IMG/VR virus record: IMGVR_UViG_3300028829_003504
Span: 1 to 64,000 of that record
Length of the DNA stretch: 64,000 nucleotides
Direction: 5' to 3' (one strand)
Shown: positions 1-64,000 of the stretch, in pieces
Position numbering within the stretch: position 1 is the first letter of the stretch
Layout of the letters: each line of letters starts with the position of its first letter
The notes under the pieces: generated by a model
The model's database searches: none
What the model was told of the DNA's origin: nothing
The model's input: the letters and a program-made list of their open reading frames with translations, nothing else
Program-made: the position numbers and the translations under genes

Positions 1-309
1 TATAATCAAGCGTTACGTTTAGCTAAGACACTAGCACCTCGCTTACCTGAAGTTAGAGTGGATATATCACCTGACGTATTAGTTAAGGCCGCCTTTGATA
101 TAGCACAGATTGTTCAGGCACTATCTAGATTCGTTGACGATAGTGACGTACAGCAGGTTAAGTTAACCAAGTTCACTGTAGGAAAGCTGCACGACAAACT
201 GGAGCCTATAGCGGAGTTCTTATTAGCGTTACCTAAGAACCACGTGGCTATAAAGCATTTAGATAGCCATATAGCTAGGCTCGGTACGTACATGAAATCT
301 ATAAAGTAA
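1..309 (+). CDS. hypothetical protein, 5'-truncated by window edge
   Basis: Frame is open from base 1 to TAA at 307-309; the ORF-track start at 58 (GTG) is probably internal. Confidence 0.6.
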   Translation, partial: YNQALRLAKTLAPRLPEVRVDISPDVLVKAAFDIAQIVQALSRFVDDSDVQQVKLTKFTVGKLHDKLEPIAEFLLALPKNHVAIKHLDSHIARLGTYMKSIK

Positions 310-313
310 CACT

Positions 314-345
314 AACCCATCTGATTATGTCATTTGGGTTTTTTT
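314..345 (+). terminator. intrinsic terminator
   Basis: AACCCA(314-319)/TGGGTT(335-340) stem followed by a T run, just after the stop codon. Confidence 0.6.
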
Positions 346-391
346 ACGTCTCCACTTCATATTTCTGTTGCGAGATCTAATTTCATATAGA

Positions 392-590
392 CAAACAGAG
401 AGATTGCACTCCTCTGTTTGGATATACCAAAAGCGGAGGGTATTTAGTTTATCCTACTTACCCTCCAATTCTGGCTATCCTGGTATTCTTGCAGGGATAT
501 CTAATAAGAGTTGAAGACCTACCTGTAGTTGTATTTCCGAAAGTACGCTCACTTTTGAAGCGCTACTTCCTGACAACTAGTACTTAGTAC
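392..590 (+). ncRNA. candidate structured RNA or long 5' leader
   Basis: ORF-free, with stems CAAACAGAG/CTCTGTTTG (392-420), GGAGGGTA/TACCCTCC (435-466) and TAGTTGT/ACAACTA (526-579); flanked by TAATTT motifs near 378 and 629. Confidence 0.4.
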
Positions 591-725
591 TTAAATCAGG
601 TTATTTAGCTAAAACATGCTGTATATCTTAATTTTTTACTAGTTCGCAAGAAAGTATGTTCTCTTGCGTAACTTTGATGATGTGAGAATCATATTTTCTT
701 GCTTAACTATTAGGAGTCGCTCGAT

Positions 726-2684
726 ATGGCGGTTAAGAAAAAACTCGGCAAAAGAATGGTACCAGCATTTGCTGGAATCATTGTAGCCGGTGCTTCAAAA
801 AATGAAGCTATCAACCATTACCGTGCCGTTGCCTCTGGTGAGGATGCTCAAGCCCTACGTTCTTCTGACAGTAAATACCAAATGGTAACTGTTGCAAGCT
901 CGGCTGACAGCTTTTTCGATCCATTGACAGGTAACCATGACATGGTAGCTATAGATGCTAATCTAGCATCGGAATCAAGCGGACTTTCGGAGCCTGTACA
1001 GGCGTTTATGACGGTTTGTGCTGACGGATGTGGACACGTTGTTATTGCTGACAGTGACCAAGCCGTTAAATTCTGCCCTAGCTGTTCAACGGCTATTCCG
1101 GACTTAGACAATGACGAAATTGATCGTTTGTGTGCTGAGTCGGAAACGGAGTCTGCTTTAGAAGGTCCTACTGGCCATCAAGGTGTAATAGTTGCTGCAA
1201 CGTCTTACGACGAAGCAGAAACCTTATTTCTTGAAGCCATGAATGGTGAAAATATTGTTGGTATTGTTGATACCACTGACGATGGTGCTAACGTATCAGA
1301 ATCTAGCAGTACTGGTTTAGCTTTTAACACGCATCGCAAATGCGGTGTCAACTTTAGTCCTTTCTTCGGTGAGTCATCTGTTGAAAAAAGTAACGAAGTT
1401 GTATCGGAATTTGAAGCAGTAGCCTCAAATGAAGATGGTGAGTCTGGCTTTGTAGGACAATACTTACTTTGTTCGGATGACACTAATTGTGGTATGCACA
1501 TTATAGCATCTAACAACGAAGCCGTATTCTGTCCATCATGTTCTGGCAACTTAGTCGACCCACAAGATCTTGTGGATATGGAAAATGAAGCGTTAGCCAC
1601 AGGTAATGAAATCTATGCTTCATCTGACGACGACGAAGATGACGACGAAGATGACGACGACAACGTCAGTGTTGATCCTTCAGGCGACGACGAAGATGAC
1701 GACGACGAAGATGACGATGACCTGAAATCTGAATCGACAGGCGACGACATGGACGAAGGCGACGACATGGACGAAGGTGAAGACTTCGAAGAAGAAGATA
1801 CGGATCTTGACGACCTTGACGACCTTGAAGACGATGAAGACGATGAAGACTTCGATTCAGAATCATCTAACCAAGAATTTAAAATCAATATGCTTCAACT
1901 TATCGCTTCTAACGAAGATGATGGCCTTGAAGCATCTCAACTGTCAGTTGCACATTGTGGTTCAATTGCAGGCGTTGAAACTTGGACGGCCTTTTATAAA
2001 GGTACTCCAGTAGCGATGGCTAAAGCAAACGCAGTACCTGACAGTGTATCTAATATTTTCAACACATCTAAGTTTGGCGAAGCCACTGCGGCATCCGCCC
2101 GAGAGCTTGGTGTTGAATCTGCTTTATCTTCTATGGGATTCCAGGCTATTGTACCTGACTGTTCTATGGAAGTTGCCGTTGCCCAAGCCATCCTTGATGA
2201 AGCCGATAGTATAAAGCAACAAGCTTTAGCCTCTGTCGATACTTTACGCAATGACATGGTAGCAAGCTTCGGTTCTGCACTAGCTACTTCCGCTATGGGT
2301 ATTAACCGTGGTGTGTTTGCAGGTGTAAGTAACCCTATCCGAGATAACTTAGTTGCATCTTTAAGTGCAGCGGGTATCAAAGATCCGGCACCACTTGTCG
2401 ACCGCGCTTTCGAGCAAGGCTCAGACTCGTATGCCAAAATTCTTCTGGCCAAAGCTTCGGACATAAACTCCAAGGCGCCTGAGGTTCAGAATCAAATAGC
2501 AGAGTCGGTCTCACAGACTAACTTCTTAGCAGCACATGCTTCTACACAAGGCGCAGAGTCTATTGGTACGGTTATCACCAGTACAAGTAGTAACCGCGAC
2601 AACGTAGCAGACCCGATGTTAAGTAAATCTAGTTCGTCGGACATGAAATCTATGGTTCAAGGTCTTAACCTAAGCCGTCGTTAA
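726..2684 (+). CDS. putative prohead core/scaffold-like structural protein
   Basis: 652 aa, very acidic, two repeats with C-x-x-x-C...FCPSCS zinc-ribbon motifs and a long D/E tract; two genes upstream of the capsid gene. Confidence 0.6.
   Translation: MAVKKKLGKRMVPAFAGIIVAGASKNEAINHYRAVASGEDAQALRSSDSKYQMVTVASSADSFFDPLTGNHDMVAIDANLASESSGLSEPVQAFMTVCADGCGHVVIADSDQAVKFCPSCSTAIPDLDNDEIDRLCAESETESALEGPTGHQGVIVAATSYDEAETLFLEAMNGENIVGIVDTTDDGANVSESSSTGLAFNTHRKCGVNFSPFFGESSVEKSNEVVSEFEAVASNEDGESGFVGQYLLCSDDTNCGMHIIASNNEAVFCPSCSGNLVDPQDLVDMENEALATGNEIYASSDDDEDDDEDDDDNVSVDPSGDDEDDDDEDDDDLKSESTGDDMDEGDDMDEGEDFEEEDTDLDDLDDLEDDEDDEDFDSESSNQEFKINMLQLIASNEDDGLEASQLSVAHCGSIAGVETWTAFYKGTPVAMAKANAVPDSVSNIFNTSKFGEATAASARELGVESALSSMGFQAIVPDCSMEVAVAQAILDEADSIKQQALASVDTLRNDMVASFGSALATSAMGINRGVFAGVSNPIRDNLVASLSAAGIKDPAPLVDRAFEQGSDSYAKILLAKASDINSKAPEVQNQIAESVSQTNFLAAHASTQGAESIGTVITSTSSNRDNVADPMLSKSSSSDMKSMVQGLNLSRR
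1626..1860 (+). repeat. low-complexity GAC/GAA/GAT repeats encoding a poly-acidic tract
   Basis: GACGACGAAGAT repeats and tandem GGCGACGACATGGACGAA x2 near 1740-1777. Confidence 0.8.
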
Positions 2685-2714
2685 TAACTTTTTTGGTAAC
2701 TTGGAGACATTAAT

Positions 2715-3413
2715 ATGTTGAATTACCGTGGTACAATTTTCACACAAACAGATAGCTCAAAAGTAGCAACTGGTGAAATCATAAATGAAGAAGGCGCAGC
2801 ATTAGTAATCTTACGTGAAGGTTCTAGTTCTGTAATACAAGAGTCGAAAGGTGCATCAGGTGAAATCTTTGCAGGTTTTTCTTATGAACGTACTCGTCGT
2901 CCATCTATCCTAGCTGCAATCGAAGAAGGCGTTATTGCTGATTCGATTATACGTTTAGGCCGTACCCCTGAGCCTGGTAAGATTGCTATCTGGGTTGCAG
3001 GTACAGAAATCACAATCGAAGTTGGCGCAGATGCACCTGATGATGCAACTACCGTTAACTTAAATGGAAGTGAAATCCTTACCCATGCTGACATGAATGA
3101 TAAAGATTTTATTGTTCAGTATCTATATGAGCCTACAGTTAGCGAAGCCCGTTTATTTGGTGAAGGTAACGAATTTTCTGCAACTCCAGCCTCTGCTGAT
3201 ATTGGTGTTTGTGGTCGTATTCTTGGTGGTGTAGTTTCAACTAACTTCTTCGACATTGATGCCGATTGGTCTGATGAAACTAAAATGCACCCAAGCCTCG
3301 GCGCAGATGGTCGTTTGACTATTGGCGGTCCTGGTACTGAGCTGACTAACCTTATCATTAAGGAAGCTCCTCGTTCAGATAGTGCTTTCCTTACTGTCGA
3401 ATTCATTCGCTAA
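2715..3413 (+). CDS. putative capsid decoration/structural protein
   Basis: 232 aa, beta-rich and acidic, strong GGAG RBS, immediately upstream of the capsid gene. Confidence 0.55.
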   Translation: MLNYRGTIFTQTDSSKVATGEIINEEGAALVILREGSSSVIQESKGASGEIFAGFSYERTRRPSILAAIEEGVIADSIIRLGRTPEPGKIAIWVAGTEITIEVGADAPDDATTVNLNGSEILTHADMNDKDFIVQYLYEPTVSEARLFGEGNEFSATPASADIGVCGRILGGVVSTNFFDIDADWSDETKMHPSLGADGRLTIGGPGTELTNLIIKEAPRSDSAFLTVEFIR

Positions 3414-3460
3414 TTAGTTACCTGGTAACTTTCTATTAAAACAAATTTGGAGTTTTAAAT

Positions 3461-4567
3461 ATGCAAAATTTACGTAACGTAAATCAAATGGTAACTAAGA
3501 CAGGTAGTCCCCTGAGCGGTGTTACGCTAAACGGCCGAGGTAATACTCCGTCAGTTTCAATCTCGAACGACGGTAATATCTCAGCTTACACTAATGCTGA
3601 TGCGTTAGCACAAGCCCAGCAATTAATGGCTTTAAGTTCTTCGCAGCAAGTTGTTCCTGCTCAGTCTGTTTCTACAGCCGCAGAACAACGCTTACAGAAT
3701 GAAAGTCGTCAAGAAGCAGTTGCCCGTGCTCAAGAATCGGACGTTGAATGGTCAGCACTTGGTGCCGCATTAGCGGATGAAATTCAAGAGCAAGCTGATC
3801 GTGACGGTTTCTTACGTCGCATTTGTCAAGGCCAAACTTTACGTCAAGGCGAATTGCCTCGAGTACCTATGGAGCAAAACATTGCGGAAGCAATTGTTGC
3901 AACTTCTGAGTCTCAAATGGGCTATCAACGCCTAACAGCTAAAGTAATGAACCCGCCTGAATTCCAAATCAAAGCAAACGTTCGCGTTGCTCAAATCGAT
4001 TTGGACCAAGTATCTGGTGATTTACTTGACAAAGCTTACAACGACGGCTTAAACGCTATCATGGTAGAAGAAGATCGTATGTGGAAACGTGCTGCCGACC
4101 AAGCTGTAGGTATCGTTAATCCGATTACATACATTCAAGGTCGTTTAAGTCCTCGTTACTTATCTGAGCTTCGTACGTCGGTAACTAACTGGAACTTACC
4201 TGTTTCAACTGCTATCTTAAGTAATGATTACTGGAACGACATTAATGGCGATCCTGAATGGGCTACAATGCTTGATCCAATCACACAGCATGATTTAGTT
4301 CTTCACGGCCAAATCGCAACGTTGCAAGGTATGACATTATTGACTGATGGTTACCGTGCACCTAACCAGATTGTTTTACGTCCTGGTGAAATCTACGTTG
4401 TTGCTGATGCTAAATACCACGGTTCTTACTCAACTCGTGGTGGTATTCGCTCTGAACCTACTTCAGGCGCTAATAGCGGTGATACTACTAAGGGCTGGTT
4501 AATGCACGAAACTTTTTCTTTTGTTTTGGCTAATCTACGTTCTGTTGCCAAAGGACAAAGAATCTAA
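3461..4567 (+). CDS. major capsid protein (HK97 fold)
   Basis: 368 aa; jumbo-phage capsid patterns such as EEDRMW and C-terminal GQIATLQGMTLLTDGYR...LRPGEIYVV...GWLMHE; strongly biased codons, strong RBS, head-module position. Confidence 0.85.
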   Translation: MQNLRNVNQMVTKTGSPLSGVTLNGRGNTPSVSISNDGNISAYTNADALAQAQQLMALSSSQQVVPAQSVSTAAEQRLQNESRQEAVARAQESDVEWSALGAALADEIQEQADRDGFLRRICQGQTLRQGELPRVPMEQNIAEAIVATSESQMGYQRLTAKVMNPPEFQIKANVRVAQIDLDQVSGDLLDKAYNDGLNAIMVEEDRMWKRAADQAVGIVNPITYIQGRLSPRYLSELRTSVTNWNLPVSTAILSNDYWNDINGDPEWATMLDPITQHDLVLHGQIATLQGMTLLTDGYRAPNQIVLRPGEIYVVADAKYHGSYSTRGGIRSEPTSGANSGDTTKGWLMHETFSFVLANLRSVAKGQRI

Positions 4568-4587
4568 GGTTAGTCCTTAAATTCTAA

Positions 4588-4758
4588 CAGGGTGTTGCAT
4601 TGCAGCGCCCAACCAAAACTCTTTCCGATTAATAGCGAACACGACCGGCCAGTCCTGACGAAGTCCAATCACTTTGTCTAACTCTATTAATCTGATTCAC
4701 AATGATTGGATTGAAACATGGAAAGAGTTTTGGTGGGCGCTGCTAGTGCCTTGCCTTG
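4588..4758 (+). ncRNA. long structured element in the capsid-gene 3' UTR
   Basis: About 30 bp stem 4597-4626/4720-4749 with G-U pairs on the + strand; inner stem 4662-4671/4703-4712; possible pseudoknot 4627-4635/4684-4692. Confidence 0.6.
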
Positions 4759-4802
4759 TGCATTGGTAAACTTCCCTGGGTCTATCAGCGATAGGCCTCT
4801 TT

Positions 4803-4836
4803 GGCTGAGTTGAAATACACTCAGTCTTTTTTTTTT
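4803..4836 (+). terminator. intrinsic terminator
   Basis: GGCTGAGT...ACTCAGTC hairpin followed by 10 T. Confidence 0.8.
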
Positions 4837-4849
4837 GTGGAGCGGTTTC

Positions 4850-5329
4850 ATGCAGAACAACGCTAAAGACCTTATTGCCTTAGCAGCCCTTGCCTTTAAT
4901 CGAAAAGATTTTGAGACAGCAGGTACATTATTTGCATCTGCTATGTCTACTAAAGATACCGGAGAGTTCATTGAAAGCCTTATGGCAGACAACTACTCAC
5001 TGGCGGCTTTGTCTAGTACACTTGAAAACATTTCGGAAGAAACAGAACTAGATAATCTAGCTTCTGCTGCTGCTACGTTAAGCCTTTCTATGGAAAGTAC
5101 ATTCAAAGATAAAACCAAAGCCGCCTTGTCGGAGAGTGGGTTTATTAATGAAGACGAATTATCTGAATCTTATAGTGGAGATCACTATGATGACGAGGAT
5201 GATGAAGATGACGATGACGATGACGATGACGCAGACGAGGATGATGGAGAGGATGATGAAGATCTAAAATCAGAATCTTCAACGATAGACTTCGGTGCCG
5301 TAAGGTCTCCAATTCAAATCATTGAATAG
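4850..5329 (+). CDS. acidic head-associated/scaffold-like protein
   Basis: ATG at 4850 with GGAG RBS preferred over the track start 4835; poly-D tract and S-E-S motifs as in 726..2684. Confidence 0.65.
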   Translation: MQNNAKDLIALAALAFNRKDFETAGTLFASAMSTKDTGEFIESLMADNYSLAALSSTLENISEETELDNLASAAATLSLSMESTFKDKTKAALSESGFINEDELSESYSGDHYDDEDDEDDDDDDDDADEDDGEDDEDLKSESSTIDFGAVRSPIQIIE

Positions 5330-5339
5330 TCCAAAATGA

Positions 5340-5380
5340 CCTCGACAGATGTAGTTTATGCTATATCCTCGAGGCTTTTT
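5340..5380 (+). terminator. possible terminator
   Basis: CCTCGA...TCGAGG stem followed by CTTTTT. Confidence 0.45.
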
Positions 5381-5389
5381 ACGTTTTAG

Positions 5390-6058
5390 GTGATAATCAT
5401 GACAGAACACGTACCAGCACGTTCCATTGATTTCCTAGATGGAGTGGAAAAGTCTGACGCTCCTCTTCTAGCTACGTTGCTTGGTTTTAGGACACAGGTA
5501 CAGAACCATCTACGTATTAAAAAGTTCCCTCTAATATTTGATGACGATCCTAAAGGCGCCATTAAACGGGCTTACGCAGGGTCTATATCTCTTCCTTACG
5601 GTTACTGGCGTATATCGTCAATGAACCTATCTGAGGACGACCAAGCTATACAACAAATCAAAAGAGCAGGCAGTGGCTTCTCTATGCCGGATTTAGAAGA
5701 TGCTGTTATTAATAAAGACTTCCTATTTAGGGCCAACATTGAGGTAGAGTGTACTTACATTAACGATGACCCTAGAGAAGTCTTAGCTTTCGTAGAGAGG
5801 TTAATGATCGTTAACGCTACTCGTATGTTAACCTTTGAGATACATCTTCCTACAGGCTCTAATTGGACTGTTACTCCTTTCGCTTCCGAGAAAGGTGCTA
5901 GTATTCCGCAAGCCACTAGGGAAGACGAAGGTAAACCTGGAGTAATGGAAGTTACCTTTAGTTATAGGCTGAGTACTAAGACTGGACTCATTAAACCTGT
6001 AGCTAAGATTAATAACGACGGTCACATAACTACTAATACCAAAATAGGGAGACCTTAA
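5390..6058 (+). CDS. putative neck/tail-completion structural protein
   Basis: 222 aa, between head genes and sheath; function inferred from position only. Confidence 0.45.
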   Translation: MIIMTEHVPARSIDFLDGVEKSDAPLLATLLGFRTQVQNHLRIKKFPLIFDDDPKGAIKRAYAGSISLPYGYWRISSMNLSEDDQAIQQIKRAGSGFSMPDLEDAVINKDFLFRANIEVECTYINDDPREVLAFVERLMIVNATRMLTFEIHLPTGSNWTVTPFASEKGASIPQATREDEGKPGVMEVTFSYRLSTKTGLIKPVAKINNDGHITTNTKIGRP

Positions 6059-6429
6059 TGCGAAAAAGAGCTAACCCGTATAAAGAGCAAGGACGAACCA
6101 TTGTAACACAGTTGGCTATGTCACTTACTAGAATTACTACACGTAGTAGTTTGTTTAAGCAGAGCGTATCAGCTAACATACCCGATGGTGAACCCTTTTA
6201 CAATATAGACCAGAATATGTCAGTTGATGTTCCACATGAAATCACAGGCATTAAGCATCTGCTTTATATTAAAACGCCACAGAAGGTTAATCTTACAATT
6301 GAAAAAGACGGAATGTCAATCACTCAAGAAGTCGATGGCCTTTATGTATTTCACGGTAAGATTGATGGGGTAATAAAAATTACCTCTGCACTTGAAGAAC
6401 CAGTCATGTGCAACTTGGTTTATTCGTAA
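6058..6429 (+). CDS. hypothetical virion protein
   Basis: 123 aa, translationally coupled (TAATG) to the upstream gene. Confidence 0.6.
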   Translation: MRKRANPYKEQGRTIVTQLAMSLTRITTRSSLFKQSVSANIPDGEPFYNIDQNMSVDVPHEITGIKHLLYIKTPQKVNLTIEKDGMSITQEVDGLYVFHGKIDGVIKITSALEEPVMCNLVYS

Positions 6430-6463
6430 TTTAGTTACATACTAAATAGAGGAGACATAGTAT

Positions 6464-8065
6464 ATGTTAGCAACTAACAGCCCTAGTGCTGGTGTCTATA
6501 CTGTCGAAAATGACAGGTCGCAACGTATTAAAGCGGCTTCTACTTCTATCGGAGCGATCGTTGGTGCAGCAAATAGAGGTCCAATAATGGAACCTACTAT
6601 CTGTTTCGACAATGAAGAATTCCGTCAGAAGTTCGGCAAGAAAGACCCACGCATCGGTTACATGCACTACTGCGCCGAAGCTTTTCTTGAGCAATCAAGA
6701 CTAAGCGTAGTACGTGTTGCATTAGATACAAAACTTGGCGGTGTTTACATTGCCACCGAATCGAATTTTTCCAAGCCTAGAACTTTACCTGCTGGTTTAG
6801 ACTCTGCTGACTTGTTAGACTTCGGAGTCGAAGACATAATGTTTATTTATGCCGTAGACCCGGGCAAATGGAATAACGAACTACGTATAGTTTGGTACCC
6901 AGATGTAAACGACGCAGAAGGTCAGGCTTTCTTTATTCAGGTATACGAAGGTAATACAGGTATCGCTACCGAGATTCACCATTGTACTACTCATGAAAAA
7001 GTTAACGGTAACGGTACTCAGATGTTTGTTGAAGACGTTATTAATGAAGGCTCAAATTTAATCCGAGTCCGCATTAATGAGAACCATCCTGCATTTGACA
7101 ACAATGATGAACCTGTACTTATAAACGCTGTAGGTGAAGCTACCCTTACTGGAGGCGATGATGGTTTACCTTTTAGCTTAGGTGAGCCTAGATTCGTAGC
7201 AGCGTGCTTACAAGCCTGGGAGTTGTATTCTGATTGGGAACAAGTCGAAGTTAATATCTTAATTAACGGCGGTTTGTCTATACCTTCAATCCAATTGAAG
7301 ATGGATGAAATCTGTATACGTAGACAGGATTGTATTGCTGTACTTGATATACCTAGCGATAAGCAAGACCCTATAGATGCAGTGGATTATCGACGTAATA
7401 CCTTGAATTTGAATAGTTCATTAAGTGCTTCTTATGCACCTGATATTTTAATCAGAGACAAAGATAACGGACGTGATCAATACGTTCCACCTTCAGGCCA
7501 TGTTGCAGCGCGTTACGCCTTTACGGATAATGACTTCGCTACTTGGTTTGCACCAGGCGGTCTTACTAGAGGTAGAATGCCTACTGCTATTGGCTTACGC
7601 CATAACTACAAGTTAAGTCACAGAAACATTCTTACTGAGAACCAAATCAACTCGATTATATCAGTTGAAGGTAACGGTATTAATATCTGGAATGCCGATA
7701 CTATGTATGCAATAAAGTCAGCATTAAACGACATTGGTATTCGTCGTATGCTATGCTTCTTACATTCTAGTGTTCGCATCAATAATTTGTATGCGGTATT
7801 TGAACCTAACGATAGTATCTTACGCCAACGTCAACGTTCTTCTGTGGAAGACTTGCTTGAGCCTATTTTACGAGGCCGAGGTTTATACTGGTACCAGGTA
7901 GTATGTGACGAAAGAAATAACACGGCTGAAACAACGGATAATGGCGACTTGATTGTTGACATTTACCTAGACCCAGTCCGATACACTAAGCGAATCCATT
8001 TAAGTGCGATTATTCCTCGTACAGGCCAAATAGATTTTGCTGAAAAACTTATTAACAATAGTTAA
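6464..8065 (+). CDS. tail sheath protein
   Basis: N-terminal SAGVYTVEND...GAIVGAANRGP, PGKWNN, PPSG, WFAPGG..RG and C-terminal IRR...FEPND motifs of contractile sheaths. Confidence 0.93.
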   Translation: MLATNSPSAGVYTVENDRSQRIKAASTSIGAIVGAANRGPIMEPTICFDNEEFRQKFGKKDPRIGYMHYCAEAFLEQSRLSVVRVALDTKLGGVYIATESNFSKPRTLPAGLDSADLLDFGVEDIMFIYAVDPGKWNNELRIVWYPDVNDAEGQAFFIQVYEGNTGIATEIHHCTTHEKVNGNGTQMFVEDVINEGSNLIRVRINENHPAFDNNDEPVLINAVGEATLTGGDDGLPFSLGEPRFVAACLQAWELYSDWEQVEVNILINGGLSIPSIQLKMDEICIRRQDCIAVLDIPSDKQDPIDAVDYRRNTLNLNSSLSASYAPDILIRDKDNGRDQYVPPSGHVAARYAFTDNDFATWFAPGGLTRGRMPTAIGLRHNYKLSHRNILTENQINSIISVEGNGINIWNADTMYAIKSALNDIGIRRMLCFLHSSVRINNLYAVFEPNDSILRQRQRSSVEDLLEPILRGRGLYWYQVVCDERNNTAETTDNGDLIVDIYLDPVRYTKRIHLSAIIPRTGQIDFAEKLINNS

Positions 8066-8076
8066 CGGAGCATACC

Positions 8077-8586
8077 ATGCCTAAAGTTGAACTAAAAGAA
8101 CTTCAAGATAACGTTAAAGACCCGTTGCTATCTGATAACTACGAAATCGTTTTCGCTTTACCTTCCGGTATAGGCGGTGATGCAGCCTCGTTACGTGTGC
8201 AATGTAAATCTGCCGCAAAGCCGGGTAGTACTATCGAGCAACAAATGGTAGAAGTGTTTGGTCACACTACACGACACGCTGGACGTAAAACATTCAGTGG
8301 TACCATGTCAATTTCTTTCCAAGAGAACAGTACTGCAACAATTACTACTATCTTAGAAGATTGGCACGAACTTATCCGTAGTACGGAAGGTCAAATTGGT
8401 GCATTCAAATCTGAATACGCTACTAACGCTGAGTTCCATCTTCTTAACCAGAAGGGAGAGCCTATTCGTTCATACAAGATTCATGCGGTATGGCCTACAG
8501 AAGTTCCTGAAATTCCAATGGAACAATCTGCTACGGCAATTGAATTATCTGCAACATTCTCGTTTGACCACTATACTCCTATCTAA
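8077..8586 (+). CDS. tail tube protein (T4 gp19-like)
   Basis: 169 aa after the sheath; AGRKTFSGTMSISFQE...W...VWP...F.FD pattern. Confidence 0.85.
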   Translation: MPKVELKELQDNVKDPLLSDNYEIVFALPSGIGGDAASLRVQCKSAAKPGSTIEQQMVEVFGHTTRHAGRKTFSGTMSISFQENSTATITTILEDWHELIRSTEGQIGAFKSEYATNAEFHLLNQKGEPIRSYKIHAVWPTEVPEIPMEQSATAIELSATFSFDHYTPI

Positions 8587-8603
8587 CAGAGTATTCTCGG
8601 TAA

Positions 8604-8624
8604 AGGGGGCTTCGGCCCTCATTT
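8604..8624 (+). terminator. UUCG hairpin terminator
   Basis: GGGGGC-TTCG-GCCCTC-ATTT after the tube gene. Confidence 0.55.
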
Positions 8625-8660
8625 ACATTATCTTAAGCTAATTAAAGAGCAGCTATTTTT

Positions 8661-9335
8661 ATGTTAGTTTCGTTATCAGCTAAAGCCAAAGTGACAGACT
8701 TTCAGTGGTATACTTTTGAAGGTACGCGTAAGGTCTTGATAGAAAATGCAAACAGACACTACGACCTTGAGATAACCAAGGGTGAGCATTTCGGCCTAAA
8801 GTTAGGACGTACTCATTTCTGGCTGGTTCAAGTCGAAGAGGAATCTGGGGATATTATCAAATTTAAGTTAGAGCCTAAGAACGCTCGAACTATAGTTGAG
8901 AAGTCAAAAGGATTCAGCGGTAAGATAGGTAAGACTAAAGTCCAGCCTGGTACTTTCGGCAAAGAGCGTAAAGCCTCAGGTAAACCTCTTGGTACTACTC
9001 CTACTAGCGCATCACCTTTACCTGGTGGTGTACCTAGAGAAAATAAAGTAATAACCAAAGCAGTTAAAAAGATTAAGTTCCCAGGAGCCTCTAAGATAAC
9101 TCATGTTATGACTCAACGTGCCATCGAGGGTGAGATTTACCATTACTATGATATCAGCGACACATTACCTGGTTATCGACGTAAGCATAAACTTACTGTT
9201 AGAGAGGTAGGTAACTGGGCTAAAGATATTGAAGCCGCCGCCGAGTCTTCTATCAAGGGTATTGATGCTGAGATTGGTACGGTAAGATGGAAAGGTAAGT
9301 TGATAAGAGTGATGGCCTTATTAGAATTGGAGTAG
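8661..9335 (+). CDS. basic protein with MLVSLS leader, putative internal head protein
   Basis: 224 aa, Lys-rich; N-terminal domain aligns with an internal domain of 31602..34613 and with 10628/11337/25016. Confidence 0.6.
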   Translation: MLVSLSAKAKVTDFQWYTFEGTRKVLIENANRHYDLEITKGEHFGLKLGRTHFWLVQVEEESGDIIKFKLEPKNARTIVEKSKGFSGKIGKTKVQPGTFGKERKASGKPLGTTPTSASPLPGGVPRENKVITKAVKKIKFPGASKITHVMTQRAIEGEIYHYYDISDTLPGYRRKHKLTVREVGNWAKDIEAAAESSIKGIDAEIGTVRWKGKLIRVMALLELE

Positions 9336-9338
9336 TCT

Positions 9339-9860
9339 ATGTCAATGAAGAAGACTCTTGAGTTAGCCAAATCACTTAACGAAGGAGATAAGACTCCCTT
9401 ACCTAAATGGTTATGGAAAGTCGAGTCAATGCCTGCCTTCGACGGTGTGACATTAGAGCCTGAATACATCCAACAGTTTGGACTACCTTTTCCTAAGTTC
9501 GATACAGGTAATCAAATTGAAGTCGCCGGCGCTACGTTAACGTTTCCCGGTAAAATAGATGTGTCAAGTGTCACTATGCTTATACACGAAGACAATAAAG
9601 TCCGTGCATTGAAATATATATTCCAATGGATGTCAAACATTAGAAACCCAGTTACTGGGGGTTACTTCTTACCATCTAGATACAAGAAAGGTATTAACGT
9701 AGTCCTCCATGATAACAAGGGTGATCCCTTAGCCAAAGCTTCTTTACGAGGCGTATGGCCTAGTGCCATCCAAGATTGGGAACTGGTATATAACGATGAT
9801 GGGTTTCATCAAGTCAGTGTTCAACTGGAAGTTGACGCTTCCTACTTAGAAATTCTGTAA
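9339..9860 (+). CDS. second tail-tube-fold protein (tube initiator-like)
   Basis: FPGK...HED...W...GVWP pattern parallels the tube at 8077. Confidence 0.7.
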   Translation: MSMKKTLELAKSLNEGDKTPLPKWLWKVESMPAFDGVTLEPEYIQQFGLPFPKFDTGNQIEVAGATLTFPGKIDVSSVTMLIHEDNKVRALKYIFQWMSNIRNPVTGGYFLPSRYKKGINVVLHDNKGDPLAKASLRGVWPSAIQDWELVYNDDGFHQVSVQLEVDASYLEIL

Positions 9861-9871
9861 AGGTAAATATA

Positions 9872-10618
9872 ATGCAAATACTAAAAGAAAAGCTAGCCGC
9901 TGGAGGTATATGTTTTGGTGAAGGGTCTCCAGAACATGTTACTATAAACCCAATTGGCATGACTGAACTCAGTATGCTATCTGAGTCAGCCACACTAAAC
10001 AAACATGTAACCTTTGTCGATGCAATACTAAGTACGGTTGAAGGCGTTGAAGATCATCAATTATCAATGGGTGAGTTCTTCCAAATAGTCGCATACCACA
10101 GAATACACGCATTCCCTGATAGCCCAATTGAATTGAACTGGACTTGCTCTGGATTTATGTTCGTAGACCTTGACGGCAATGAACTACGTTACACTGATGT
10201 AGACAGCAAAGACAAAGAGTTCCAGAAGACTTTACGTCCTAAGCCTTGTGGTCAAACTTGTCACGTTGACTTTGATTACGATGATTTAGATATATTGATA
10301 ATGCCTGAGCGTGAACTGCCTGAAGGCTTCTCCGTTCCTACTTCCTCTCTATATGCTGAGTATGTAGAGTTATCTAATGACCCTAAACTGGCTAAGATTA
10401 TTCCAGCGGCCCAATGGATTGCACACGGTAATACGATTGAAGATAAGATTAAATTCTTACGCAAGCAAACAGACTTAAAGATGTTTGACCAAGCCAGTCG
10501 ATTGAATCATGAACTTAGACATGGGCCTCTCAACAAATTACACGCAGCTTGTCCTAATTGCGGCACCCAAGTTGAACAAGGTATAGTGTTCGACCAATAC
10601 TCATTTTTTAGACAATAA
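9872..10618 (+). CDS. putative baseplate hub assembly protein (T4 gp26/gp51-like)
   Basis: LSMGEFFQIVAYHRIHAFP, CPNCG zinc ribbon, C-terminal FF; paralog of 12222..13175. Confidence 0.6.
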   Translation: MQILKEKLAAGGICFGEGSPEHVTINPIGMTELSMLSESATLNKHVTFVDAILSTVEGVEDHQLSMGEFFQIVAYHRIHAFPDSPIELNWTCSGFMFVDLDGNELRYTDVDSKDKEFQKTLRPKPCGQTCHVDFDYDDLDILIMPERELPEGFSVPTSSLYAEYVELSNDPKLAKIIPAAQWIAHGNTIEDKIKFLRKQTDLKMFDQASRLNHELRHGPLNKLHAACPNCGTQVEQGIVFDQYSFFRQ

Positions 10619-10627
10619 GAGACTACC

Positions 10628-11275
10628 ATGAGAATATTTATAAGCGAATCAGCTAGACTAACTAAGTCACTACGCGGCGCTACGGCCTATATCGCCAAGT
10701 CCAGTATCAAAGTAGGTGATGACGACCACGAAAGTAATATCAAGAAGGGTGAGAAGTTTTACTTGAAGACTCTTGGTAAGAAACATTACCTAATGGACGT
10801 TGAAGGTAAAGAGATTTATCAATTCGTTATTGATGAAAAGACTTTCAAAGCTTTGGACAACAAACATGAAGCCTTTAAGGATGAAGGTAAAGCGGCTACG
10901 CAGAAGAAAGGTAAAGCCAAGACTCATACTGACGGTGCTACTGGTATGAAAGAGAAACGCAAGCAAGCTAAATCGTCTAAAGGCGCCAATACGAAAAAGA
11001 TTAAGTCCTTATTGGACGATGGTTATAATAAAAATCTAGGCATCGGAGAATCAGATGCTAAGACTGCTATATCTGATGCTTTTAAAGGTAAGACCCACGC
11101 CCAAAGAGTTAAAGACATTAACAAGTCTAAGCTAGGTTTACACGAATATGATCCGGAAGACTTTGACTTGGACGAATCGGAATACGATAAGTTAGTTGGC
11201 AAACTTAAGAAAAAGCTAATAGACGTTTCTAAGAATATGGACTCAGGTGATAAACTCTCTGACTTCGGTCTATAG
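10628..11275 (+). CDS. basic protein with MRIFISES leader (paralog 1)
   Basis: 215 aa, Lys-rich; near-identical N and C termini to 11337..12221. Confidence 0.75.
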   Translation: MRIFISESARLTKSLRGATAYIAKSSIKVGDDDHESNIKKGEKFYLKTLGKKHYLMDVEGKEIYQFVIDEKTFKALDNKHEAFKDEGKAATQKKGKAKTHTDGATGMKEKRKQAKSSKGANTKKIKSLLDDGYNKNLGIGESDAKTAISDAFKGKTHAQRVKDINKSKLGLHEYDPEDFDLDESEYDKLVGKLKKKLIDVSKNMDSGDKLSDFGL

Positions 11276-11283
11276 TAAACTAG

Positions 11284-11340
11284 ATGGATTGGGAAACCTC
11301 AATCCGTGGCACTCGATTCAACCTTAAGAGACTACCATGA
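11284..11340 (+). pseudogene. 18-codon remnant of the 5' end of the 12222 gene
   Basis: MDWETSIRGTRF versus MDWETAIHDTRF; its TGA overlaps the ATG at 11337. Confidence 0.7.
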
Positions 11341-12221
11341 GAATATTTATAAGCGAATCAGCTAGATTAACTAAATCACTCAGAGGCGCTACGGCCTATG
11401 AGGCCAAGTCTACTGTTAAAGTAGATGACGACGATCACGAAAGTAATATAAAGAAGGGTGAGAAGTTCTATCTTAAGAAGTTAGGTAAGAAGCATTACGT
11501 TATCGACCTTGAGAAAGAAGGCGGTAAGACTGTCTATTACCAATTTGCAGTCGATGAAGCCACTTACGATAAGTTAGCCAAGAAGCATACGAACACCGAT
11601 GATGCTCCTGGTATGAAAGAGAAACGCGAGCAGGCAGCAGGTCGTAAGGCTACTCAAAATAAGAAAGCTTCGGTCGGTTTAAAGTACACCCCCGCTAAAG
11701 GCAAGCACGACAACGTGGACCCTAAAATAAAGAAGAAGCTTAGAAAAGAATTCGAGACTGAGATTAAAGAGTTGAGGAAAACGGGCCAACACTTTGTAGG
11801 TAAACCTGGACTCAAGAAAGCCAAAGCTGCTTTCAAGAAAGCCATGGACCTCGCTGAGAAAGCAGGTAAAGCCAAAGACGGTAAAGGCAAGATTGCTCAA
11901 CGTGCAGACACTAAGAAAACTCAGAATAAAAAGAAAATCGTAACTGGAATCTTAAAGAATAAGAAATATCAAGAATTGGGCATGGGGGATTCCGCGAATC
12001 AGAGCGCCATGCTAGACGCGTTTAAAGGTAAGACACATGACCAGCGAGTTAAGGCTATTAAGAAATCAAATTTAGGCCTTTTCGAGTGGGACGAAGACGA
12101 TGATATATCTGAAAAAGAGCATAACGCTACTTTGGCAAAGATTAAGTCTGAACTTATTGATCTGTCAAAAAATATGAATAAAGGCGATAAGCTTTCCGAC
12201 TTCGGCCTAGATTATTTATAG
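11337..12221 (+). CDS. basic protein with MRIFISES leader (paralog 2)
   Basis: 294 aa; has an extra K/A-rich middle segment relative to paralog 1. Confidence 0.75.
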   Translation: MRIFISESARLTKSLRGATAYEAKSTVKVDDDDHESNIKKGEKFYLKKLGKKHYVIDLEKEGGKTVYYQFAVDEATYDKLAKKHTNTDDAPGMKEKREQAAGRKATQNKKASVGLKYTPAKGKHDNVDPKIKKKLRKEFETEIKELRKTGQHFVGKPGLKKAKAAFKKAMDLAEKAGKAKDGKGKIAQRADTKKTQNKKKIVTGILKNKKYQELGMGDSANQSAMLDAFKGKTHDQRVKAIKKSNLGLFEWDEDDDISEKEHNATLAKIKSELIDLSKNMNKGDKLSDFGLDYL

Positions 12222-13175
12222 ATGGATTGGGAAACCGCAATCCATGACACTCGGTTCAGAGACATAGGCGATCTCCCCACGGGTTTTCGCCTATACTCGT
12301 TTAAAGAGCTTATGATTCGTCCATTTAGTTTGAACGAACTATACATAGTCGGTGCAGGACATAGGGCAGATTCAATACGCCATGTTATCCGTGCCGCAGA
12401 AATCGTAACGTCATGTGATGTAAACCAATTAACGGATGGTGACTTCGCTTATGTGCTTGCTTGGCTAAGAATCAATTCATATCCTGAAAGCCCAATCAAT
12501 GCCGTATGGCAATGTAAAAGTAAATCACTCCTCGACCACAAACGTAGACCTCTTAATATGTCGAAAGCAGCAGGCAAGTCCTTTGCCGAGATTGATAGAC
12601 TAGGTTGGACGTTAAAAGAATGTGGCCACGAAAACGTTTACCTGGCACATAATGCCTCAATGGACATTACTGTACTGGAAGACTTCGACTTACCCGAGGG
12701 ACTTTCGTTTCCTACTGTATCGACATTAGTTGAAGCCGAAGACCTAATGGAAGAACCTGAGTTCACCCATATACTTGATGCACTACGTTGGATTAAAGAG
12801 GGTAAAACCCTTAGAGATAAATACGAATATGTCAAATCACTAGGTAACTTAGAACTCTTTAACAAAGCCAAAGAAATGGCTAACGGTAGAATAACCCACG
12901 GTATAACTGAGACCGTACCAATTGAATGTATGATGTGTAGCACTAAGCAAACCGTATTCGATAAAGTACCATCGTTTATAAAGTTCTTTGCCGCTTACAC
13001 TGAAACCTCTCTGTACAACATTCAGTATAACCTGACTACGGCCTTTAATATATTCATTGAAGATACTATGCCTAGTCAGAAACTTTTATACATGCACAGT
13101 TCTTACGTTAAGGACCTTAACGAGAAGAAAGAGCGTGACGCCTTGAAAGCCGCTACGCGACGCAAAGGTAGATAG
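12222..13175 (+). CDS. putative baseplate hub assembly protein (gp26/gp51-like)
   Basis: LPTG...IRPF, LTDGDFAYVLAWLRINSYP, CMMC; paralog of 9872..10618. Confidence 0.6.
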   Translation: MDWETAIHDTRFRDIGDLPTGFRLYSFKELMIRPFSLNELYIVGAGHRADSIRHVIRAAEIVTSCDVNQLTDGDFAYVLAWLRINSYPESPINAVWQCKSKSLLDHKRRPLNMSKAAGKSFAEIDRLGWTLKECGHENVYLAHNASMDITVLEDFDLPEGLSFPTVSTLVEAEDLMEEPEFTHILDALRWIKEGKTLRDKYEYVKSLGNLELFNKAKEMANGRITHGITETVPIECMMCSTKQTVFDKVPSFIKFFAAYTETSLYNIQYNLTTAFNIFIEDTMPSQKLLYMHSSYVKDLNEKKERDALKAATRRKGR

Positions 13176-13189
13176 ATAGAGGAGCATGT

Positions 13190-15757
13190 ATGTTAGACCC
13201 AATTGAACTCATGGCCGAACGCGCCGGCGAGTTGGAACAGACATACGAAAATAATGTAATGCTACCGGGGCTTCCTGCTCCGGGAGTGTTAGCGTTTAAA
13301 TCTGAACCCGGACTCCCTACACCTTATACAGGAAGAGGCAGTGTGGATAGAGGAGTAATCGAAGGCCAGCTAGTTCCAAATGATAACGCCGACCTTAGAC
13401 TTGCACCGTCGACTGGGATGGTATCGCCTGGTAACAACATGACGTTATCCGAACTGGACAACGTTTATGATGCAGCTACCGAAGAAGTCTTAGATGCCTT
13501 ATTCTTAATAGATGAAGACCTTAATAGCGGTCTTGATATCCTTTCAAACTCTATCACTACTTATAATGGTAAGAGTATGCGATTGCAAATACAGCAACGC
13601 GATATGATGAAAGAAATGGGTAAGATATTTAGAGATTGGTGGGAAGTAACGCAACGTGACCGCAACAAGCCAGAAGTTCTAAAGACTAAGGATACTGATG
13701 TAGGTCCAGGTACTGGCTTAGCTGTTGATACAAGTCAATCTACCAATAGCGATTCAGGTAGTCTACTTGATGGCCTAAACATAGGTGGTAGTAGATCAAG
13801 TAAAGACGATGACAAAAAGAATAACAGACGTAACGAGAAACGAAGCAAGCGACCTAAAGGTAAGTGGGCTGGACTGGCTTGGGATGTTAAAACTTATGGA
13901 GGTAAAGCATTAGACTTCGCTAAAGGTAATGCAGGCAAGTTAGCGTTAGGCGCTGGTGCAGGCTATTTAGCGTATAATGCTATATCCGATAATCGTGAAG
14001 AAGACGTCATGACTCCGGAGAAGGTATTGGCTAAACAGAAGGCTGAGCGTACTGGAACTATGATGGACCCTCAATCTGGTGAACAAATCACTTGGGATGA
14101 GTATGACAGTAAGTATGGGCAAGCGAAAACTAGCGAAATTAATGCCTCTACCACTGCGCCAGCTACCTCTACCACACCCGTATTAGAGCCAGGGCAGGCA
14201 TCAATTCCTAGTCGTGTACAAGACGTATCAGATGGCAGTTTTAGCACTTCTCAGATGATTGGTGCTGCGGGGTTGACAGCAATGGGAGGAACGGTAGCAG
14301 CACAGCACATGCGTAATAGGTCTACTATTCCTAAGCCTACAGCAGGTTTACTTCCACAGAGCCCAGATGTCCCCAAAGCTAATACTCCTAAGACTAATGC
14401 TAAAGTACCTAAGAAAGGCATACTTAGCACTTTGAAGAAAGTTCCTAAGCTAGGTGCCTTGAATGCGGTACTAGGTGCTGCTAATATATACGGTACGGCT
14501 ACTGATGATTCTCTTGATAGCAGAGAGAAGACTACAGGCATAGCTGACTCTGTTGGTTCTATGGGAGCTTATGCAGGTGCAATGGCACTAGGGCCTTTAG
14601 CGCCTTTCGCATTAAGTGCCCTTGGTATTTCTGATGGTATTAGTTTTGCAGGCGACTTAATGGGTTACGATATACCTAGTTTAAGTGGTGCTGCTGGAAG
14701 TATGGTGAGCGGTGCTGCTGGAGGAATCTATGATGGTGCCTCTGCTGTCGGTGACTTCTTCGGATTCGGCGATGACCCTACAGAAGAAAATGTACAGACG
14801 GCCGCAGCCCTGACTAGTACTAATGCTAGCATACCTACTGGCGGTGACGAGTTTGGTGATATTAATATGGCACCACCAGTAGCTGCAACCCGTAAGTCTG
14901 AGAAGATTAAAGAACTCCAAAAGGTCGTCAGTAACAATCAAACTAATATGATTACTACCAATCCTGTGCAGGCTGTTGTTAATAAACAGAAGCAGGATGA
15001 AGGTATAGGTAAAGCCCTATCTTTATTAAAAGATAAGCCAGCACTTGAGCGTAAGAGTTCTGAATCCGCAGTGACTAGTAGTTTGTTTACCGCTGCGTCT
15101 GCAATGAGCCCGGGTCTTAGCTCAGGTGTAAATGCCATGTATGGAAATACTGATATATCTGATATAACCAACATGTATAGTTCTCCTACTACAGTGGCTA
15201 ATAATAGAAATACTTCCGGAGGTAGCGACTCAGTTATAAACGAAGGCTCCCTATATAGTAATAAGAAAATACACGAGACTCAAAGTTTCTTTGGTAGTAT
15301 GATGGACAGAGTTAGTTCTGCTGCAAGTAAAGCTTACGACTTCACACCAATGGGAATGATTAGTAACCTCAAGACATCGCCTGCTATTTCCAATTCACTG
15401 AGCAGCGTATCGAATAGTATACTAGGCGCCGACCCTAGTACGGTTAATACCAATCAGTCTCAGGCAGGTACTTCGAGTGTTGATACTGTTCAGGTAAATG
15501 CTAACACGGTTGAAGTTCTTCCTAAAGTCGAAAGCACTGAACGTTCTAATTTTACTACTATAAAAGAAGCATCTGCACCTATGGTTGATAGCACACCGCA
15601 AGCTCCTATCGTAGTACAAGCACCTGCTCCTAAAACCGCACCTAAACAGCATACTCGAATTATCAAACAAGTTGTTCAACCAAGACCGACTATTGATGAT
15701 ACACCTACCATGATTGGTAACGGCGGTCTTGGCCTTATAGGCAACACACTTGTATAG
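13190..15757 (+). CDS. putative tape-measure/baseplate hub-like protein
   Basis: 855 aa, G/A/S-rich with hydrophobic G/A helices, located among tail genes. Confidence 0.5.
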   Translation: MLDPIELMAERAGELEQTYENNVMLPGLPAPGVLAFKSEPGLPTPYTGRGSVDRGVIEGQLVPNDNADLRLAPSTGMVSPGNNMTLSELDNVYDAATEEVLDALFLIDEDLNSGLDILSNSITTYNGKSMRLQIQQRDMMKEMGKIFRDWWEVTQRDRNKPEVLKTKDTDVGPGTGLAVDTSQSTNSDSGSLLDGLNIGGSRSSKDDDKKNNRRNEKRSKRPKGKWAGLAWDVKTYGGKALDFAKGNAGKLALGAGAGYLAYNAISDNREEDVMTPEKVLAKQKAERTGTMMDPQSGEQITWDEYDSKYGQAKTSEINASTTAPATSTTPVLEPGQASIPSRVQDVSDGSFSTSQMIGAAGLTAMGGTVAAQHMRNRSTIPKPTAGLLPQSPDVPKANTPKTNAKVPKKGILSTLKKVPKLGALNAVLGAANIYGTATDDSLDSREKTTGIADSVGSMGAYAGAMALGPLAPFALSALGISDGISFAGDLMGYDIPSLSGAAGSMVSGAAGGIYDGASAVGDFFGFGDDPTEENVQTAAALTSTNASIPTGGDEFGDINMAPPVAATRKSEKIKELQKVVSNNQTNMITTNPVQAVVNKQKQDEGIGKALSLLKDKPALERKSSESAVTSSLFTAASAMSPGLSSGVNAMYGNTDISDITNMYSSPTTVANNRNTSGGSDSVINEGSLYSNKKIHETQSFFGSMMDRVSSAASKAYDFTPMGMISNLKTSPAISNSLSSVSNSILGADPSTVNTNQSQAGTSSVDTVQVNANTVEVLPKVESTERSNFTTIKEASAPMVDSTPQAPIVVQAPAPKTAPKQHTRIIKQVVQPRPTIDDTPTMIGNGGLGLIGNTLV

Positions 15758-15765
15758 GATATAAT

Positions 15766-16554
15766 ATGGCTAATTATTTAATTGATGTAACAGGTAGGCC
15801 GTTGTCTAAAGGTACAGACTCAATCCGAGATACTTTTGATGGAGGTGCCGCAGCGGCTGACTTGTATTACACATGTTTCTTGTATAACAGAAACCCAAAC
15901 CCTGACGAGCAAATAAGCATATATGGTAAGCTGCCTGCTGACTTCTCACTGGATTTAAACTCTTCGTGGGATGCACCTTTTGATTCTACATTCGGCGATC
16001 TGTCAGGTGGTGCAGGTGCTGCGTTAGGCGCACTGGCAGGTAACGCGGCAATAGGTCAACAGTTAGGAAGCGTGACCGGTAAAGCCACGGGGGTTACTCG
16101 CGCTGTAATCGGCAGTGCTAAGACTTGGACCGGTAATACTGATATTGATATTACCTTACCTATTAAGATTCAAGCCTATGATGATACTACTAAAGAAATC
16201 ATGGAACCTATGAAGCGTATACTTAAAGCAGTAACGCCTCACTTAAACAAAGCAGGTATCTTAATTCCACCAGGCCCTTCCATTATCAACTTCGATACTT
16301 CAACGTTCGGCGCAGGTAATGAGAAAGAATGGGCCAGTGCGATGCTTGCCGGCTTTGGTAAGAAAGCATTCTATGTTCAGATTGGTACATGGTTCAAAAT
16401 GTTCCCTGCTATAATTGAAGGTGTATCAGTACAGTTCGACGGTCTAGTTGAAGACGGTACTGGTCATCCTATGTTCATGGAAGCAACATTCAAAGTTAAG
16501 TCCTACTTGACTCCTACCAAATACGATATAGATAACTGGATTAATATACGATGA
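15766..16554 (+). CDS. putative baseplate/tail-tube cap protein
   Basis: 262 aa with a tube-like C-terminal pattern (AIIEGVSVQFD...P...EATFKV); positional support. Confidence 0.5.
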   Translation: MANYLIDVTGRPLSKGTDSIRDTFDGGAAAADLYYTCFLYNRNPNPDEQISIYGKLPADFSLDLNSSWDAPFDSTFGDLSGGAGAALGALAGNAAIGQQLGSVTGKATGVTRAVIGSAKTWTGNTDIDITLPIKIQAYDDTTKEIMEPMKRILKAVTPHLNKAGILIPPGPSIINFDTSTFGAGNEKEWASAMLAGFGKKAFYVQIGTWFKMFPAIIEGVSVQFDGLVEDGTGHPMFMEATFKVKSYLTPTKYDIDNWINIR

Positions 16555-16874
16555 GGCATAAAGCTATACACGTTGACCGATTCGGGATCGACCCATTAAA
16601 AGATAACGTATCGGAAAACCTACATAAGATTACTGACTACCAGGAGCACCTAATAACGTTCCCTGATGTCGGTAACATTGATACAATATCCGACTTATAC
16701 TACGAGACCTCAAGTCTTGGTTTTATTCTACTGGATTATAATGGTATAGGTCATGAAATGCAACTTGAAGTTGGACAGATGTTAAAGATACCAAGCAAGC
16801 TAAAAGTGTTGACTTTGTTCTCAGAGAAGTCAAAACCTAAAGCCATCGGTACTACAAGCAGAGTCTCCATCTAG
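16551..16874 (+). CDS. LysM/gp53-like baseplate protein
   Basis: IDTISDLYY...ILLDYNGI...LEVGQMLKIP LysM-like pattern. Confidence 0.65.
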   Translation: MRHKAIHVDRFGIDPLKDNVSENLHKITDYQEHLITFPDVGNIDTISDLYYETSSLGFILLDYNGIGHEMQLEVGQMLKIPSKLKVLTLFSEKSKPKAIGTTSRVSI

Positions 16875-16882
16875 GAACTATT

Positions 16883-18847
16883 ATGTCTATGAACGTTGAG
16901 GACTTAGGTGTCTTCGAATTAAAAGTAAACGGGTCGAGTATTAGTGCAGGGTTGAATGTCTTTAGGGAAGGCATCATGCAATCTGGATACGGTCTGCCTG
17001 TAGCAACGGCTAAGTTTGTGTTTGCCGATCACCACGGAGCATTAGTTGGTGACCAAGCACTGAACGACGGTACTAAACTTGAAATCCTATTAGGGCAAAC
17101 GCCAGAGGACTCAGTTACGTATGTATTTTCGGTCTACAGCATAAACTCGTACGAAGATAATGGTGCTAATATTCAAGAAGCCTATTGCATGTTGGACGTT
17201 CCTGCATTAACTATCGGTGCATTCAGAGACATGTACGAAGATACGAGCAGCGGTGTAGTTGGGGCTATTGCAGGTGAAGTTGGTCTTGAATTCGATGGAC
17301 CTGACTCCACAGATGATAGCATGACATGGATTAATTGCGGTAGTACACGCTTACAATTTCTAGAACAAACCTGCCTAAGGGCCTACGCCTCAGATAAGTC
17401 CTGTATCTCACTTGCGGTCGACTTCGATACCATTCGAATGAAAGACCTATTCGCACAGTTCAGTAAAGAGCCTGAGTACAGCCTCTACTATTCAATTAAT
17501 ATAGATGATGACGACCCAGGCATTAAAGTTAGTATGGATGAAAGCAAGCCCTGCTCTCGTAATGGCTTCTATAATCAAGCCACTAACTATGGCCATACCC
17601 ATTGGCAGCATTCTCTTTCAGGCGAACCTATTAAGCTGGACAAGATTGACCCAGTTGTTTTAGGTGATGGTTTACCTATCAACAGCGACATTAAAGGTCA
17701 AGTTGAAGCTTCTGCGTTTACGATGGGACCGGGTTTCGATACAGGTAGTGGTGACTTGCCTGGAGCAAACGTCCATGAGAACTACTACAAAGCACGGTAT
17801 CAAAACTTAAGGTTCTTGAGTTTGTTTACCGAGGGTGTTACAACCCTGTCACGAACATTCTTAAACATACCTCTATTCACTCCTGTTAGATACGTACATG
17901 GTTCTGTAAGAGACGACGATAGTGCCGAAAGTAAAAAGCATACTGGTAATTATATCGTAGGTGGTAAAACTCTATTACTCAGAGGTAAGCACTATGCGGA
18001 ACTTTATGACTTATATAGACCTTTCATCAATGAGACAGGTAATACTCCAACTGTAGGCGGTCCTTCTAGCAGCAGTGCCTCAGACGGAAGTCCTACACCT
18101 CAGATAAGTAGAGAGCAGGACCTCGATGCAGCGCCTACTAGTTCGGATAGTGTAAATAGTATATCAGCTAAAGCGACTAACGCTACAGGAAATAAACCAA
18201 GCATCAAGCAGCCTAGTATTATAGATAAAGCCAACGATGTTAATGGCCAAATCAATAGTAATGTATCAGGCATCGCGTCAAATGGTGATACATTATTTGA
18301 CGATACGGTCAAAACCCTTAATGATAACTTAGATAAAGCCGAGAAGAAACTTAAAGACTTAGGCGACTCCCTAGGTGCTGACTTCCTCGCCGATAAATAC
18401 GGCGCGGGTTATGATAAAGCCGATGCTCTTATGAATGAATTCCAAGGAGCTATGGCTCAAATGGACCTATGTAAGAAACTAAGTGGACTTGAAACCCTTA
18501 CCGTTGACTTCACAATGAATAACAAAGACAAAGTACTTAATGTTATCTCCGAAAGGGAGAGTGTTTTGCAAGGTGCTCTTGACTCTAATATAGGTGCAGT
18601 GAATGCCCTTATAGATAAAGGCGGAGTTCCTGATAGCTATGTCGATGCACCTGATATTAAAGCTAAATGTAATGCTGAAACCGTAAGCGAGATTAATAAA
18701 GCTCTTAAGGATACATTACCCGATAAATGCTTAGATAAAAGGGACATCGATAAGCTTAATGGTCCTAGTATTGACCTTTCCCAGAAGCTTCGTAAGTTAC
18801 AGAAACAATTAGAAGACCTTTTATGTGCAATGGGTCTAGGAGTATAA
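16883..18847 (+). CDS. putative baseplate hub protein (gp27/VgrG-like) with helical C-terminal extension
   Basis: 654 aa between the LysM gene and the spike gene. Confidence 0.55.
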   Translation: MSMNVEDLGVFELKVNGSSISAGLNVFREGIMQSGYGLPVATAKFVFADHHGALVGDQALNDGTKLEILLGQTPEDSVTYVFSVYSINSYEDNGANIQEAYCMLDVPALTIGAFRDMYEDTSSGVVGAIAGEVGLEFDGPDSTDDSMTWINCGSTRLQFLEQTCLRAYASDKSCISLAVDFDTIRMKDLFAQFSKEPEYSLYYSINIDDDDPGIKVSMDESKPCSRNGFYNQATNYGHTHWQHSLSGEPIKLDKIDPVVLGDGLPINSDIKGQVEASAFTMGPGFDTGSGDLPGANVHENYYKARYQNLRFLSLFTEGVTTLSRTFLNIPLFTPVRYVHGSVRDDDSAESKKHTGNYIVGGKTLLLRGKHYAELYDLYRPFINETGNTPTVGGPSSSSASDGSPTPQISREQDLDAAPTSSDSVNSISAKATNATGNKPSIKQPSIIDKANDVNGQINSNVSGIASNGDTLFDDTVKTLNDNLDKAEKKLKDLGDSLGADFLADKYGAGYDKADALMNEFQGAMAQMDLCKKLSGLETLTVDFTMNNKDKVLNVISERESVLQGALDSNIGAVNALIDKGGVPDSYVDAPDIKAKCNAETVSEINKALKDTLPDKCLDKRDIDKLNGPSIDLSQKLRKLQKQLEDLLCAMGLGV

Positions 18848-18848
18848 A

Positions 18849-19649
18849 ATGAAGTCCAATATTAATCTACCTCGACACCTAGAGCGTAAGGGTCTTAATC
18901 CAAGAAAGCCCTACCTTGCAAAAGTTGTTGATAACCGTGACCCTGCGGAGCTAGGTAGAATACGTGCAAGGATAGACGGATTTTTTGATCACGTACCTGA
19001 TGATAAGCTTCCTTGGTCAATCCCTAGATGGGATCATCCTCAGGGATTGAAAGGAGGTAGTGATACAGATAGGACAGGTACGGCCTGTATACCAAAGCGT
19101 GATACTAAGGTCTCATTGCAGTTTCCTCACGATGGAGACCCGATGCAGTCTGAGTACAGTACTAAGTTACCTTGGGACCAAGAGAACCAACTACCTGAGT
19201 TCTTAGAAAACTATCCGGATAGACTAGGTACTAAGTTAGATAATGGCTACACTAAGATTATTGACACTAAGACCAATGAGATATTTATCATTAACCCTGG
19301 CGATGCGAACGTTACTATCTTAGGTGACACTAACGTTCAAACTATAGGAAACTTGCAGTGGCATGTTACTAGTGATACAGGTAAGATACCCGGCTATTTA
19401 CTTAATGCTCCTGCAACAGTACTAAGTCAACTAAGTCAGAATCAACAAGGCCAGATAAGTTTCGAAGGCCTATATGGAGGGAATAGCGGCAACGTCCACT
19501 TCGATGTGGAAAATCATTTTACTATTAAGACAGGAGGTAACATGAAGTTTGATGTCGGTGGTAAGATGGAGCATAAGACAGGCGGTAAGTACGATATTAA
19601 AGCAGGTGGTGCATACAAAGCGAAAGCCACCCGCATTGACTTAAACTAA
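18849..19649 (+). CDS. baseplate central spike (gp5/gpV-like)
   Basis: OB-fold motif AKVVDNRDPAELGRIRARI...LPW and C-terminal beta-helix repeats ending RIDLN. Confidence 0.85.
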   Translation: MKSNINLPRHLERKGLNPRKPYLAKVVDNRDPAELGRIRARIDGFFDHVPDDKLPWSIPRWDHPQGLKGGSDTDRTGTACIPKRDTKVSLQFPHDGDPMQSEYSTKLPWDQENQLPEFLENYPDRLGTKLDNGYTKIIDTKTNEIFIINPGDANVTILGDTNVQTIGNLQWHVTSDTGKIPGYLLNAPATVLSQLSQNQQGQISFEGLYGGNSGNVHFDVENHFTIKTGGNMKFDVGGKMEHKTGGKYDIKAGGAYKAKATRIDLN

Positions 19650-19661
19650 CAAGGAGGCCTC

Positions 19662-20057
19662 GTGGCTTTCCAAAAAGTATTAAAACCAAAAGCAAAGGAC
19701 TTCAGGCGATTAACAGTTACTACCGATGGTAAAGTATTCAAACGTAGTTATGCCCTGTACCTTCCTCGATGTCCTAAACCTAAACGGCACCTCATATTCT
19801 TACCGAAAGATATCGTTGTTCAAGAAGGCCAGCATGTAGAAATGCTATGGCTTGTAGCATCGGATGAACAGAACGGTAAGCCTACTAAACCTCTAAAGGG
19901 CTATCACCTAAAACATCACTACACTGCATTCCTAGAAGATAGAATGCACGACTGGGATATACATAACGATGAAAAAGGTAAACCTTATTTAAGCTATGCA
20001 GGCTCAGGTACACGGGGTGAAGTATGGCTAATTATTATCATTAAAGGAGATAAGTAG
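19662..20057 (+). CDS. hypothetical protein
   Basis: 131 aa, GTG start with AGGAGG RBS. Confidence 0.65.
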   Translation: MAFQKVLKPKAKDFRRLTVTTDGKVFKRSYALYLPRCPKPKRHLIFLPKDIVVQEGQHVEMLWLVASDEQNGKPTKPLKGYHLKHHYTAFLEDRMHDWDIHNDEKGKPYLSYAGSGTRGEVWLIIIIKGDK

Positions 20058-20629
20058 TGGACGATTATAGAAAACGAGCACAGGTAGGAATGCTACATAT
20101 CAGTATAGAGGGATACAACTCTACCCATAGAAGTATGATTCATACCGTAAACCTATCAACGCCTACCGACGAACTTAGAACGTCACGAAGATTCGGCGAA
20201 ACAGGCTTTGCTAAGATTGATATATCTGATACCTTAGGGAACAAAAGCTATAGTAACTTCATGTGTAGTAATATGGAAGGCTATACTTCCAAGTTCGAAC
20301 ATACGCACGAAGAATGGAACGTTGAAGTTAGACTTACCACAGCCATTGAATTTCTTAATATATTCCACTCGGTATCACAAGACGTATTAACTCAAGACCA
20401 ATACTTCGAAGCCTTGTACTTCCTATATGATAATCACATTAAACATTATGTAGGTAAGCCAGAACTGGTAGAGTACGCCGAACGTAAATTCCGTACGAGG
20501 TCAGATAAGATTCCTTTCTTATCTAACCCTAAGGTAATGGGTTGGATCTCAATATTAACTGCATGTGTTAAACGTAACTCCAGACCCTGTTGGGTACGTA
20601 GGGCCTCAGGCGAACCTTTTTCCCAATAG
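20057..20629 (+). CDS. hypothetical protein
   Basis: 190 aa, coupled to the upstream ORF. Confidence 0.6.
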   Translation: MDDYRKRAQVGMLHISIEGYNSTHRSMIHTVNLSTPTDELRTSRRFGETGFAKIDISDTLGNKSYSNFMCSNMEGYTSKFEHTHEEWNVEVRLTTAIEFLNIFHSVSQDVLTQDQYFEALYFLYDNHIKHYVGKPELVEYAERKFRTRSDKIPFLSNPKVMGWISILTACVKRNSRPCWVRRASGEPFSQ

Positions 20630-20640
20630 AGAAGTTAACA

Positions 20641-20660
20641 AGCCTCAATTGAGGCTTTTT
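20641..20660 (+). terminator. intrinsic terminator
   Basis: AGCCTC-AATT-GAGGCT-TTTT. Confidence 0.65.
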
Positions 20661-20693
20661 CTATTTTAATATTAAAGTCATAGAGGCTCAAGC

Positions 20694-21062
20694 ATGATAA
20701 ACATAGCATTAATTACCGATGGGTTTATAGAAGACTACCTGCTAGAAACAAGACTAGACTCGTTAATTAGTAAAACCATCAAAGCCCATCCTACTGCGAG
20801 AAGTCCAGCCGCGGTGAGATTACATATCCAATATTCTCCCGATGATTGTAATTTGTCATCAGACGTCCACAATTATATGCAAACATCATCCGTTGGTTTT
20901 CAGTCATACCACTCTATATCAAAAACCACCGCATCCAACACAGTTAAGAAAATGATGTTGTCCAATTGTGAGTACGCCATTCTATATATCACGATACCTA
21001 AACTACAAGAACAGGTTATAGCGTATTGTCGAAAACTCAATATCAAATTTCATCTAGGATAG
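20694..21062 (+). CDS. hypothetical protein, possibly degenerate SLOG/YspA-like
   Basis: Similar architecture to the next ORF (N-terminal beta strand, EYAILY, C-terminal C(R/K)K). Confidence 0.45.
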   Translation: MINIALITDGFIEDYLLETRLDSLISKTIKAHPTARSPAAVRLHIQYSPDDCNLSSDVHNYMQTSSVGFQSYHSISKTTASNTVKKMMLSNCEYAILYITIPKLQEQVIAYCRKLNIKFHLG

Positions 21063-21066
21063 CATT

Positions 21067-21411
21067 TTGAAAATAGGAATAGTAGGTCCCGAGGGATACA
21101 AGAACCCTGATATACTTTCTATAATAGGGAAAGTAGTTACCAAGGTTATGAAAGCCCATAACTTGACCGAAGAACATATACAGCTACAGGTTATAGGAGC
21201 AGACAATGTCTCTTCATCCGTATTAGACTTTATTACGGACAGGTCATTTCAATATTACTCGACAGGCAGGTGGTTACGAAAAGACGCCCTACCTACTATG
21301 GCAGGAAGAATCGACTACGCTTTAATCTTCTCACCGAGTAGTGAGGAATGCTTAGAGATGTTCGTTGAGGAGTGTAAGAAGTTCAAAGTAAAAAGGAAAG
21401 TCATACTATGA
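21067..21411 (+). CDS. SLOG/YspA-like protein
   Basis: MKIGIVG...GADNV...DYALIF...MFVEECKK pattern. Confidence 0.45.
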   Translation: MKIGIVGPEGYKNPDILSIIGKVVTKVMKAHNLTEEHIQLQVIGADNVSSSVLDFITDRSFQYYSTGRWLRKDALPTMAGRIDYALIFSPSSEECLEMFVEECKKFKVKRKVIL

Positions 21412-21845
21412 AAGAAGTGGACGTGGCCTCTATAAAGACTACATGCCTGGAGTATGGTAACTTCAAGTTTAGCGTATCTTCCAACTGTACCTCTCTTGAC
21501 CATCCTGATAGCCTAGAAGTATCAGTGGATTTTAGCTGTAAGGTTAATACTAATAGTCAATTCTTTATAGTTATCGTAGTACCTAATAGTAATAAAAGGA
21601 ATTTAGATTTCCACATGACCTATCCGTCAGACTTGGAACCTCATACAACTTCACATGAAATAGTCCCAGTAGTCAACTATGAGGAGCTAACATCATGTGT
21701 TTCTATGATAATAGGAATACTCGGTCGGGTTTATGGCCAAACCTACAAAGAACTACATCAATTTAATAGCCCTCTATTGTCTATTATATCTATACTTTTC
21801 TTTGAAGTAATAGGCTTTAGCGGTATAGGAAATGAGCCTCATTAA
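21408..21845 (+). CDS. hypothetical protein
   Basis: 145 aa ORF overlapping the previous stop (ATGA). Confidence 0.5.
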   Translation: MKEVDVASIKTTCLEYGNFKFSVSSNCTSLDHPDSLEVSVDFSCKVNTNSQFFIVIVVPNSNKRNLDFHMTYPSDLEPHTTSHEIVPVVNYEELTSCVSMIIGILGRVYGQTYKELHQFNSPLLSIISILFFEVIGFSGIGNEPH

Positions 21846-21924
21846 ACTTATATTCGTAATTTAATCAATGATGAAAGCAACAGCTTTTGTTACACTTTAA
21901 AGTAACTGAGAGGTAACCTCCCCT

Positions 21925-23601
21925 ATGAAGGCACATACTATTGATGTCTTAGGTAGATGTACACTACCTGGCCTACCAAATAACGACCTAGATGCGGCTC
22001 CAAAGCTCTACGTCGATTTAGCGACGGCTGGTGGTATATTTATCACAGATATTACACCGACTAACGAAGGTGGTAACAACATAGTTGGTCTAAAGACCTA
22101 TGAAGCAGATACAATTCCTGCGGATTTCTTAATGACCAATGGCATTACAAACGTTGCGGCTATACGCATCCATTTCCTAGCTGAGCCAAAACATGCGCTA
22201 TATAAGCTTGCAGTTATAGCTAAGTACGCAGATGGAGCTAGCGAAGTTGCGGCACAAAGTATTACACAACATGCAAACGACATGCGTATGTATGAAGGCT
22301 ACGTGGATATAGTAGTTGACGACCAGAAGATGGAAGAAACTATTACACTGGTTTCTTCTACAGGGACAGAAGCTACTGTCCACCTTGATCTATTAATAGG
22401 CGGTCCTGAAGTTTCGGCCTTTACTATCGGTTCATTGCCTGATGGTCAAACTGAACTTAAGGAAGGTGACGTAGTTTCAGTTAGCGGCGTAGTATCTAAC
22501 GATGCAACCTCGGTTAAGGTCCTTAACTCGGGAGTATCAATAGATTCCCATAACTTAAGTATAGGTGAAGAAGACTCAGGCGGTGCGGGTTCTCGTACTT
22601 TCTCAGGCTCTGTGACTGTATCTAGCCTAAGTGGATCGCTGGTAGCACAAGCTGTCGGTACGAACATGTTAGGTACTGAAGGCGATGCGTTTGATAGTAA
22701 CTCTGTTACGTTAAACCAGACACATCCTTCAATAGGTGCTGCAACTTATTCTTATCCTGGTACGCAAGAAGCAATTAAGGAAAGCGAAAGCGTAGGCATT
22801 GACGTTACTATTACTGATGCCGACGACTACGACTATTCTGCCGCAGCGGGTCTTTCGATTGACTCGCCTTCGGACTATTCAGTTTCTAAAACTGTTACCC
22901 GTGAAGATGAAACGATTCAATATAGCGTAGATGCTGACCTATTAACTATCACAGCCACTAAAGAAAGTAACGGTGCTGTTACTGTTAAGACTTTTAGCAT
23001 TAACGTAGTAAACACTCCGCCTAGTGCTGCCCTTTCTTTCGTAGGCAATCCAGCCCGTTTAAGATCTGATGCCAATGGAGAGACGTATAAGTTACAGATT
23101 ACTCCTAACCAACCTCTACTTAACGCACCTGACGCCCTTATGTCTGCTGCTAATGCTGGTGAGTTTACAGGTAATTGGTCTACATCTGGTCAGAACTACC
23201 GTCACAATTTTAAAGTTGTCGATACTGACTTACGTGGCGTACATAATTGGGATGGTCTTATTATTACAGGTCTTTCTGGTATACAGGCAAGCACAATCAC
23301 TAGTGGTTCTATCTATGAAATAGGTGGCTTCCTTGCTCGTACGCTTACTATACCTGCTTTAGCTCAGTTCGCCTCGATAGGTGCATTCGTATCAGACTTC
23401 TCTAAAGTCCGCGCAATGTACGTTGGTGCCGACGAGTTAGTCCGTCAGGTTGATTTGGCTCAAGTTGTTAAAGCATTCACTATCGTAGATTCAGGCGGCG
23501 CTTTAGATAACAACGGTGATCACCTATTCTTAAATGATGCAAACTTTGCAGGTACTAATACAACAGGTACCCTGCAGGTTGAAGTGGAGGAGTTAGAATA
23601 A
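21925..23601 (+). CDS. Ig-like repeat virion/fibre protein
   Basis: 558 aa, T/S/G/V-rich beta repeats, preceded by a TAATTT motif. Confidence 0.55.
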   Translation: MKAHTIDVLGRCTLPGLPNNDLDAAPKLYVDLATAGGIFITDITPTNEGGNNIVGLKTYEADTIPADFLMTNGITNVAAIRIHFLAEPKHALYKLAVIAKYADGASEVAAQSITQHANDMRMYEGYVDIVVDDQKMEETITLVSSTGTEATVHLDLLIGGPEVSAFTIGSLPDGQTELKEGDVVSVSGVVSNDATSVKVLNSGVSIDSHNLSIGEEDSGGAGSRTFSGSVTVSSLSGSLVAQAVGTNMLGTEGDAFDSNSVTLNQTHPSIGAATYSYPGTQEAIKESESVGIDVTITDADDYDYSAAAGLSIDSPSDYSVSKTVTREDETIQYSVDADLLTITATKESNGAVTVKTFSINVVNTPPSAALSFVGNPARLRSDANGETYKLQITPNQPLLNAPDALMSAANAGEFTGNWSTSGQNYRHNFKVVDTDLRGVHNWDGLIITGLSGIQASTITSGSIYEIGGFLARTLTIPALAQFASIGAFVSDFSKVRAMYVGADELVRQVDLAQVVKAFTIVDSGGALDNNGDHLFLNDANFAGTNTTGTLQVEVEELE

Positions 23602-24008
23602 TGACTGCATTTACTGACTTTATTCAAGTAGAACTTCCTAAGAGACCTTACTTAGAAAGTGACGTACCTAAGAACTCTGTTATTATACGTAATGGAGCAG
23701 GCCCTCGTCAATTAGATGGTATACAACTGCTACCTGGGCAGATCATTATGAACATAGGTGGGACGGTACAAGCTGTGGCTATTGAGGATGTAGCGGGTAA
23801 TACCTCCACATTCGTGCAGCTGGTAGAAACCGCCTCGGCTCAATGGACATTGAATCACGGAGGTAGCTCCGAGAATGTGTTAATTGCACTGTATGATACC
23901 TCTGGACGTTATATGATTCCTGATGAAATCACAATTGTAGACGGTGATACAATTACTGTAGACTTTGGTACTGCTATCGACGGTAAAGCCGTTGTGCTAT
24001 ACTTCTAG
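23601..24008 (+). CDS. tail-fibre-associated protein
   Basis: WTLNH...V.ALYD..G....PD.I..VD.DTITVDF...G.AVV motif typical of fibre-associated domains. Confidence 0.6.
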   Translation: MTAFTDFIQVELPKRPYLESDVPKNSVIIRNGAGPRQLDGIQLLPGQIIMNIGGTVQAVAIEDVAGNTSTFVQLVETASAQWTLNHGGSSENVLIALYDTSGRYMIPDEITIVDGDTITVDFGTAIDGKAVVLYF

Positions 24009-24057
24009 TAGGTATTAGCCTAGTGTGGGGACTTCGGTCCTCGCTCTTGGCTTTAAT

Positions 24058-24546
24058 ATGGGAAAGCTTAACAGGAAGATAGTAACCGAAGGGTTGACTA
24101 AAGCTTCTACTAACTACTGGGTTAAAAAATTATATTCCGTGTATACGGAAGTTGGACTCCAGAAGAAAACAAAGGGCGCTATTCGTGCCGACGTAATTGC
24201 TTTCAATATGAAGCAGCAGTTTATTATTAGTGAAATCAAAAGTTGCTGGAGTGACTATACCAGTGATAATAAATGGTCCACATATCTACCTTTCTCCAAC
24301 AAAATGTACTTTGTTTTACATAGAGGACTATGTGATACAGACAAAGGCAAAATCATTTGTGAAGACGCCAAGTTCCAAGGCGTAGGCGTAATGCGCTTAG
24401 GTACAGATGGTACTCTATCCGTTGTCCAGAATGCTAAGAGCAGAGAGTTAGACCCTGACCGAAAACAATGGCTTTTAACTAAACTAGCTTGGCGTGGCGG
24501 GCAAAGCCGCTACAATATGAAAAAAATTAAAAGAGTCTACATATAG
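24058..24546 (+). CDS. MmcB-like PD-(D/E)xK nuclease
   Basis: RADVIA...ISEIKS..SDY.SDNKW..YLPFSNKMYF; ATG at 24058 preferred over GTG at 24025. Confidence 0.75.
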   Translation: MGKLNRKIVTEGLTKASTNYWVKKLYSVYTEVGLQKKTKGAIRADVIAFNMKQQFIISEIKSCWSDYTSDNKWSTYLPFSNKMYFVLHRGLCDTDKGKIICEDAKFQGVGVMRLGTDGTLSVVQNAKSRELDPDRKQWLLTKLAWRGGQSRYNMKKIKRVYI

Positions 24547-24553
24547 GACTACT

Positions 24554-24751
24554 ATGAAGCTAAACGAATTTCCAGTTGGTTGTACTGAAAACGGAACAAC
24601 TCTTTACGTAGACGTTGCGGCGGCTACTTCGCAAGAAGCACAGGCATTTATTGAACTCAATAGGCCTAGACTTGATATCATACATGTAGGTGAGTCATTA
24701 GGTGAGGTCAAAGTACCTAAGCCTATGATAATGCGACTACGCGCCTCATAA
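24554..24751 (+). CDS. hypothetical protein
   Basis: 65 aa with AGGA RBS. Confidence 0.6.
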   Translation: MKLNEFPVGCTENGTTLYVDVAAATSQEAQAFIELNRPRLDIIHVGESLGEVKVPKPMIMRLRAS

Positions 24752-24759
24752 GGAATACT

Positions 24760-25014
24760 ATGAAGCCCATTGAAATAAGCCTTTCGGCATCTCCCGTTGA
24801 AAAGAAAACAATAGAACTAGCTTTACTGAAAGAGTCACTAGAGGCAGCTAAAGAGAAGCTACCTATCTTAGTGAAAGCTTTACGTATGCAAGACTCTCAA
24901 AAAGGTAAGACTAAATACCGCTTACAGATAAAGAAACTTAACTTGAACATTAAGAAGAAATCCAAGAAAATCCAAAAAGTTTCTTTAACCCTACGTAAAA
25001 CTAAACGAGGTTAA
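24760..25014 (+). CDS. small basic coiled-coil protein with ISLS leader
   Basis: 84 aa, MKPIEISLS start, Lys-rich. Confidence 0.6.
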   Translation: MKPIEISLSASPVEKKTIELALLKESLEAAKEKLPILVKALRMQDSQKGKTKYRLQIKKLNLNIKKKSKKIQKVSLTLRKTKRG

Positions 25015-25015
25015 T

Positions 25016-25918
25016 ATGCAGACATTTATTGTAGAGTCAGCTGCAAAAGTACGAAAAGGAAATCTACCTAAAGAAGCCGTTGCGTATCGCTCAGTAGGAC
25101 GCGTTAAAGTAGAAGATGATAAGCATGAATCCGATATTAAGAAGGGCGAGAAATTCTACTTGATGGAATTCCGTAAGAAGTTTTATCTGCTTGACGTTGA
25201 AGGCAATGATATATACAAGTTTGCCATTGATGAAAAGACCTACAGACGTATATCTAAGAAGCATACCTTGTTGTCGGCTCCTAAATTTAAGTCAAAGCCG
25301 CTACCTGTCAAATTCAATAAACCCAATTACGGTTTCATTAAATCCGAAGTCCGTAAAGCAATGCAGCTTGTTAATGACGACCCCGGCCTTGCAGGTATCA
25401 TTGATGTCCTATACCGCGAAGACCATACGCATATAATCGTATACGGTTCGGCCAAAGGCTCGACTGTTACCTTGACTCACGTTTCTAAAGGCAAATGGTC
25501 TGCGGGTAGTTACGACGGAGAAAGTGTTGAGTATAGAAGCCCTACTAAACTTGAAGTAGCGTTTGCTCAAGCTAAAGCTATGTCGTTACCTAGCTGGAAG
25601 GGAGGTAAGCCTACGGCTAAAGCCGCTCCTGGTGATTTATTGAAGTATTTAGAAGACAACGTACATTTTAATTCCAGAACCGCCAACGTAAATTCTTTCC
25701 TTGTATCAGGTGATAAGAACCGTATTGACATTGATGCCGAAACAAGAGGCTATCCTGAAGATGCAGCGCGAGCCTTGCGTAGTAAACTAAACTCAAGTAA
25801 GATCAAGCAGTTGATTACTGAGGGTGGCTGGAAAGAAACTAATTTTAGCTCAGGCGAGGGCGACGATAGCAACTATGCTGGAGACCATGCCGCCTCCTCT
25901 ATAACTTACAAGCGATAG
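25016..25918 (+). CDS. basic protein of the 10628/11337 family
   Basis: Shares HES.IKKGEKFYL...DVEG..IY.F.IDEKT with 10628. Confidence 0.75.
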   Translation: MQTFIVESAAKVRKGNLPKEAVAYRSVGRVKVEDDKHESDIKKGEKFYLMEFRKKFYLLDVEGNDIYKFAIDEKTYRRISKKHTLLSAPKFKSKPLPVKFNKPNYGFIKSEVRKAMQLVNDDPGLAGIIDVLYREDHTHIIVYGSAKGSTVTLTHVSKGKWSAGSYDGESVEYRSPTKLEVAFAQAKAMSLPSWKGGKPTAKAAPGDLLKYLEDNVHFNSRTANVNSFLVSGDKNRIDIDAETRGYPEDAARALRSKLNSSKIKQLITEGGWKETNFSSGEGDDSNYAGDHAASSITYKR

Positions 25919-25925
25919 GATACTC

Positions 25926-26402
25926 ATGGAAATTTTCATTAGTGAGAGCAAGACTCGTATAAGCGAAAGCACGTTACCTAAGTTTAAGAAGCCTCGTAAG
26001 CAAGGGGCCGTCATACCTTACATGTTCGACGATAAAGGTAATATACTGATTGTCCTTATCAAGTCAAAGCATGGCGGTAACTGGGGTCTTCCTAAAGGTG
26101 CTATTGAAAAGCATCTTACCAATAAGAAAAGTGCAAAGATGGAAGCACTTGAAGAAGCAGGACTTAAAGGTAAAATGGGTATGAAGATAGGTGAATATGA
26201 ATACGTTAAAGGTCTTACTGAACGTAAGCAGCATGTACGCGTATACCCTATGTTAGTTAAGAAGATGCTAAAGACCTACCTAGAAAGCAAATGGCGGATA
26301 CGTGAAGTAATGCCTGCACATAAAGCTATTAAGAAACTCAAAAAGAAGCAGTCTGTTTTGGTCAAGGCCCTTGTTTTAGAATTGTCTAAGCAAAGACTAT
26401 AA
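25926..26402 (+). CDS. Nudix hydrolase
   Basis: WGLPKG...AKMEALEEAG Nudix box; MEIFISES leader. Confidence 0.85.
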   Translation: MEIFISESKTRISESTLPKFKKPRKQGAVIPYMFDDKGNILIVLIKSKHGGNWGLPKGAIEKHLTNKKSAKMEALEEAGLKGKMGMKIGEYEYVKGLTERKQHVRVYPMLVKKMLKTYLESKWRIREVMPAHKAIKKLKKKQSVLVKALVLELSKQRL

Positions 26403-26483
26403 GACCTTACATGGTGCAGTACACGTAGATTAGCTCCATCGGCGCTAACTTAAATAATAAGAATTAAACCTTAAGGCCAAAAT

Positions 26484-27125
26484 ATGTTACCTATATCCAT
26501 AAAATTAAACCCTCTAGACTCAGAATCGAATCTTCTTCAATACCTTCCTGACTTTGAAGAAGGGGAATCTACCTCGTCTCTCATAGAGAGTACAGAGAAG
26601 AAATTTGGTTCTATTGTAGTTTACCTACATGCGCTAGGTTCTTATAACTACCGTATTGAATGGTTCAGCAAAATGACAGGTGCATCTACTAGTCTTGTCA
26701 GATCATCTAAAGGAAAGTACTTAGTTGTACGTAAATGGGCAGCTATTAAAAAGATGCCTGATGTAAGCTCACTGTTTACAAGCCGCAAACAGGCGCTAAT
26801 ACACTTTTTATCTAATGTGGACGTTATCAAAGCTGCGGATACTACTATGAATTCCGCAAAGCAGTTATGCTTAGAACTATTTGCCAAACAGGAAGGCTTG
26901 AAAGAGATTAAGCCTACACGCTTCCCTAGAATTAGAATGCAGGGTGCAATAGGAAGACGTATTGAAGTACGTGCACCTAATAGTACGAAAGACAGAGTAG
27001 TAGCCTATGGAGTTCTACTACAAATAATAGGAAACCTCGCCGAAGTTAAGATAACTGAACGAATCGATCTTTCTAACCCGAGTGATTTCCAGAAATTCCC
27101 AATGAAGCAGATTTACTTACCTTAA
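26484..27125 (+). CDS. hypothetical protein
   Basis: 213 aa ORF. Confidence 0.65.
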   Translation: MLPISIKLNPLDSESNLLQYLPDFEEGESTSSLIESTEKKFGSIVVYLHALGSYNYRIEWFSKMTGASTSLVRSSKGKYLVVRKWAAIKKMPDVSSLFTSRKQALIHFLSNVDVIKAADTTMNSAKQLCLELFAKQEGLKEIKPTRFPRIRMQGAIGRRIEVRAPNSTKDRVVAYGVLLQIIGNLAEVKITERIDLSNPSDFQKFPMKQIYLP

Positions 27126-27135
27126 GGGGAAATTC

Positions 27136-27516
27136 ATGAGACCTATACTAATTAGTCTATCTAAATCAGGGTTTAGTACAGACCCTAAGAGAATCCTCTC
27201 TCGCATAAAAGATTACGTAGCAGGACGACCTACCAATTTCGCATCACATGGTAACTTATGCTACGGCGTAGTGGCGGACTATATTAAAGCTCTAGGTGAT
27301 ACCTCGGGATACACTATAGTTCTTTTAGGTTCTGGTGACTATAGTATACATGGCATATTACTTGATCCAAAAGGCGAAGTAGTAGCAGATAAACAAGAAG
27401 GTTTAGGTAAATGGGATGGTAAGAAGTACAACAAACGTAAAGTGCTTACTAGAAAAGGAATTAAGACTTTACCTAAACCTATCTCATACTCAGTGGTTCT
27501 AAAGGAATCACTTTAG
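27136..27516 (+). CDS. hypothetical protein with ISLS leader
   Basis: 126 aa, MRPILISLS start; GNLCY...H pattern could be a papain-like/transglutaminase-like core (weak). Confidence 0.55.
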   Translation: MRPILISLSKSGFSTDPKRILSRIKDYVAGRPTNFASHGNLCYGVVADYIKALGDTSGYTIVLLGSGDYSIHGILLDPKGEVVADKQEGLGKWDGKKYNKRKVLTRKGIKTLPKPISYSVVLKESL

Positions 27517-27525
27517 GAAAAATAC

Positions 27526-29187
27526 ATGAAACAATTTACATCAATCAGTGCTGTAGATACTGACTCGGTGAAGGCATTTTCTCAGGTAATGGTATACTTG
27601 GCATACATGCGAGGAATCGGTGCCTTATCAAACTCTGCTTTGAAAACACTAGCCTCTCTAGAATCTAGATCTTATCCTTTCCTTGAGAGATTCAAAATAA
27701 GAAAGCCCTTATTCAAACGTATTATTGAAGATACAAGTAACAATGAATACGACGAAGATGATTGGTTGGCCTTAGTTAAAATACTTAGAGCCAAAAAAGA
27801 TATCATACATGCTGAGACTGACATAGACACTCACTTCTATAAACTAATATTCGATTGTGCTAGCTATATGATACGAGGCACGGATAGTGCATTAGTCCGT
27901 ATAGGTAAGGCTGTGTCTCACTTCCAAGACCCGAACTTGGGCCGAATGTTCTTAACATCCGTTGCAGACCAAGGTGACATATTAACTAAATTGAAGACAA
28001 TAGTACGACGGATGGTTAAACGCGATGGCCTTGAGATAGACGCCGACGAACGTAAAGTACTTAAGGTTAAAAAGCCCGATCTACTTAAACAGTACAACAA
28101 GTTACGCCGCGATCTTAATGCCGTACCTAAAGACTTTGTGTCCTCCTATATAAGACAAACTGGTAATAGTTTAGTAGCGATACATGAAGTTATTGACCAA
28201 CTCCATAAAGCAGGTATCAAGCACCATAGTATACCTAGAGGTTTCAAAGGCTATTTGGATGATACTCTTTCATTTTATACAGAAGCTAAGTTGAAGCTTA
28301 ACGGGGTTCCTGCAGGTGAAGTCTTAATGAATCCCTCATACGATCCTAAGAAAGATAACGGGTACGTGTGTCAGGCTAAAGCTCCTATGGCAAAAGACTA
28401 TTCTCGTATATATACGGTCAAATTCAAATCAGATAGCACAAAGAAGAAATTTGATGCTGTAGGTAATCTATCTACTAAGGTAAGTTCTATTAGGGCCAAG
28501 TGGCTCTCTGACTTACGTAAAGGTACTGCCGAACGTGCTGCTGTTCTAGCTATGTGCTGTGAACTGATTTACTTGACTTCCGCCAGAATAGGTTCAACTA
28601 AAGGATCGACGGCTGGTGAGAAAACTTACGGTTTTACCTCACTGATAGTAGGCCACTATAAGAAGAAAGGTAAAGCTAGATTACTTGAATATAAAGGTAA
28701 GAAATCACAAACCCAGAGACATACCATTCCAGATAACCCCTTAAGTTCAAAAATCTGTATTGAGTATTTAGACGAAATGGTCATAGGCAAGAAACGCGCT
28801 GACCGATTGATTACTTTTAGGGGCAGGCCTGTCTCGCCTAAGTCCATTAACGATTATCTAAGAACTCTAGGTGTACCTGAAGGCGTTACTATACATAAGT
28901 TTAGAACTTTACGGGGGACTATGATAGCACGTAAAGCTATAGATAGAAGCCCTTTCAAGAATAGAACAAAACAACCTACACAGAAACAAGTAAACGATTG
29001 GTTGAAGAAAAGTTTAGAGAAGGTAGCCAAAGAGTTAGGCCACTTTAATAATGGTAAACTTACTGTTAATACCGCTATACAGAATTACATCGACCCGTCC
29101 ATACTTGAAGAATTCTATGAAGAAGCAGGAGTAAGACCTCTTGCTGTAATTGAACGTAGTATCAAGCTAGCCAAAGGCAATGTGTAA
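27526..29187 (+). CDS. DNA topoisomerase IB
   Basis: Catalytic pentad in order: SARIG (R), YKGKK (K), HKFRT (R), ELGH (H), QNYIDP (Y). Confidence 0.85.
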   Translation: MKQFTSISAVDTDSVKAFSQVMVYLAYMRGIGALSNSALKTLASLESRSYPFLERFKIRKPLFKRIIEDTSNNEYDEDDWLALVKILRAKKDIIHAETDIDTHFYKLIFDCASYMIRGTDSALVRIGKAVSHFQDPNLGRMFLTSVADQGDILTKLKTIVRRMVKRDGLEIDADERKVLKVKKPDLLKQYNKLRRDLNAVPKDFVSSYIRQTGNSLVAIHEVIDQLHKAGIKHHSIPRGFKGYLDDTLSFYTEAKLKLNGVPAGEVLMNPSYDPKKDNGYVCQAKAPMAKDYSRIYTVKFKSDSTKKKFDAVGNLSTKVSSIRAKWLSDLRKGTAERAAVLAMCCELIYLTSARIGSTKGSTAGEKTYGFTSLIVGHYKKKGKARLLEYKGKKSQTQRHTIPDNPLSSKICIEYLDEMVIGKKRADRLITFRGRPVSPKSINDYLRTLGVPEGVTIHKFRTLRGTMIARKAIDRSPFKNRTKQPTQKQVNDWLKKSLEKVAKELGHFNNGKLTVNTAIQNYIDPSILEEFYEEAGVRPLAVIERSIKLAKGNV

Positions 29188-29247
29188 ATATAGCCAAACA
29201 CATGCCTCTTAACCGGGGCCCTTAATTTTAAAGAAAGAGACTTAGGT

Positions 29248-30297
29248 ATGGTACCTTTATCCCACAACGTAAAATCCGTTAAATACGTAAGGTCACCCAG
29301 TGACGTATTTAAGTTAGAGCCACTTCCTGCGGGTATTAAAGAACAAACTATTGGTTTTAGAACACAGCTGGCACGTATACTAACAAACGACGACTACCGA
29401 CGTATTGTTATATTAGGCCCCTGTAGTATCCATGATACCGAAGCAGGTTTAGAGTACGCAAACTTAGTCAAAGAATGGCAAAAGAAGTTACCTCACCTGT
29501 TACTTGTTATGCGTGTTTATTTTGAAAAACCAAGAACAACTACAGGCTGGAAGGGATTCATCAACGACCCTAACTTGGATGGATCTTTTGATATCAATCT
29601 AGGCTTACTTAAGGCTCGTGATTTCTTAATCAAGATTGCCCAAATAGGCGTGCCTACTGCTACCGAGTTTCTCGATCCATTCACGCCGAACTACTTCAGG
29701 CATTTGTTTTCTTGGGGAGCTATAGGTGCAAGGACTCTAGAGTCTCAAATACACCGTGAACTTGCATCAGGTTTGCCTATGCCTATTGGCTTCAAGAACT
29801 CGACCGGCGGTAACTCTAAGTTATTGGTTAATGCTATTAAGTCCGCACGGAGTCCACACTCTTATTTAGGTATCGACTCCGAGGCAAGACTATCTATAAT
29901 GGAGTCTGAGGGTAATCCTTATGCACATACAGTCCTCAGAGGTTGCACCAATGGACCTAATTACAATAAGAACAGCTTAATGTCTACTACGGTGTTATTG
30001 CAGAGAAATAACGTAAGTGATAGTATAATTGTAGATTGTTCGCATGACAATTGTGACGGTGATTACAAAAAGCAGTATGGGATATCAAGATACGTATTCG
30101 CCGAGATTCGCCAAGGGCACTACAACGTTAAAGGTGTTATGCTTGAATCGTTCCTTGAGGAGGGACGACAATCTATAAGCGATTCACTGACTTACGGAAA
30201 GTCAATCACGGACCCTTGTTTAGGTAAAGCAACCACTGCGTCTCTTCTTATAGACTTAAATGGCCAAGCGTCTTCACTGGAGTTATACTATGCGTAA
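29248..30297 (+). CDS. class I DAHP synthase (AroF/G/H family)
   Basis: GPCSIHD, RVYFEKPRTTTGWKG, IGART, GFKN, VDCSH, GVMLES, YGKSITDPCL. Confidence 0.95.
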   Translation: MVPLSHNVKSVKYVRSPSDVFKLEPLPAGIKEQTIGFRTQLARILTNDDYRRIVILGPCSIHDTEAGLEYANLVKEWQKKLPHLLLVMRVYFEKPRTTTGWKGFINDPNLDGSFDINLGLLKARDFLIKIAQIGVPTATEFLDPFTPNYFRHLFSWGAIGARTLESQIHRELASGLPMPIGFKNSTGGNSKLLVNAIKSARSPHSYLGIDSEARLSIMESEGNPYAHTVLRGCTNGPNYNKNSLMSTTVLLQRNNVSDSIIVDCSHDNCDGDYKKQYGISRYVFAEIRQGHYNVKGVMLESFLEEGRQSISDSLTYGKSITDPCLGKATTASLLIDLNGQASSLELYYA

Positions 30298-30940
30298 ACT
30301 TAAATCAAACTTTGTAGTAGTTGAAGGAGCGGATGGGGCTGGTAAAACGGCACTGCTAACTAACTTAAAATCAAAGTTAGAGGAATTGGGCTACACTGTG
30401 GTTGTAGGCCGAGAGCCTGGTGGTACCATCTGGTCTGAACTTATTCGTGATGCTGTCCTTTACGCTCCCTCAGAAGATAAACCTAGTAATAAGTGTGTCC
30501 TTACAGGAATGTTCCTTAGCCGATTTAATCTATACGAAAAGCGGATAGCTCCGGCGTTAAGTGAGGATAAGGTCTTTCTGTGTGATAGGTTCGTAGCTAG
30601 TTCTTTTGCTTACCAAGTATATGGTAAAGACCCTATATACTATGATATGTTTGATTCTTTAAATCACTTTGGTCAGTTCAGTAGGTACCAATCCATTGTC
30701 CTTGACGTGACGTATGCTGAAAGTATTAAGCGTAGAGGTAAAGGTCGCGACCTTCTTTTTGAAGACGATATGGAGATTCAAAATAGCTCCGAAGATAAAT
30801 TCAATAACCTACGAGAAGGTGTTAAGGACTTTTACAAAAGTACTCAACACGGTACTTACATCCTAATAGATACTACAACTAAGTCATTGGATGAAGTTAA
30901 CGACTTGGCTCTTGACAGCCTATTTAAGCAGGTAGATTAA
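30290..30940 (+). CDS. tmk: thymidylate kinase
   Basis: VVEGADGAGKT, REPGGT, CDRF..SS.AYQ; ATG at 30290 with GGAG RBS. Confidence 0.92.
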   Translation: MRKLKSNFVVVEGADGAGKTALLTNLKSKLEELGYTVVVGREPGGTIWSELIRDAVLYAPSEDKPSNKCVLTGMFLSRFNLYEKRIAPALSEDKVFLCDRFVASSFAYQVYGKDPIYYDMFDSLNHFGQFSRYQSIVLDVTYAESIKRRGKGRDLLFEDDMEIQNSSEDKFNNLREGVKDFYKSTQHGTYILIDTTTKSLDEVNDLALDSLFKQVD

Positions 30941-30941
30941 T

Positions 30942-31451
30942 ATGAAGAACTTACCTATTTATATTAGACCGAAACGTCTGCCCCTAGATATAAGAAAAGA
31001 GCTTATAGGAAATATCGATAACCAGATGGACCTATTTACCCATCTGAGTAAAATGGTCCACGTAAGACGGGGTGTCATGTTGAATCACCGCATAAAGAAT
31101 CTAACGCGCTCCCACGATAACGCTATAGAGTGCGCTAGAGAGAATGGGTATGAGGTATTCCTCGGTTACTTTGTGTGGAAGTATACGGACGAACCTTGGC
31201 AATATAGACCACATTCTTTTTGCGTTGATGGAAAGGGCAAAGTAGTAGAACCTAGCGCTGTTCCTAATTGGACTAGCGTAAGAAGTTACTATATAGGAAT
31301 TCCTATCCCTGAAAGAGAGCTTATAGGTAATAAGCATCTTATTAACTTCAATTCTAAATCTTTTGTAGACGAGCATTCACCTTTGGCTTTATTCGACTTA
31401 GATTATAAGAAGGACCCGGATAGCGCTAAAGGTATAGTACGTAGGAGTTAA
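30942..31451 (+). CDS. hypothetical protein
   Basis: 169 aa; SHDNA...GY...HSF...VVEP pattern of a phage hypothetical family. Confidence 0.65.
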   Translation: MKNLPIYIRPKRLPLDIRKELIGNIDNQMDLFTHLSKMVHVRRGVMLNHRIKNLTRSHDNAIECARENGYEVFLGYFVWKYTDEPWQYRPHSFCVDGKGKVVEPSAVPNWTSVRSYYIGIPIPERELIGNKHLINFNSKSFVDEHSPLALFDLDYKKDPDSAKGIVRRS

Positions 31452-31601
31452 CCTCCCGTCCTCTCTTCTGTTGTCTATAAACTAATTAAACTGTAGTGGT
31501 CTTAAACTGTAATATAAGACCATCAAGTAAAACTTTACTGGATATAGAAAAGCCTTACAGCTTGACTCTATCCTCAACGAAATATACGTAGGTAATTAAC
31601 T

Positions 31602-34600
31602 ATGCTAGGAAATCAAATAGCCAGAGCCATAGGCACACTTAAGTCAACTGGAATACTTTCAAATTTAACTGTAGACTACCAGAGTCAGAGTGCCTCCGTA
31701 CAACTCCTCACTAGTACCTCAAGTGCTGATGAAAACGGCTTTAATAGAACTACGGTTGCTACTCACATGATGCCAGAACGTGGCTACCTGATTAGAACTG
31801 AGCAAGTGTATCAGGATGGTGATGAAGACAACGAGTTTGAAATGAAAACTGCGTTCACCATGAATGAAGAATATATAGGAGACCCTGAGTGGGCTGAACG
31901 TCTATACAATATGGGTATTGTTCCTCAACTAGCTAGCCCTAAACATAAAGTATGTTCAGTAGGCTACTGTGAGAAAGAAGACAAATGGTACGGCTGGAGC
32001 CATAGAGCGATTAGTGGTTTCGGAGTAGGTAGTGAGGTGACCAGAGGTCATTGTGCATATAAACCTTCTACTAAGGCAGAATTCCTACAAAGCTTAGATG
32101 ATTGGTATCGCCACAACGGCAACGAAGTGAATGTTATTCCTACTGACGATGGTGCTATCGTAAACACTACATCTTTTCGAGTGACTGATGGTAAGCCTTT
32201 ACGATATACCCACATTGAAGAGTTTAAACCAGGTCGCGGTTCATTTAAGGTTTGTGATATGGATGAGGCTAAGACACTAGCCTTGGATTTCGCCGAATCC
32301 GTCAGCGCTGCTGCGGTTAACGTAGATTCCGCTATAGTACAGGATTCGGTACTCAGTGAACTGTCTAAACGTTTTCAAGAGATGTCGGCACGTATGCTAA
32401 CGAAGGCCAATCAACTACTTCGTATACAGAGATTCCTCAATGTAAATACAGATGGAGACTTAGACGGTCCAGGCTGCGCCGATAAATTTCATACTAATCT
32501 TAAATCAACCATAGAAGCCCTTAACGGTCCTAATGACAGTGACGCTAACTTTGGTCTTACTACACGTAAAGCTTCTTTGGTTAATATACCCTCAGGTGAT
32601 AATCAACCTGATGTAGGAACTCCTCCTAAACCAGTCGAAGAAGTAGGCCCTGTTGTAGGGGAAAAAGACGACGATGAAGATTACACGGATAGACTAGATA
32701 GGCTTAAAGCTCGACACGGTAGTACAAACTACATTGAATCAGAAATACAACAACGTACCATTGAGATGTTCTCCGGAGCTGAAAGTCCCGTTAGCCTTAG
32801 CATGGAGAGTGAGGAATCAGAAGAAATACTGGCTGAGTGCGAACACAGTCGTATTATCCGTAACGTTATCCACTTTGACGAGTATGCCCCTGCCTCGGGT
32901 TTACCCTTTGTTAAAAACAAAGAAAATGGTAACACGAGTAGCATCCTGGATGCCAATTTGTCGGATTATAAGGTCATGGACGAACGTTGTGCTTCTATAA
33001 TACAAGAAGCCCGACTTAAAATTATATCTAATCGAGAAGCGTATAAGGCCCGAACTGAAAAGCAGAAATCAGAAGATGACAACTGGTCAAAGGTCATCAA
33101 TAAGATGCTCACTGGGTCAGAGTTGAATGAAGGTCCAGTTAGATCCAGTAGAACGAGCGGTGTTGATTCAGGTATGGCCTCAGAAGCAGCGGCAAAGTTT
33201 GCACCTACTGAGTTTAGTTGGTTCAAGTATATAGGTAAGAAGACACGCAGCTTCGATCACCATAAGCAAGACGTTGAACTTGAAATCGAAACTAATGAGC
33301 GTTTCGGTATTATGTATAATTCAAGACTTAAAGCCTACATTATAGTTGAAGCATCTATGTTTGGCGCAAGGGGAGAGGTGTGGGAATTCCGCATTAACGA
33401 AAAGGAACTTAAACTTCTAGTTAAGTCTAGTAGACCTTTCAATGGTAAAATCGGCGGACAGAAGATTGTTAAAGGTGAACCTACTAACTTAAACCTGTTT
33501 ACTAATCGTAAGCAAGTAGAAGTTAAACCGTTGCAGGATACAGGAATGGTTGCTCCTAATCGACGAGTTAAAAAGACGGGAGGTGTTAAGATCATTAAAC
33601 GCCTTGATATGGATGATGTTGAAGACGGTGTTAAGATTAAACGTAAGCCTGTCTATATTGGTGTGTTCCAACCTAGCGGTAGTAGTGACAAGTATAACTT
33701 GGTGACCAACGAGAAACTATCCGAATTGAAGACTGACCTACAATCTAGAATGGAAGCCTTGCCTGATATCGGCTCGTTTGCTACTATATACCAATTACGT
33801 TCTGATAATCGTTTCGTCATTAAGGCATTGAAGGCTAAAGTACCTAAGATACAACCAGCACATAAATCCATACTTGATCGTGAGTCTCTCATAAAGCCTG
33901 TTGAGTTCAAAGGTAAAAATATACGTTTACGTAATGATAGTGTACCACTACCTCATTTCCAACCAGGTGCTCCTGAGTTTACCGAACCTATGTTCTTCGG
34001 TAACCAGACAAACGTGTTGGCTGAGATTCGTGACTCCATAGTATTGGATAAATACTTTAGTGGTGCATTCACTTTGCTTGACCCTAAAGGTTATATGCAA
34101 AAGAAATCTTACAAGCGATCGTTAAACCAAGGTAAGGCTAGTGAGCGTCGAAGCAAAATGGGTATTAGAGATTTAAAGTCGAAAGGTATGGTGTTCTTAG
34201 AACTAGTTGCTTTGCATGATTCAAATTCTTTTGAGGACGAAGCTTATGCCTTACTTATACGTTTACGTAAACAGTTCGGTAAGAAGATTATAGGTCAGGT
34301 CGAAGTGAAGCGTTTGAAGCTAGATGGTATCAATAAAGAGTACCTAACAGTTAGACTAATCGCTAACATTAAGCCAGTGAGCGATGAAATTAAAAAACGA
34401 TCACTTAAACTGTATGACCTAATTGAGTCTAATAAGCTTTCTATAGGAATCAATCAATATGGATTTATGGTAGGTGACAAGCTAATTCCTTGTGCTGTGA
34501 TTGAACCCGTGTATACGGAAGGTAGCATTAAGGTCCAACCTACTAATGCTCAGCTACGTCCAGAAGTTGTGTCCGATTTATATGACTTAAATGGTACTGT

Positions 34601-34613
34601 TAAACTATTCTAG
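31602..34613 (+). CDS. large multidomain protein, probably virion-internal
   Basis: 1003 aa; SVGYCEKEDKWYGWSHRA domain, acidic linker with S-x-S motifs, then a basic domain homologous to 8661..9335. Confidence 0.65.
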   Translation: MLGNQIARAIGTLKSTGILSNLTVDYQSQSASVQLLTSTSSADENGFNRTTVATHMMPERGYLIRTEQVYQDGDEDNEFEMKTAFTMNEEYIGDPEWAERLYNMGIVPQLASPKHKVCSVGYCEKEDKWYGWSHRAISGFGVGSEVTRGHCAYKPSTKAEFLQSLDDWYRHNGNEVNVIPTDDGAIVNTTSFRVTDGKPLRYTHIEEFKPGRGSFKVCDMDEAKTLALDFAESVSAAAVNVDSAIVQDSVLSELSKRFQEMSARMLTKANQLLRIQRFLNVNTDGDLDGPGCADKFHTNLKSTIEALNGPNDSDANFGLTTRKASLVNIPSGDNQPDVGTPPKPVEEVGPVVGEKDDDEDYTDRLDRLKARHGSTNYIESEIQQRTIEMFSGAESPVSLSMESEESEEILAECEHSRIIRNVIHFDEYAPASGLPFVKNKENGNTSSILDANLSDYKVMDERCASIIQEARLKIISNREAYKARTEKQKSEDDNWSKVINKMLTGSELNEGPVRSSRTSGVDSGMASEAAAKFAPTEFSWFKYIGKKTRSFDHHKQDVELEIETNERFGIMYNSRLKAYIIVEASMFGARGEVWEFRINEKELKLLVKSSRPFNGKIGGQKIVKGEPTNLNLFTNRKQVEVKPLQDTGMVAPNRRVKKTGGVKIIKRLDMDDVEDGVKIKRKPVYIGVFQPSGSSDKYNLVTNEKLSELKTDLQSRMEALPDIGSFATIYQLRSDNRFVIKALKAKVPKIQPAHKSILDRESLIKPVEFKGKNIRLRNDSVPLPHFQPGAPEFTEPMFFGNQTNVLAEIRDSIVLDKYFSGAFTLLDPKGYMQKKSYKRSLNQGKASERRSKMGIRDLKSKGMVFLELVALHDSNSFEDEAYALLIRLRKQFGKKIIGQVEVKRLKLDGINKEYLTVRLIANIKPVSDEIKKRSLKLYDLIESNKLSIGINQYGFMVGDKLIPCAVIEPVYTEGSIKVQPTNAQLRPEVVSDLYDLNGTVKLF

Positions 34614-34730
34614 TATATAGTGTATGACACGAAAAATAGCCTCCTATAGACGCCTCTACCTATAAGCTAAACGCCACATAGGTAGAGATATTTTAGGTAA
34701 TACGGGCTAAAATAGCATAGTATAGATAGC

Positions 34731-34758
34731 AAAAAGGGAGCAAATTGCTCCCTTCTTT
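34731..34758. terminator. bidirectional terminator at the convergence of the two blocks
   Basis: AAAAA-GGGAGCAA-A-TTGCTCCC-TTCTTT. Confidence 0.8.
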
Positions 34759-34769
34759 ACGTCTGAGGT

Positions 34770-35699
34770 TTATATTTCTGTACATAGATTGGTAACGATA
34801 ACCTCAATAGTATTATTGGACTTGCCTGAGTCAGAGGCTCTATTTAAAACGTAAGCCTGACCCTTGCCTGTGAATTCAGGAAATCTTACATTAAGGTTAC
34901 TACTATTATTTTTAATCCAACGTATTAATAGGTTGTTGACATGTCGCCTATGTTTCAGTACATTAGATAGCATAAACTTAATGTTATTATCCAACATGTA
35001 CTGTAGGTGATTTAAAAGTTCCTCCTCAAGTCCTTCTGACCAATCACCCGCATATACGTTGTCTCCGCTTGCTAGGTAAGGAGGGTCAAAGTAGAATATC
35101 TGGTACTTGTTGCGGTTCATATACTCGGCATTGTACAGTGTACGCTTTAAATACCTTTGATATGACATACGGGACATACGGACTTGCTTGAAGCTCTCTA
35201 ACCACTTCGTTATCTTGTTAGTCCTGTCCTTACCCTCGACAAATCCACGCTTACCCCAGGAATAGTTGAACTCACCTGAACCGTTGAATCTTATTAATGA
35301 ACTAAATGCGTGTTTAGATAGCACCCAAAGTTTGAAAGGGCCTGGGTTCTCATTATAGTAATCCCGAAAAGCATAAAAGGCTTTCTCTTTCTTTAGGGCG
35401 TCTTTAGCAGAAGTACCTTTACCTAAACCCCACTTCTCCACGTGGTAATCCAAGCCGTCGGCAATCTGCCTTGGATTGCCTGCGCTCTGCAATCTCCTGA
35501 GGACCGAGAAGACATTACGGTCAATCTCATTATATCGAACTATATGAGACTTATCTAACATGTTAATTCCAACTGTGCCGCTTCCACCAAACACGTCATG
35601 GAATATATCACAAGCAGGCATTAAACTTCTTAACTCAGGTATCAATCTATACTTACTTCCTTGGTATGATAGTAGCGACCTTATTGTTTTATACGACAT
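34770..35699 (-). CDS. D12/Dam-family N6-adenine DNA methyltransferase
   Basis: YQGSKYRL, DVFGGSG, YFDPPY, FMLSN. Confidence 0.9.
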   Translation of the reverse strand: MSYKTIRSLLSYQGSKYRLIPELRSLMPACDIFHDVFGGSGTVGINMLDKSHIVRYNEIDRNVFSVLRRLQSAGNPRQIADGLDYHVEKWGLGKGTSAKDALKKEKAFYAFRDYYNENPGPFKLWVLSKHAFSSLIRFNGSGEFNYSWGKRGFVEGKDRTNKITKWLESFKQVRMSRMSYQRYLKRTLYNAEYMNRNKYQIFYFDPPYLASGDNVYAGDWSEGLEEELLNHLQYMLDNNIKFMLSNVLKHRRHVNNLLIRWIKNNSSNLNVRFPEFTGKGQAYVLNRASDSGKSNNTIEVIVTNLCTEI

Positions 35700-35928
35700 T
35701 GGCTTTTCTCAATAGAATTATTTGACTTTCAGATAAGAAGTCACCGTTACTTAGTTCATAGATTAATATATTACGGCCGAATGAATCTCGGTAAATCCCC
35801 ACACTTTTAACTGTATGTTCTGTTTGGCTTATGATAGCACCGCAGCATCCTGAAGGTATGGTCCGTACTACTAAGTCACCTATGCCAATTTTTAGCTTTA
35901 GTTCTGCTAGAACTCTCTCTATATCCAT
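35689..35928 (-). CDS. hypothetical protein
   Basis: 79 aa, AGGAG RBS. Confidence 0.55.
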   Translation of the reverse strand: MDIERVLAELKLKIGIGDLVVRTIPSGCCGAIISQTEHTVKSVGIYRDSFGRNILIYELSNGDFLSESQIILLRKANVV

Positions 35929-35985
35929 ACAACTCCTTAAAGGTCCAAGACTTATGTGCTTACCTTGCCTTTGGTTTGGACCACA

Positions 35986-36414
35986 TCATGCAGCTCTCTT
36001 GCGTTGGCGTTTAAGTTTATTTCTATTGACGTTGACTTTAGGCTCTAGGCCTCCATCCATTTGACGCATCGCTTTCAAGAATACATTATCTTTAGGGTGG
36101 CAGTCAGGAGAACTAGCCACTCCGCAGGTTGACCAAAAGAACTGATCAAATATCCAATCCGCTTTCTCAGGAAGTCGCTGGAGGACTTCACACATTTCAG
36201 CCACAGCAGGCTCTTTAGTTTTCTTAGCTACCTGCTTTGCTTCGTTAAAGAAGAAGAAGGTACGGTCGACACCGCTTACGTTCTGTATTAGACTGTTCCA
36301 ACTGAGTGCCGTGTGGACACAGAAATCTAAGATGCAATCTTGTCTCATTCTAGTACCAATGTTATGTTGATGGGAAATGGCGAGCAACGACCATAGCCTA
36401 TAATACCGTTGCAA
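35986..36414 (-). CDS. hypothetical protein
   Basis: ORF in the - strand operon; real start is probably the ATG of MRQDC, overlapping the upstream stop. Confidence 0.5.
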   Translation of the reverse strand: MQRYYRLWSLLAISHQHNIGTRMRQDCILDFCVHTALSWNSLIQNVSGVDRTFFFFNEAKQVAKKTKEPAVAEMCEVLQRLPEKADWIFDQFFWSTCGVASSPDCHPKDNVFLKAMRQMDGGLEPKVNVNRNKLKRQRKRAA

Positions 36415-36656
36415 AACTTAAGGTCATCTGATACACCGAGACCTACATCAGATCCTATTTCAGTTAGTCTGTACTTGTGGTGTTTACCTAGAAGGCCTGA
36501 GGCGGGTCTTGCCGATAGCTCACTGTGTTTAAGTAAGTTCATAGTTTTTAAATGTGCGGTATCTTTAAGAATTTTAGAGCATCTCTTGGCATTTGCCTTA
36601 ATCTTAGCAGCTTTGTTAACTTTCTTTTTCTTTGTTTTTGGATTTGTCATAATCAA
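36345..36656 (-). CDS. hypothetical basic protein
   Basis: 103 aa ORF. Confidence 0.5.
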   Translation of the reverse strand: MIMTNPKTKKKKVNKAAKIKANAKRCSKILKDTAHLKTMNLLKHSELSARPASGLLGKHHKYRLTEIGSDVGLGVSDDLKFCNGIIGYGRCSPFPINITLVLE

Positions 36657-36732
36657 CCCCCTAATGAGTTAAGTAAATCGACTGCGGCTTTCGGGGCAAA
36701 GTCTATTTGCTTATCCCTCAGAGCAGTCATAG

Positions 36733-37089
36733 CTAATCTCTCTTTATAGGCTTACTAGGCTTAGGCATAACAGAAGTCTCAGCCCCTGCTAAGCATTCGC
36801 TATTAATTATATCACACGCTTTAGTCAGAACAATATGGTGCGTACTTTTCTCCGCGCGTAATACCGTACGCTCATGGCGGAGTTGTTCAAGACGGTCACG
36901 ATCAGAAGTTAATTGTTCTACTGCGGCCTTGTAGCTGACGTACCCGGTAGTTCCTGCTGCACCTCTTAAATGTACCTCTTCACCTTTAAGACGTTTAATA
37001 TCATCTTCTATGTAGGCACACTTATCACGGAGTTGGCTTATAGCACTGGTGATGTCATCCATTGTTATTGACTGTGGATTATATTTCAT
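36733..37089 (-). CDS. hypothetical coiled-coil protein
   Basis: 118 aa, downstream of the AAACTGTAAATA motif. Confidence 0.6.
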   Translation of the reverse strand: MKYNPQSITMDDITSAISQLRDKCAYIEDDIKRLKGEEVHLRGAAGTTGYVSYKAAVEQLTSDRDRLEQLRHERTVLRAEKSTHHIVLTKACDIINSECLAGAETSVMPKPSKPIKRD

Positions 37090-37118
37090 GGGATTCCTTA
37101 ATCGGGTTGCTTAACTAG

Positions 37119-37130
37119 TATTTACAGTTT
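37119..37130 (-). promoter_or_regulatory. phage promoter-like motif AAACTGTAAATA
   Basis: Identical or near-identical intergenic copies at 42545, 43189, 48494, 49902, 51123 and 54077. Confidence 0.7.
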
Positions 37131-37142
37131 CTTCCTTTAGAT

Positions 37143-37174
37143 AAAAAAAGGGCAGCCGAAGCTACCCTTTTTTT
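37143..37174. terminator. UUCG-loop terminator (bidirectional-capable)
   Basis: A7-GGGCAGCCGAAGCTACCC-T7; near-copy at 50855-50879. Confidence 0.85.
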
Positions 37175-37202
37175 GTAACGCTTACTTTAAGTCACGAGAT
37201 TT

Positions 37203-37991
37203 TTAGTTCTTGCGTTTTTTAACAGAAACGCCCATCGCTAATAATGCAATACCCATTAGCGCTAATGGTTTTGGTTCTGGTACTTCTACGGCTGTAATAC
37301 TACCGACTGTAACATCAAAAGACCGCACTCTATGTCCTTCAGGCAGGTCTTCACCACCGATAAAGTCTAGGTATTCTGCAGGTGCGGATACATTACCGCC
37401 TACTACGAGTGCCGTAACGTCTGTAAGATCTGCAAACTCAAATACTCCATAATTCAAGAAAGCATTATGAGGAGTCACGTAATCATCATGGCCGGGGCCT
37501 AACACGGTAACCTTTTCAGATTTAGTACCTGCGTCCCACCAAATTTCAACTTCGAATAGGTAGTTTTCATCTGCAAAAACTGTCTCAGTCATGAATGCAC
37601 TAAGCCCTTCTTCCAGGAAATTAACCCCACGCCCAGTAACCAAGTCCATTAAACCGCTTGTGTTGACTTCGGACGAATTGTCTTCACCATCCCACTGCAT
37701 CCAGAAACTTGCGTCCACTGTTGACTGTGCTGAAAAAGACATATTGCCATCGGCTACACCTATCGCGGCAGTATATTCTTCATTCAAGGCACCGTAGTTT
37801 GTAACGACTAAGTCACGCTCGCCTCCCAAGATACCTGCGCCGAATACTGAACTCGAAACAGTCTCACCGACTTCCGCCGTTATGAATTCTTGGTCTGTAT
37901 TAAAAGTATCTATGATACCCGCGTTTGCTACACTTGACATCGAGACTAGTATCACTGCCAGTACTAACAGTATGTTAATAATAGTTTTCAT
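37203..37991 (-). CDS. PEP-CTERM protein (exosortase substrate)
   Basis: Signal peptide ending VANA-G, acidic beta-rich body, C-terminal VPEP + hydrophobic helix + KKRKN. Confidence 0.9.
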   Translation of the reverse strand: MKTIINILLVLAVILVSMSSVANAGIIDTFNTDQEFITAEVGETVSSSVFGAGILGGERDLVVTNYGALNEEYTAAIGVADGNMSFSAQSTVDASFWMQWDGEDNSSEVNTSGLMDLVTGRGVNFLEEGLSAFMTETVFADENYLFEVEIWWDAGTKSEKVTVLGPGHDDYVTPHNAFLNYGVFEFADLTDVTALVVGGNVSAPAEYLDFIGGEDLPEGHRVRSFDVTVGSITAVEVPEPKPLALMGIALLAMGVSVKKRKN

Positions 37992-38032
37992 TTTGTTTCC
38001 TTTATCCGTATGTTTATATTTGGATTAAACAG

Positions 38033-38368
38033 GAGACCATCAAGGGTCACGGGAGTAATCATTATTAGAGGTGATGACTAGCACCACCTCGTATGAACGC
38101 TTTTTTACTGTGGTAATCACTGTTACGATATTCGGTCTGCACAGGGTTGGATTGTATCAGAAGCGTAATCCCCAAAACGCTATAGTGCTTGGGCTCCGTA
38201 GAACCTATGTGACCTTGATGCGGTCTTATCAAGCTAATCGAGCTGGTGTCAGACTGTGTATTTATGCCTTGCGCCCACAGATTATATATTTGGCGCGCCC
38301 AACCTTCGTCTAACCGTTTTTGGGTGCTTGTATACTTGCAATGTTCTAGACCTAAATCTATCCGCCAG
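38033..38368. ncRNA. candidate structured RNA
   Basis: Long-range stem 38033-38050/38209-38227 plus hairpins 38068-38090, 38254-38280, 38295-38327 and stem 38243-38248/38363-38368. Confidence 0.45.
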
Positions 38369-38498
38369 AATCATAAGATATATATGAGAATAAAATGAGT
38401 TGGCAGAAGTCAATGCACTTATACTAGGACCGTTCAGCACGGTTATCCAAAGTAGGACTATGTAGTATTTAAACATATAGCCGCTCTTTACGTTTGTA

Positions 38499-39236
38499 TT
38501 AGTTTAAGCCAAGGTGCACTTCAATTGCGTTGGTAAGTGTAGCCATACCAACTTCGACTGATGCAAATATGACCGTGTCACCTGCCTTTAAATCAAGAAA
38601 TATGCTAGGTTGGGTGCGAACAAGTATAAATTTACCGTCCTTCTTAGTTACCATATCCATATCCTGCATAGCTATACTGACGGTACTGGCGTTCCAATCG
38701 TGTTTACTTTTAACGTGTGTCAAGAACGAAGCCCAAGGAATCATTAAGTCACCTGTGATTTTAGGAATGGTAACATCTGTACTTTGGGTTACTGGCTTTC
38801 TTACTGGTATGCGAGCCCGGGCATGCCTAGCACTTAGCTTAGGTTCTACCTCCGGCTTAGTTGGTTCTTCTGAAACCTCCACGGCAGCTTTAGTGTTTTG
38901 CCTATCGTTAAGTTTTCCTAACGTAGAAGCTTCTTTAGACCAAGCTTTCTTTGCGCGGTCCTTAACTTGAGCTTCAACCTCAAGCTTAGCCTTCATCTCT
39001 TCTCTATTCTTTTTAGTGAGAGTAGAGTTCCACCAGCCATTCATTTTAATTTCATTAAGTTCAACTAATCCTGATTTCTGTAGCAATTCAATAACTTTCT
39101 TACGTTTGATTTTCTTAGTCACGGTTAAGTCATAGATTACGTCGAAGGCTTTTGACAATTGTACGTAAATAGCGCTTTCGTGTTCAGGCTCTGTCTCATT
39201 CGCTAATTCTGCGAACTTTCTTAGATCTAATTCCAT
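38499..39236 (-). CDS. hypothetical protein
   Basis: 245 aa ORF. Confidence 0.65.
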   Translation of the reverse strand: MELDLRKFAELANETEPEHESAIYVQLSKAFDVIYDLTVTKKIKRKKVIELLQKSGLVELNEIKMNGWWNSTLTKKNREEMKAKLEVEAQVKDRAKKAWSKEASTLGKLNDRQNTKAAVEVSEEPTKPEVEPKLSARHARARIPVRKPVTQSTDVTIPKITGDLMIPWASFLTHVKSKHDWNASTVSIAMQDMDMVTKKDGKFILVRTQPSIFLDLKAGDTVIFASVEVGMATLTNAIEVHLGLN

Positions 39237-39247
39237 AAGGAGGCTCC

Positions 39248-39793
39248 TTAATATACGTGTTTATGTATGCAACCTAAAGCTCTAGTAGCGGCTTGGCTAA
39301 GGTTATCGTTTGTAATTCTGTATGTGTACTTGAACGCGTGGCACACTTCGTCTTCGGCAATATGGATACGTCTTTCGATTTCATCTTCTTTATCACCACG
39401 CTTCTTAAGACGCTTTCTTAAAATATCAATACTAGGAGGTTCTATGAATATAGAAACCACATTGTCGTACTTTTCAATAAAGGCATCAGCGCCATTTATA
39501 TCTAATATGATAATAGGATGTCTGTCACTGCTCTCCACGTCCTTAAGGGATGATATAGTAGTACCGTACAGGTTACCGTTGTATTCATTATACTCAATGA
39601 ATTCTTCCCGGGCGGCCATCATTTCAAAGCTGCTTCGCTCCATAAAATGATAGTCTATGCCATTCTTTTCGTCGTCGCGTTGGTTACGACTTGTATGAGT
39701 TACAACCGTAGCTAGACTTTTATTCCACGTTAAAAGTTTCTTTAGTATAGAATCTTTTCCTACACCACTAGGCCCTATTAGTACTATTATCAT
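39248..39793 (-). CDS. gmk: guanylate kinase
   Basis: GPSGVGKD, THTSR..R..E.NGIDYHF, YNGNLYGT, IFIEPPS. Confidence 0.93.
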   Translation of the reverse strand: MIIVLIGPSGVGKDSILKKLLTWNKSLATVVTHTSRNQRDDEKNGIDYHFMERSSFEMMAAREEFIEYNEYNGNLYGTTISSLKDVESSDRHPIIILDINGADAFIEKYDNVVSIFIEPPSIDILRKRLKKRGDKEDEIERRIHIAEDEVCHAFKYTYRITNDNLSQAATRALGCIHKHVY

Positions 39794-39796
39794 CGA

Positions 39797-40099
39797 TTAC
39801 TCAGTTTTAATTTTTGTTATTTTTACGGCGCCTGAATCATTAACAACGACTTCAAATTTGAAGTCGTTCAGTCTGCACCATTCCTCTATCAACCAGACAG
39901 CCTTAGTGCTATCTCCGTGATAACTTACGTTTACATTTTCGAACTCAGCTATTATGAATTTGGCAGTAGCTAGAGTGAAATTAGAAGTGCTTTGGGGATA
40001 ACGTAGTTCAAACTTAGGATTAGGTATAAGTACATCGAAGTTATTGCCTGATAGTTCTTTATTTAGAAAAGATGGTTTGACTGGCATCAGAACTCCCAT
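39797..40099 (-). CDS. miniature tail-tube-like protein
   Basis: LSGNNFDVLIP and VNVSYHGDSTKAV-WLIEEWCRL align with LLSDNYEIVFA and MSISFQENSTATITTILEDWHEL of the tube at 8077; start may be 40087. Confidence 0.55.
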   Translation of the reverse strand: MGVLMPVKPSFLNKELSGNNFDVLIPNPKFELRYPQSTSNFTLATAKFIIAEFENVNVSYHGDSTKAVWLIEEWCRLNDFKFEVVVNDSGAVKITKIKTE

Positions 40100-40730
40100 A
40101 CGTCATTTCTATAGCAAGTTCAGGATCACCCCCACTAGCGGTGTCTACGTTATTATGCAAATGGCAATCCTTAAACAGCATTTTAGTAATAGGTTTACCT
40201 CCGTACTTGCGAGTACACTTACCTCTAGGTAACTTAGCACCTTTAGAAAACGCATCGTTCTTCATCAAATAATATCCTTCAGGACAATCTTCTTGCCAGG
40301 GTACTGAGTATATATCGATGTCAGTACCTATAGGAGGAACGTCTTTCTGCTCAATAGGATTGACCATATCAACCCATCTGTTGAAGATACTCCCAATAGG
40401 CTTATGTTCTTCAAATAATACATCGAATGAACCTCGTATACTTGCTGACTTATCTCGGAATCCCATAGGCTCTTGAGGTCTATCTAGGATAGCTACATTA
40501 ACCTTACTATCTCTACTTATAGCAGTTGACATAGCGCGACCAAAAGTAGCGTCATGCCCTAATATAACAGGCTTGAACTCCGAGCATTTACCTATTACCT
40601 TAGGTAAGCTATTAAACTCAATAGTAACGCCACTTAGTTTTAATTCAGGTCTTTTCAATCGATCCAGTGCCTGTTCGTGTATCTCTGCGGACCAAACATC
40701 CTTGGGTGTACCACCAGTCTTGTTAGTCAT
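40059..40730 (-). CDS. protein with a tail-tube-like C-terminal half
   Basis: GSFDVLFEE...IGSIFNRWVDMV...GKPI...ELAIEMTY parallels GTMSISFQE...ITTILEDWHELI...GEPI...ELSATFSF of the tube. Confidence 0.5.
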   Translation of the reverse strand: MTNKTGGTPKDVWSAEIHEQALDRLKRPELKLSGVTIEFNSLPKVIGKCSEFKPVILGHDATFGRAMSTAISRDSKVNVAILDRPQEPMGFRDKSASIRGSFDVLFEEHKPIGSIFNRWVDMVNPIEQKDVPPIGTDIDIYSVPWQEDCPEGYYLMKNDAFSKGAKLPRGKCTRKYGGKPITKMLFKDCHLHNNVDTASGGDPELAIEMTYGSSDASQTIFSK

Positions 40731-41613
40731 TTAGTATATCCCAAAGTCGCTGTTTAGTAATTGTCGCACCTGCTGCATTCGTATGACCACCGCCTCCAAA
40801 TGCCTCAGCATGGTCGCGGGCAGAATGGTCGGCACTCCTAAAGCTCAGGTTAACTTCATCGTTCTTATCAATAGCGTAACACATAATGGTATCGTGTTTA
40901 TCTTTAATAGATTCAGCCAACTCACTAATAATATGTCCGGGGCAGTTAACTGCAAATACATTACCTTTACTTAGCTTAATAACACTACCACGCGCAACAT
41001 GGTCGCTAATCATTTTATCAACGTAGCTTAAAACCGCTTTACCTTGTTGAATAAACTTAACATAGAAGGCGCTATTTACATTAACCTTGTTTAAGGTGAA
41101 GTCTGAGTAAAGAGCAAGAGATATCTCACCGATAGGAGTTGCTTGCAGTGCAAGGTGTACAGCTTTAGCATTGGGGAAATCTTGCTGCCATCCTTTACGC
41201 CATAGGTCTCTTCTACCTACATCCTCCACTATCGGGTGGTAAGGTGTTTTGTATAGATAATCCCAAGCTAGCATAGCTCCTGAACGGTCGATGTCGAGTA
41301 CTAGTTCTACTGACTCAGGTATAGTACCTTCATCGGACATTAATTTAAGGGCATCTATGGCTTTACCGTGATGATCCATCATAGTAACATGATTAGACTT
41401 GGTTGCCAGTAAGGTAAGGTCTGCGCCGTGAAAAGAAAAGTCAACAACAAAGATTCGATGGTAAACACCTTCGTCGATATCAGGTAGGGGCTCACTGTAT
41501 TTAACAGCCTGCATTATAATTTCGTGGTCTTTACTTCGGAAGTAAGAGTGGACAACTGCTGCTGCGGTTTTACCGTCGTTACATTGGGCATGGTACATAA
41601 CTAGAATTTTCAT
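40723..41613 (-). CDS. DHH/DHHA1 phosphoesterase
   Basis: YH..C.DG, VVDFS, DHH, SGAMLAW, SFRS, GGGGH..AAG. Confidence 0.9.
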   Translation of the reverse strand: MKILVMYHAQCNDGKTAAAVVHSYFRSKDHEIIMQAVKYSEPLPDIDEGVYHRIFVVDFSFHGADLTLLATKSNHVTMMDHHGKAIDALKLMSDEGTIPESVELVLDIDRSGAMLAWDYLYKTPYHPIVEDVGRRDLWRKGWQQDFPNAKAVHLALQATPIGEISLALYSDFTLNKVNVNSAFYVKFIQQGKAVLSYVDKMISDHVARGSVIKLSKGNVFAVNCPGHIISELAESIKDKHDTIMCYAIDKNDEVNLSFRSADHSARDHAEAFGGGGHTNAAGATITKQRLWDILND

Positions 41614-41622
41614 AAATACTAC

Positions 41623-42291
41623 CTGATATAGTTTTCCTATTAAGTTAAAATTTGACGGCTAACAGATCGCTACATGCTACCGAGTATGCAGTGGAGGGCT
41701 ACTACCTTTGAATCCGGTAGCCCGAAATGCGATAACCTGTCTCCCTAACTGGGTCGTCCTGGACATAATTATCCATTCAGTTTACTATAATACGATAGCA
41801 GTTAGAGGTCTGGACCTAGGATTACATTGAGGGAAAAGGGCTAGAAAGTTACCCGATAAAACTCTATATTGTAACCAACTGATTAAATGATCAGTTCCGA
41901 TACACATGACAGTCAGAGGCTAGACTCTGTTCGCTACTCTGACTGGGACTCAAAATTAGGTTGACGATTAACAAACTCTGCTTATCATGAAGCTAAGGAA
42001 CACGTCTCCTTAAGGCAGCTATAAATAACCACCTTTCAGGGACACGCTGCTTGCGATCTCGTCTTCTCAGATTGCCTTTGGTTGAGATTAAGTAATTGCC
42101 TACTAAGCCTGGCCCCCGCTAAAAAGCATCCGCCAGTTATTTTCTCTATGATACACACTGAGTTCTGGGCTAAAGATATATCGACTGATTGAAGGATGGT
42201 TGGGCACCCTAACTGCTGTCATTATACCAATACCTTATATCCGAGGCATTCCGATTCGGTCGATAGTCTATCAATTAAACTAAACTATCAG
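41623..42291 (+). ncRNA. large (about 670 nt) highly structured non-coding RNA, class unrecognised
   Basis: About 715 bp ORF-free gap with more than 10 helices including long-range pairings; G-U wobbles favour the + strand. Confidence 0.65.
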
Positions 42292-42328
42292 TGAGCAGAT
42301 TTTTACATTTGAGTTTAAATTACATTCG

Positions 42329-42514
42329 TCAACGAATTAAATCTTCCGTAGGACTTATACTATAGTAAGAATTCATGCAGTCTGCATCGGTACAAAAGCG
42401 ATTACCTTGATCATCCCCATATACTCTAGAATTACATTTGTTGTGAAATTTAGCTAGGCTGTTAATCCAAAATTGATGTGGACCAAGTTTTATATCATCA
42501 TTAACTTTACTCAT
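42329..42514 (-). CDS. small Cys-containing hypothetical protein
   Basis: 61 aa, downstream of the promoter motif at 42545. Confidence 0.5.
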   Translation of the reverse strand: MSKVNDDIKLGPHQFWINSLAKFHNKCNSRVYGDDQGNRFCTDADCMNSYYSISPTEDLIR

Positions 42515-42544
42515 AGATTTATATCCTTCGCTACTTGTATCTAT

Positions 42545-42556
42545 TGTTTACAGTTT
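42545..42556 (-). promoter_or_regulatory. promoter-like motif AAACTGTAAACA
   Basis: Copy of the repeated motif. Confidence 0.6.
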
Positions 42557-42573
42557 AGTTGATTATACTAGAC

Positions 42574-42777
42574 TTAGGCGTCAGACAGCCACGTCATCGT
42601 TTCATGCCAACGAGTTATTGACTTAGACCATTTATATCCATTAGCACCGACGTAGCATACCGTTATAGGATACTCGTCATTAGTGCTATGTTCATTACGG
42701 ATATCATCGACTTCATATATACGGCCGCTATGGTGTTTCCATACACTCCTGAGCGATGGTATTTTATTCTTAGGCAC
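42574..42777 (-). CDS. DUF1653-like small protein
   Basis: WKHHSGRIYEV...V.Y...G..W pattern; GTG at 42777 with GGAG RBS. Confidence 0.55.
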   Translation of the reverse strand: MPKNKIPSLRSVWKHHSGRIYEVDDIRNEHSTNDEYPITVCYVGANGYKWSKSITRWHETMTWLSDA

Positions 42778-43177
42778 AGTTATTCTCCAGCATAGTAATA
42801 ATGCTTTGGACACATTCCTCTACGTCGAATGACTTAGGTACCATTACGGTCCCGATACGTTCACGCCTAGAGGGTGTGTCTTTAGGTTGAATTATTTGCT
42901 CAACATAGACTTCTCTACCTATTATCTCACCTACCATATTAAGGACAGCGTACATAACTAAAGGCATTTCTTCACACTCTCCGTTAGTCATTGAGGCGTT
43001 AACTCGCCAGTGGTCATCCCGACTGACAGTAGTATTTGGATTTAATCCGACCAGTTGTACTTGCAGTCTTCTACTCACTTCATTTGTAGCGAGTCTTACG
43101 TCAGTACTGCTTCTTACTTCTATAGTCAGCTCGTTCTCGGCTAACCACGTTACTAGGTTCATAGTAATCTCCATCAT
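42770..43177 (-). CDS. hypothetical protein
   Basis: About 130 aa, downstream of the promoter motif at 43189. Confidence 0.6.
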   Translation of the reverse strand: MMEITMNLVTWLAENELTIEVRSSTDVRLATNEVSRRLQVQLVGLNPNTTVSRDDHWRVNASMTNGECEEMPLVMYAVLNMVGEIIGREVYVEQIIQPKDTPSRRERIGTVMVPKSFDVEECVQSIITMLENNCA

Positions 43178-43188
43178 TGCTTACTGTG

Positions 43189-43200
43189 TATTTACAGTTT
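43189..43200 (-). promoter_or_regulatory. promoter-like motif AAACTGTAAATA
   Basis: Exact copy. Confidence 0.7.
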
Positions 43201-43233
43201 TAGTCTACATATCTTTTTACCTACCACAAGCAT

Positions 43234-43267
43234 AAAAAAAGGCACCGAGTCATTACAACAGGGTGCC
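43234..43267 (-). terminator. terminator after NAMPT
   Basis: GGCACC/GGTGCC stem with a U7 tail on the - strand. Confidence 0.65.
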
Positions 43268-43277
43268 CTTTATTAAA

Positions 43278-44729
43278 CTACGCAGCTAACAGTTTTTCAT
43301 AGAAACCGTAGGCCACTTCCCTAACTTCATCGAAGGTTTGATTGCGAAGAAGCTCGCCGGTATTCCAGACAGGCTCAAGAAGCCCGCTATTTATACGGTT
43401 ATCAACTTGCCTCCAAACGATATCACCAAATTCATTAAACTCTACGCAGAAGTAACCTTCTTTAGAATGTTTATTCGGATCAGCTTTAGGACGTTTGCTG
43501 GTTTTAGTAGGAACGCCGTTAATAGTCATCATGCTTGCTTTCATAGCGAAGCCACCATCGTCACGGCCGTGAGCTTGTAGTAGTTTACCGCCTTGACCAA
43601 ACACTAAATTTAAAGCGCTGAGCTTTTTGCTTCTCATTAAGTCTTGGATATCAGTGATAACTTGTACGTCAGTTCCGTCACCCTGTATTACACGAATGTA
43701 ATCAGGTAGAACTTTATAGCCTTTTCTATTGATCTCGTATCCGAAGATTTCCATCAAACGCTCAACTATACGTACAGGTTCGTTAACTGCATGACCTGAG
43801 TCAGGGCGTATTATCAAGCAACCCTTTCCCTTACCTTCTTTGAATGCTGCAATGACTTCATCTTTAAGTTCTTCCCAGTAGCCTAAAGCACGGTCTGTGT
43901 CATAGGTATCAGGTAGTACACTTACTTTGTCGCCGTTTGCTACATACGTTTTAAGTAGGAAAGAGAAAAGTTCTTTTTCACGGGCCTCACCCCAAGATAG
44001 AACTACGTTATGCTCAATAGCAAAAACAGAATATGCTGACATACCCTCTTTAGTGCCGTAAGCTTGCTCAGCAGTCCATGTACCTTCAAGAGTATCACTA
44101 CCCTTAGAAGTAACTTGGTGAGACATTCCACCAACTGATGCACCTTCACCACAATTTACACCTCTAGCACCGAAGTCATTAAGAGCAAAATCCATATAGC
44201 CGGCGATTAGATCATCGTCTATACTTTCATTGGCAAATTTACCTATAATAACTTTCTGCTCTAGACTCTTAGTTGCAACGGTAATAGAATACCAGATGCG
44301 CTGAATTAAAGCTTCGAAGTACATTGGTAACCACGCAAACTCTTTATCAGTGTTGGTAATAACCATCAGTGGAGTTTTCTGAGCCGTTACAGTACCTTCA
44401 GGTAGTGCGCGGAACTCAAGTGGAAGTTTACCATCATGCTTCGTAACAATAAGTTCCCAACCTTTACGATTGAACTTAGCGCCGTGCCGCAATGCGAAGT
44501 CCTCGCAGATATCAATCATTTCCATTGTGATACGTTCACTAAAGTAACGCTTAAGGATATATTGCAATCCAAAGAACATTGTTTTAGTCATACCGTAACG
44601 GCTTTCAAGATAGACGTAAGAGAATTCTAAACCTTCAACCAATTGTTCGTAGTGACCCAATTTGTAGCTGTCGGTTCTCAAGATTAATGGTACATCTGTA
44701 ATTAACATATTAGTGTTAAAAAGTTTCAT
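43278..44729 (-). CDS. nadV: nicotinamide phosphoribosyltransferase (NAMPT)
   Basis: TDSYKLGH, FFGLQY, DFGARG, GSDT, EHNV, DTYD, IRPDSG, IQGDG, FGQGGKLLQ, FAMKAS, KHSKEG. Confidence 0.95.
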   Translation of the reverse strand: MKLFNTNMLITDVPLILRTDSYKLGHYEQLVEGLEFSYVYLESRYGMTKTMFFGLQYILKRYFSERITMEMIDICEDFALRHGAKFNRKGWELIVTKHDGKLPLEFRALPEGTVTAQKTPLMVITNTDKEFAWLPMYFEALIQRIWYSITVATKSLEQKVIIGKFANESIDDDLIAGYMDFALNDFGARGVNCGEGASVGGMSHQVTSKGSDTLEGTWTAEQAYGTKEGMSAYSVFAIEHNVVLSWGEAREKELFSFLLKTYVANGDKVSVLPDTYDTDRALGYWEELKDEVIAAFKEGKGKGCLIIRPDSGHAVNEPVRIVERLMEIFGYEINRKGYKVLPDYIRVIQGDGTDVQVITDIQDLMRSKKLSALNLVFGQGGKLLQAHGRDDGGFAMKASMMTINGVPTKTSKRPKADPNKHSKEGYFCVEFNEFGDIVWRQVDNRINSGLLEPVWNTGELLRNQTFDEVREVAYGFYEKLLAA

Positions 44730-44730
44730 A

Positions 44731-44757
44731 GTTGTTCTCCTCGAACATTAGTTTACA
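44731..44757 (-). promoter_or_regulatory. 27 nt leader shared by the NAMPT and NadM-Nudix genes (copy 1)
   Basis: TGTAAACTAATGTTCGAGGAGAACAAC, identical to 48415-48441. Confidence 0.8.
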
Positions 44758-44916
44758 TTGCATTTAGTTAATAACCCACACTGTGGGGTTGCGTATTCGG
44801 ATTTCGCTAGGGCCGTTAAGACCCAAGTGGTAATAGCATCCACTGGTCACTGGTAGATATTCTATCACTGATAGATATATCAAATATGGTTATAGCCCGA
44901 CACTGTCAGGTCTATG

Positions 44917-45171
44917 TTATTCTTGAGGCGAGATAGCCTTTATGAAGCCTTGTTTAAGATTCAACATTGCTTCTTCTTTATCCTGTCCGTACCCTACCAA
45001 ATCAAGACTTCCGTTAATCATCGAGTCCCAGAAGTTAGTTTTAATATGACACTCATGACTCTGGTGTTTTTGCTTACCATCGTCTATGTGTTCAATTTTA
45101 AACTGCTGCATGAGTGTATCGACTAACGAAACGATTTCGCTACTCTGTTGGGTCGACATCACAGCCTCCAA
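44917..45171 (-). CDS. hypothetical protein
   Basis: About 80 aa; GYGQDKEEAMLNL resembles a HicB-like/dsRBD-type motif (weak). Confidence 0.55.
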   Translation of the reverse strand: MEAVMSTQQSSEIVSLVDTLMQQFKIEHIDDGKQKHQSHECHIKTNFWDSMINGSLDLVGYGQDKEEAMLNLKQGFIKAISPQE

Positions 45172-45634
45172 TGCAGGTACTATCTAACATTGCATCCTGT
45201 TGCTTACGGTCATCACTAGGGTAACGCGCTTCTACCGACGAGTGCTGCGCTTCATCAGAGGTACGATTGGCTACGGCTATAGTGTGCATTTCTTCAACGG
45301 CGTCATGGTCTTCTCGAATAATGTCCATCCACACTTCGTTCTTGTGCTTTAGCTTTTTTTGAAGCAAACCCATAACACTCAAAGGGTCTATGCTAAGAGT
45401 CTCACAAGCAAGAACAAAAGCACTTTGAATACTGTCGGCGAGTTCATCTATAACCCCGTCAACGGCAACGGGTTTCTTGTGCCTTACTTTACCTGCATGG
45501 ATTAAGCAGGCTTCGGCGAGTTCACTAGTTTCTTTTTGAGAATAACTAGCCAACGTACCTAAGTCATTGTTCTGTTTACCTACAACCGATGCTATCTCAA
45601 TTAAGTCAGTCGCTAAATGGGATAGGCCATCCAT
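45140..45634 (-). CDS. MazG-like NTP pyrophosphatase family protein
   Basis: KETSELAEA...DELAD all-alpha pattern. Confidence 0.6.
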   Translation of the reverse strand: MDGLSHLATDLIEIASVVGKQNNDLGTLASYSQKETSELAEACLIHAGKVRHKKPVAVDGVIDELADSIQSAFVLACETLSIDPLSVMGLLQKKLKHKNEVWMDIIREDHDAVEEMHTIAVANRTSDEAQHSSVEARYPSDDRKQQDAMLDSTCIGGCDVDPTE

Positions 45635-45978
45635 TAGCTTTTCTTCTTAGTGGATTTAGCTTTAACTGCCTTAGTACTCGGAGCAATATATACAGGGAAC
45701 ACAGGTGACTTGAAATCCACAAGACGTTTAGCCGCTGCTTTCAAGCGACTGTCATGCTCGCCGTGGGCATTTAAGATCATACCCATTATCAAGTCACGTC
45801 TAGCTACAAGTTCTTCAAGATAACATAACATATCCGTTATATTATCTTCGGGCTCACGCGAGAACGCATCAGGCTTCTGGCCTACCAGTTCTTCATAGTG
45901 TACCGACGCTTCTGTTATTTGAGCTTTAGCTATTTCGATTTGTTCTATAATATTTTCTGAATTTATTAGTGCTTGCAT
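45634..45978 (-). CDS. hypothetical protein
   Basis: 114 aa, GAGG RBS. Confidence 0.6.
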   Translation of the reverse strand: MQALINSENIIEQIEIAKAQITEASVHYEELVGQKPDAFSREPEDNITDMLCYLEELVARRDLIMGMILNAHGEHDSRLKAAAKRLVDFKSPVFPVYIAPSTKAVKAKSTKKKS

Positions 45979-46090
45979 GGTTATTCCTCGTTAGTGTATA
46001 AGGTTGGTGTTTATAATCGCTGAAATTCAATCCTTCTTCGACATTCATGTCCTATATAGGCTTTACAAAACTATCCCATTAGTAGGTACA

Positions 46091-46351
46091 CTAGGTTTCT
46101 TCTGAGTAGTCGCGTAGAGGTCCTAAGCAGAAAGGACAGGCATTCATTACAATACCCGCAGGTACATGGCTACCACTGTGTGCAGTGAAACAGGTACCAA
46201 GACGTTCGTTGCTGGAAGTATTTACTGTAAAAACGTAGAAAATACCTTTTTGATTTTTACGTCGGGCTAATCCGCCAGGTTCTGCTACCTCTTTAAGGCT
46301 TTCGCATTGGGTAGCTGAATACCCACCAGTCTGCGAAGTACATCTGGTCAT
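46091..46351 (-). CDS. small zinc-finger-like protein
   Basis: C...C and CPFC motifs. Confidence 0.55.
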   Translation of the reverse strand: MTRCTSQTGGYSATQCESLKEVAEPGGLARRKNQKGIFYVFTVNTSSNERLGTCFTAHSGSHVPAGIVMNACPFCLGPLRDYSEET

Positions 46352-46474
46352 TACTTTCTCCTATACACCTGCTTTATCTTCATCATCTTTGGCTTTACGT
46401 AAAGACAATATATGTGAATCTACATTGCCTTGGAGTTCTTCTATACGTAAAGGGCCTCAGGATTCAATTGTTTT

Positions 46475-46978
46475 CTACCCACCAGACAAACCTTTAATAG
46501 GATTATACTGAACACTTTTGCTGAACATTATTACACCGTCAGCCTCGAACATACTAAAATTACTAACGCTATTGCCATAACGTCCTTCGACATTACCTAT
46601 ACAACGCGCTGCAATGTCTTTGATGGTAAGTTCTTCGGGTATACCGCAGTTAATACCGTAGAATTTGAGTATGGCCTTAACTGCATCATAAATCTTAGGA
46701 GGCATAGGCTGGACAGCGTAGCGCATATCCTCTTCGAATATTTCACCTGCTGTTTCGTCTTCGACTTCAAACTTAACGTTGTCGCGGCTTGTGCCTGTTA
46801 GCCTAACATTGAACGGTACGAAGTCAGGAAGGTCGTCACGCAGAATTACTTCATATATACTACACGAATGGAATCCAGTAGGATGATTTAATGTTTTGGC
46901 CACAGCGTTAGCGTGTGAGGCTTTAACATCTCCGCAAGCCTCATCAAATGCTGCGTTACTTGGAAGTAAGTTATTCAT
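46475..46978 (-). CDS. hypothetical protein
   Basis: 167 aa ORF. Confidence 0.6.
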   Translation of the reverse strand: MNNLLPSNAAFDEACGDVKASHANAVAKTLNHPTGFHSCSIYEVILRDDLPDFVPFNVRLTGTSRDNVKFEVEDETAGEIFEEDMRYAVQPMPPKIYDAVKAILKFYGINCGIPEELTIKDIAARCIGNVEGRYGNSVSNFSMFEADGVIMFSKSVQYNPIKGLSGG

Positions 46979-46981
46979 AAT

Positions 46982-47281
46982 CTATCCGTACAAGTTAATG
47001 TTTGAAACATCAACTCCCTTATGGTTTAATAAATCACGTAAGCTCATAGGGCCTTTATGTTCTAGTCCTGTACCGAAGCTATACATTTTATCAGAATGGC
47101 TCGTTTCTTCACACATAGCATCCAATATATTCAATTCGCTTTTCTGGTAATTGTCCTGAATGTATAGTAGGTGTTCTTTATTTTCGACATAGCCACTTAG
47201 CTTTCTGCATGACCACCAGAATACTGGGAATTTCAAAATAGCTTCGTTTAGGTCGTCTTCCGTAATTTCTTGTCTTAACAT
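46982..47281 (-). CDS. hypothetical protein, paralog of 53696..54022
   Basis: KFPVFWW...G.V....HL..I...Y.KS...N.LDA...FG...EH.G; ATG at 47281 with AAGGA RBS. Confidence 0.65.
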   Translation of the reverse strand: MLRQEITEDDLNEAILKFPVFWWSCRKLSGYVENKEHLLYIQDNYQKSELNILDAMCEETSHSDKMYSFGTGLEHKGPMSLRDLLNHKGVDVSNINLYG

Positions 47282-47336
47282 GAGGGTGTTCCTTAGATAG
47301 ATGGGGGCACAACTCGTACCCCGATAAAGTTTACAT

Positions 47337-48413
47337 TTAGTCTTGTTGAGTGAAACCTGTTCCGTAACCACTAGCTAACATGTTTTGAATAATGAAGTAG
47401 TGATCCGCGTACAAGGCTTTACTCATTCTACGTACTTGAGCAAAAGGGAACCAACGAGCTTCTTTAGCATCGTCCATCCCTTTTACCTTAGGTAATTTTG
47501 AATCAGTAAGAATGAAAGATCCAACATGTGTGGTGAAATCACCACGGTCATCTCGCATAGGGTCTTCAAACATCTTCTTACCCCGATATGCCTGTTCTAG
47601 CGCACGAGGCGGTACGTTAATGTCTGTTTCTTCTTTAAGCTCACGTAAGATACAATCTCTTGCATACTCACCTGGGTTCTTAAAGCCACCAGGTAAAGCC
47701 CATTGGTCTTTGCCTGGGAAGTCTCTGCGTTTAATCAACAATAAGTGACCGTGGCAAACTACAAGTGCATCTCCCGTTATGAAATTAATTCCGTGAGGCA
47801 GATCCTTGTAGTCATTCTTGTATGCTAGGACTGAGCGATTGTGACCTACCAACCACTCGTACTCCTTTGTTTTACGAAACTTCTCCAAAAACACATTAGT
47901 CGAAGTTGGACAATTCGCAAAAGAAACTTGAGGATATACTGCGTTGTTGAAGTATATCTCACGTAACGGAGTTGCAGATATAGCATCCAAGTTATCTACA
48001 TGATGTTTCTTCCAACGAGGAAAGCCTCTAAGATAATAACTAGTATTATCTTTCAAGTGACCAACAAGTGCAATGTCATCGGGAAGACCCAAATGCTGCG
48101 CATGGTCATGGGCTAAACGTTGTACTTCTGATTCCCAATCATATTCAACATAAAGGTAATCGTTGAGCGGCTTAACTTGACATTTGAAGGATTTGGTTCC
48201 TGTCAGTGCAGGTCGAATCATTTCTAAACGTTCTTCGTATGAGAACGGATTTGCCAAGCTACGACTACGGTTGATTGATCCAATAAGTATCAATACATTG
48301 TCAGCAATCTTGCACGCTTCATCAATTAAGTAATCGTGACCGTTATGGTATATATGACTACGCATAATCACAACAGCCAAAGCTACCTTACCTTTTACTT
48401 TAAAATCTTTCAT
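47337..48413 (-). CDS. bifunctional NMN adenylyltransferase / ADP-ribose pyrophosphatase (NadM-Nudix)
   Basis: HNGH, GS...RS..NPF...ER, GHLKDNTSYYL, ISATPLR, WALPGGF...RELKEET, DDAKEARW, DH. Confidence 0.93.
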   Translation of the reverse strand: MKDFKVKGKVALAVVIMRSHIYHNGHDYLIDEACKIADNVLILIGSINRSRSLANPFSYEERLEMIRPALTGTKSFKCQVKPLNDYLYVEYDWESEVQRLAHDHAQHLGLPDDIALVGHLKDNTSYYLRGFPRWKKHHVDNLDAISATPLREIYFNNAVYPQVSFANCPTSTNVFLEKFRKTKEYEWLVGHNRSVLAYKNDYKDLPHGINFITGDALVVCHGHLLLIKRRDFPGKDQWALPGGFKNPGEYARDCILRELKEETDINVPPRALEQAYRGKKMFEDPMRDDRGDFTTHVGSFILTDSKLPKVKGMDDAKEARWFPFAQVRRMSKALYADHYFIIQNMLASGYGTGFTQQD

Positions 48414-48414
48414 G

Positions 48415-48441
48415 GTTGTTCTCCTCGAACATTAGTTTACA
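48415..48441 (-). promoter_or_regulatory. 27 nt shared leader (copy 2)
   Basis: Identical to 44731-44757. Confidence 0.8.
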
Positions 48442-48493
48442 CTTGAGTATGTGGATTAAGTCCACGGCTATATAGACTACTATCTATATTACT

Positions 48494-48505
48494 TATTTAC
48501 AGTTT
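48494..48505 (-). promoter_or_regulatory. promoter-like motif AAACTGTAAATA
   Basis: Exact copy upstream of the NadM-Nudix gene. Confidence 0.7.
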
Positions 48506-48509
48506 CGTG

Positions 48510-49196
48510 CTATTTGCGAAACTTGCCTAAAATAGAGCCCAAGCAGTTTGTAAGACTTTCGGCATGTACATCGAATGCCACAAGGCCTGGTCTACTAGGA
48601 AAGTTTACCACCAGTTGGAATCGATCGCCCAGGTAGTTAACCTTAACTGCGTCATTAGGGGTATTACCAATAAGAACTCTATCTCGAAGCAGGATGTCCA
48701 CTGAATCATCAAAGATCCTCTGAGCGACACGGTATTTACGTTCCTCTAAGATACTATGTGATAGGTCCTTTAGTACTATAGCCTCAGATAATCCAGAAGA
48801 GGTCATTCGAGCAACAAGTCCTCTAATAACGACTGCTTCAAAGATACTAAATTCGCAGCCTCTAATGTAATTACCGTATACCGCCCAGCCATGTCTTCCG
48901 TAATGCTTAATGGGATTAAGATCCATACAGGATACTCTATCCCACTGGGACGTGGTTAGGGAAAACTCACTAGGTAAGTCAAGCGTGTTCTTAATAATAG
49001 GACCACCACAAGACTGACTACCTAGTAGTACATCGTTGATATAGCTATTGATTTGTTTCAATTGGCCTTCGTTAGGCTTGGCTCCAACTACATATCCAAT
49101 ACCTTCATACTTGAAATCATCTTGTTGAACTTCGTCGAAGCTGAACACTTCCCATTTAGTAGGTATAAACGTCTCTAGAACTACAGGCCATCTCAT
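48510..49196 (-). CDS. hypothetical protein
   Basis: 228 aa ORF. Confidence 0.6.
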   Translation of the reverse strand: MRWPVVLETFIPTKWEVFSFDEVQQDDFKYEGIGYVVGAKPNEGQLKQINSYINDVLLGSQSCGGPIIKNTLDLPSEFSLTTSQWDRVSCMDLNPIKHYGRHGWAVYGNYIRGCEFSIFEAVVIRGLVARMTSSGLSEAIVLKDLSHSILEERKYRVAQRIFDDSVDILLRDRVLIGNTPNDAVKVNYLGDRFQLVVNFPSRPGLVAFDVHAESLTNCLGSILGKFRK

Positions 49197-49205
49197 ATAG
49201 ATTCC

Positions 49206-49868
49206 TTATTTGGTTTGTTGTATTTGGGCGCTACGAATTTTACTACGAGCTTCGTGCATCGCACGTTTAGCTAACTTATCTACATGGCAGTTTGACATGT
49301 AGTGAGGTCCTGTATTCTCACGACCACGAGCTACGTGGATTATATCGTAGCTTGAGAACGTACTTAGCTCCCCGTAAGCTTGACGCGCCAGGATATTAGT
49401 ACTAATGGAGTATCCTGCTGATGCTTTCTCAATATGCTTCGCAGCTTCAAGACTGTCGGAATATATAACTAAGTGCGTATCGGAATTATTAAATACCGTG
49501 CCGTTTAACTCACGCGTAACATGTTTAGCCGTTAAGAGAATCGCATATATTTCAGCCTTTGTTGAATCCATCGTAGGACTAGCGTCCCCGAACACTTCGG
49601 CTTTCTGTAGGCCACCTAAGTTAAACATACTGGCTATACCTACCGCGGTAGAATCACTATCGAAGGATCCATCACAGTAAGCTACTATGCGTTTAGTCAT
49701 TAGCTCAAGGTAATCTTCAAATTCTTCACCAAACAACTCACGAGATAAGCTTCCGTCGGTATCTTTGGCGTTTTCTCGCCTGAGGACATTTTCAGGATGT
49801 TCAATAAGTATTTCACCTACTTTAAGTATTTGCCGTAAATCTTGAATTACTCTATATCTTCTTTTCAT
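49206..49868 (-). CDS. RNase HI-like protein with N-terminal extension
   Basis: YCDGS, KAEIYAI, IYSDS, HV, VDKLAK catalytic D-E-D-D pattern. Confidence 0.8.
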   Translation of the reverse strand: MKRRYRVIQDLRQILKVGEILIEHPENVLRRENAKDTDGSLSRELFGEEFEDYLELMTKRIVAYCDGSFDSDSTAVGIASMFNLGGLQKAEVFGDASPTMDSTKAEIYAILLTAKHVTRELNGTVFNNSDTHLVIYSDSLEAAKHIEKASAGYSISTNILARQAYGELSTFSSYDIIHVARGRENTGPHYMSNCHVDKLAKRAMHEARSKIRSAQIQQTK

Positions 49869-49901
49869 TTTTGGTCCAAAAGAGTCACTGCGACTCTAAT
49901 A

Positions 49902-49913
49902 AATTTACAGTTC
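49902..49913 (-). promoter_or_regulatory. promoter-like motif variant GAACTGTAAATT
   Basis: Near copy of the repeated motif. Confidence 0.55.
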
Positions 49914-50777
49914 CTAGTGTCTATAGAACACTCGTATATTTTCATTCATGCGGGCTATATTACCGTCAGGGTGAAATACTTTAAAGTATGCGTGCTTAAG
50001 GATTAGTTTACTTGCGTTACCTTCAATCCATTGGGACATTCTAGCGGCCGCTATAACACGACCTATCTTTCCGGGTCTCACGCCCATAGCAGACGCTACT
50101 TCCTCCTCCGAGTGTTTGCTCATTTTAAGTTCAATGATCTGCTCGAATGCTTGCCTGTTTTTATTTATCCAGGCAAGCTCGGTAGTGTGCTTACTGTACA
50201 TGTCATCTTTATGTTTAAGGCCTGTTATTTTACGGAAGTTAAAGCAGATTAATTTATAGCGTGCGGGGATTTCTTTCTTTCTACCTTGTATGGCGGATAC
50301 TCGCTTGTCCTCCATTTCTCTGCTGAATTCCTCGAGACTTAAGTACATGGATTTTTCGTCGCCTTCAAATGTACGAGATAGGACTGATCGTACTCTAGTA
50401 GCTTCATTTTCAGTATTACAAGGACTAAAGTTTCGATTATGGACTAGGTAACCTAGGACATCTACATAGCGTATTCCCTTGTTACTAAGTTTTATTAGAA
50501 ACGTCTGCGTATCTACAAGGACACCGCATAGTCGATTGGATTCTTGATATTTATTTAAAGATTCCAGTGCATCTCGGTCAGCCGCTTCACGGAGGAAACT
50601 AGAAGGAAGGTCCATTTCAATCTCAGGAGGGCTATCAGGTATAGACATTTCGCTCAATTCTACGGCATTGCTAGTCTCTATTTTACGTTTGAGTGCTTTT
50701 TTCTTGACTACCAATTGAGCACCTACTCTAGTTAATTTTTTAGTCTTCTTCTTTTTCACCACTGTGCTTTCTCTCAT
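49914..50777 (-). CDS. hypothetical protein with possible C-terminal HTH
   Basis: SEEEVASAMGVRPGKIGRVI resembles a sigma-region-4-like HTH. Confidence 0.55.
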   Translation of the reverse strand: MRESTVVKKKKTKKLTRVGAQLVVKKKALKRKIETSNAVELSEMSIPDSPPEIEMDLPSSFLREAADRDALESLNKYQESNRLCGVLVDTQTFLIKLSNKGIRYVDVLGYLVHNRNFSPCNTENEATRVRSVLSRTFEGDEKSMYLSLEEFSREMEDKRVSAIQGRKKEIPARYKLICFNFRKITGLKHKDDMYSKHTTELAWINKNRQAFEQIIELKMSKHSEEEVASAMGVRPGKIGRVIAAARMSQWIEGNASKLILKHAYFKVFHPDGNIARMNENIRVFYRH

Positions 50778-50854
50778 GATAATATCCTAGTTGTTTAAAA
50801 TTTACGTTTTTAATTGTTTTTTCTTTTTCGGGATTTTAAGCCTACACAAATAGG

Positions 50855-50879
50855 AAAGGGCAGCCGAAGCCACCCTTTT
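50855..50879 (-). terminator. UUCG-loop hairpin/terminator
   Basis: GGGTGGC-TTCG-GCTGCCC-TTT on the - strand; near-copy of 37143-37174. Confidence 0.65.
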
Positions 50880-51115
50880 AGGTATATGAGTTTATAGAAA
50901 CCAATCTTTGCGGTCGTCTTGATTACGACACCTCCGCTTTACCTAAGACAAAGACTTAGAAACCTTGGGGAAGTCTTTGTCACGGAGAATGGTCATTGCA
51001 TACTTTCTATTTAGTATTTTAGACTGAGGCAGTAGTTTGTACCTAAGTACGTTTACCTCAATTAGGTGTCTACCCAATATTATGGAGTAATATTTGTCAT
51101 ATACTATTACTCACT
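50880..51115 (-). ncRNA. candidate small structured RNA
   Basis: ORF-free unit between a promoter motif (51123) and a terminator (50879); stems 50927-50933/51064-51070, 50947-50957/50971-50981, 51025-51029/51056-51060, 51085-51092/51105-51112. Confidence 0.5.
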
Positions 51116-51122
51116 TAGTATG

Positions 51123-51134
51123 TATTTACAGTTT
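51123..51134 (-). promoter_or_regulatory. promoter-like motif AAACTGTAAATA
   Basis: Exact copy. Confidence 0.7.
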
Positions 51135-51135
51135 C

Positions 51136-53142
51136 CTATATAGCTACTTCACCATCTAGCTTGGGGCCATGTTCATAATTATGGAGAACAAAATGGTCAC
51201 CTGTCAACTCGTCGAAACTCTCAAAGGGCTTGACTTCTAATGAAGGCATAGGTTTAACTTCTTGCTTCATCTGTTCTTCAAATAGATCTCGATGGAAGTC
51301 ATAGATATGATAGTCACCAAACATGTGAAAGAAGTTACGTGCTGCCATACCTGACTTCTGGGCAAAGGCCATAAGTAACGCACTGTAACTGCCTATGTTA
51401 AAGGGAACTCCGATGAACCAATCCGCGCTGCGCTGGTACATTGTCATATCAATGAAGTACTTAGGTACACCTTTAGAATCGAAGAATTCACCGACGACTC
51501 TTAGATGTTCCTCTTTATCGGCACAAGACATAGAGAATAACTCTTGACTAATTTTACTTTTGATTGTAACCACTACCATAGGGTTCTCAGGATTATAGTC
51601 TAAAAGACCTTCTCTCTCCATGAAGTAAGAGTCTTGCATTAACTCCGCAGTACGTATGTTCGACCAATGTTCATAGCGGTCGGAGTGACTCATAGGACTT
51701 GTACCTAATTGGAACATCATGTGACAGGGAGGTAACGCTTGCTGACCGACCGTTGCGTTTTCATGAGGCTCAAAATATCTTACTTTAGGAGCATCCACGT
51801 AGTCAAGTAAAGCTTCGAGTAATTCCTCCTCGTTCAGACCTTCGGGGAGATCTGAAGGTCCTCCATTGTGTAGGAGACTTTCGCAGTAATCACGCGCTTG
51901 CATTATGGGTGCTTCACCTCCAGAGTCAAGACGCCGTTCGGCCTCATCCATCCACTTCACATTAGCCATTACTTTTTCAATTTCACCGTCCAGATAGTGC
52001 TCTTTGCGATCTACTTGGTTTGCAAATGCTACTTGCGTAACAGGAGTTAAGCCTGGGTTCAAGGCAGTAACTAACATACGGCGGTCATTAGGATTGTTCT
52101 TCAAACTTTCGGCAACGGCATCCAGTTGATCAAACTTCTTAGTATACACAGTATGCTCGGCATCCCATTTACCTTCAATACCTAACGCATTAAGAACTCT
52201 ATAGTAAGTTTCAACGAAAGCGTTGTACTCAGGTAACTCTAAGACATTGTCCCCGAAGTACATTTGGATAGTGCCTTCACTGAGATCACGCCCAGAAGCT
52301 TCGGTAGTAGTAATTATACTAGAGCGCATGCCGTTTTGTTCAAGATAGCCCTGGAAGTCTTCGAGAGTGAAGTCGCCATTTTTAATCTTAGCCCGTAGTT
52401 CTTCATCCATTCTACTAGTTTGGTCAAAAGAGCCTTGTGCAATATAGTTCTGGTTTATTAAGAAGTCAATCATACCAGTATTAGTATCAGCCACGGTGCG
52501 TGTGTCTTCCCATGCTCGCCATTGTGCTCCGTATACAGGACCTAGATTCCCATTGTTGTCAGCCCAACCGTCCCATATTTTAGCACCTAATGTTTTAATG
52601 TTCGTTTCACCTCGACATAGCCAACCCAGCTCTTTCATGATACCTTTAAAGGCTGTGAACTTAGTAGTGACTAGAGGGAAACCATCACGCATATCGAATT
52701 GCATCATGTGGCCGAACAGCTTAGTAGTAGGCGTTGTAGTTCTGTTTCCGCTACGCGCTCCTGCGTAAAGAATGTCCTGAGCCGCAGATAGATACTGTAC
52801 ATCGACATGTCTTTTATTAGGATGATTCTGCCAGGTATTAGGTACTTCTTTTTCTAACGTACCTGATTTAACAAAAGTAATAACAGCATTACGGCCATCA
52901 TAATTACTGTACTGCGCCTGTACTACCACAAGAGGTCCACGTAATGTGTAAGGGCCTGTACGGTCTTCGTAGTGGCAATGCTGTATTAAATCACCTTCCT
53001 TGAAGCGGCTAGACATATCGCGGTCTATATTAAAGAAAGAAACAATATGGTAATGATCAATGTCAGTAGCCATCAGGTAATCACATTTAAGATGGACTGA
53101 TTTACCCATCATAACTTGATAAGGTATTTTAACTGATTCCAT
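51136..53142 (-). CDS. thyA: thymidylate synthase with N-terminal extension and three large insertions
   Basis: NRT, FPLVTTK, EL.W, IWDGWA, LGPVYGAQWR, DRRM, LPPCH, YQRSAD..GVPFN, GDYHIY. Confidence 0.92.
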   Translation of the reverse strand: MESVKIPYQVMMGKSVHLKCDYLMATDIDHYHIVSFFNIDRDMSSRFKEGDLIQHCHYEDRTGPYTLRGPLVVVQAQYSNYDGRNAVITFVKSGTLEKEVPNTWQNHPNKRHVDVQYLSAAQDILYAGARSGNRTTTPTTKLFGHMMQFDMRDGFPLVTTKFTAFKGIMKELGWLCRGETNIKTLGAKIWDGWADNNGNLGPVYGAQWRAWEDTRTVADTNTGMIDFLINQNYIAQGSFDQTSRMDEELRAKIKNGDFTLEDFQGYLEQNGMRSSIITTTEASGRDLSEGTIQMYFGDNVLELPEYNAFVETYYRVLNALGIEGKWDAEHTVYTKKFDQLDAVAESLKNNPNDRRMLVTALNPGLTPVTQVAFANQVDRKEHYLDGEIEKVMANVKWMDEAERRLDSGGEAPIMQARDYCESLLHNGGPSDLPEGLNEEELLEALLDYVDAPKVRYFEPHENATVGQQALPPCHMMFQLGTSPMSHSDRYEHWSNIRTAELMQDSYFMEREGLLDYNPENPMVVVTIKSKISQELFSMSCADKEEHLRVVGEFFDSKGVPKYFIDMTMYQRSADWFIGVPFNIGSYSALLMAFAQKSGMAARNFFHMFGDYHIYDFHRDLFEEQMKQEVKPMPSLEVKPFESFDELTGDHFVLHNYEHGPKLDGEVAI

Positions 53143-53368
53143 GTTCTACCTCCAAGAAGTCTACTAGGGCGTCGATGGTGTGGATGTCTTCGGCTTGTTT
53201 ATCTAAGATTTCAATGCCAAAAACTTCTTCAATTTCCATGAAAAACTCAACGTTGTCAAGTTCATCGAAACCTAAATCTTCCCAAGTGGTATCAATTTCG
53301 ATTTCATCTTCGTCGATACCAACTACTGTAATTGCGGCTTGCTTGATTTTATTAATAACTGATGACAC
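53129..53368 (-). CDS. acyl carrier protein-like protein lacking the phosphopantetheine Ser
   Basis: DLGFDELDNVEFFMEIEEVFGIEI.D..AE.I.T versus AcpP [20 protein letters not shown]; codon GAA (Glu) at the Ser position. Confidence 0.85.
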   Translation of the reverse strand: MSSVINKIKQAAITVVGIDEDEIEIDTTWEDLGFDELDNVEFFMEIEEVFGIEILDKQAEDIHTIDALVDFLEVEHGIS

Positions 53369-53389
53369 TATATATTCCTCTTCTTTTAG

Positions 53390-53647
53390 CTAGTTTAGTT
53401 CTTGAGTTAAATCTTTATAGTAAGGGCAAGTAACGCCCACGTCATTAAGTAACTCATGTAAGTGGTGATTGTTGTAGAAGCCATGATACTTCTGGGAGTT
53501 ACTAGGCATCGTATTTGGATTCTCTTGAACCCAATTGATTCTAATACCTTGTCTACCTTCAGAAGCGTACAACCGTATTTCCCAAGCATCTTTCACCATC
53601 GATATATATATAATCACCGCACGGTATATGAGACTTAGGCCCGCCAT
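53390..53647 (-). CDS. hypothetical protein
   Basis: 85 aa ORF. Confidence 0.4.
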   Translation of the reverse strand: MAGLSLIYRAVIIYISMVKDAWEIRLYASEGRQGIRINWVQENPNTMPSNSQKYHGFYNNHHLHELLNDVGVTCPYYKDLTQELN

Positions 53648-53695
53648 CGTTAAGTGTTGTAGGATGGACAGTGAAACCTAGAGAAGTTAGTAAGT

Positions 53696-54022
53696 CTATC
53701 GCTGACATAATTCAGGGTCCAGATTCAATTTAGATATATCCACTTTATGTTCTTTCAAGTACTCACCCAACGTAACACTACCGTTGTGCTCCATACGTAA
53801 ACCAAAGTTAGGCGGGGATAAAGTATTACCTAATGTTGATGCCTGGGCGTCAAGTACATTGATACGACCTGCTGCGCTTTTCTTGTAGTGCTCATGGATC
53901 CACTGCAGGTGCTGTACTTCGGTTACGAAGCCCCAACATTGATTGCTTTCCCACCAGAAGAATGGGAACTTACCTGATAATTCCGCTTTATCCTTGGCAC
54001 TTAATGATTGTTGTAGGCTCAT
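53696..54022 (-). CDS. hypothetical protein, paralog of 46982..47281
   Basis: KFPFFWW... motif; ATG at 54022 with AAGGA RBS. Confidence 0.65.
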   Translation of the reverse strand: MSLQQSLSAKDKAELSGKFPFFWWESNQCWGFVTEVQHLQWIHEHYKKSAAGRINVLDAQASTLGNTLSPPNFGLRMEHNGSVTLGEYLKEHKVDISKLNLDPELCQR

Positions 54023-54076
54023 GGTTCGGTCCTTATGTGTAGAGAGCAGACATAAGCGCCTACTCAAGTTATCATT

Positions 54077-54088
54077 TATTTACAGTTT
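54077..54088 (-). promoter_or_regulatory. promoter-like motif AAACTGTAAATA
   Basis: Exact copy. Confidence 0.7.
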
Positions 54089-54533
54089 ACTGCAAACGCT
54101 TTCTAAGAGTCACGGAGCTCTGTTCGTACCCGATGGCCTCAGAAGCAATAAGCATAAGCTGATTGTTTCGCATAGTACCGTACTCAATGTAGTGGACGCC
54201 TACATCGTTAGCGATCTTTTCAACTTCTTCTATGAGTTTACGGAAGATACCCTGCTGCCTATACAGAGGATTAACGTAAACGAACCCTACCCAAATGTAA
54301 GTATCATCCATTGAGTTTGCATGTATAGAGTAAGTTAAAACACCTAAGCCTTCGTTAGAGTCCCCATCTGTAATATAGATATACGGGTCACGCGCGCCTA
54401 GCGAGTAACCTCCATCGACTAGCACTAGGCGATTTGCTACTAATTCACTCCAGCCTTGTGCCGCAAACACGAAACCGCCACCATTACATAGCTGTTTAGA
54501 TTTCTCTATGATGTAAGGAATACTATCAAGCAT
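54087..54533 (-). CDS. GNAT acetyltransferase
   Basis: VYVNPLYRQQGIFRKLI (motif A), N..M......GY. Confidence 0.85.
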   Translation of the reverse strand: MLDSIPYIIEKSKQLCNGGGFVFAAQGWSELVANRLVLVDGGYSLGARDPYIYITDGDSNEGLGVLTYSIHANSMDDTYIWVGFVYVNPLYRQQGIFRKLIEEVEKIANDVGVHYIEYGTMRNNQLMLIASEAIGYEQSSVTLRKRLQ

Positions 54534-54534
54534 A

Positions 54535-55029
54535 CTACAGCGCCTCGACATAGCCAAGAAACTTAGTAGCTTTAGCCACACGTGCCTTGAACATTATGTC
54601 AGTAGGTATGCCCATTTTAATTCTAGATATATGTAAGGCAAGGGCCCCTAGAACAAGCTGTACCTCATGTGAATTACGCATACCTATTAGATAATCTATT
54701 ATTACACCTATAGCCGCATTTATATGAGCTACGGTTATTAGTGTACCCTGCTCACCGATAAAGACTACATCATAGGTCTCTTTTCTATCGAGGCTTTGTA
54801 CGTCAACCGGGAACTTAAATACAATGCCCATTTGAATAAGCATAGTTTCAACGTCAGCTACTTCGCAGGCTAGGTCATATAAAGAATCGTTATGGTTACG
54901 CTTAATACTAATATGATAGGTATTTATTATCTGCGCCGATAGCTCATTAAGTTCTTCGATAGTTTTCAATGTCTGCTCACGTTGGCCTTTGTGGGCCAAC
55001 ATAGTATTACACATTTTTAATAAATTCAT
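54535..55029 (-). CDS. MazG-like NTP pyrophosphatase family protein
   Basis: QTLKTIEELNEL...EVADVE; ATG at 55029 preferred. Confidence 0.6.
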   Translation of the reverse strand: MNLLKMCNTMLAHKGQREQTLKTIEELNELSAQIINTYHISIKRNHNDSLYDLACEVADVETMLIQMGIVFKFPVDVQSLDRKETYDVVFIGEQGTLITVAHINAAIGVIIDYLIGMRNSHEVQLVLGALALHISRIKMGIPTDIMFKARVAKATKFLGYVEAL

Positions 55030-55366
55030 TGCTATTCTTCCTGTGGCTAATATTATATACTTCGTCGTACATACGGCGACTGTTTGGACATAAGGCATTT
55101 ACGATACGACCAGAACACACGCTAACCCTGTTCTTAAAGCGTAGGCCTTTCTTCGCATAGTTGACTTCGTAGTCGTCGGTATGTCCTTTCTTGTGGTATT
55201 CAATTCTGTACTGGAGTAATTTCTCCAAGAGAAGTCCATCGGTGAAGATTTTAGTTTTGATGTGCCTACTGATACTGCAATCAAGCATAAGGTTTTGGCA
55301 GTCATTGGCTTTCATCAATTCGTTAATACGTGCGGCAAGTTGTCGTGCAAGGTACTCAGTAATCAT
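55007..55366 (-). CDS. hypothetical protein
   Basis: 119 aa ORF. Confidence 0.55.
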   Translation of the reverse strand: MITEYLARQLAARINELMKANDCQNLMLDCSISRHIKTKIFTDGLLLEKLLQYRIEYHKKGHTDDYEVNYAKKGLRFKNRVSVCSGRIVNALCPNSRRMYDEVYNISHRKNSNEFIKNV

Positions 55367-55885
55367 TTATTTATCCACGAATTGTTTGTATACGTTCTGT
55401 ATTATGAAGCTAGTCAAGGCGTTTATGTCATGTCGCCATACAGTAGAGAACACTAAGGACAAATGATTCTCTACGTATTTGAATAATTCATCGGATGTCC
55501 CATTGAAACTTTCATATAGTTCCTTTACGGAAACATCCCATCCACCTAGACCTCCACCTTTAACACTAAGCGCCGTACTGTATGTATGCAACACGTTACC
55601 TTCGGGCTCGAAATATAATTTTAAATCGCTGTAGCTGCCTATAATACCAAAAAGACCTAATGCCTCTGACCTAGATTGATTTTCGTTGGTATTATTAATT
55701 AAGAGTTCAATACACGCTTTTGCTTCTGCGCCTAGCTCATTAGGCTTTCTGCGGATTAGTACCAAATTGAATGAAGGAAGAGAAGCTGACATGGTATTAC
55801 CATCGGCGCTATCAATTTTAAATAAATTTAATTTTACTATTTTCATGTTAATCCCATATAGGGTCCACTTGTAACCAAGCTTCAC
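55367..55885 (-). CDS. hypothetical protein
   Basis: About 160 aa; probable start at MKIVKL. Confidence 0.55.
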   Translation of the reverse strand: MKLGYKWTLYGINMKIVKLNLFKIDSADGNTMSASLPSFNLVLIRRKPNELGAEAKACIELLINNTNENQSRSEALGLFGIIGSYSDLKLYFEPEGNVLHTYSTALSVKGGGLGGWDVSVKELYESFNGTSDELFKYVENHLSLVFSTVWRHDINALTSFIIQNVYKQFVDK

Positions 55886-56207
55886 CGTTGTTTATAAAAA
55901 TACAATCGGCTGATTGCACAAAACATGCCGTACCGGGCGATATCTCAATATTCATTAAGTTGGATATATGCTGCACATCACTTATGAAGGTAGTACCTAA
56001 TATACTAGAATAGAATCCTAAGGATATACTAGGTTCTGACTTGATGCCTTCTCGACCGAACGCCATCATAGCCTTAGCTAGGTCATCCTCCTTTATAGGT
56101 ATGACTACTACTGCCTTAGCTAAGATCTTTAAGAAAGATATTTTGTAGGAACAGGCTGATTTGACAAAAAACCTATCTATTAAATTCTGGACTTTACTAT
56201 CTTCCAT
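55848..56207 (-). CDS. miniature major-capsid-like protein
   Basis: GFYSSILGTTFISDVQHISN...ISPGTACFV aligns with capsid GQIATLQGMTLLTDGYRAPN..LRPGEIYVV. Confidence 0.55.
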   Translation of the reverse strand: MEDSKVQNLIDRFFVKSACSYKISFLKILAKAVVVIPIKEDDLAKAMMAFGREGIKSEPSISLGFYSSILGTTFISDVQHISNLMNIEISPGTACFVQSADCIFINNGEAWLQVDPIWD

Positions 56208-56538
56208 CTCTAAGCTCCTTTACCCTATTGTCTAATACTATTTTGTAGTTGTTACCGTGGCAGTCATCAGGACTGCACCAGCACACCAGTGCTATCTTCT
56301 CACCCTTTAATACCCTAAGAGCAAGTAGATTTAACTGTTTACGTAAATAACACTTACGTTTCATCTTTCTATTTACATAATCACGATGGGCAGCTATTGA
56401 GCGTCCTCGAGTATCTCGGTGCTCATTGTTACCAAACATCGTTGTCCTATCTATAAGAATGTGTGTGTATCCTTCAGGTATAGGTGCAGCACCTGCTCTC
56501 TTACTTACAACAATAATATCATCAGGTTCGAATAGCAT
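56197..56538 (-). CDS. DUF4326-like protein
   Basis: IDRTTMFGN...L.CWCSPDDCHG motif. Confidence 0.75.
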   Translation of the reverse strand: MLFEPDDIIVVSKRAGAAPIPEGYTHILIDRTTMFGNNEHRDTRGRSIAAHRDYVNRKMKRKCYLRKQLNLLALRVLKGEKIALVCWCSPDDCHGNNYKIVLDNRVKELRDGR

Positions 56539-56557
56539 TATTAACCTCCGTTAATCA

Positions 56558-57121
56558 TTACTGACAGGCAAAGTCCCTAGAAGCTTTCGCTTCATGTAAA
56601 CAGAAGGCATTAGCAATCATTTCTTTAGTTATATTAGGATTAACTTCCCACGTTGCTTTTTTAACACAAGCACCTTCAGTGCCGAACAAGTCTTCGGTTA
56701 TGCTAGGCTTATTATATCTAGTTAGCATAAGTATCGTAGGAATTTTCTCTTCCGTGCACACTTCACGTAGGGCTGTCATAACCCAAGTTACTTCACGGCC
56801 GTTTAGACCACACCAGTCGAAGTCTTCAAGTACTATTAATTCAGGTACCTTAGAGAACCTCGCGAGGTGCTTTATGTGATTAGTTATATCGCCAGGTGAC
56901 ATGGAGTATTCGAATACGTCACTGTTTGGGTATTCTTTTCTGTCACGTGCGGCTGAGGTAGAAAATACCATCATATTACATTTAGTATCTAATTCTTTTA
57001 TTACCTGTGACTTACCCGAGTGGCGACCCCATATAACTTTAAGCTCCTCGGTAGCAGACTTGTCCTCAATGCTACTAAGGACGTCATTGATTAAATTGAT
57101 TTGCTCAGGAAATAGATTCAT
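56558..57121 (-). CDS. truncated terminase large subunit ATPase-like protein
   Basis: LFPEQ (Q motif), WGRHSGKS (Walker A), LIVLEDFD (altered Walker B), ATWEVNP...RDFAC; only 187 aa and no nuclease domain. Confidence 0.6.
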   Translation of the reverse strand: MNLFPEQINLINDVLSSIEDKSATEELKVIWGRHSGKSQVIKELDTKCNMMVFSTSAARDRKEYPNSDVFEYSMSPGDITNHIKHLARFSKVPELIVLEDFDWCGLNGREVTWVMTALREVCTEEKIPTILMLTRYNKPSITEDLFGTEGACVKKATWEVNPNITKEMIANAFCLHEAKASRDFACQ

Positions 57122-59067
57122 TAGTATATATCCTTAAGTCCATCTAAACCGTATCCTCTCTCAGGGGCAAGCTCCTCAGAAGTAGGACCCTTAGAAGTGT
57201 CATACTCCACTAGGTCGACGGGGACTGTATCAAAGAAATAAACTGAATCCTCACTATCGTGTTTCTCATAATAGAAGTTACCTGTGGCATTAGGGACTCT
57301 GGTTATGAAAAGCTCATTCATGGCCCTCGTCAAGCACACGTATAGGATTCGTCTCTCTTCTTCGATCTGCTTATCACTACCTTGACTTCGGGCGTGTGGA
57401 TAGGAACCCGAACTTACATTAAGTGCAAAGCAGATTTTAGATTCAGCGCCTTTGGCGGAATGAACTGTTATTATAGTTACTAAGTCATCTTCGTCCGTTC
57501 TATCGGCTTCGGTCGAAGACATAGGTTCCAAAGTAAACGCATCAACAAAACGCTTAACCTTCTTATATCGCTTAGTGATCTTTTGGATAAGATCAAAATC
57601 TTTTTTCCTCTTATCCCAGTCCTTATATCTATTTTTCAGTAGATTAGACATAAGTTCGATAGACGCAGCGATACATTTTTGTGTATCTTCCTTGAGGGCT
57701 CGAATACGTTTAAATTCATCTATGGCCGCTATCCCATGGCGCTCCATACCTTCGTCACTGATGGTACCTTTATCTCTAAAGCTACTTACTATGGTATCTG
57801 CCGTCTTCTGTCCGACTTTAGGCCATAGCTGTAGGTATCTTGACCAGGCAAGGTCGTCACGCCTGTTTACGACTAGGCGTAACAGTGAAACTAAATCTTT
57901 AACATGAGCTGCTTTGTTGATAGCAGTTCCGCCTACGAATAAGTAGGGAATACCTCGTTTAAGGAATTCCGCTTCCACATAGCGAGCATCGTTGGCTGTT
58001 CTAACTAAGACCATCATATCGTTATAGGCTATATCTTTACTATATCTCTGTTCGATCTGATCTGCGACGTACCAAGCTTCTGTATAGTTGTTTTTAAAAT
58101 CCAAAAATTGAGGCTTGTATTCAGCTAGGCCCTTAGCCGCCTTTAAGTTGGCGCTGTAATCTAAGTTAGACTGACCTAACAGCCAGTTCGATACATCTAG
58201 AATTTCTTGATTACTACGGTAGTTAACATTTAAAGGAATGACTTCGCTACTTTTGAAGTTCTTCGTAAACTCGTATATATGCTTGAACTCAGCGCCCCTA
58301 AAGCCGTATATGGATTGCGCAGGATCTCCTACACAAAACAAACGGACTTTTTCTTTCGCAAATAGTCGCAGGAATCTAAACTGAATAGGATTTGTATCTT
58401 GGACTTCATCTACGCTCATTTCGTGAAATCTTGAACATAAATCTTTTCTGAGTTTCGGTTTTGCTTTGAGTGTTTTGACTACCATATCTAAAAGATCATC
58501 GAAGTCCAGGTAACCTCGTTTCTTCTTTGCTTTCTTATATGCAGAAATAATCGACTGACTCTTTTGGATTTCTTCGTCACATAGGTCTGTGTTTTCTTCA
58601 AGGTAGCTCTCTATGTCAATACAAGTGTTTCGACTATATGAGAAATATTTAAGTAGCTGGGTAGAGGTTACATCTAACTTATTCTTCTTATTTTCAAATT
58701 CTTTCCGCGTAAGATCCAGTAGAATCTTCTGGTCCTCAGAATCTAAAATAGTGCTACCTTTAAGCCCGAAACTTTTAGGCATTCGTTTTATCATACGTAA
58801 ACATATAGAATGGAAAGTACCTGTGACTATTTTACGAGCATCAGGGCCAATAGCCTGCGTAAGCCTGTCTTTAATTACTTTGGCTGCTCTGTTTGAGAAC
58901 GTTATTATGATAAGTGCTTTTGGGTCTACGCCTATGCTTATTAGGTACTCGGCCCGTGATATAATCACTTTAGTTTTGCCCGTACCTGCCCCAGCCATTA
59001 CTAATAAATTATTAGATGGACCTTCATAGTAAGCGGCTTTAGCTTGTTGTGTATTTAATTTAGACAT
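57121..59067 (-). CDS. UvrD/Rep/PcrA-family SF1 helicase
   Basis: LNTQQ, AGAGTGKT, TFSNRAA, TFHS, VDEVQDTN, VGDPAQSIYGFRGA, NYRS, TVHSAKGAE, EERRILYVCLTRA. Confidence 0.95.
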   Translation of the reverse strand: MSKLNTQQAKAAYYEGPSNNLLVMAGAGTGKTKVIISRAEYLISIGVDPKALIIITFSNRAAKVIKDRLTQAIGPDARKIVTGTFHSICLRMIKRMPKSFGLKGSTILDSEDQKILLDLTRKEFENKKNKLDVTSTQLLKYFSYSRNTCIDIESYLEENTDLCDEEIQKSQSIISAYKKAKKKRGYLDFDDLLDMVVKTLKAKPKLRKDLCSRFHEMSVDEVQDTNPIQFRFLRLFAKEKVRLFCVGDPAQSIYGFRGAEFKHIYEFTKNFKSSEVIPLNVNYRSNQEILDVSNWLLGQSNLDYSANLKAAKGLAEYKPQFLDFKNNYTEAWYVADQIEQRYSKDIAYNDMMVLVRTANDARYVEAEFLKRGIPYLFVGGTAINKAAHVKDLVSLLRLVVNRRDDLAWSRYLQLWPKVGQKTADTIVSSFRDKGTISDEGMERHGIAAIDEFKRIRALKEDTQKCIAASIELMSNLLKNRYKDWDKRKKDFDLIQKITKRYKKVKRFVDAFTLEPMSSTEADRTDEDDLVTIITVHSAKGAESKICFALNVSSGSYPHARSQGSDKQIEEERRILYVCLTRAMNELFITRVPNATGNFYYEKHDSEDSVYFFDTVPVDLVEYDTSKGPTSEELAPERGYGLDGLKDIY

Positions 59068-59750
59068 TAGCAGAATCTATCCTTCTGTAATCTATAGTAA
59101 GTAGAAGCTATATGTTCAATAACCTCATGTTTGGGTATGCAGACAACCTTAACACCTTTGGCCTGCAGATCAAGTAGTGGTTGTACGAGCCTATGCTGTT
59201 CGGTGAAATAAACTTCTTTGATGCCTGCCTTTAATATCCGTATACAGCATAACTCACAAGGACTACGAGTGGCCACTATAGATAAACCTTTTGTGTCTAT
59301 AGATAGGTCTCCAAGTTTGTCTAAAGCATTACGCTCTGCATGTATTACGATGTCTTGACCTAGGCTTTCGCCTTCATCATCTTCACATCTATTATCAGTG
59401 CCTGACTTCGTTCCATTGTAGCCGTCGCTTAGTATATTTGGAACGTCATGTCTATTATCGACTACTAACGCTCCTACCTTTAAATCAACAGCGTGTGATA
59501 ATTCGGCATTAGTGTAGGCTTTCGCTAACCAGCTAATAACATGCTTACGTTTAAGGAGACTGTACTTTGTAGCATCGTAGGCGATATATCCGTCTGCGCC
59601 CGTGTAAGAACCCGCAGAGTCAAGTCCTTGTAGGGTAGTAGGTCCCCCTGACATAAATTCTGTAGGAACAGCGAATGCCTTGGCAATCTTACTTAGTACA
59701 CGGCTGTGGTCGATATCAGGCTCAGGTTGAGGTTTATTAAGATCGGTCAT
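59067..59750 (-). CDS. dCMP deaminase with N-terminal extension
   Basis: KVGAL, GYNG, HAERNAL, SPCELC. Confidence 0.88.
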   Translation of the reverse strand: MTDLNKPQPEPDIDHSRVLSKIAKAFAVPTEFMSGGPTTLQGLDSAGSYTGADGYIAYDATKYSLLKRKHVISWLAKAYTNAELSHAVDLKVGALVVDNRHDVPNILSDGYNGTKSGTDNRCEDDEGESLGQDIVIHAERNALDKLGDLSIDTKGLSIVATRSPCELCCIRILKAGIKEVYFTEQHRLVQPLLDLQAKGVKVVCIPKHEVIEHIASTYYRLQKDRFC

Positions 59751-60088
59751 TACTTCTTCCTCATTCTTCCAATAGGATTGCGACTGGCTGCATCGTATAG
59801 GTCCCAGACGATAGGTACACTCTCAATACCTAAAGGTAGTTTCGTATATAGGATGCCTCCATGGACAGGAGTAGCAAACTCAAACTGTGAACTTTCTCTA
59901 GCTCCTAACTTAGACTCTATCCAATTACGTAGAGTGTAAATGACTCGACCTGAGGTAAAGCATCTATGTAATCTTCGTATGTCTTTAAATGATATGAATA
60001 CTCCGAAGGTAGATCGTATTGAAGAGGATTCGTACTGTATCTCCCGGCTGTGACTCATAGGTTCTTTTAACGTCCACCATCTATTCAT
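59750..60088 (-). CDS. hypothetical protein
   Basis: 112 aa, GAGG RBS. Confidence 0.55.
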   Translation of the reverse strand: MNRWWTLKEPMSHSREIQYESSSIRSTFGVFISFKDIRRLHRCFTSGRVIYTLRNWIESKLGARESSQFEFATPVHGGILYTKLPLGIESVPIVWDLYDAASRNPIGRMRKK

Positions 60089-60105
60089 AAATTTTACCTC
60101 AATAT

Positions 60106-60126
60106 AAAGAAAGGGACCTAAGTCCC
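60106..60126 (-). terminator. possible terminator
   Basis: GGGAC-TTAG-GTCCC-TTTCTTT on the - strand. Confidence 0.55.
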
Positions 60127-60142
60127 AATCAAATAAGTTAGT

Positions 60143-60622
60143 TTACTGTTCTCGACTCAGTCTACGGAGTCTAGCCTCTTCTAACAATAGTTCAAATTTA
60201 ACTTCATCGGCCTTTATATCTTCAACAGTTTCGATAACTTCAATCTGTTCAATGTTTTCGGCTTTGGTGATAGTAACTCGGTCGGTACTATCAACTACGT
60301 TTGTATTAAACGGAGATCGCTCTTCTGGATTGGATGAAATTGACAGGTTTGCTTTACGCCTTTCTTCGTTGTAGTTTTGCCTAATCTCATGAGTGCCTTT
60401 AGTCCAAGCACTATGGATTAATCCTACTCCGTAGAAGAGTGACCAGTACCCAAACAACGCTGCAAATATAGCATATAAGATAGTACGAAATTCCTCTATA
60501 AAGAAGTCTCTGTCTACTGCCCAGTACTTAATGCGCAGCGCGTGGTACTGTCTCATTCGAGGGTGCAGGATATAGACAAAAGGATATATGATAATTAAAA
60601 ATATTTTAGCAATAATCCCCAT
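60143..60622 (-). CDS. membrane protein
   Basis: Two hydrophobic segments; coupled to the upstream lipoprotein gene. Confidence 0.6.
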   Translation of the reverse strand: MGIIAKIFLIIIYPFVYILHPRMRQYHALRIKYWAVDRDFFIEEFRTILYAIFAALFGYWSLFYGVGLIHSAWTKGTHEIRQNYNEERRKANLSISSNPEERSPFNTNVVDSTDRVTITKAENIEQIEVIETVEDIKADEVKFELLLEEARLRRLSREQ

Positions 60623-61662
60623 TACTTATCACCATCTTCGCAAGAACCATCTTCCGAATTAGCATCACACTCAGAGGCAGCAGACACTTGAGCTTCAACC
60701 GATGCAATACGTTCCTTGAATGCTTTAAGCGCAGAAGCATTATTTACACTTACATTTGTTGTTTTCTCTAGTGCGGGTAATAGCATAGAAGGGTCAACCG
60801 CAAAAGGAATACCCGCATCGGCAAAGCGATTCGCAGTTTGCTGCCAGCCGTACGCTAATGTTCTAGGTGACATAAAATCCCGCTGAACCCCAAGCAACTC
60901 AAGTTCGTTTAAAGTTTCTTTCATACGGATAAGTTGCATACGAGCCATGCGGCGTTCTTTCATATCCAGTTCTTGTTTCTGTATAAGGTCATCGGAGATT
61001 AAACCTTCTTTACGTTTTTTCTTATCGATTAACTCACTAGGCTGGGCTATTCTACGTACCTGTACTTCAAGTACAATTAAAGGGCTGTTAATTTCTTCTA
61101 AATGGTCTTCAACGGCTTTACGCATTTTATCAAAGATATTACCGTTCTTTGCTATATTATAGTAAGCTACGCTTAACGTAAGAGGTTCAAGTATAGGTCG
61201 GATTTTAGATTTTATGGCAGCAGGGTTTAAATCAACCGAAGTTATGTCATACATGTTTGTTCTGAAAATTTGGTTATCCCGGGTATTACCTGTAACGCTG
61301 TATTTATATTGCTTGGCCGTTAACATAGCGCGTTCTCGTATTTTAGCAGAACCACCTAGTTTACTAAAAGCTACCTTAATATCAAGCTCCAGTGTTAAGT
61401 CCATATCATTAGACATAGGCATTGCGTACTCGCCTTTGATGTTTACTATTTCCTGGTGGGCTGGGAATATGTGGGCATCGTCACAGTGCTTTTCACAAAA
61501 ATCATTAAGCATGATGTTTTCACCGCTATACATACGTGTGTCCCACTCACCGCTAGATAGTAATTCGAAGGCAATTTCGTTTTGTTTAACAGGCACAACT
61601 TTAGTACATGCAGTTATACACAGGACTACCATTAATACGGTAATGGTTTTATATATACTCAT
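60622..61662 (-). CDS. lipoprotein, SPFH/band-7-like
   Basis: Lipobox ITAC, ACTKVVPV..NE start, LDIKV, PLIVLEVQVRRI..P followed by a coiled coil. Confidence 0.6.
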   Translation of the reverse strand: MSIYKTITVLMVVLCITACTKVVPVKQNEIAFELLSSGEWDTRMYSGENIMLNDFCEKHCDDAHIFPAHQEIVNIKGEYAMPMSNDMDLTLELDIKVAFSKLGGSAKIRERAMLTAKQYKYSVTGNTRDNQIFRTNMYDITSVDLNPAAIKSKIRPILEPLTLSVAYYNIAKNGNIFDKMRKAVEDHLEEINSPLIVLEVQVRRIAQPSELIDKKKRKEGLISDDLIQKQELDMKERRMARMQLIRMKETLNELELLGVQRDFMSPRTLAYGWQQTANRFADAGIPFAVDPSMLLPALEKTTNVSVNNASALKAFKERIASVEAQVSAASECDANSEDGSCEDGDK

Positions 61663-61907
61663 TTTATTTCCTTTATTTTATCAACAGGCCAACTGACCCA
61701 AATGTTATGGCTACCACTAGTGTAACCTCTACAGCCTTGACTGCTAGTATCGAACTGCGTCCAGGGCATATTAGTTTCTTTACAGATACCGTTGTTCCAC
61801 GCTTGCTTCTCAGCCTGCCTTGCGTATACAGCTACCAATGAGATGGCGATGATGAAAAGTAAAGCAGGCCAATACTCTAATGTGAATGAGGTAATAATTA
61901 AATTCAT
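61659..61907 (-). CDS. small membrane protein
   Basis: TM helix followed by WNNGIC...W..FD.SSQG.RGY. Confidence 0.65.
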   Translation of the reverse strand: MNLIITSFTLEYWPALLFIIAISLVAVYARQAEKQAWNNGICKETNMPWTQFDTSSQGCRGYTSGSHNIWVSWPVDKIKEIK

Positions 61908-61915
61908 AGTAACCT

Positions 61916-62626
61916 CTACAAGAATCGTTCAGGTATAGCACCCTTGACTATATGAAGGCAATCCTCGTATGAGTACGTACAGCTATACATACAATAATAC
62001 ATGTTAGCCACAATAGTTACGACTTCTGTATCTTTGTTTATGCTGCCCCACATCCCGAGACCTGGCCACAATACAGCCTGGGTATTACGTTTAACAAAAA
62101 CATTATCTTTCTTATATCTTAGGATTTCAGAAAATACTGTTCTTATGTCACAATTAGATACCATCTCGCCAATGTGTCCCGACACGTCTACTCTATAAAC
62201 ATTACGCACAAGCTTCCCGAAACTTAGGACAAGTTTCGTTCCTTCCGTAACAGTAGTAACCGAGTGAGGAATTATATCAGGCCTAAAGGTAATAGAATCG
62301 AAGCCTAATAGTTTTCGTCGCTTGATATATGCGGCCTTATTCTTCTTATGTCCCCATAGTTGAAGGACACCTCCACGTAAGGCATTACGTAAGGTGACGT
62401 CCGTTCTAAGATAATCATATCCTGCCCACCAGTGAGAATTATCTACGTGTTGGCATATCTTAGTGCCTTCTTGATACTTAATTAATTTAAGGTCACGCCT
62501 GATTAACTTGCTTAGCCATTGAGGTATGAGCCACATGACTAAGTATGGAGTTAAGAAGCTTGCGTTTTGCTTGTGTTCAATCCACTTTAAGAACTTTCTA
62601 TTTTTCCAGAGGTACATTACCTTCAT
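61916..62626 (-). CDS. 2OG-Fe(II) oxygenase-like protein
   Basis: Y..G...HVD, GG.L, FRPD..PHSV..V..G.K.VLSFG. Confidence 0.75.
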   Translation of the reverse strand: MKVMYLWKNRKFLKWIEHKQNASFLTPYLVMWLIPQWLSKLIRRDLKLIKYQEGTKICQHVDNSHWWAGYDYLRTDVTLRNALRGGVLQLWGHKKNKAAYIKRRKLLGFDSITFRPDIIPHSVTTVTEGTKLVLSFGKLVRNVYRVDVSGHIGEMVSNCDIRTVFSEILRYKKDNVFVKRNTQAVLWPGLGMWGSINKDTEVVTIVANMYYCMYSCTYSYEDCLHIVKGAIPERFL

Positions 62627-63422
62627 CCTTACTAATATTGAAGTTTACATTAACAGATTTAACAGTTGCATTAGGCATTATATGCAAATCAACTATCGTT
62701 TTAGGTGTTTGTATAGTAGCAGTGAAGCTCGCGTTTGTTCGGGCGTTATCTGTCCACATCTCCTCGTCAATCTCATACAAGAAACGACTCTTACCTTCTT
62801 CACCTGTAGGGTTATAGTCTACTACACTAGGCTCCAAGTTAATGAAGCTACGTGCCTGAAGCTTATATCCAAATAACAAGTGATACCATTTAACATCTTT
62901 AATGGTACTGCCTAGTACTCTACAAAGATATCTATTCCACATACCGCGTGCAGCACTAACGCCTTTCATTGTAGTCCATGTTTCTTGGTGTGCTGCTACT
63001 TTACTGTCAGTTAAAGATTTACATTGCACCATGGACTTCATCTGTTCTTCGAGGCTAGCGGACATGTCCTCTATCATATCGTCGTTAGTTGGCTTGTTGA
63101 TGTAAGCCGCAGTGACTTCCTCTACACTCTTTTGTACCATAGAGTTAAGGCGTCTTATAGCAGCGGCCTCTAGGTCATTATGATCGTTCTCGACTGATGT
63201 GGGACCCCAAATAGAAGGTTCTTCTTCTAAATCAATTTCATCGAGATTCCCCACTTTAGGATCATGATCAGTGGTCCATACTTTCCAAGTATCTCCTTCG
63301 ACGTGTATATAATCTAAGACCTTTTTAGGGCAATGTACGAAGCGGCCTAAGCCTTCAATGGTTAACTCCCTGCTAGGCTGGCAACCAACGATATCGCAAG
63401 GACATTCCATATCCACACTCAT
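62598..63422 (-). CDS. protein containing a tail-sheath C-terminal-like domain
   Basis: Ungapped alignments to the C terminus of the sheath at 6464 (IRR...SV...P; IVD....P....K). Confidence 0.6.
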   Translation of the reverse strand: MSVDMECPCDIVGCQPSRELTIEGLGRFVHCPKKVLDYIHVEGDTWKVWTTDHDPKVGNLDEIDLEEEPSIWGPTSVENDHNDLEAAAIRRLNSMVQKSVEEVTAAYINKPTNDDMIEDMSASLEEQMKSMVQCKSLTDSKVAAHQETWTTMKGVSAARGMWNRYLCRVLGSTIKDVKWYHLLFGYKLQARSFINLEPSVVDYNPTGEEGKSRFLYEIDEEMWTDNARTNASFTATIQTPKTIVDLHIMPNATVKSVNVNFNISKDEGNVPLEK

Positions 63423-63928
63423 TAGTAGATACCTTTACTAGCCAGGACTTGGTTCATTTCCATTTTCATTTTCTCAACAGCCATTGCCATCATGTCTCCG
63501 AACATATTAGTAGCCATGGTATTTGCGTGCTTTTCAAACTTGGCCTGCATAGCATCACTAGTGGCTATTTCAAGTTCTTCTTTATTATCAACCCATAGAC
63601 GTTGAATACTACACTTCCAGTCGTCGCCTTCCAGAAGCTTGGTCATCATAGGCTGTATTTCTTCAATCATGGCAGACCACACCATGTTTCTGAAAGGAGA
63701 GACCGAGGTCTGTACGTCATATAAAGTATCATTGCCGTGGAATCTACCATTGTATCTGCTAATGGTAACCTTTTTAGTAGGTTCTTCAAAGAATGCTTTC
63801 CACTCTTTCTCCACAAGAGCTTGGAACTGTTCGTCAGGTAATAAGTCAATCATTGTACCTTTGACCATGTTGCCTACTTTTTCTTGTATAGCTTTTGGGT
63901 CAAAATTTGTCATAGCATTAGTGCTCAT
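63422..63928 (-). CDS. hypothetical protein
   Basis: ATG at 63928 with GAGG RBS preferred over the track start 63961. Confidence 0.65.
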   Translation of the reverse strand: MSTNAMTNFDPKAIQEKVGNMVKGTMIDLLPDEQFQALVEKEWKAFFEEPTKKVTISRYNGRFHGNDTLYDVQTSVSPFRNMVWSAMIEEIQPMMTKLLEGDDWKCSIQRLWVDNKEELEIATSDAMQAKFEKHANTMATNMFGDMMAMAVEKMKMEMNQVLASKGIY

Positions 63929-64000
63929 GTTATATCCTCTCTGATGGGTGGTGGTCTTCAAAAATATGAGGGAACATAATATTTGCTTCCTCTTCTGTGA

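What the first reader, a model, noticed from the sequence alone, without database searches (positions are those of the whole stretch)
8661..29187. Shared N-terminal [I/V/T]-S-x-S leader on unrelated basic proteins: candidate capsid-targeting and maturation-protease signal
The N termini are MLVSLS-AK (8661), MRIFISES-AR (10628, 11337), MKPIEISLS-AS (24760), MQTFIVES-AA (25016), MEIFISES-KT (Nudix, 25926), MRPILISLS-KS (27136) and MKQFTSIS-AV (Topo IB, 27526). The same S-x-S followed by a small residue recurs in the acidic scaffold-like proteins (ASES-S, VSES-S, KSES-T, DSES-S, LSES-G, LSLS-M) and in 31602. Established analogy: T4 internal proteins carry a short capsid-targeting propeptide cut by gp21, and phiKZ gp175 cuts after S/A/G-x-E. 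Inference: this phage uses an S-x-S cleavage code and packages enzymes including Topo IB and a Nudix hydrolase for injection.
Basis: partly seen in the sequence, partly recalled or inferred. Interest (0 to 1): 0.72.

Follow-up and report, generated by a model that had tools for sequence, protein, structure and literature searches.

The report
Capsid-loading leader tag in jumbo phage
A giant phage puts the same short N-terminal tag, ending in Ser-x-Ser, on many different proteins (a topoisomerase, a Nudix hydrolase, DNA-binding-like basic proteins); the tag most likely marks them for loading into the capsid and trimming by the head protease, as phage T4 does with a different code.

Summary
An unbiased scan of the 262-kb genome ranks IFI, SES and FIS as the most enriched N-terminal tripeptides. 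A strict leader pattern hits 15 of 299 proteins, against about 3 expected.

Four of the eight carriers are paralogs that share a KMPT-N-like domain, so they are not all unrelated. Topo IB, Nudix and the 126-aa protein are independent. Their homologs in other phages keep a leader of variable length that always ends in small-x-Ser just before the conserved body.

The phage is an uncultivated relative of Erwinia Y3/Alexandra, PaBG, Lu11 and phiRSL1. Its head protease lies outside the window. It has a T4 gp21/herpesvirus-assemblin fold, and its family carries its own N-terminal S-x-S|F. The acidic scaffold-like proteins are crowded with the motif: S-x-S in some lineages, A-x-A in others, both here.

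Best reading is a T4-style capsid-targeting and cleavage tag with a new small-x-small specificity. It probably loads Topo IB, Nudix and a Tad6 (anti-Thoeris) polyprotein for injection. Cleavage and packaging are inferred, not shown. I found no paper describing this code.

The parts
8661..9335 (+). 224-aa basic protein (pI 9.8). Leader MLVSLS (8661-8678), then a KMPT-N domain.
   Evidence: Pfam PF20294, 30.3 bits against a cut-off of 28.9. Orthologs keep the leader: S17 MLILLSES|AR, Y3 MLIFLSES|AR, NCTB MLISLS|AA.
10628..11275 (+). 215-aa basic protein. Leader MRIFISES (10628-10651). KMPT-N-like paralog.
   Evidence: Its first 21 residues are identical to those of 11337.
11337..12221 (+). 294-aa basic protein, tandem paralog of 10628. 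Leader MRIFISES (11337-11360).
   Evidence: Weak PF20294 hit.
24760..25014 (+). 84-aa very basic protein (pI 10.5). Leader MKPIEISLS (24760-24786).
   Evidence: No family match.
25016..25918 (+). 300-aa basic protein. Leader MQTFIVES (25016-25039), with V in place of S at P3. N-terminal domain paralogous to 10628/11337.
   Evidence: 53% identity over 83 residues to 10628.
25926..26402 (+). 158-aa Nudix hydrolase. Leader MEIFISES (25926-25949) and a duplicated second site, RISES, ending at residue 15.
   Evidence: Pfam NUDIX 4e-08. The Nudix fold starts at residue 24. Homologs keep the leader: MEIFVSES|KLPKF, MRKILVSLS|NP, MMINVSLS|AK.
26484..27125 (+). 213-aa basic protein with a longer candidate leader, MLPISIKLNPLDSES (26484-26528).
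   Evidence: This assignment is weaker because no ortholog was checked.
27136..27516 (+). 126-aa basic protein of unknown function. Leader MRPILISLS (27136-27162).
   Evidence: Homologs keep the leader: MKLILFSLS|SG, MRQILISLS|GY.
27526..29187 (+). 553-aa type IB topoisomerase with a long N-terminal extension. Leader MKQFTSIS (27526-27549).
   Evidence: Pfam Topoisom_I 3e-22. Catalytic domain matches Deinococcus TopIB 2f4q. About 13 of the 19 other homologs, plus PaBG gp84 and the corrected L017 start, end a variable-length leader in [S/A/T]-[I/L/F/R]-S (once S-L-A) immediately before the conserved body, AV(D/E)xDSVKAF in the closer homologs.
726..2684 (+). 652-aa acidic scaffold-like protein (pI 4.1) with 5 S[EL]S sites, further A-[VL]-A sites and two CPSC zinc-ribbon motifs. 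Candidate multiply-cleaved core/scaffold protein.
   Evidence: S[ELIVQ]S 11 observed against 3.5 by shuffle, and A[ELIVQ]A 10 against 3.0, for this protein plus 4835 together. PHROGs calls the family 'ATPase', but no Pfam ATPase domain was found.
3461..4567 (+). Major head protein, 368 aa. Candidate propeptide cuts at SVS|IS (about residue 33-36), SSS|QQ (residue 61) and QSVS|TAAEQ (residue 71).
   Evidence: phrog_2522 matches residues 48-368. Alignment A1. The PaBG MCP loses about 20% of its mass on maturation (PMC7412058), which fits a cut near residue 61-71. Which site is used is not determined.
4835..5329 (+). 164-aa very acidic protein (28% D+E) with 4 S[EL]S sites. Candidate core/scaffold protein.
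9872..10618 (+). 248-aa protein with an internal MLSES|AT at residues 37-39. Possible longer propeptide.
   Evidence: Not followed further.
31602..34613 (+). 1003-aa polyprotein-like gene. Holds a Tad6 anti-Thoeris domain (residues 59-235) and an internal KMPT-N-like domain (538-582). Candidate cut sites flank the domains, including a fossil leader GMASEA|AAKF just before the KMPT-N domain.
   Evidence: Pfam PF25188 2.7e-42; PF20294 at 24.1 bits, below its cut-off. Sequence; paralogy.

Best explanation
The 5-15-residue leader has the consensus M-x-[I]-[L/F]-[I/V]-S-[E/L/Q]-S followed by Ala. I read it as the capsid-targeting propeptide of this phage clade and, at the same time, as a cleavage site of its prohead maturation protease.

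Proposed sequence of events:
1. Late in infection, tagged proteins co-assemble with the acidic scaffold/core proteins inside the prohead.
2. The protease is a Ser/His enzyme with a T4 gp21/herpesvirus-assemblin fold, encoded about 5 kb upstream of the window across the contig join. It cuts after small-x-small motifs. In this phage those are S-x-S in the leaders, and both S-x-S and A-x-A in the scaffold.
3. Cutting removes the leaders, chops the scaffold proteins into peptides, trims the N-terminal ~60-70 residues of the major head protein, and removes the protease's own N-terminal peptide.
4. The mature, mostly basic cargo stays with the DNA and enters the host on ejection. The cargo would include Topo IB, a DIPP-like Nudix hydrolase, several KMPT-N-domain proteins, and fragments of a polyprotein carrying a Tad6 anti-Thoeris domain.

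What is shown: the motif, its enrichment, its conservation in orthologs, the protease fold, and the motif density in scaffold-like proteins. What is inferred: cleavage at these sites, targeting by the leader, presence in virions, and injection.
For: 1. Enrichment at N-termini holds in an unbiased scan.

2. The leader is conserved in independent families.
- Topo IB homologs have leaders of 5-13 residues that end [S/A/T]-[I/L/F]-S directly before the conserved body. In one metagenomic relative the gene call had cut the leader off, and it reappears upstream as MLISLS|RV.
- Nudix homologs keep it.
- Homologs of the 126-aa protein keep it.
- KMPT-N proteins of S17, Y3 and NCTB keep it.

3. The protease family (alignment of 54-59 members) has a near-universal S-x-S-F after an N-terminal peptide of variable length, as expected for an autoprocessing site. 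It also has invariant H124 and S181.

4. The protease model (pLDDT 86.6) matches T4 gp21 best (Z 9.9, rmsd 2.8 A over 137 residues). Herpesvirus assemblins follow at Z 5-6.

5. Scaffold-like proteins are packed with the motif, beyond what their composition gives. S-x-S is 12-13-fold enriched in S17/Y3. A-x-A is 6-11-fold enriched in PaBG/Lu11/RSL1. Both are enriched here. Leaders shift the same way in Lu11 (MIISLA|AAA).

6. Virion evidence from a cultured relative: PaBG virion proteins are proteolytically processed, its MCP loses about 20% of its mass, and PaBG gp83, a KMPT-N-like homolog, is a virion protein (PMC7412058).

7. Context: all window carriers lie on the late structural arm and are basic. 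In a relative the same leader sits on a DarA_C protein, a domain of the P1 internal head protein DarA.

8. Precedent: T4 internal proteins are diverse anti-defence proteins that share only a capsid-targeting sequence (PMC3012670).
Against: - There is no direct evidence of cleavage or packaging for this virus. It is an uncultivated IMG/VR genome.
- The coarse PaBG virion proteome (14 Coomassie bands) lists neither Topo IB nor Nudix.
- At the best candidate MCP site, the closest relative (89% identical) has RQVA|T where this phage has QSVS|T, and PaBG has no clear motif there. The MCP cut cannot be pinned down.
- Gene 8661 and its orthologs sit inside the tail-tube module, not the head module.
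- Some leader hits outside the structural arm may be chance or wrong starts. Genome 153134, for example, has a TTG start and an internal Met.
- Co-folding of the protease with a 22-residue leader gave no answer either way.
- The Pfam S77 and S78 prohead-protease models do not match the genome.
Confidence: 0.6

Rival explanations
1. The S-x-S is a protease site only. The leader is just a short propeptide, for example one that keeps the enzymes inactive or marks the N-terminus. Targeting to the prohead would be done by something else: positive charge binding the acidic scaffold, or the KMPT-N domain.
For: The carriers are strikingly basic and the scaffold-like proteins strikingly acidic. A KMPT-N-like protein without any leader (genome 259616; PaBG homolog gp83) is a virion protein in PaBG. 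Many phiKZ/SPN3US head proteins are packaged without cleavage (PMC10052503).
Against: Besides S-x-S, the leader has a conserved hydrophobic I-[L/F]-I stretch at P6-P4 that the internal scaffold sites lack. That suggests the leader carries information beyond the cut site. Topo IB, Nudix and the 126-aa protein share nothing else.
Confidence: 0.2
2. The motif is a non-proteolytic N-terminal signal. It could be a beta-strand that docks onto an assembly partner or chaperone, or a site of Ser modification (a glycosyltransferase gene lies near the protease gene). On this reading the leader stays on the mature protein.
For: No cleavage data exist. A glycosyltransferase is conserved next to the head genes in all relatives.
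Against: This does not explain why the same tripeptide is crowded into the acidic scaffold-like proteins, why it sits at the protease's own N-terminus, or why Ser and Ala interchange between lineages. Ala cannot be phosphorylated or O-glycosylated.
Confidence: 0.1
3. The leaders are host signal-peptidase or secretion signals. Small residues at -3 and -1 fit the signal peptidase I rule.
For: S-x-S|A and A-x-A| fit the -3/-1 rule, and a hydrophobic stretch precedes the site.
Against: The leaders are 5-15 residues with only 3-5 hydrophobic positions, too short for a Sec h-region. The cargo is DNA enzymes (Topo IB, Nudix). The motif also occurs many times inside cytoplasmic acidic proteins.
Confidence: 0.03
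4. The pattern comes from chance plus paralogy. It would reflect duplicated genes and a Ser-rich composition.
For: Four of the eight listed proteins are paralogs. Generic S.S is only about 1.8-fold enriched at N-termini (27 vs 15).
Against: Three unrelated families keep the leader across phages with 30-75% identity and with different leader lengths. The unbiased scan ranks the leader tripeptides first. Shuffles never reach the observed count.
Confidence: 0.02

Closest known systems
Phage T4 capsid-targeting sequence (CTS) of internal proteins IPI-III/Alt, processed by prohead protease gp21
   Same: A roughly 10-residue N-terminal tag is shared by otherwise unrelated, mostly basic internal and anti-defence proteins. 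The tag ends at the protease site, and the same site recurs many times in scaffold/core proteins. The protease has the same fold (Z 9.9 to 5jbl).
   Different: From my own knowledge, T4 cuts after Glu in L/I-x-E. Here [LI].E is not enriched at N-termini (29 vs 25), and the site is small-x-small with Ser or Ala at P1. The protease is not recognised by Pfam S77 and carries a CxxC...CxH zinc-ribbon insert. The cargo differs: Topo IB, Nudix, KMPT-N proteins, Tad6.
phiKZ gp175 / SPN3US gp245 prohead proteases and their ejection-protein propeptides
   Same: Jumbo myoviruses in which many head and ejection proteins lose N-terminal propeptides at a three-residue motif, and where propeptides contain several copies of the motif (PMC10052503).
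   Different: Their motif is S/A/G-x-E or A-x-E, with P1 Glu. Here [SAG].E is depleted at N-termini (10 vs 26.6). This is a different phage clade: the nearest MCP relatives are Y3/Alexandra/PaBG/Lu11, and phiKZ-like phages do not appear among the hits.
Herpesvirus assemblin (maturational protease)
   Same: Same fold class (Z 5-6). From my own knowledge, a small residue at P1 and cleavage of (V/L/I)-x-A|S.
   Different: Only distant structural similarity. P3 here is small (S/A) rather than hydrophobic. There is no N-terminal tag system on cargo enzymes.
Phage polyvalent proteins / KMPT-N-domain proteins (Iyer et al. 2017, PMC5512222) and P1 Dar internal head proteins
   Same: KMPT-N domains occur, fused to SprT-like peptidase in PaBG and in a metagenomic relative. 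Anti-defence domains are predicted or known to be delivered with the DNA. A DarA_C protein carries the leader in a relative. P1 DarB has an N-terminal packaging signal (PMC9024508).
   Different: Here most cargo is encoded as separate small genes that share a tag, not as one giant polypeptide. P1 cuts its MCP at AMLE|S, a T4-like site, and its MCP shows no sequence similarity to this one.

Membership tests
T4-type CTS / gp21 system | Prohead protease with the gp21/assemblin fold | tested here: met
   AF2 model with pLDDT 86.6. Best PDB match is T4 gp21 5jbl: Z 9.9, rmsd 2.8 A over 137 residues.
T4-type CTS / gp21 system | Sequence membership in Peptidase_S77 (PF03420) | tested here: not met
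   No match in the whole genome at E <= 1. Pfam finds nothing in the protease.
T4-type CTS / gp21 system | Cleavage after Glu in L/I-x-E | tested here: not met
   [LI].E at N-termini is 29 observed vs 25 expected. The enriched motif ends in Ser.
T4-type CTS / gp21 system | Short N-terminal tag shared by unrelated internal proteins | tested here: met
   (sequence level only).
T4-type CTS / gp21 system | The tag is sufficient for encapsidation and is removed in the head | not testable with these tools
   Needs virion MS or reporter fusions. Co-folding gave no answer.
phiKZ gp175 / SPN3US gp245 system | Cleavage after S/A/G-x-E | tested here: not met
   [SAG].E at N-termini is 10 observed vs 26.6 expected.
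Assemblin-like serine proteases | Invariant catalytic Ser and His | tested here: inconclusive
   H124 and S181 (also E235 and S237) are invariant in 54 homologs. Their superposition on the gp21 catalytic residues was not checked.
KMPT-N domain proteins (PF20294) | Pfam score above the gathering cut-off of 28.9 bits | tested here: met
   8661 scores 30.3 bits and genome 243966 scores 46.3 bits. 11337 (17.2) and 31602 (24.1) fall below the cut-off but are linked by BLAST to 8661 directly (31602) or through 25016 (11337).
Sec signal peptides | n-h-c architecture with an h-region of about 7-15 hydrophobic residues | tested here: not met
   The leaders are 5-15 residues in all, with 3-5 hydrophobic positions.
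Type IB topoisomerase | Topoisom_I catalytic core | tested here: met
   PF01028 3e-22. Aligns to Deinococcus TopIB 2f4q over residues 300-533. Catalytic residues were not individually checked.

The most novel reading that the evidence does not exclude
A whole clade of jumbo myoviruses may use one programmable N-terminal tag. The clade includes Erwinia Y3/Alexandra, PaBG, Lu11, phiRSL1-like phages and many uncultivated relatives. The tag would be read by an assemblin-like protease with small-x-small specificity. It would load a changeable arsenal into the capsid and co-inject it: type IB topoisomerase (as poxviruses package theirs), a Nudix hydrolase, SprT/KMPT-N proteins, DarA_C, and a Tad6 anti-Thoeris domain released from a polyprotein. 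The tag alphabet switches between Ser and Ala from lineage to lineage, together with the scaffold's cut sites. If so, the list of leader-bearing genes would be a sequence-only read-out of each phage's injected proteome.
Probability: 0.45. Interest if true: 0.75.

Novelty: new variant of a known kind. Interest (0 to 1): 0.62.

Why it matters
If correct, one short motif predicts from sequence alone which proteins a large and poorly studied clade of jumbo phages packs into its capsid and injects. That predicted cargo includes a pre-made anti-Thoeris inhibitor, a topoisomerase and a Nudix enzyme.

It also gives the cleavage specificity of a prohead protease family that Pfam does not yet recognise. 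It would improve gene-start annotation, as one mis-called start was already found. And it offers a ready-made tag for loading foreign proteins into these capsids, as the T4 CTS does for T4.

The Ser/Ala switch between lineages is a natural experiment in protease-substrate co-evolution.

Tried and rejected
- Near-identity DNA search of the phage collection found no match.
- The search for related loci with single proteins returned only near-identical fragments. I used annotated phage records and protein searches instead.
- I followed phage P1 as a possible experimentally anchored relative, because of the PmgG-like annotations and its known MCP N-terminus. P1 gp23 is cut at AMLE|SVAAEM, a T4-like site, and shows no sequence similarity to this MCP. 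The lead was dropped.
- Complex prediction of the protease with the 22-residue leader of 10628 scored 0.01. The tool says this is no answer either way.
It was repeated without them.
- The ESM Atlas search of the 553-aa leader protein at genome 176533 gave no usable lead.
- The genome search on the 238-kb metagenome contig failed because the record is not held. Co-occurrence of protease and leaderless Topo IB could therefore not be tested as a negative control.
- Literature: I found no paper defining a cleavage motif for the Lu11/PaBG/Y3/RSL1 clade. The Y3 paper is not held, and the Lu11 genome paper did not come up in the search. Prior description there cannot be excluded.
- Genome 153134 (MLCSLS) is probably a false positive. 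It has a TTG start and an ATG 11 codons downstream.

Full report
**What the window is.**
The window is the first 64 kb of a 261,788-bp IMG/VR virus record with about 145-bp terminal repeats. It is an uncultivated jumbo myovirus. Bases 0.7-34.6 kb on the + strand hold the late structural arm: an acidic scaffold-like protein, a virion protein, the major head protein, sheath, tube and baseplate. The minus strand from 34.7 kb holds early and metabolic genes. The major head protein is 47% identical over its full length to that of Erwinia phage pEa_SNUABM_17 (Alexandravirus), and 53-58% identical over its C-terminal ~290 residues to Y3, PaBG, Lu11 and phage NCTB. Synteny with S17 is extensive.

**Observation.**
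Genome-wide tests:
- S[EL]S ending at residues 5-11 occurs in 12 of 313 ORFs, against 1.96 expected.
- A stricter leader pattern hits 15 of 299 proteins, against about 3 expected and at most 9 in 500 shuffles. This pattern was chosen after seeing the data.
- I therefore also scanned all 8000 tripeptides without prior choice. The three most enriched at N-termini are IFI, SES and FIS, which are the pieces of MxIFISES.

The Ser codons alternate between AGY and TCN, so the constraint is on the peptide. The consensus from 16 non-redundant leaders is P6 I, P5 L/F, P4 I, P3 S (15/16), P2 E/L/Q, P1 S (16/16), P1' A (9/16). Leader length is 5-15 residues.

- 26484 in the window.
- Genome 243966, 254996, 257618, 258370 and 259266. 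These sit just upstream of the window across the contig join, around the protease gene.
- 105239, 170623 and 176533 elsewhere in the genome.

Most carriers are basic, with pI 9.4-10.5.

**Correction on 'unrelated'.**
8661, 10628, 11337 and 25016 share a KMPT-N-like domain. So do genome 243966, genome 259616 and the middle of 31602. 10628 and 11337 are tandem paralogs. The independent instances in the window are this paralog family, Topo IB, Nudix, the 126-aa protein, the 84-aa protein and 26484.

**Conservation elsewhere.**
This is the strongest evidence.
- Topo IB homologs from metagenomes (28-76% identical) carry leaders of different lengths. In most, including nearly all of those at least 33% identical, the leader ends [S/A/T]-[I/L/F]-S directly before the conserved body, which reads AV(D/E)xDSVKAF in the closer homologs. 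Examples: MKKFLISLS|AV, MFTSIS|AS, MYISIS|AV, MQISLS|AS. PaBG gp84 reads MHTSLS|AV.
- One apparent exception was a mis-called start. The leader MLISLS|RV lies 22 codons upstream.
- Nudix homologs keep the leader (MEIFVSES|KLPKF, MRKILVSLS|NP, MMINVSLS|AK), while a distant homolog lacks it.
- Homologs of the 126-aa protein keep it (MKLILFSLS|SG, MRQILISLS|GY).
- Orthologs of 8661 and 243966 in S17, Y3 and NCTB keep it.

**The protease.**
By synteny with S17 gp141 (51% identity), the head maturation protease is genome 256827-257615. That is outside the window, about 5 kb upstream across the contig join.
- Pfam S77 and S78 do not match.
- An AlphaFold model built on 54 homologs (pLDDT 86.6) matches T4 gp21 best (Z 9.9). 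Herpesvirus assemblins follow at Z 5-6.
- H124 and S181 are invariant, and a CxxC...CxH insert is nearly invariant.
- Almost every family member has S-x-S-F after an N-terminal peptide of variable length. In this phage it reads S-E-A|F, and in its 88%-identical relative S-Q-S|F. That is what an autoprocessing site would look like.

**Scaffold-like proteins.**
The 652-aa and 164-aa acidic proteins that flank the head gene hold 9 S[EL]S sites. Across relatives the homologous proteins are crowded with small-x-small sites, beyond what their composition gives:
- S-x-S: 15 and 14 sites in S17 and Y3, against about 3.4 by shuffle.
- A-x-A: 16 sites each in PaBG and Lu11, against about 6 by shuffle.
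- Both kinds in this phage.

Lu11 leaders shift the same way (MIISLA|AAA). The code is therefore small-x-small, and the choice of Ser or Ala is lineage-specific. GC content explains this only partly: Lu11 and S17 have the same GC but different codes.

**Major head protein.**
Homologs share a conserved A-L-S|(E/S) site near residue 33 (SVS|IS here). Candidate sites also lie at residue 61 (SSS|QQ) and residue 71 (QSVS|TAAEQ). The PaBG MCP loses about 20% of its mass on maturation (PMC7412058), which fits a cut at 61-71. The site at 71 is not conserved as S-x-S even in the closest relative, so the exact cut is open.

**Cargo and context.**
- The Nudix fold begins at residue 24 and is closest to DIPP/Ap4A-type enzymes.
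- The Topo IB catalytic core aligns to bacterial TopIB.
- 31602 encodes a Tad6 domain (E 3e-42), then an internal KMPT-N-like domain preceded by GMASEA|AAKF. That looks like a fossil leader left by a gene fusion. Tad6 is a known inhibitor of ThsB of type I Thoeris (PMC13728456).
- In a 238-kb metagenomic relative, Topo IB is flanked by leader-bearing genes. One is a DarA_C protein, a domain of the P1 internal head protein DarA.
- PaBG gp83, a KMPT-N-like homolog, is a virion protein.
- T4 internal proteins are described as diverse anti-defence proteins that share only a capsid-targeting sequence (PMC3012670). That is the pattern seen here.

**Mechanism and limits.**
I conclude that the leader is most likely a capsid-targeting propeptide that ends at a site for an assemblin-like protease with small-x-small specificity. 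On that reading Topo IB, Nudix, the KMPT-N proteins and fragments of 31602 are head-internal, injected proteins. Confidence is 0.6. Cleavage, targeting, virion presence and injection are inferences. Co-folding gave no answer, and no virion data exist for this virus. The main rival reading is that the site is cut but targeting is done by charge or by the KMPT-N domain. The hydrophobic P6-P4 stretch, present in the leaders but not at the scaffold sites, argues that the leader carries extra information.

**Novelty.**
The principle is known from T4 and from phiKZ/SPN3US (PMC10052503). The specificity, the protease subfamily and the cargo set appear undescribed for this clade in the literature I could search. 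Two relevant papers could not be found or read in the library.

Noticed in passing
window 31602-34613 (+): This 1003-aa gene joins a Tad6 anti-Thoeris domain (PF25188, residues 59-235, E 2.7e-42) to an internal KMPT-N-like domain. A leader-like GMASEA|AAKF sits just before the second domain, which looks like a fusion of two formerly separate tagged genes.
   Followed up: partly
window 10628-11275 and 11337-12221 (+): Tandem paralogs with identical first 21 residues and similar C-termini. 11337 has an extra lysine-rich insert of about 80 residues.
   Followed up: partly
window 726-2684 (+): PHROGs labels this family 'ATPase', but Pfam finds no ATPase domain. The protein is acidic, with long D/E runs and two CxxC...CPSC zinc-ribbon-like motifs. 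The annotation carried by related phage records is probably a misnomer for a scaffold/core protein.
   Followed up: partly
genome 256827-257615 (outside the window; L004:15039-15827): The head maturation protease family has a nearly invariant CxxC...CxH insert (C191, C194, C206, H208). As far as I recall, T4 gp21 has no such insert. The family reaches mycobacteriophage cluster C (Bxz1-like), Rhodococcus and Gordonia phages at about 30% identity.
   Followed up: no
L017:2935-4659 and neighbours (238-kb metagenome contig): The Topo IB start is called 22 codons too late, which hides the leader MLISLS|RV. The neighbouring genes carry leaders too, including a DarA_C (PF18789) protein that begins MNILISVS|AP.
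   Followed up: partly
window 29248-30297 (+): A DAHP_synth_1 family enzyme (Pfam 2.7e-70; DAHP or KDO8P synthase type) sits directly after Topo IB in the late arm. It has no leader.
   Followed up: no
window 25926-25970 (+): The Nudix leader carries a duplicated cut motif (SES|KTRISES|T). Close relatives have either one copy (SES|KLPKF) or a variant pair (STS|SRISES|K).
   Followed up: partly
window 43278-44729 (-): A 483-aa ORF whose N-terminus (TDSYKLGHY) looks like nicotinamide phosphoribosyltransferase. This is judged by eye only, with no tool run.
   Followed up: no
genome 229915-231570, 237572-239884, 252283-253812 (outside the window): Besides the main sheath gene (window 6464-8065), the genome has a second sheath paralog and several sheath-like genes, as in the 'hairy' Erwinia phage Y3 group.
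   Followed up: no

What the first reader, a model, noticed from the sequence alone, without database searches (positions are those of the whole stretch)
37203..37991. Phage-encoded PEP-CTERM surface protein
It has a complete signal peptide plus VPEP-TM-KKRKN tail and its own terminator. Established: PEP-CTERM proteins are exosortase-processed cell-surface proteins of EPS-producing Gram-negative bacteria. No exosortase is visible in this window. Inference: a lytic phage uses the host sorting system to alter the cell surface or floc/biofilm, mask a receptor, or saturate the exosortase. It also suggests a host with exosortase, such as Alteromonadales.
Basis: partly seen in the sequence, partly recalled or inferred. 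Interest (0 to 1): 0.62.

Follow-up and report, generated by a model that had tools for sequence, protein, structure and literature searches.

The report
Phage-borne PEP-CTERM surface protein gene
A complete 262-kb marine jumbo phage carries a selectively maintained gene for a secreted sugar-binding-like protein whose tail can only be processed by the host's exosortase, and related copies sit as stand-alone gene cassettes in several unrelated uncultured phages.

Summary
Window 37203-37991 (- strand) encodes a 262-aa protein with a signal peptide (AxA site), a ~210-aa beta-sandwich domain and a VPEP / membrane helix / KKRKN tail. The tail passes NCBIfam TIGR02595. A strong hairpin terminator follows at 37143-37174.

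The window belongs to a complete 261,788-bp jumbo myovirus with terminal repeats. That genome has no exosortase and no integrase. The same gene with the same neighbours was assembled independently several times, so it is not a chimera.

The protein belongs to a large, unnamed bacterial PEP-CTERM family; 9 of 11 bacterial genomes carrying it have an exosortase. All phage-borne copies fall in one well-supported clade of 16, and 11 of them have phage context in at least four or five phage backgrounds. These include two complete ~310-kb phages of another lineage.

dN/dS is about 0.1. Most relatives have a sigma-70-like promoter and a terminator, which is the layout of a moron (a self-contained extra gene cassette). 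None of 50,697 GenBank phages has a homologue.

The likeliest role is a host-exosortase-sorted, glycan-binding surface protein that remodels the infected cell's surface. Host, expression and function remain untested.

The parts
37203..37991 (-). CDS of the 262-aa PEP-CTERM protein (stop codon 37203-37205)
   Evidence: Identical protein on 6 independent contigs. dN/dS about 0.1 in phage relatives.
37920..37991 (-). Sec-type signal peptide, residues 1-24, with an A-N-A signal peptidase I site
   Evidence: Read from the sequence. A22 and A24 are conserved in 50 homologues. No dedicated signal-peptide predictor was available.
37287..37919 (-). Mature domain, residues 25-235: CBM11/CIA30-like beta-sandwich with no Pfam or NCBIfam model
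   Evidence: AF2 model has mean pLDDT 89.8. VIA-align Z 9.5-10.9 to the 7zkq_A chain of a complex I assembly intermediate, CBM11, CBM30, CBM29 and an agarase N-domain. Atlas structure hits to PEP-CTERM and CIA30 clusters. No family model covers it.
37206..37286 (-). PEP-CTERM sorting signal: VPEP, membrane helix, KKRKN
   Evidence: TIGR02595 17.2 bits (cut-off 16) and 21.6 bits. P-E-P is invariant in alignment A1.
37143..37174 (-). Intrinsic terminator: A7, 7-bp stem, UUCG loop, U7. It looks bidirectional.
   Evidence: z -2.9. A homologous terminator with a compensatory stem change lies downstream of the 72% homologue in L002.
37998..38002 (-). Ribosome-binding site AAGGA, 6 nt before the ATG
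   Evidence: Read from the sequence. The block is conserved in L047.
37992..38498 (-). 507-nt conserved non-coding region upstream (leader, promoter region or ncRNA; unresolved)
   Evidence: Aligns with the 637-nt gap in L047, with blocks of 70-88% identity and no shared ORF. Rfam finds nothing. Only a weak sigma-70 match, 7 of 12.

Best explanation
The gene is a moron-like cargo gene of a marine jumbo myovirus. It encodes a substrate for the host's exosortase.

Proposed mechanism:
1. The precursor is exported by Sec and its signal peptide is cut at A-N-A|G.
2. It stays tethered in the inner membrane by the C-terminal helix.
3. The host exosortase (EpsH/Xrt), which the phage lacks, cleaves it at VPEP.
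4. It is passed to the cell surface or exopolysaccharide layer.
5. There the CBM11/CIA30-like beta-sandwich binds a surface glycan.

The most likely pay-off for the phage is remodelling or masking of the surface of the infected cell. This could exclude superinfecting phages or prevent loss of progeny on infected cells and debris.

Shown: gene structure, phage residence, family membership, absence of a phage exosortase, purifying selection, recurrence in several phage lineages, and the cassette architecture in relatives.

Inferred: export, exosortase processing, glycan binding and the benefit to the phage.
For: - Domain architecture, with TIGR02595 over its cut-off.
- The genome is complete (261,788 bp, direct terminal repeats). 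It has a major head protein and tail sheath, and its capsid protein is 47-58% identical to those of PaBG/Lu11/Erwinia Y3-type jumbo phages.
- No exosortase in G000, G001 or G002, and exactly one PEP-CTERM protein in each.
- In bacteria the family travels with exosortase: 9 of 11 genomes, against 1 of 14 control genomes.
- A 16-member clade (SH-aLRT 99) holds all phage-context copies. Phage context is confirmed for 11 of them.
- Neighbouring clades lie on bacterial chromosomes or long contigs, for example Photobacterium ganghwense.
- dN/dS is 0.11 for L020 versus L021 (dS 0.25) and about 0.10 for G000 versus L002.
- V-P-E-P is kept in 13 of 16 clade members and V-S-E-P in the other 3.
- Sigma-70-like promoters scoring >= 10 of 12 occur upstream in 8 of 11 copies, against 5.5% of background windows. 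Hairpin-plus-U terminators occur downstream in 10 of 11.
- The fold matches carbohydrate-binding modules and phage tail-fibre receptor-binding modules.
Against: - The host is unknown, so presence of an exosortase in it is untested.
- G000 itself has only a weak sigma-70-like promoter (7 of 12).
- The Pfam PEP-CTERM score is below its gathering threshold for this copy.
- The fold matches are middling (Z about 10, TM 0.3-0.46), and a shared beta-sandwich fold does not prove glycan binding.
- Three clade members have S-E-P instead of P-E-P.
- Five of the 16 clade members sit on contigs too short to classify.
- The tree is a quick search with SH-aLRT support only.
Confidence: 0.6

Rival explanations
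1. The tail works only as a C-terminal membrane anchor. The protein stays in the inner membrane facing the periplasm and acts there (for example blocking DNA entry, like T4 Imm/Sp-type exclusion proteins), without exosortase processing.
For: No exosortase is known for the unknown host, and none is in the phage. Three clade members carry S-E-P rather than P-E-P. The Pfam score is below threshold.
Against: The P-E-P triplet is invariant across alignment A1, in which members share only 28-72% overall identity with the query. V-P-E-P is kept in 13 of 16 phage-clade members. A plain anchor would not need this motif. Bacterial relatives co-occur with exosortase.
Confidence: 0.15
2. It is a PepA-like matrix or floc protein. 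The phage makes infected cells stick to neighbours or to exopolysaccharide so that progeny meet new hosts.
For: The tail gives tail-only similarity to flocculation protein PepA (NF033554, 25 bits). PEP-CTERM proteins are needed for floc formation in Zoogloea (Gao et al. 2018, as cited in PMC12642866). The domain has a CBM-like fold.
Against: The N-domain is unrelated to PepA: the score is far below the cut-off of 80 and the match covers the tail only. There are no aggregation data.
Confidence: 0.15
3. It is a virion or receptor-binding accessory protein, since the fold resembles tail-fibre modules.
For: Foldseek against viral models lists tail-fibre proteins. VIA-align lists the HFTV1 turret and phage baseplate or tailspike domains.
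Against: It has a cleavable signal peptide and a C-terminal membrane anchor. It lies on the opposite strand from the structural block, among nucleotide and NAD metabolism genes. It is a stand-alone cassette in relatives. It has no PHROG match. The TM-scores are only 0.25-0.43.
Confidence: 0.05
4. It is an assembly chimera or host contamination, or a decaying passenger gene.
For: The sequence comes from a metagenome, and bacterial homologues exist.
Against: The same gene and neighbours occur in at least 3 independent full-length assemblies and further contigs. Synteny is kept in a 60% relative. GC is 0.44 against 0.41 for the genome. dN/dS is about 0.1. The frame is intact in all 16 clade members.
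Confidence: 0.02

Closest known systems
PEP-CTERM / exosortase substrates of Gram-negative bacteria (TIGR02595, PF07589; e.g. flocculation protein PepA, NF033554)
   Same: Signal peptide, PEP motif, membrane helix and basic tail. It belongs to a large bacterial family of 230-300-aa proteins with this architecture, and the family co-occurs with exosortase.
   Different: It is encoded by a complete jumbo phage that has no exosortase and no other PEP-CTERM gene. The N-domain has no curated model, and named subfamilies match the tail only.
Phage morons and envelope-targeted exclusion proteins (lambda Bor/Lom, T5 Llp, T4 Imm/Sp) - from general knowledge
   Same: An accessory gene flanked by its own promoter and terminator in most relatives, with the product sent to the cell envelope. 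In L048 it lies on the strand opposite to most of its neighbours.
   Different: Sorting would depend on the host exosortase rather than on the lipoprotein or plain Sec routes. It is found in large, apparently lytic marine phages. An exclusion function is not shown.
Prophage-encoded sortase (LPXTG) substrates of Gram-positive bacteria (e.g. SasX) - from general knowledge
   Same: A phage gene whose product needs a host-encoded sorting transpeptidase to reach the surface.
   Different: A different sorting system (exosortase/PEP-CTERM), a Gram-negative-type envelope, and no integrase in this phage.
CBM11 / CBM30 / CBM29 carbohydrate-binding modules and the CIA30 domain
   Same: Beta-sandwich fold: Z 10.9 (7zkq_A, a chain of a complex I assembly intermediate), 10.4 (1v0a, CBM11), 10.0 (2c24, CBM30) and 9.5 (1gwk, CBM29). 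The Atlas structure search lists CIA30 clusters at TM 0.55-0.58.
   Different: No sequence-level relation: PDB profile search E >= 0.47. No ligand-binding residues were tested.
PEP-CTERM-domain protein HOG10 of Dehalococcoides IME1 elements (bioRxiv 10.64898/2026.09.15.751708)
   Same: A putative virus-like mobile element reported to encode a PEP-CTERM-domain protein.
   Different: That is an integrative element of a different kind in a different phylum. No homology was tested, and the protein is mentioned there only in passing.

Membership tests
PEP-CTERM sorting-domain proteins (TIGR02595 / PF07589) | C-terminal tripartite signal: PEP motif, hydrophobic helix, basic cluster at the extreme C-terminus | tested here: met
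   VPEP, 17 hydrophobic residues, then KKRKN. TIGR02595 17.2 bits over the cut-off of 16 and 21.6 bits. Pfam 15.9 bits, under its 20.7 cut-off.
PEP-CTERM sorting-domain proteins (TIGR02595 / PF07589) | N-terminal signal peptide for Sec export | tested here: met
   Residues 1-24 have an AxA site that is conserved in 50 homologues. This is by inspection; no predictor was available.
PEP-CTERM sorting-domain proteins (TIGR02595 / PF07589) | An exosortase (EpsH/Xrt) encoded in the same genome | tested here: not met
   No PF09721 match in the complete 261,788-bp phage genome, nor in G001 or G002. The enzyme would have to come from the host, which is unknown. 9 of 11 bacterial genomes with relatives have one.
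PEP-CTERM sorting-domain proteins (TIGR02595 / PF07589) | Cleavage or processing by exosortase and delivery to the surface | not testable with these tools
   Needs the host and biochemistry.
Unnamed PEP-CTERM protein family with a CBM11/CIA30-like domain (defined here by profile A1/A2) | Full-length homology, including the conserved IDxF, GGxRD and QWDG motifs | tested here: met
   3,841 representatives at E <= 1e-3 and 1,459 at <= 1e-10, most of them 230-300 aa and matched end to end. Invariant columns D28, F30, G56, R59, D101, G102, D141, D226 and P240.
Named PEP-CTERM subfamilies (THxN NF038125, PepA NF033554, EDSAP-1 NF041538, XDP1 NF041927) | Whole-protein score over the curated cut-off | tested here: not met
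   Scores of 30.2, 25.0, 23.2 and 14.4 bits against cut-offs of 85, 80, 100 and 125. The matches cover residues 230-261 only.
Phage moron (autonomous promoter-gene-terminator cassette) | Own promoter upstream and own terminator downstream, with the gene dispensable for the core phage functions | tested here: inconclusive
   The terminator is clear in G000 and in 10 of 11 copies. A promoter scoring >= 10 of 12 is present in 8 of 11 copies, but G000 scores only 7 of 12. The gene is absent from all related GenBank jumbo phages. No transcription data.

The most novel reading that the evidence does not exclude
Marine phages of several unrelated lineages have captured, and exchange among themselves, a dedicated clade of exosortase substrates. 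They use the host's PEP-CTERM pathway to display a glycan-binding protein on the infected cell. This would be a previously undescribed route of phage-driven surface conversion or superinfection exclusion in large, apparently lytic phages. It would also offer a small natural reporter substrate for the still unsolved exosortase mechanism.
Probability: 0.35. Interest if true: 0.75.

Novelty: new variant of a known kind. Interest (0 to 1): 0.6.

Why it matters
The exosortase/PEP-CTERM system is widespread, but what the enzyme attaches its substrates to is still unknown. A single, small, strongly selected substrate carried by phages gives a clean handle on that question.

For phage biology, this would add the exosortase pathway to the host sorting systems that phages exploit. 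It would also be an example of a surface-conversion gene in jumbo phages that appear lytic.

In addition, it predicts that the unknown hosts of at least four or five uncultured marine phage lineages carry an exosortase. That is a usable host-prediction marker.

Tried and rejected
- Host identification failed. The nearest named bacterial homologue (Photobacterium ganghwense) and the Tara gammaproteobacterial MAG (31% identity) are too distant to name a host.
- Single-protein scan of IMG/VR: nothing. The 50-sequence alignment was too diverse for pattern scanning. The 8-sequence alignment gave 2 phage genomes and one provirus edge; that copy looks disrupted at the C-terminus and is probably host DNA.
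- tblastn of three divergent clade members against 50,697 GenBank phages: no match. PHROGs: no family.
- PDB by sequence: nothing meaningful. The first AF2 model, from 8 sequences, was mediocre (pLDDT 72.9) and was replaced by the 50-sequence model.
- The simple promoter/terminator scanner found no promoter for the gene and missed the terminator.
- Upstream conserved region: no Rfam family (a PhrS hit at E 0.03 lies on the terminator and is below threshold). The pattern is absent from IMG/VR. The JGI scan returned only another copy of the same phage. A k-mer search of the genome gave chance-level matches only.
- A Kdo or surface-sugar role for the DAHP-synthase-family gene at 29248-30297 was considered and rejected: it is an AroF/G/H-type enzyme.
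- Complex prediction was not used, because no host exosortase sequence is known.

Full report
**The observation.** Window 37203-37991 on the - strand is an open frame of 262 codons. The product has four parts.
- Residues 1-24 form a typical Sec signal peptide, with K2, a hydrophobic core and A-N-A before G25.
- Residues 25-235 form the body.
- V-P-E-P follows at 236-240, then a 17-residue hydrophobic stretch.
- The last five residues are KKRKN.

NCBIfam's PEP-CTERM model TIGR02595 scores 17.2 bits, over its cut-off of 16. In a six-frame search of the whole genome it scores 21.6 bits and is the only hit. Pfam PF07589 scores 15.9 bits, below its gathering score of 20.7. An AAGGA ribosome-binding site lies 6 nt before the ATG.

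Twenty-eight nucleotides after the stop codon there is a hairpin at 37143-37174. It has a 7-bp stem and a UUCG loop, flanked by seven A and seven U. Its z-score is -2.9, and none of 200 shuffles folds as well.

**The genome.** The window is the first 64 kb of a virus record of 261,788 bp with direct terminal repeats, rated 100% complete.
- It has a major head protein, tail sheath proteins and other phage families.
- Its capsid protein is 47-58% identical to those of the PaBG / Lu11 / Erwinia Y3 group of roughly 260-kb jumbo myoviruses.
- Base composition is even across the window. The gene has 44% GC against 41% for the genome.
- No tyrosine integrase was found.
- The gene lies in a leftward block of accessory and nucleotide or NAD metabolism genes: Dam-like methyltransferase, guanylate kinase, DHH phosphoesterase, NAMPT, an NMNAT/Nudix protein and thymidylate synthase. 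It is not in the structural block.

**Not a chimera.** The identical protein is on record on six contigs, three of them 261.5-262.2 kb long. Among the places shown, one from a JGI sample and one from an ENA sample have the same neighbours. A further JGI contig carries the same sequence. A 3.2-kb contig with a 60%-identical homologue keeps the same local gene order.

**No exosortase in the phage.** PF09721 finds nothing in the complete genome.

**The family.** No Pfam, NCBIfam or PHROG model covers residues 25-235. Named PEP-CTERM subfamilies match the tail only and score far below their cut-offs.

A profile of the first eight homologues, run against 1.84 billion representative proteins, found 3,841 relatives at E <= 1e-3 and 1,459 at E <= 1e-10. 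Most are 230-300 aa long and matched from end to end. In a sample of 144, 136 have P-E-P in their last 45 residues. Of 50 members, 48 match PF07589 at E <= 0.01. This is therefore a large, unnamed family of PEP-CTERM proteins.

Named genomes that carry it include Thermoanaerobaculia, Sedimenticola, Chloroflexota, a Tara gammaproteobacterial MAG and Planctomycetaceae, and also Photobacterium ganghwense. Nine of those eleven draft genomes have an exosortase, against one of fourteen control genomes.

**The fold.** With 50 sequences AlphaFold gives a confident model (mean pLDDT 89.8). It is a beta-sandwich. The best solved matches are:
- 7zkq_A, a chain of a complex I assembly intermediate, at Z 10.9;
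- an agarase N-domain at Z 10.7;
- CBM11 at Z 10.4, CBM30 at Z 10.0 and CBM29 at Z 9.5;
- several phage turret, baseplate and tailspike modules.

The Atlas lists PEP-CTERM and CIA30 clusters. The viral library lists tail-fibre proteins at low TM-scores. These scores are middling. They support 'carbohydrate-binding-module-like fold' but not a ligand.

**Phage copies form one clade.** In a maximum-likelihood tree of 144 members, a clade of 16 (SH-aLRT 99, stem length 0.65) contains every copy found in phage context. Eleven of the 16 have phage context:
- the window itself;
- L002, a 24-kb piece of a related phage that shares many genes with this genome but in a different order;
- L047, which keeps the same synteny;
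- L020 and L021, from two complete phages of 306.5 and 310.7 kb with terminal repeats;
- L007 and L024;
- L023;
- L025 and L027, whose neighbours match PHROG families;
- L048, a 22-kb contig with rIIB.

The two 310-kb phages have a tail sheath and a different terminase type. The window's capsid protein finds no match in them, and they share only a few genes with this genome. They also lack an exosortase and have exactly one PEP-CTERM gene each.

Five clade members sit on contigs too short to classify. Neighbouring clades lie on bacterial chromosomes or long contigs.

No homologue exists in 50,697 GenBank phage records.

**Selection.** dN/dS is 0.11 between the two 310-kb phages (dS 0.25). It is about 0.10 between this phage and L002, where dS is saturated. 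The signal peptide, the AxA site and the tail are kept in all 16 clade members. Thirteen have V-P-E-P and three have V-S-E-P. A motif that a plain membrane anchor would not need has therefore been kept while the proteins diverged to 30-70% identity.

**Cassette architecture.** In 8 of 11 copies the 200 nt upstream hold a sigma-70-like promoter scoring at least 10 of 12. One is a perfect TTGACA-17-TATAAT. Only 5.5% of random windows from the same DNA score that high. In 10 of 11 copies a hairpin with a U-tract follows the stop codon. In L048 the gene lies on the strand opposite to most of its neighbours. This is the classical moron layout and suggests transcription by the host polymerase.

The copy in the window is the exception. 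Its best promoter match is 7 of 12, and it is preceded by a 507-nt non-coding region (see below).

**Interpretation.** I conclude with high confidence that this is a real, selectively maintained, phage-borne member of a bacterial PEP-CTERM family that depends on a host enzyme. The mechanism I propose is inference from what is established for this sorting system:
1. Sec export;
2. tethering by the C-terminal helix;
3. cleavage at PEP by the host exosortase;
4. delivery to the surface or exopolysaccharide;
5. glycan binding by the beta-sandwich.

I favour surface masking or exclusion as the benefit, because envelope-targeted morons of other phages do this. A PepA-like aggregation role and a purely membrane-anchored periplasmic role remain open. 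A virion role is unlikely.

The data point only to marine, probably gammaproteobacterial, exosortase-bearing hosts.

**Literature.** Full-text searches found no description of PEP-CTERM proteins in tailed phages. There are only passing mentions:
- a PEP-CTERM-domain protein in Dehalococcoides IME1 elements;
- TIGR03118-family proteins, which have a putative exosortase-interaction domain, among gene transfers into hot-spring viruses.

**Limits.**
- The host is unknown.
- The tree is a quick search.
- Signal-peptide assignment is by inspection.

Noticed in passing
window 37992-38498 (- strand); L047 1708-2344: A 507-nt non-coding region lies directly upstream of the gene. It is conserved with the 637-nt gap of a 60%-identical relative, in blocks of 70-88% nt identity, which is as high as the flanking coding DNA. 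There is no shared ORF, and indels fall in predicted loops. Of 87 RNAalifold pairs, 13 are compensatory (only two sequences). MFE z-scores are -1.9 and -2.1. There is no Rfam match, and the 72% homologue in L002 lacks the region. It may be an ncRNA, a structured leader or a phage-specific control region.
   Followed up: partly
window 31602-34613 (+): A 1003-aa protein whose N-terminus matches Pfam Tad6, a type I Thoeris inhibitor (E 2.7e-42, 144.7 bits against a cut-off of 27). This is a candidate anti-defence gene fused to a much larger protein.
   Followed up: no
window 43278-44729 (-) and 47337-48413 (-): A nicotinamide phosphoribosyltransferase and an NMNAT/Nudix-type protein (PHROG matches). 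Together they look like an NAD+ salvage pair of the kind phages use against NAD-depleting defences. These genes are also among the few shared with the unrelated 306-kb phage G001.
   Followed up: no
window 29248-30297 (+): A phage-encoded 3-deoxy-7-phosphoheptulonate (DAHP) synthase of the AroF/G/H type (TIGR00034, 389.8 bits against a cut-off of 173). This is the first enzyme of the shikimate pathway and an unusual auxiliary metabolic gene. A dTMP kinase lies next to it at 30260-30940.
   Followed up: partly
window 27526-29187 (+): A 553-aa protein with a eukaryotic-type DNA topoisomerase IB catalytic core (PF01028, E 3e-22).
   Followed up: no
window 51136-53142 (-); L002 11622-14454: The thymidylate synthase frame is 668 aa, much longer than the PHROG profiles it matches, and it matches in two stretches. 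In the related contig L002 the gene is split around a homing-endonuclease-like ORF. This suggests inserted mobile elements (intein or intron).
   Followed up: no
window 6464-8065, 21925-23601 (+); G000 229906-231564: There are several tail-sheath-like genes in one genome: two in the window by PHROG and another near 230 kb.
   Followed up: no
L022 1-705 (IMG/VR provirus record, 18,976 bp): A family member at the edge of a predicted provirus appears to lose the PEP-CTERM tail, with the frame diverging after about residue 175. It lies next to an ABC-F ATPase gene, so it is probably host DNA at the provirus boundary, or a frameshift.
   Followed up: no

What the first reader, a model, noticed from the sequence alone, without database searches (positions are those of the whole stretch)
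39797..40730. Two adjacent degenerate tail-tube homologs in a nucleotide-metabolism operon
39797 (about 100 aa) matches the N-terminal strand and central helix of the tube at 8077 (VNVSYHGDSTKAV-WLIEEWCRL vs MSISFQENSTATITTILEDWHEL) but lacks the long loop and the C-terminal strands. 40059 matches the central and C-terminal tube elements with an insertion. Both lie between gmk and the DHH gene, on the opposite strand from the tail genes. Non-polymerising tube mimics could block tube-sensing NADases such as DSR2 (inference), which would complement the NAD salvage genes nearby.
Basis: partly seen in the sequence, partly recalled or inferred. Interest (0 to 1): 0.7.

Follow-up and report, generated by a model that had tools for sequence, protein, structure and literature searches.

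The report
Orphan gene pair, one weakly tube-like
Two small conserved genes sit between a DHH phosphoesterase gene and a guanylate kinase gene in a marine jumbo phage; the larger shows weak family-level signs of descent from the phage's tail tube protein, the smaller shows none, and nothing tests the idea that they act as decoys.

Summary
Both ORFs are real, co-conserved genes on the minus strand: 40059-40730 (223 aa) and 39797-40087 (96 aa, with its own ribosome-binding site and a 29-nt overlap). They lie in a DHH - 223 aa - 96 aa - gmk - 245 aa operon that is syntenic in three other metagenomic phages.

No profile or language-model evidence supports it.

The window's own 223-aa protein is also at chance level pairwise (P 0.27). 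Its family is not:
- The family HMM's best non-self hit among all 847 genome ORFs is the tube protein (E 0.063).
- Homologue P0011 aligns to tube residues 21-114 (P 0.0012).
- Two members land on tail-tube clusters by language-model features (0.93 and 0.95).

The claimed C-terminal match is not supported. The "insertion" is the best-conserved part. It is an independent basic domain (PE..Y..N.AF..LPRGKC) that also occurs in a 112-aa protein downstream of another DHH gene, and in a zinc-ribbon protein next to DHFR.

AlphaFold failed (pLDDT 30 and 44), so the fold is unproven. The surroundings do look like an anti-defence and NAD-salvage island (Tad6 domain, NAMPT, NMNAT-Nudix). The decoy function remains pure speculation. 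Moderate interest.

The parts
40059..40730 (-). P0002, 223 aa. Composite orphan protein: an N-terminal W..RLKRP motif, a weakly tube-like middle region, a basic LPRGKC domain and a short C-terminal tail.
   Evidence: ORF. Homologues are P0008 (40% identity) and P0011 (34%) in syntenic loci L001 and L003. No Pfam or PHROG hit.
40356..40517 (-). P0002 residues 72-125: the region aligned to tube residues 41-102 (a strand plus the helix with the conserved Trp, W119).
   Evidence: hhalign A2 vs tube alignment A4, P 0.011. The A2 HMM hits tube 62-104, E 0.063 over 847 ORFs. 0 of 300 shuffles reach the score.
40164..40304 (-). P0002 residues 143-189: basic 'VPW..PE.YYL.N.AF.GAKLPRGKC.RKYG.KPI.K..F..C' domain, the best-conserved part of the family.
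   Evidence: Invariant columns in A2. Found alone in the 112-aa P0013 (E 9.5e-5 in 1.8 billion proteins). Related to P0017 (hhalign P 0.0037; P0013-P0017 BLASTP E 5e-4; alignment A6).
39797..40087 (-). P0005, 96 aa. Small partner protein that overlaps the end of P0002 by 29 nt in the +1 frame.
   Evidence: Homologues are P0006 (56%), P0007 (53%) and P0014 (41%), always directly downstream of the P0002 homologue and upstream of gmk. No support for tube similarity.
40093..40097 (-). GGGAG ribosome-binding site, 5 nt upstream of the ATG at 40087.
   Evidence: Sequence. A purine-rich equivalent (GGGAA, GGAGG, GGTGAG) and ATGCC are conserved in all four loci.
40723..41613 (-). NrnA-type DHH/DHHA1 phosphoesterase. 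Its stop codon overlaps the P0002 start.
   Evidence: Pfam DHHA1 3e-9 and DHH. phrog_4771, 1e-55. Nearest solved chains are NrnA and RecJ-like.
39248..39793 (-). Guanylate kinase, starting 4 nt after the P0005 stop.
   Evidence: Pfam Guanylate_kin on the syntenic genes. ORF.
38499..39236 (-). 245-aa orphan protein, last conserved gene of the operon.
   Evidence: Syntenic homologues in L001, L002 and L003. No family hit.
8077..8586 (+). Genuine tail tube protein (the comparison partner).
   Evidence: phrog_45 tail tube, 7e-33. 50% identical to the PaBG tube.
9339..9860 (+). Second gp19-like tube paralogue in the tail module.
   Evidence: phrog_45, 3e-15. PF06841, 5e-4.

Best explanation
The two ORFs are a translationally coupled gene pair. 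They are specific to a small clade of marine PaBG-like jumbo phages and are expressed from a five-gene operon: NrnA-type DHH phosphoesterase, P0002, P0005, guanylate kinase and a 245-aa orphan.

P0002 is a composite, fast-evolving, probably non-virion protein with three parts:
1. A short basic N-terminal motif.
2. A region of about 90 residues that is probably a remote derivative of the N-terminal two-thirds of the phage's own gp19-type tail tube protein.
3. A basic, Cys-containing 'LPRGKC' domain of about 50 residues. This is the functional core, and it recurs in other proteins encoded next to nucleotide-metabolism genes.

P0005 is an unrelated small alpha/beta protein that acts with P0002.

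The pair most likely serves as an accessory (substrate-binding, tethering or regulatory) factor for the DHH/gmk nucleotide-processing module. The basic domain would contact phosphates of nucleotides or short oligonucleotides, or the enzyme itself. The tube-derived part would provide a beta-rich, possibly oligomeric scaffold.

Shown: gene reality, synteny, coupling, domain recurrence, and weak tube similarity. Inferred: tube ancestry, non-virion status, binding role and oligomerisation.
For: - Synteny of DHH - 223 aa - 96 aa - gmk - ~250 aa in the window, L001, L003 and (partly) L002, with conserved overlaps of 29, 29, 29 and 11 nt and a separate RBS for the small gene.
- P0002 is the most divergent gene of the operon: 37% and 34% identity, against 56% and 49% for DHH, 65% and 57% for gmk, and 77% and 64% for Dam.
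- Tube relation, profile level: the A2 HMM's best non-self hit among 847 ORFs is the tube (E 0.063). phmmer with P0011 alone also ranks the tube first (E 0.16). The same region matches the PaBG tube (P 6e-4). hhalign gives P 0.011.
- Tube relation, pairwise: Smith-Waterman of P0011 against the tube gives P 0.0012 over tube 21-114. 7 of 24 family-by-tube pairs have P<0.05.
- Tube relation, language model: ESM-Atlas feature hits for P0002 (0.93) and P0011 (0.95, 179 shared features) go to tail-tube clusters (Phi812_tail_tube, Phage_T4_gp19, DUF2001).
- Domain recurrence: P0013 (112 aa, mostly this domain) lies directly after a DHH gene end in L007.
- P0017 (genome 189711-190349) carries the motif and a similar N-terminal W..(K/R)(R/K)P motif. 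It lies next to DHFR and an NT5C nucleotidase. Its downstream neighbour is homologous to the gene downstream of P0013.
Against: - No structure: AlphaFold2 gave pLDDT 30 (P0002) and 44 (P0005), so the fold was never tested.
- No Pfam or PHROG tube hit at E<=1-10.
- BLASTP sees nothing.
- The similarity rests on one strand-helix motif plus one favourable homologue.
- An HMM built without the window's protein ranks the tube only 8th.
- The atlas tool warns that 4-10% of shuffled proteins score 0.9 or more. P0011's recognition value (2002) is below its 2300 mark.
- The tube's C-terminal strands have no detectable counterpart, so a complete tube fold is doubtful.
- No binding, oligomerisation or enzyme link was tested. 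The co-folding job gave no verdict.
Confidence: 0.35

Rival explanations
1. No tube ancestry at all. P0002 and P0005 are lineage-specific orphan proteins of the nucleotide operon. The resemblance to the tube is a chance match of a common beta-strand/amphipathic-helix (..F.E....l..W..l.r) motif, and the language-model hits reflect generic features of small beta-rich phage proteins.
For: - The window's own pairwise comparisons are at chance level.
- There are no Pfam or PHROG hits.
- The match does not extend when the insert is removed.
- The same helix motif gives a weak hit in an unrelated 855-aa protein.
- The atlas warns of false positives at 0.9-0.95.
- P0017 and P0013 share the N-terminal motif and/or the LPRG domain without any tube-like middle.
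Against:
- The alignment positions are colinear and consistent across methods.
- Two members only 34% identical to each other both map to tube clusters.
Confidence: 0.33
2. One reading: the proteins are non-polymerising tube mimics made early in infection. They occupy tube-sensing immune sensors (DSR2-like SIR2 NADases) and so complement the NAD-salvage genes nearby.
For: - Weak tube likeness of P0002.
- Fast divergence relative to neighbouring genes.
- Location in a region with a Tad6 (Thoeris inhibitor) domain protein and NAMPT plus NMNAT-Nudix.
- DSR2 is known to be triggered by a tail tube protein and blocked by a phage protein, DSAD1 (abstracts of PMC10981675 and PMC11087589).
Against: - The best-conserved part is not tube-like. 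It recurs in non-tube proteins and tracks DHH and nucleotide genes.
- The small protein is not tube-like.
- There is no sequence similarity to any solved chain.
- DSR2 sensing is documented for a Bacillus siphophage tube, whereas this is a marine myophage with a gp19-type tube.
- No published tube decoy was found.
- The host and its defences are unknown.
Confidence: 0.07
3. P0002 (with or without P0005) is an immune-signal sponge. It would be a beta-rich ring-shaped oligomer whose basic LPRGKC pockets sequester nucleotide second messengers or their linear products, working with the adjacent DHH enzyme that degrades them.
For: - A basic conserved motif.
- An anti-defence neighbourhood.
- Obligate linkage to a DHH phosphoesterase of the NrnA type, which acts on short or linear oligonucleotides.
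- Known sponges such as Lockin are beta-rich hexamers with positively charged interface pockets and have no domain annotation (10.1101/2025.07.12.664507).
Against: - There is no sequence similarity to any solved chain, a set that should include any deposited sponge structures such as Tad1, Tad2, Acb2 and Lockin.
- At 223 aa it is larger than typical sponges.
- Oligomeric state and pockets are unknown.
- The motif also sits next to DHFR and a nucleotidase, which suits metabolism rather than immunity.
Confidence: 0.1
4. P0002 is a true minor virion protein (for example a tube terminator or tail completion protein) encoded away from the tail module, much as T4 gene 3 lies next to the dNMP kinase gene 1 (own knowledge, not tested here).
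For: - Tube-like feature hits.
- Tube-fold paralogues commonly serve as tube initiators and terminators (general knowledge).
Against: - It lies on the opposite strand, tightly coupled to enzyme genes.
- There is no PHROG tail family hit.
- The head-to-tail module 4835-10618 already holds three unassigned neck-position genes plus a second tube paralogue.
- PaBG and the Erwinia relatives, which share the tube at 42-50% identity, lack the gene.
Confidence: 0.07

Closest known systems
T4 gp19-type tail tube proteins (Pfam PF06841, phrog_45), including this phage's own tube at 8077-8586
   Same: P0002's family shares a colinear strand-plus-helix motif with the conserved helix Trp. In homologue P0011 it also shares the N-terminal strand (FDVAIVHPEGLG against YEIVFALPSGIG). 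Language-model features place two members among tube clusters.
   Different: There is no HMM hit to any tube family and no detectable C-terminal strands or WP motif. An extra basic domain of about 50 aa and an N-terminal extension are present. The gene lies in an enzyme operon on the other strand, not next to the sheath gene. P0005 shows no relation.
DSAD1 (anti-DSR2 protein of phage SPbeta)
   Same: Only the proposed role: a phage protein that would occupy a tube-sensing NADase (abstracts).
   Different: No sequence similarity to any solved chain, a set that should include the DSR2-DSAD1 entries. The phage type and host differ, and no functional data exist.
Phage nucleotide sponges (Lockin, Tad1, Tad2, Acb2)
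   Same: Small, unannotated phage proteins in anti-defence neighbourhoods. Lockin is beta-rich and hexameric with basic pockets. P0002 has a strongly basic conserved motif.
   Different: No sequence similarity. The oligomeric state is unknown. P0002 is larger, and its conserved domain also occurs next to DHFR and a nucleotidase.
P0013 and P0017 (uncharacterised jumbo-phage proteins that share the LPRG domain)
   Same: The PE..Y..N.(A/V)F..LPRG domain. P0013 also follows a DHH gene. P0017 shares the N-terminal W..(K/R)(R/K)P motif.
   Different: P0013 has 112 aa and lacks the tube-like middle. P0017 has a shorter middle region and a C-terminal zinc ribbon (phrog_1474, DUF4379-like).

Membership tests
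T4 gp19-type tail tube (PF06841 / phrog_45) | Significant match to the family HMM | tested here: not met
   No Pfam or PHROG tube hit for P0001, P0002, P0008, P0011, P0006, P0007 or P0014 at E<=1-10. PF06841 on the whole genome finds only 8350-8520 and 9612-9830. My own 8-sequence tube HMM gives P0001 E 1.1 and P0002 E 21 over 847 ORFs.
T4 gp19-type tail tube (PF06841 / phrog_45) | Tube fold (beta-sandwich with a flanking helix that forms hexameric rings) | tested here: inconclusive
   AlphaFold2 on 3- and 4-row alignments gave pLDDT 30 and 44. The ESM Atlas models have pLDDT 0.29 and 0.46. Foldseek on the small-protein model gave nothing below E 0.05 and no tube.
T4 gp19-type tail tube (PF06841 / phrog_45) | Remote profile or feature similarity to tube proteins | tested here: inconclusive
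   P0002 family: HMM top non-self hit is the tube, E 0.063. hhalign P 0.011. P0011 Smith-Waterman P 0.0012. Atlas feature scores 0.93 and 0.95 to tube clusters. P0005 family: nothing.
T4 gp19-type tail tube (PF06841 / phrog_45) | Encoded in the tail module next to the sheath gene | tested here: not met
   Both genes lie about 30 kb away on the opposite strand, between the DHH and gmk genes.
T4 gp19-type tail tube (PF06841 / phrog_45) | Presence in virions | not testable with these tools
   This is an uncultured phage from a marine metagenome. Only the source DNA runs hold the sequence.
Anti-DSR2 proteins (DSAD1-like) / tube decoys | Sequence similarity to DSAD1, or binding to a tube-sensing NADase | tested here: not met
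   Profiles A2 and A3 against all PDB chains at E<=10 gave no relevant hit. Binding itself cannot be tested here.
Nucleotide-signal sponges (Lockin, Tad1, Tad2, Acb2) | Sequence similarity to a known sponge; a homo-oligomer with a basic ligand pocket | tested here: inconclusive
   No sequence similarity to solved chains. Oligomeric state and pockets could not be modelled. A basic conserved motif is present.
Single frameshifted gene (P0002+P0001 fusion) | No independent start; the frame relation is not conserved | tested here: not met
   A separate RBS plus a conserved ATGCC start occur in four loci. P0011 stops only 11 nt into the small gene.

The most novel reading that the evidence does not exclude
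A tail-tube-derived protein has been taken out of the virion and fused to a new basic nucleotide- or phosphate-binding domain. Together with a small partner and a DHH phosphoesterase, it acts in an anti-defence island (Tad6 domain, NARP2-like NAD synthesis) either as a decoy for tube-sensing immunity or as a ring-shaped sponge for immune nucleotides.
Probability: 0.12. Interest if true: 0.75.

Novelty: new variant of a known kind. Interest (0 to 1): 0.35.

Why it matters
If the tube ancestry holds, this would be a clear case of a virion building block being re-used as a soluble, early-operon protein. That is the raw material for structural-protein decoys or ring-shaped ligand binders in the phage-host arms race.

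Independently of that, the LPRGKC domain is a new, recurrent module. It is tied to DHH phosphoesterase, guanylate kinase, DHFR and nucleotidase genes in marine jumbo phages, and it may mark an unrecognised accessory function in phage nucleotide processing.

If the resemblance is chance, the finding is simply an ordinary pair of orphan genes.

Tried and rejected
- Structure prediction: AlphaFold2 with the only available alignments (3 and 4 rows) gave unusable models. Foldseek (BFVD) on the small-protein model gave no significant match and no tube match. The P0002 model was too poor to search.
- Co-folding of P0002 with P0005 (ESMFold2): no verdict, score 0.01. This is not evidence either way.
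- Homologue searches were exhausted. The 5.8-billion protein index found only the window's own protein for P0002, and only P0008 and P0011 besides it when queried with the family profile. Exhaustive HMMER over 1.8 billion representatives found 5 proteins. INPHARED phages gave none. IMG/VR, JGI metagenomes and GTDB genomes gave only self.
- The 5692-aa hit P0012 is a repeat-driven artefact.
- PaBG and PhiEaH1 have DHH genes but no homologue of the pair next to them.
- Removing the insert to see whether the tube alignment extends into the C-terminal strands produced no gain.
- The tube-HMM hit on P0017 falls in its zinc ribbon and is spurious. The A2 hit on 13190-15757 is only the helix motif.
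- Fusion by frameshift was rejected.
- There are no tRNAs, Rfam families, or promoter or terminator excess in the region.
- No RNA runs hold the locus, so expression timing is unknown.
- The ORF-free 715 bp upstream of DHH shows no remnant of the 210-aa gene found there in L001.

Full report
**What is there**

The window is the first 64 kb of a complete 261,788-bp virus record with direct terminal repeats. It is a marine, uncultured relative of Pseudomonas phage PaBG. Its tube protein is 50% identical to the PaBG tube, and only the source marine metagenome holds the DNA.

On the minus strand, five tightly packed genes form an operon:
- a DHH/DHHA1 phosphoesterase of the NrnA type (40723-41613);
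- a 223-aa ORF (40059-40730, P0002), whose ATG overlaps the DHH stop codon;
- a small ORF (P0005);
- guanylate kinase (39248-39793);
- a 245-aa orphan (38499-39236).

The small ORF was listed from ATG 40099. An ATG at 40087 is preceded by GGGAG at a 5-nt spacing and gives the 96-aa product that public gene calls use.

**Are the genes real, and are they one gene or two?**

The 96-aa protein has homologues of 56%, 53% and 41% identity. The 223-aa protein has homologues of 40% and 34% identity. All come from three other metagenomic phage contigs with the same gene order: DHH, large ORF, small ORF, gmk, then a protein of about 250-280 aa.

The junction between the two ORFs is conserved: a purine-rich RBS, ATGCC, and overlaps of 29, 29, 29 and 11 nt in the +1 frame. 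They are therefore two translationally coupled genes, not a frameshifted single gene.

It scores 32, and 12% of shuffles reach that score. Other tests agree:
- The family HMM against eight diverse tube proteins gives P 0.06-0.27.
- hhalign gives P 0.055 over 11 columns at a different place.
- The ESM-Atlas feature search returns nothing.
- My tube HMM ranks the small protein first among non-tube ORFs, but at E 1.1 and with a different, incompatible alignment.

This is chance level.

For the 223-aa protein, the window's own sequence is also at chance level (BLASTP E 0.33; shuffle P 0.27). The family as a whole is not:
- An HMM of the three members, searched against all 847 ORFs of the genome, gives the tube protein as the best non-self hit (E 0.063). 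It aligns the strand-plus-helix segment to tube residues 62-104.
- The same segment matches the PaBG tube (P 6e-4; 2 of 300 shuffles) and, more weakly, a T4-like gp19.
- hhalign places P0002 72-125 on tube 41-102 (P 0.011).
- P0011 aligns colinearly with tube residues 21-114, including the N-terminal strand (P 0.0012 from 10,000 shuffles).
- 7 of 24 family-by-tube pairs have P<0.05.
- Independently, language-model features of P0002 (0.93) and P0011 (0.95) point to tail-tube clusters: Phi812_tail_tube, Phage_T4_gp19 and DUF2001.

There are several caveats:
- No Pfam or PHROG tube hit exists.
- An HMM built without the window's protein ranks the tube only 8th.
- Removing the insert does not extend the match.
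- The atlas tool itself warns of false positives in this score range.
- AlphaFold2 failed (pLDDT 30 and 44), so the fold was never tested.

I put the probability of tube ancestry for the middle of P0002 at about one half, and for P0005 at well under one fifth.

**The "insertion"**

It is an independent domain:
- It makes up most of a 112-aa protein, P0013 (E 9.5e-5 against 1.8 billion proteins). P0013 again lies directly downstream of a DHH gene in another phage contig.
- It recurs in P0017 (genome 189711-190349). P0017 also shares the N-terminal W..(K/R)(R/K)P motif, ends in a zinc ribbon, and lies beside DHFR and an NT5C nucleotidase.
- The gene downstream of P0013 is homologous to the gene downstream of P0017.

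The conserved linkage is therefore to nucleotide-processing enzymes, above all DHH. It is not to tail genes or NAD genes.

**Context**

- NAMPT at 43278-44729.
- An NMNAT-Nudix fusion at 47337-48413. Together with NAMPT this resembles the NAMPT + NMNAT route known as NARP2; the papers read here describe NARP2 only as PRPP-based NAD synthesis, and the enzyme assignment is from my own knowledge.
- A 1003-aa protein with a Tad6 (type I Thoeris inhibitor) domain at 31602-34613 (E 2.7e-42).
- A Dam methylase, a thymidylate synthase and a UvrD helicase.

Tad3-7 are reported to bind the ThsB TIR protein (PMC13728456). The region therefore has an anti-defence flavour.

P0002 is also the fastest-diverging gene of its operon, which is compatible with host interaction but does not prove it.

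**Mechanism**

My best reading (0.35) is that P0002 is a composite, non-virion accessory factor of the DHH/gmk module. Its basic domain would bind phosphates of nucleotides or oligonucleotides, or the enzyme itself. Its middle part would be a relic of a duplicated tube gene, and P0005 would be its partner.

The rivals are:
- the same role without tube ancestry (0.33);
- a nucleotide-signal sponge working with DHH (0.10), by analogy with the beta-rich hexameric Lockin sponges;
- a stray virion protein (0.07).

The decoy idea has nothing against it in principle. DSR2 is triggered by a tube protein and blocked by DSAD1. But it has no specific support here: there is no similarity to any solved chain, no published precedent was found, and the conserved core of the protein is not tube-like.

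**Novelty and verdict**

The pair belongs to no described family. At most it is a new, non-structural variant of the tube fold joined to a new domain. At least it is a pair of orphan genes. Interest is moderate (0.35). It would rise sharply if a structure confirmed a tube-derived soluble protein with an anti-defence role.

Noticed in passing
window 31602-34613 (+): A 1003-aa protein with an N-terminal Pfam Tad6 domain (type I Thoeris inhibitor, E 2.7e-42) and a KMPT-N domain. Homologues of 1006-1008 aa flank the syntenic loci L001 and L003. It is a giant fusion carrying an anti-Thoeris domain.
   Followed up: partly
window 43278-44729 (-) and 47337-48413 (-): NAMPT plus a cytidylyltransferase-like (NMNAT) - NUDIX fusion. 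This resembles the NARP2-type NAD+ synthesis pair used by phages against NAD-depleting defences.
   Followed up: partly
genome G000:C1:189711-190349 (+), outside the window (L019:3712-4350): P0017, 212 aa. It shares the N-terminal W..(K/R)(R/K)P motif and the PE..Y..N.AF..LPRG domain with P0002, ends in a treble-clef-like zinc ribbon (phrog_1474), and lies between a peptidase-like gene and DHFR/NT5C nucleotidase genes. Its downstream neighbour (190337-191050) is homologous to the gene after P0013 in L006 and L007.
   Followed up: partly
window 37203-37991 (-): A 262-aa protein with an N-terminal signal-peptide-like segment and a C-terminal PEP-CTERM-like sorting motif (VPEP, a hydrophobic stretch, then KKRKN). 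This is unusual for a phage gene. It has no Pfam or PHROG hit.
   Followed up: no
window 51136-53142 (-): A thymidylate synthase ORF of 668 aa, more than twice the usual length. The Pfam match is split into three stretches, which suggests an inserted element or an extra domain.
   Followed up: no
window 41614-42328: 715 bp upstream of the DHH gene have no ORF of 60 aa or more, no tRNA and no Rfam hit. GC content equals the window mean. The syntenic phage L001 has a 210-aa gene at this position, of which no remnant is detectable.
   Followed up: partly
window 9339-9860 (+): A second gp19-like tube paralogue (phrog_45, 3e-15) lies two genes after the main tube gene. PaBG also has two adjacent 'putative tail tube' genes.
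   Followed up: partly
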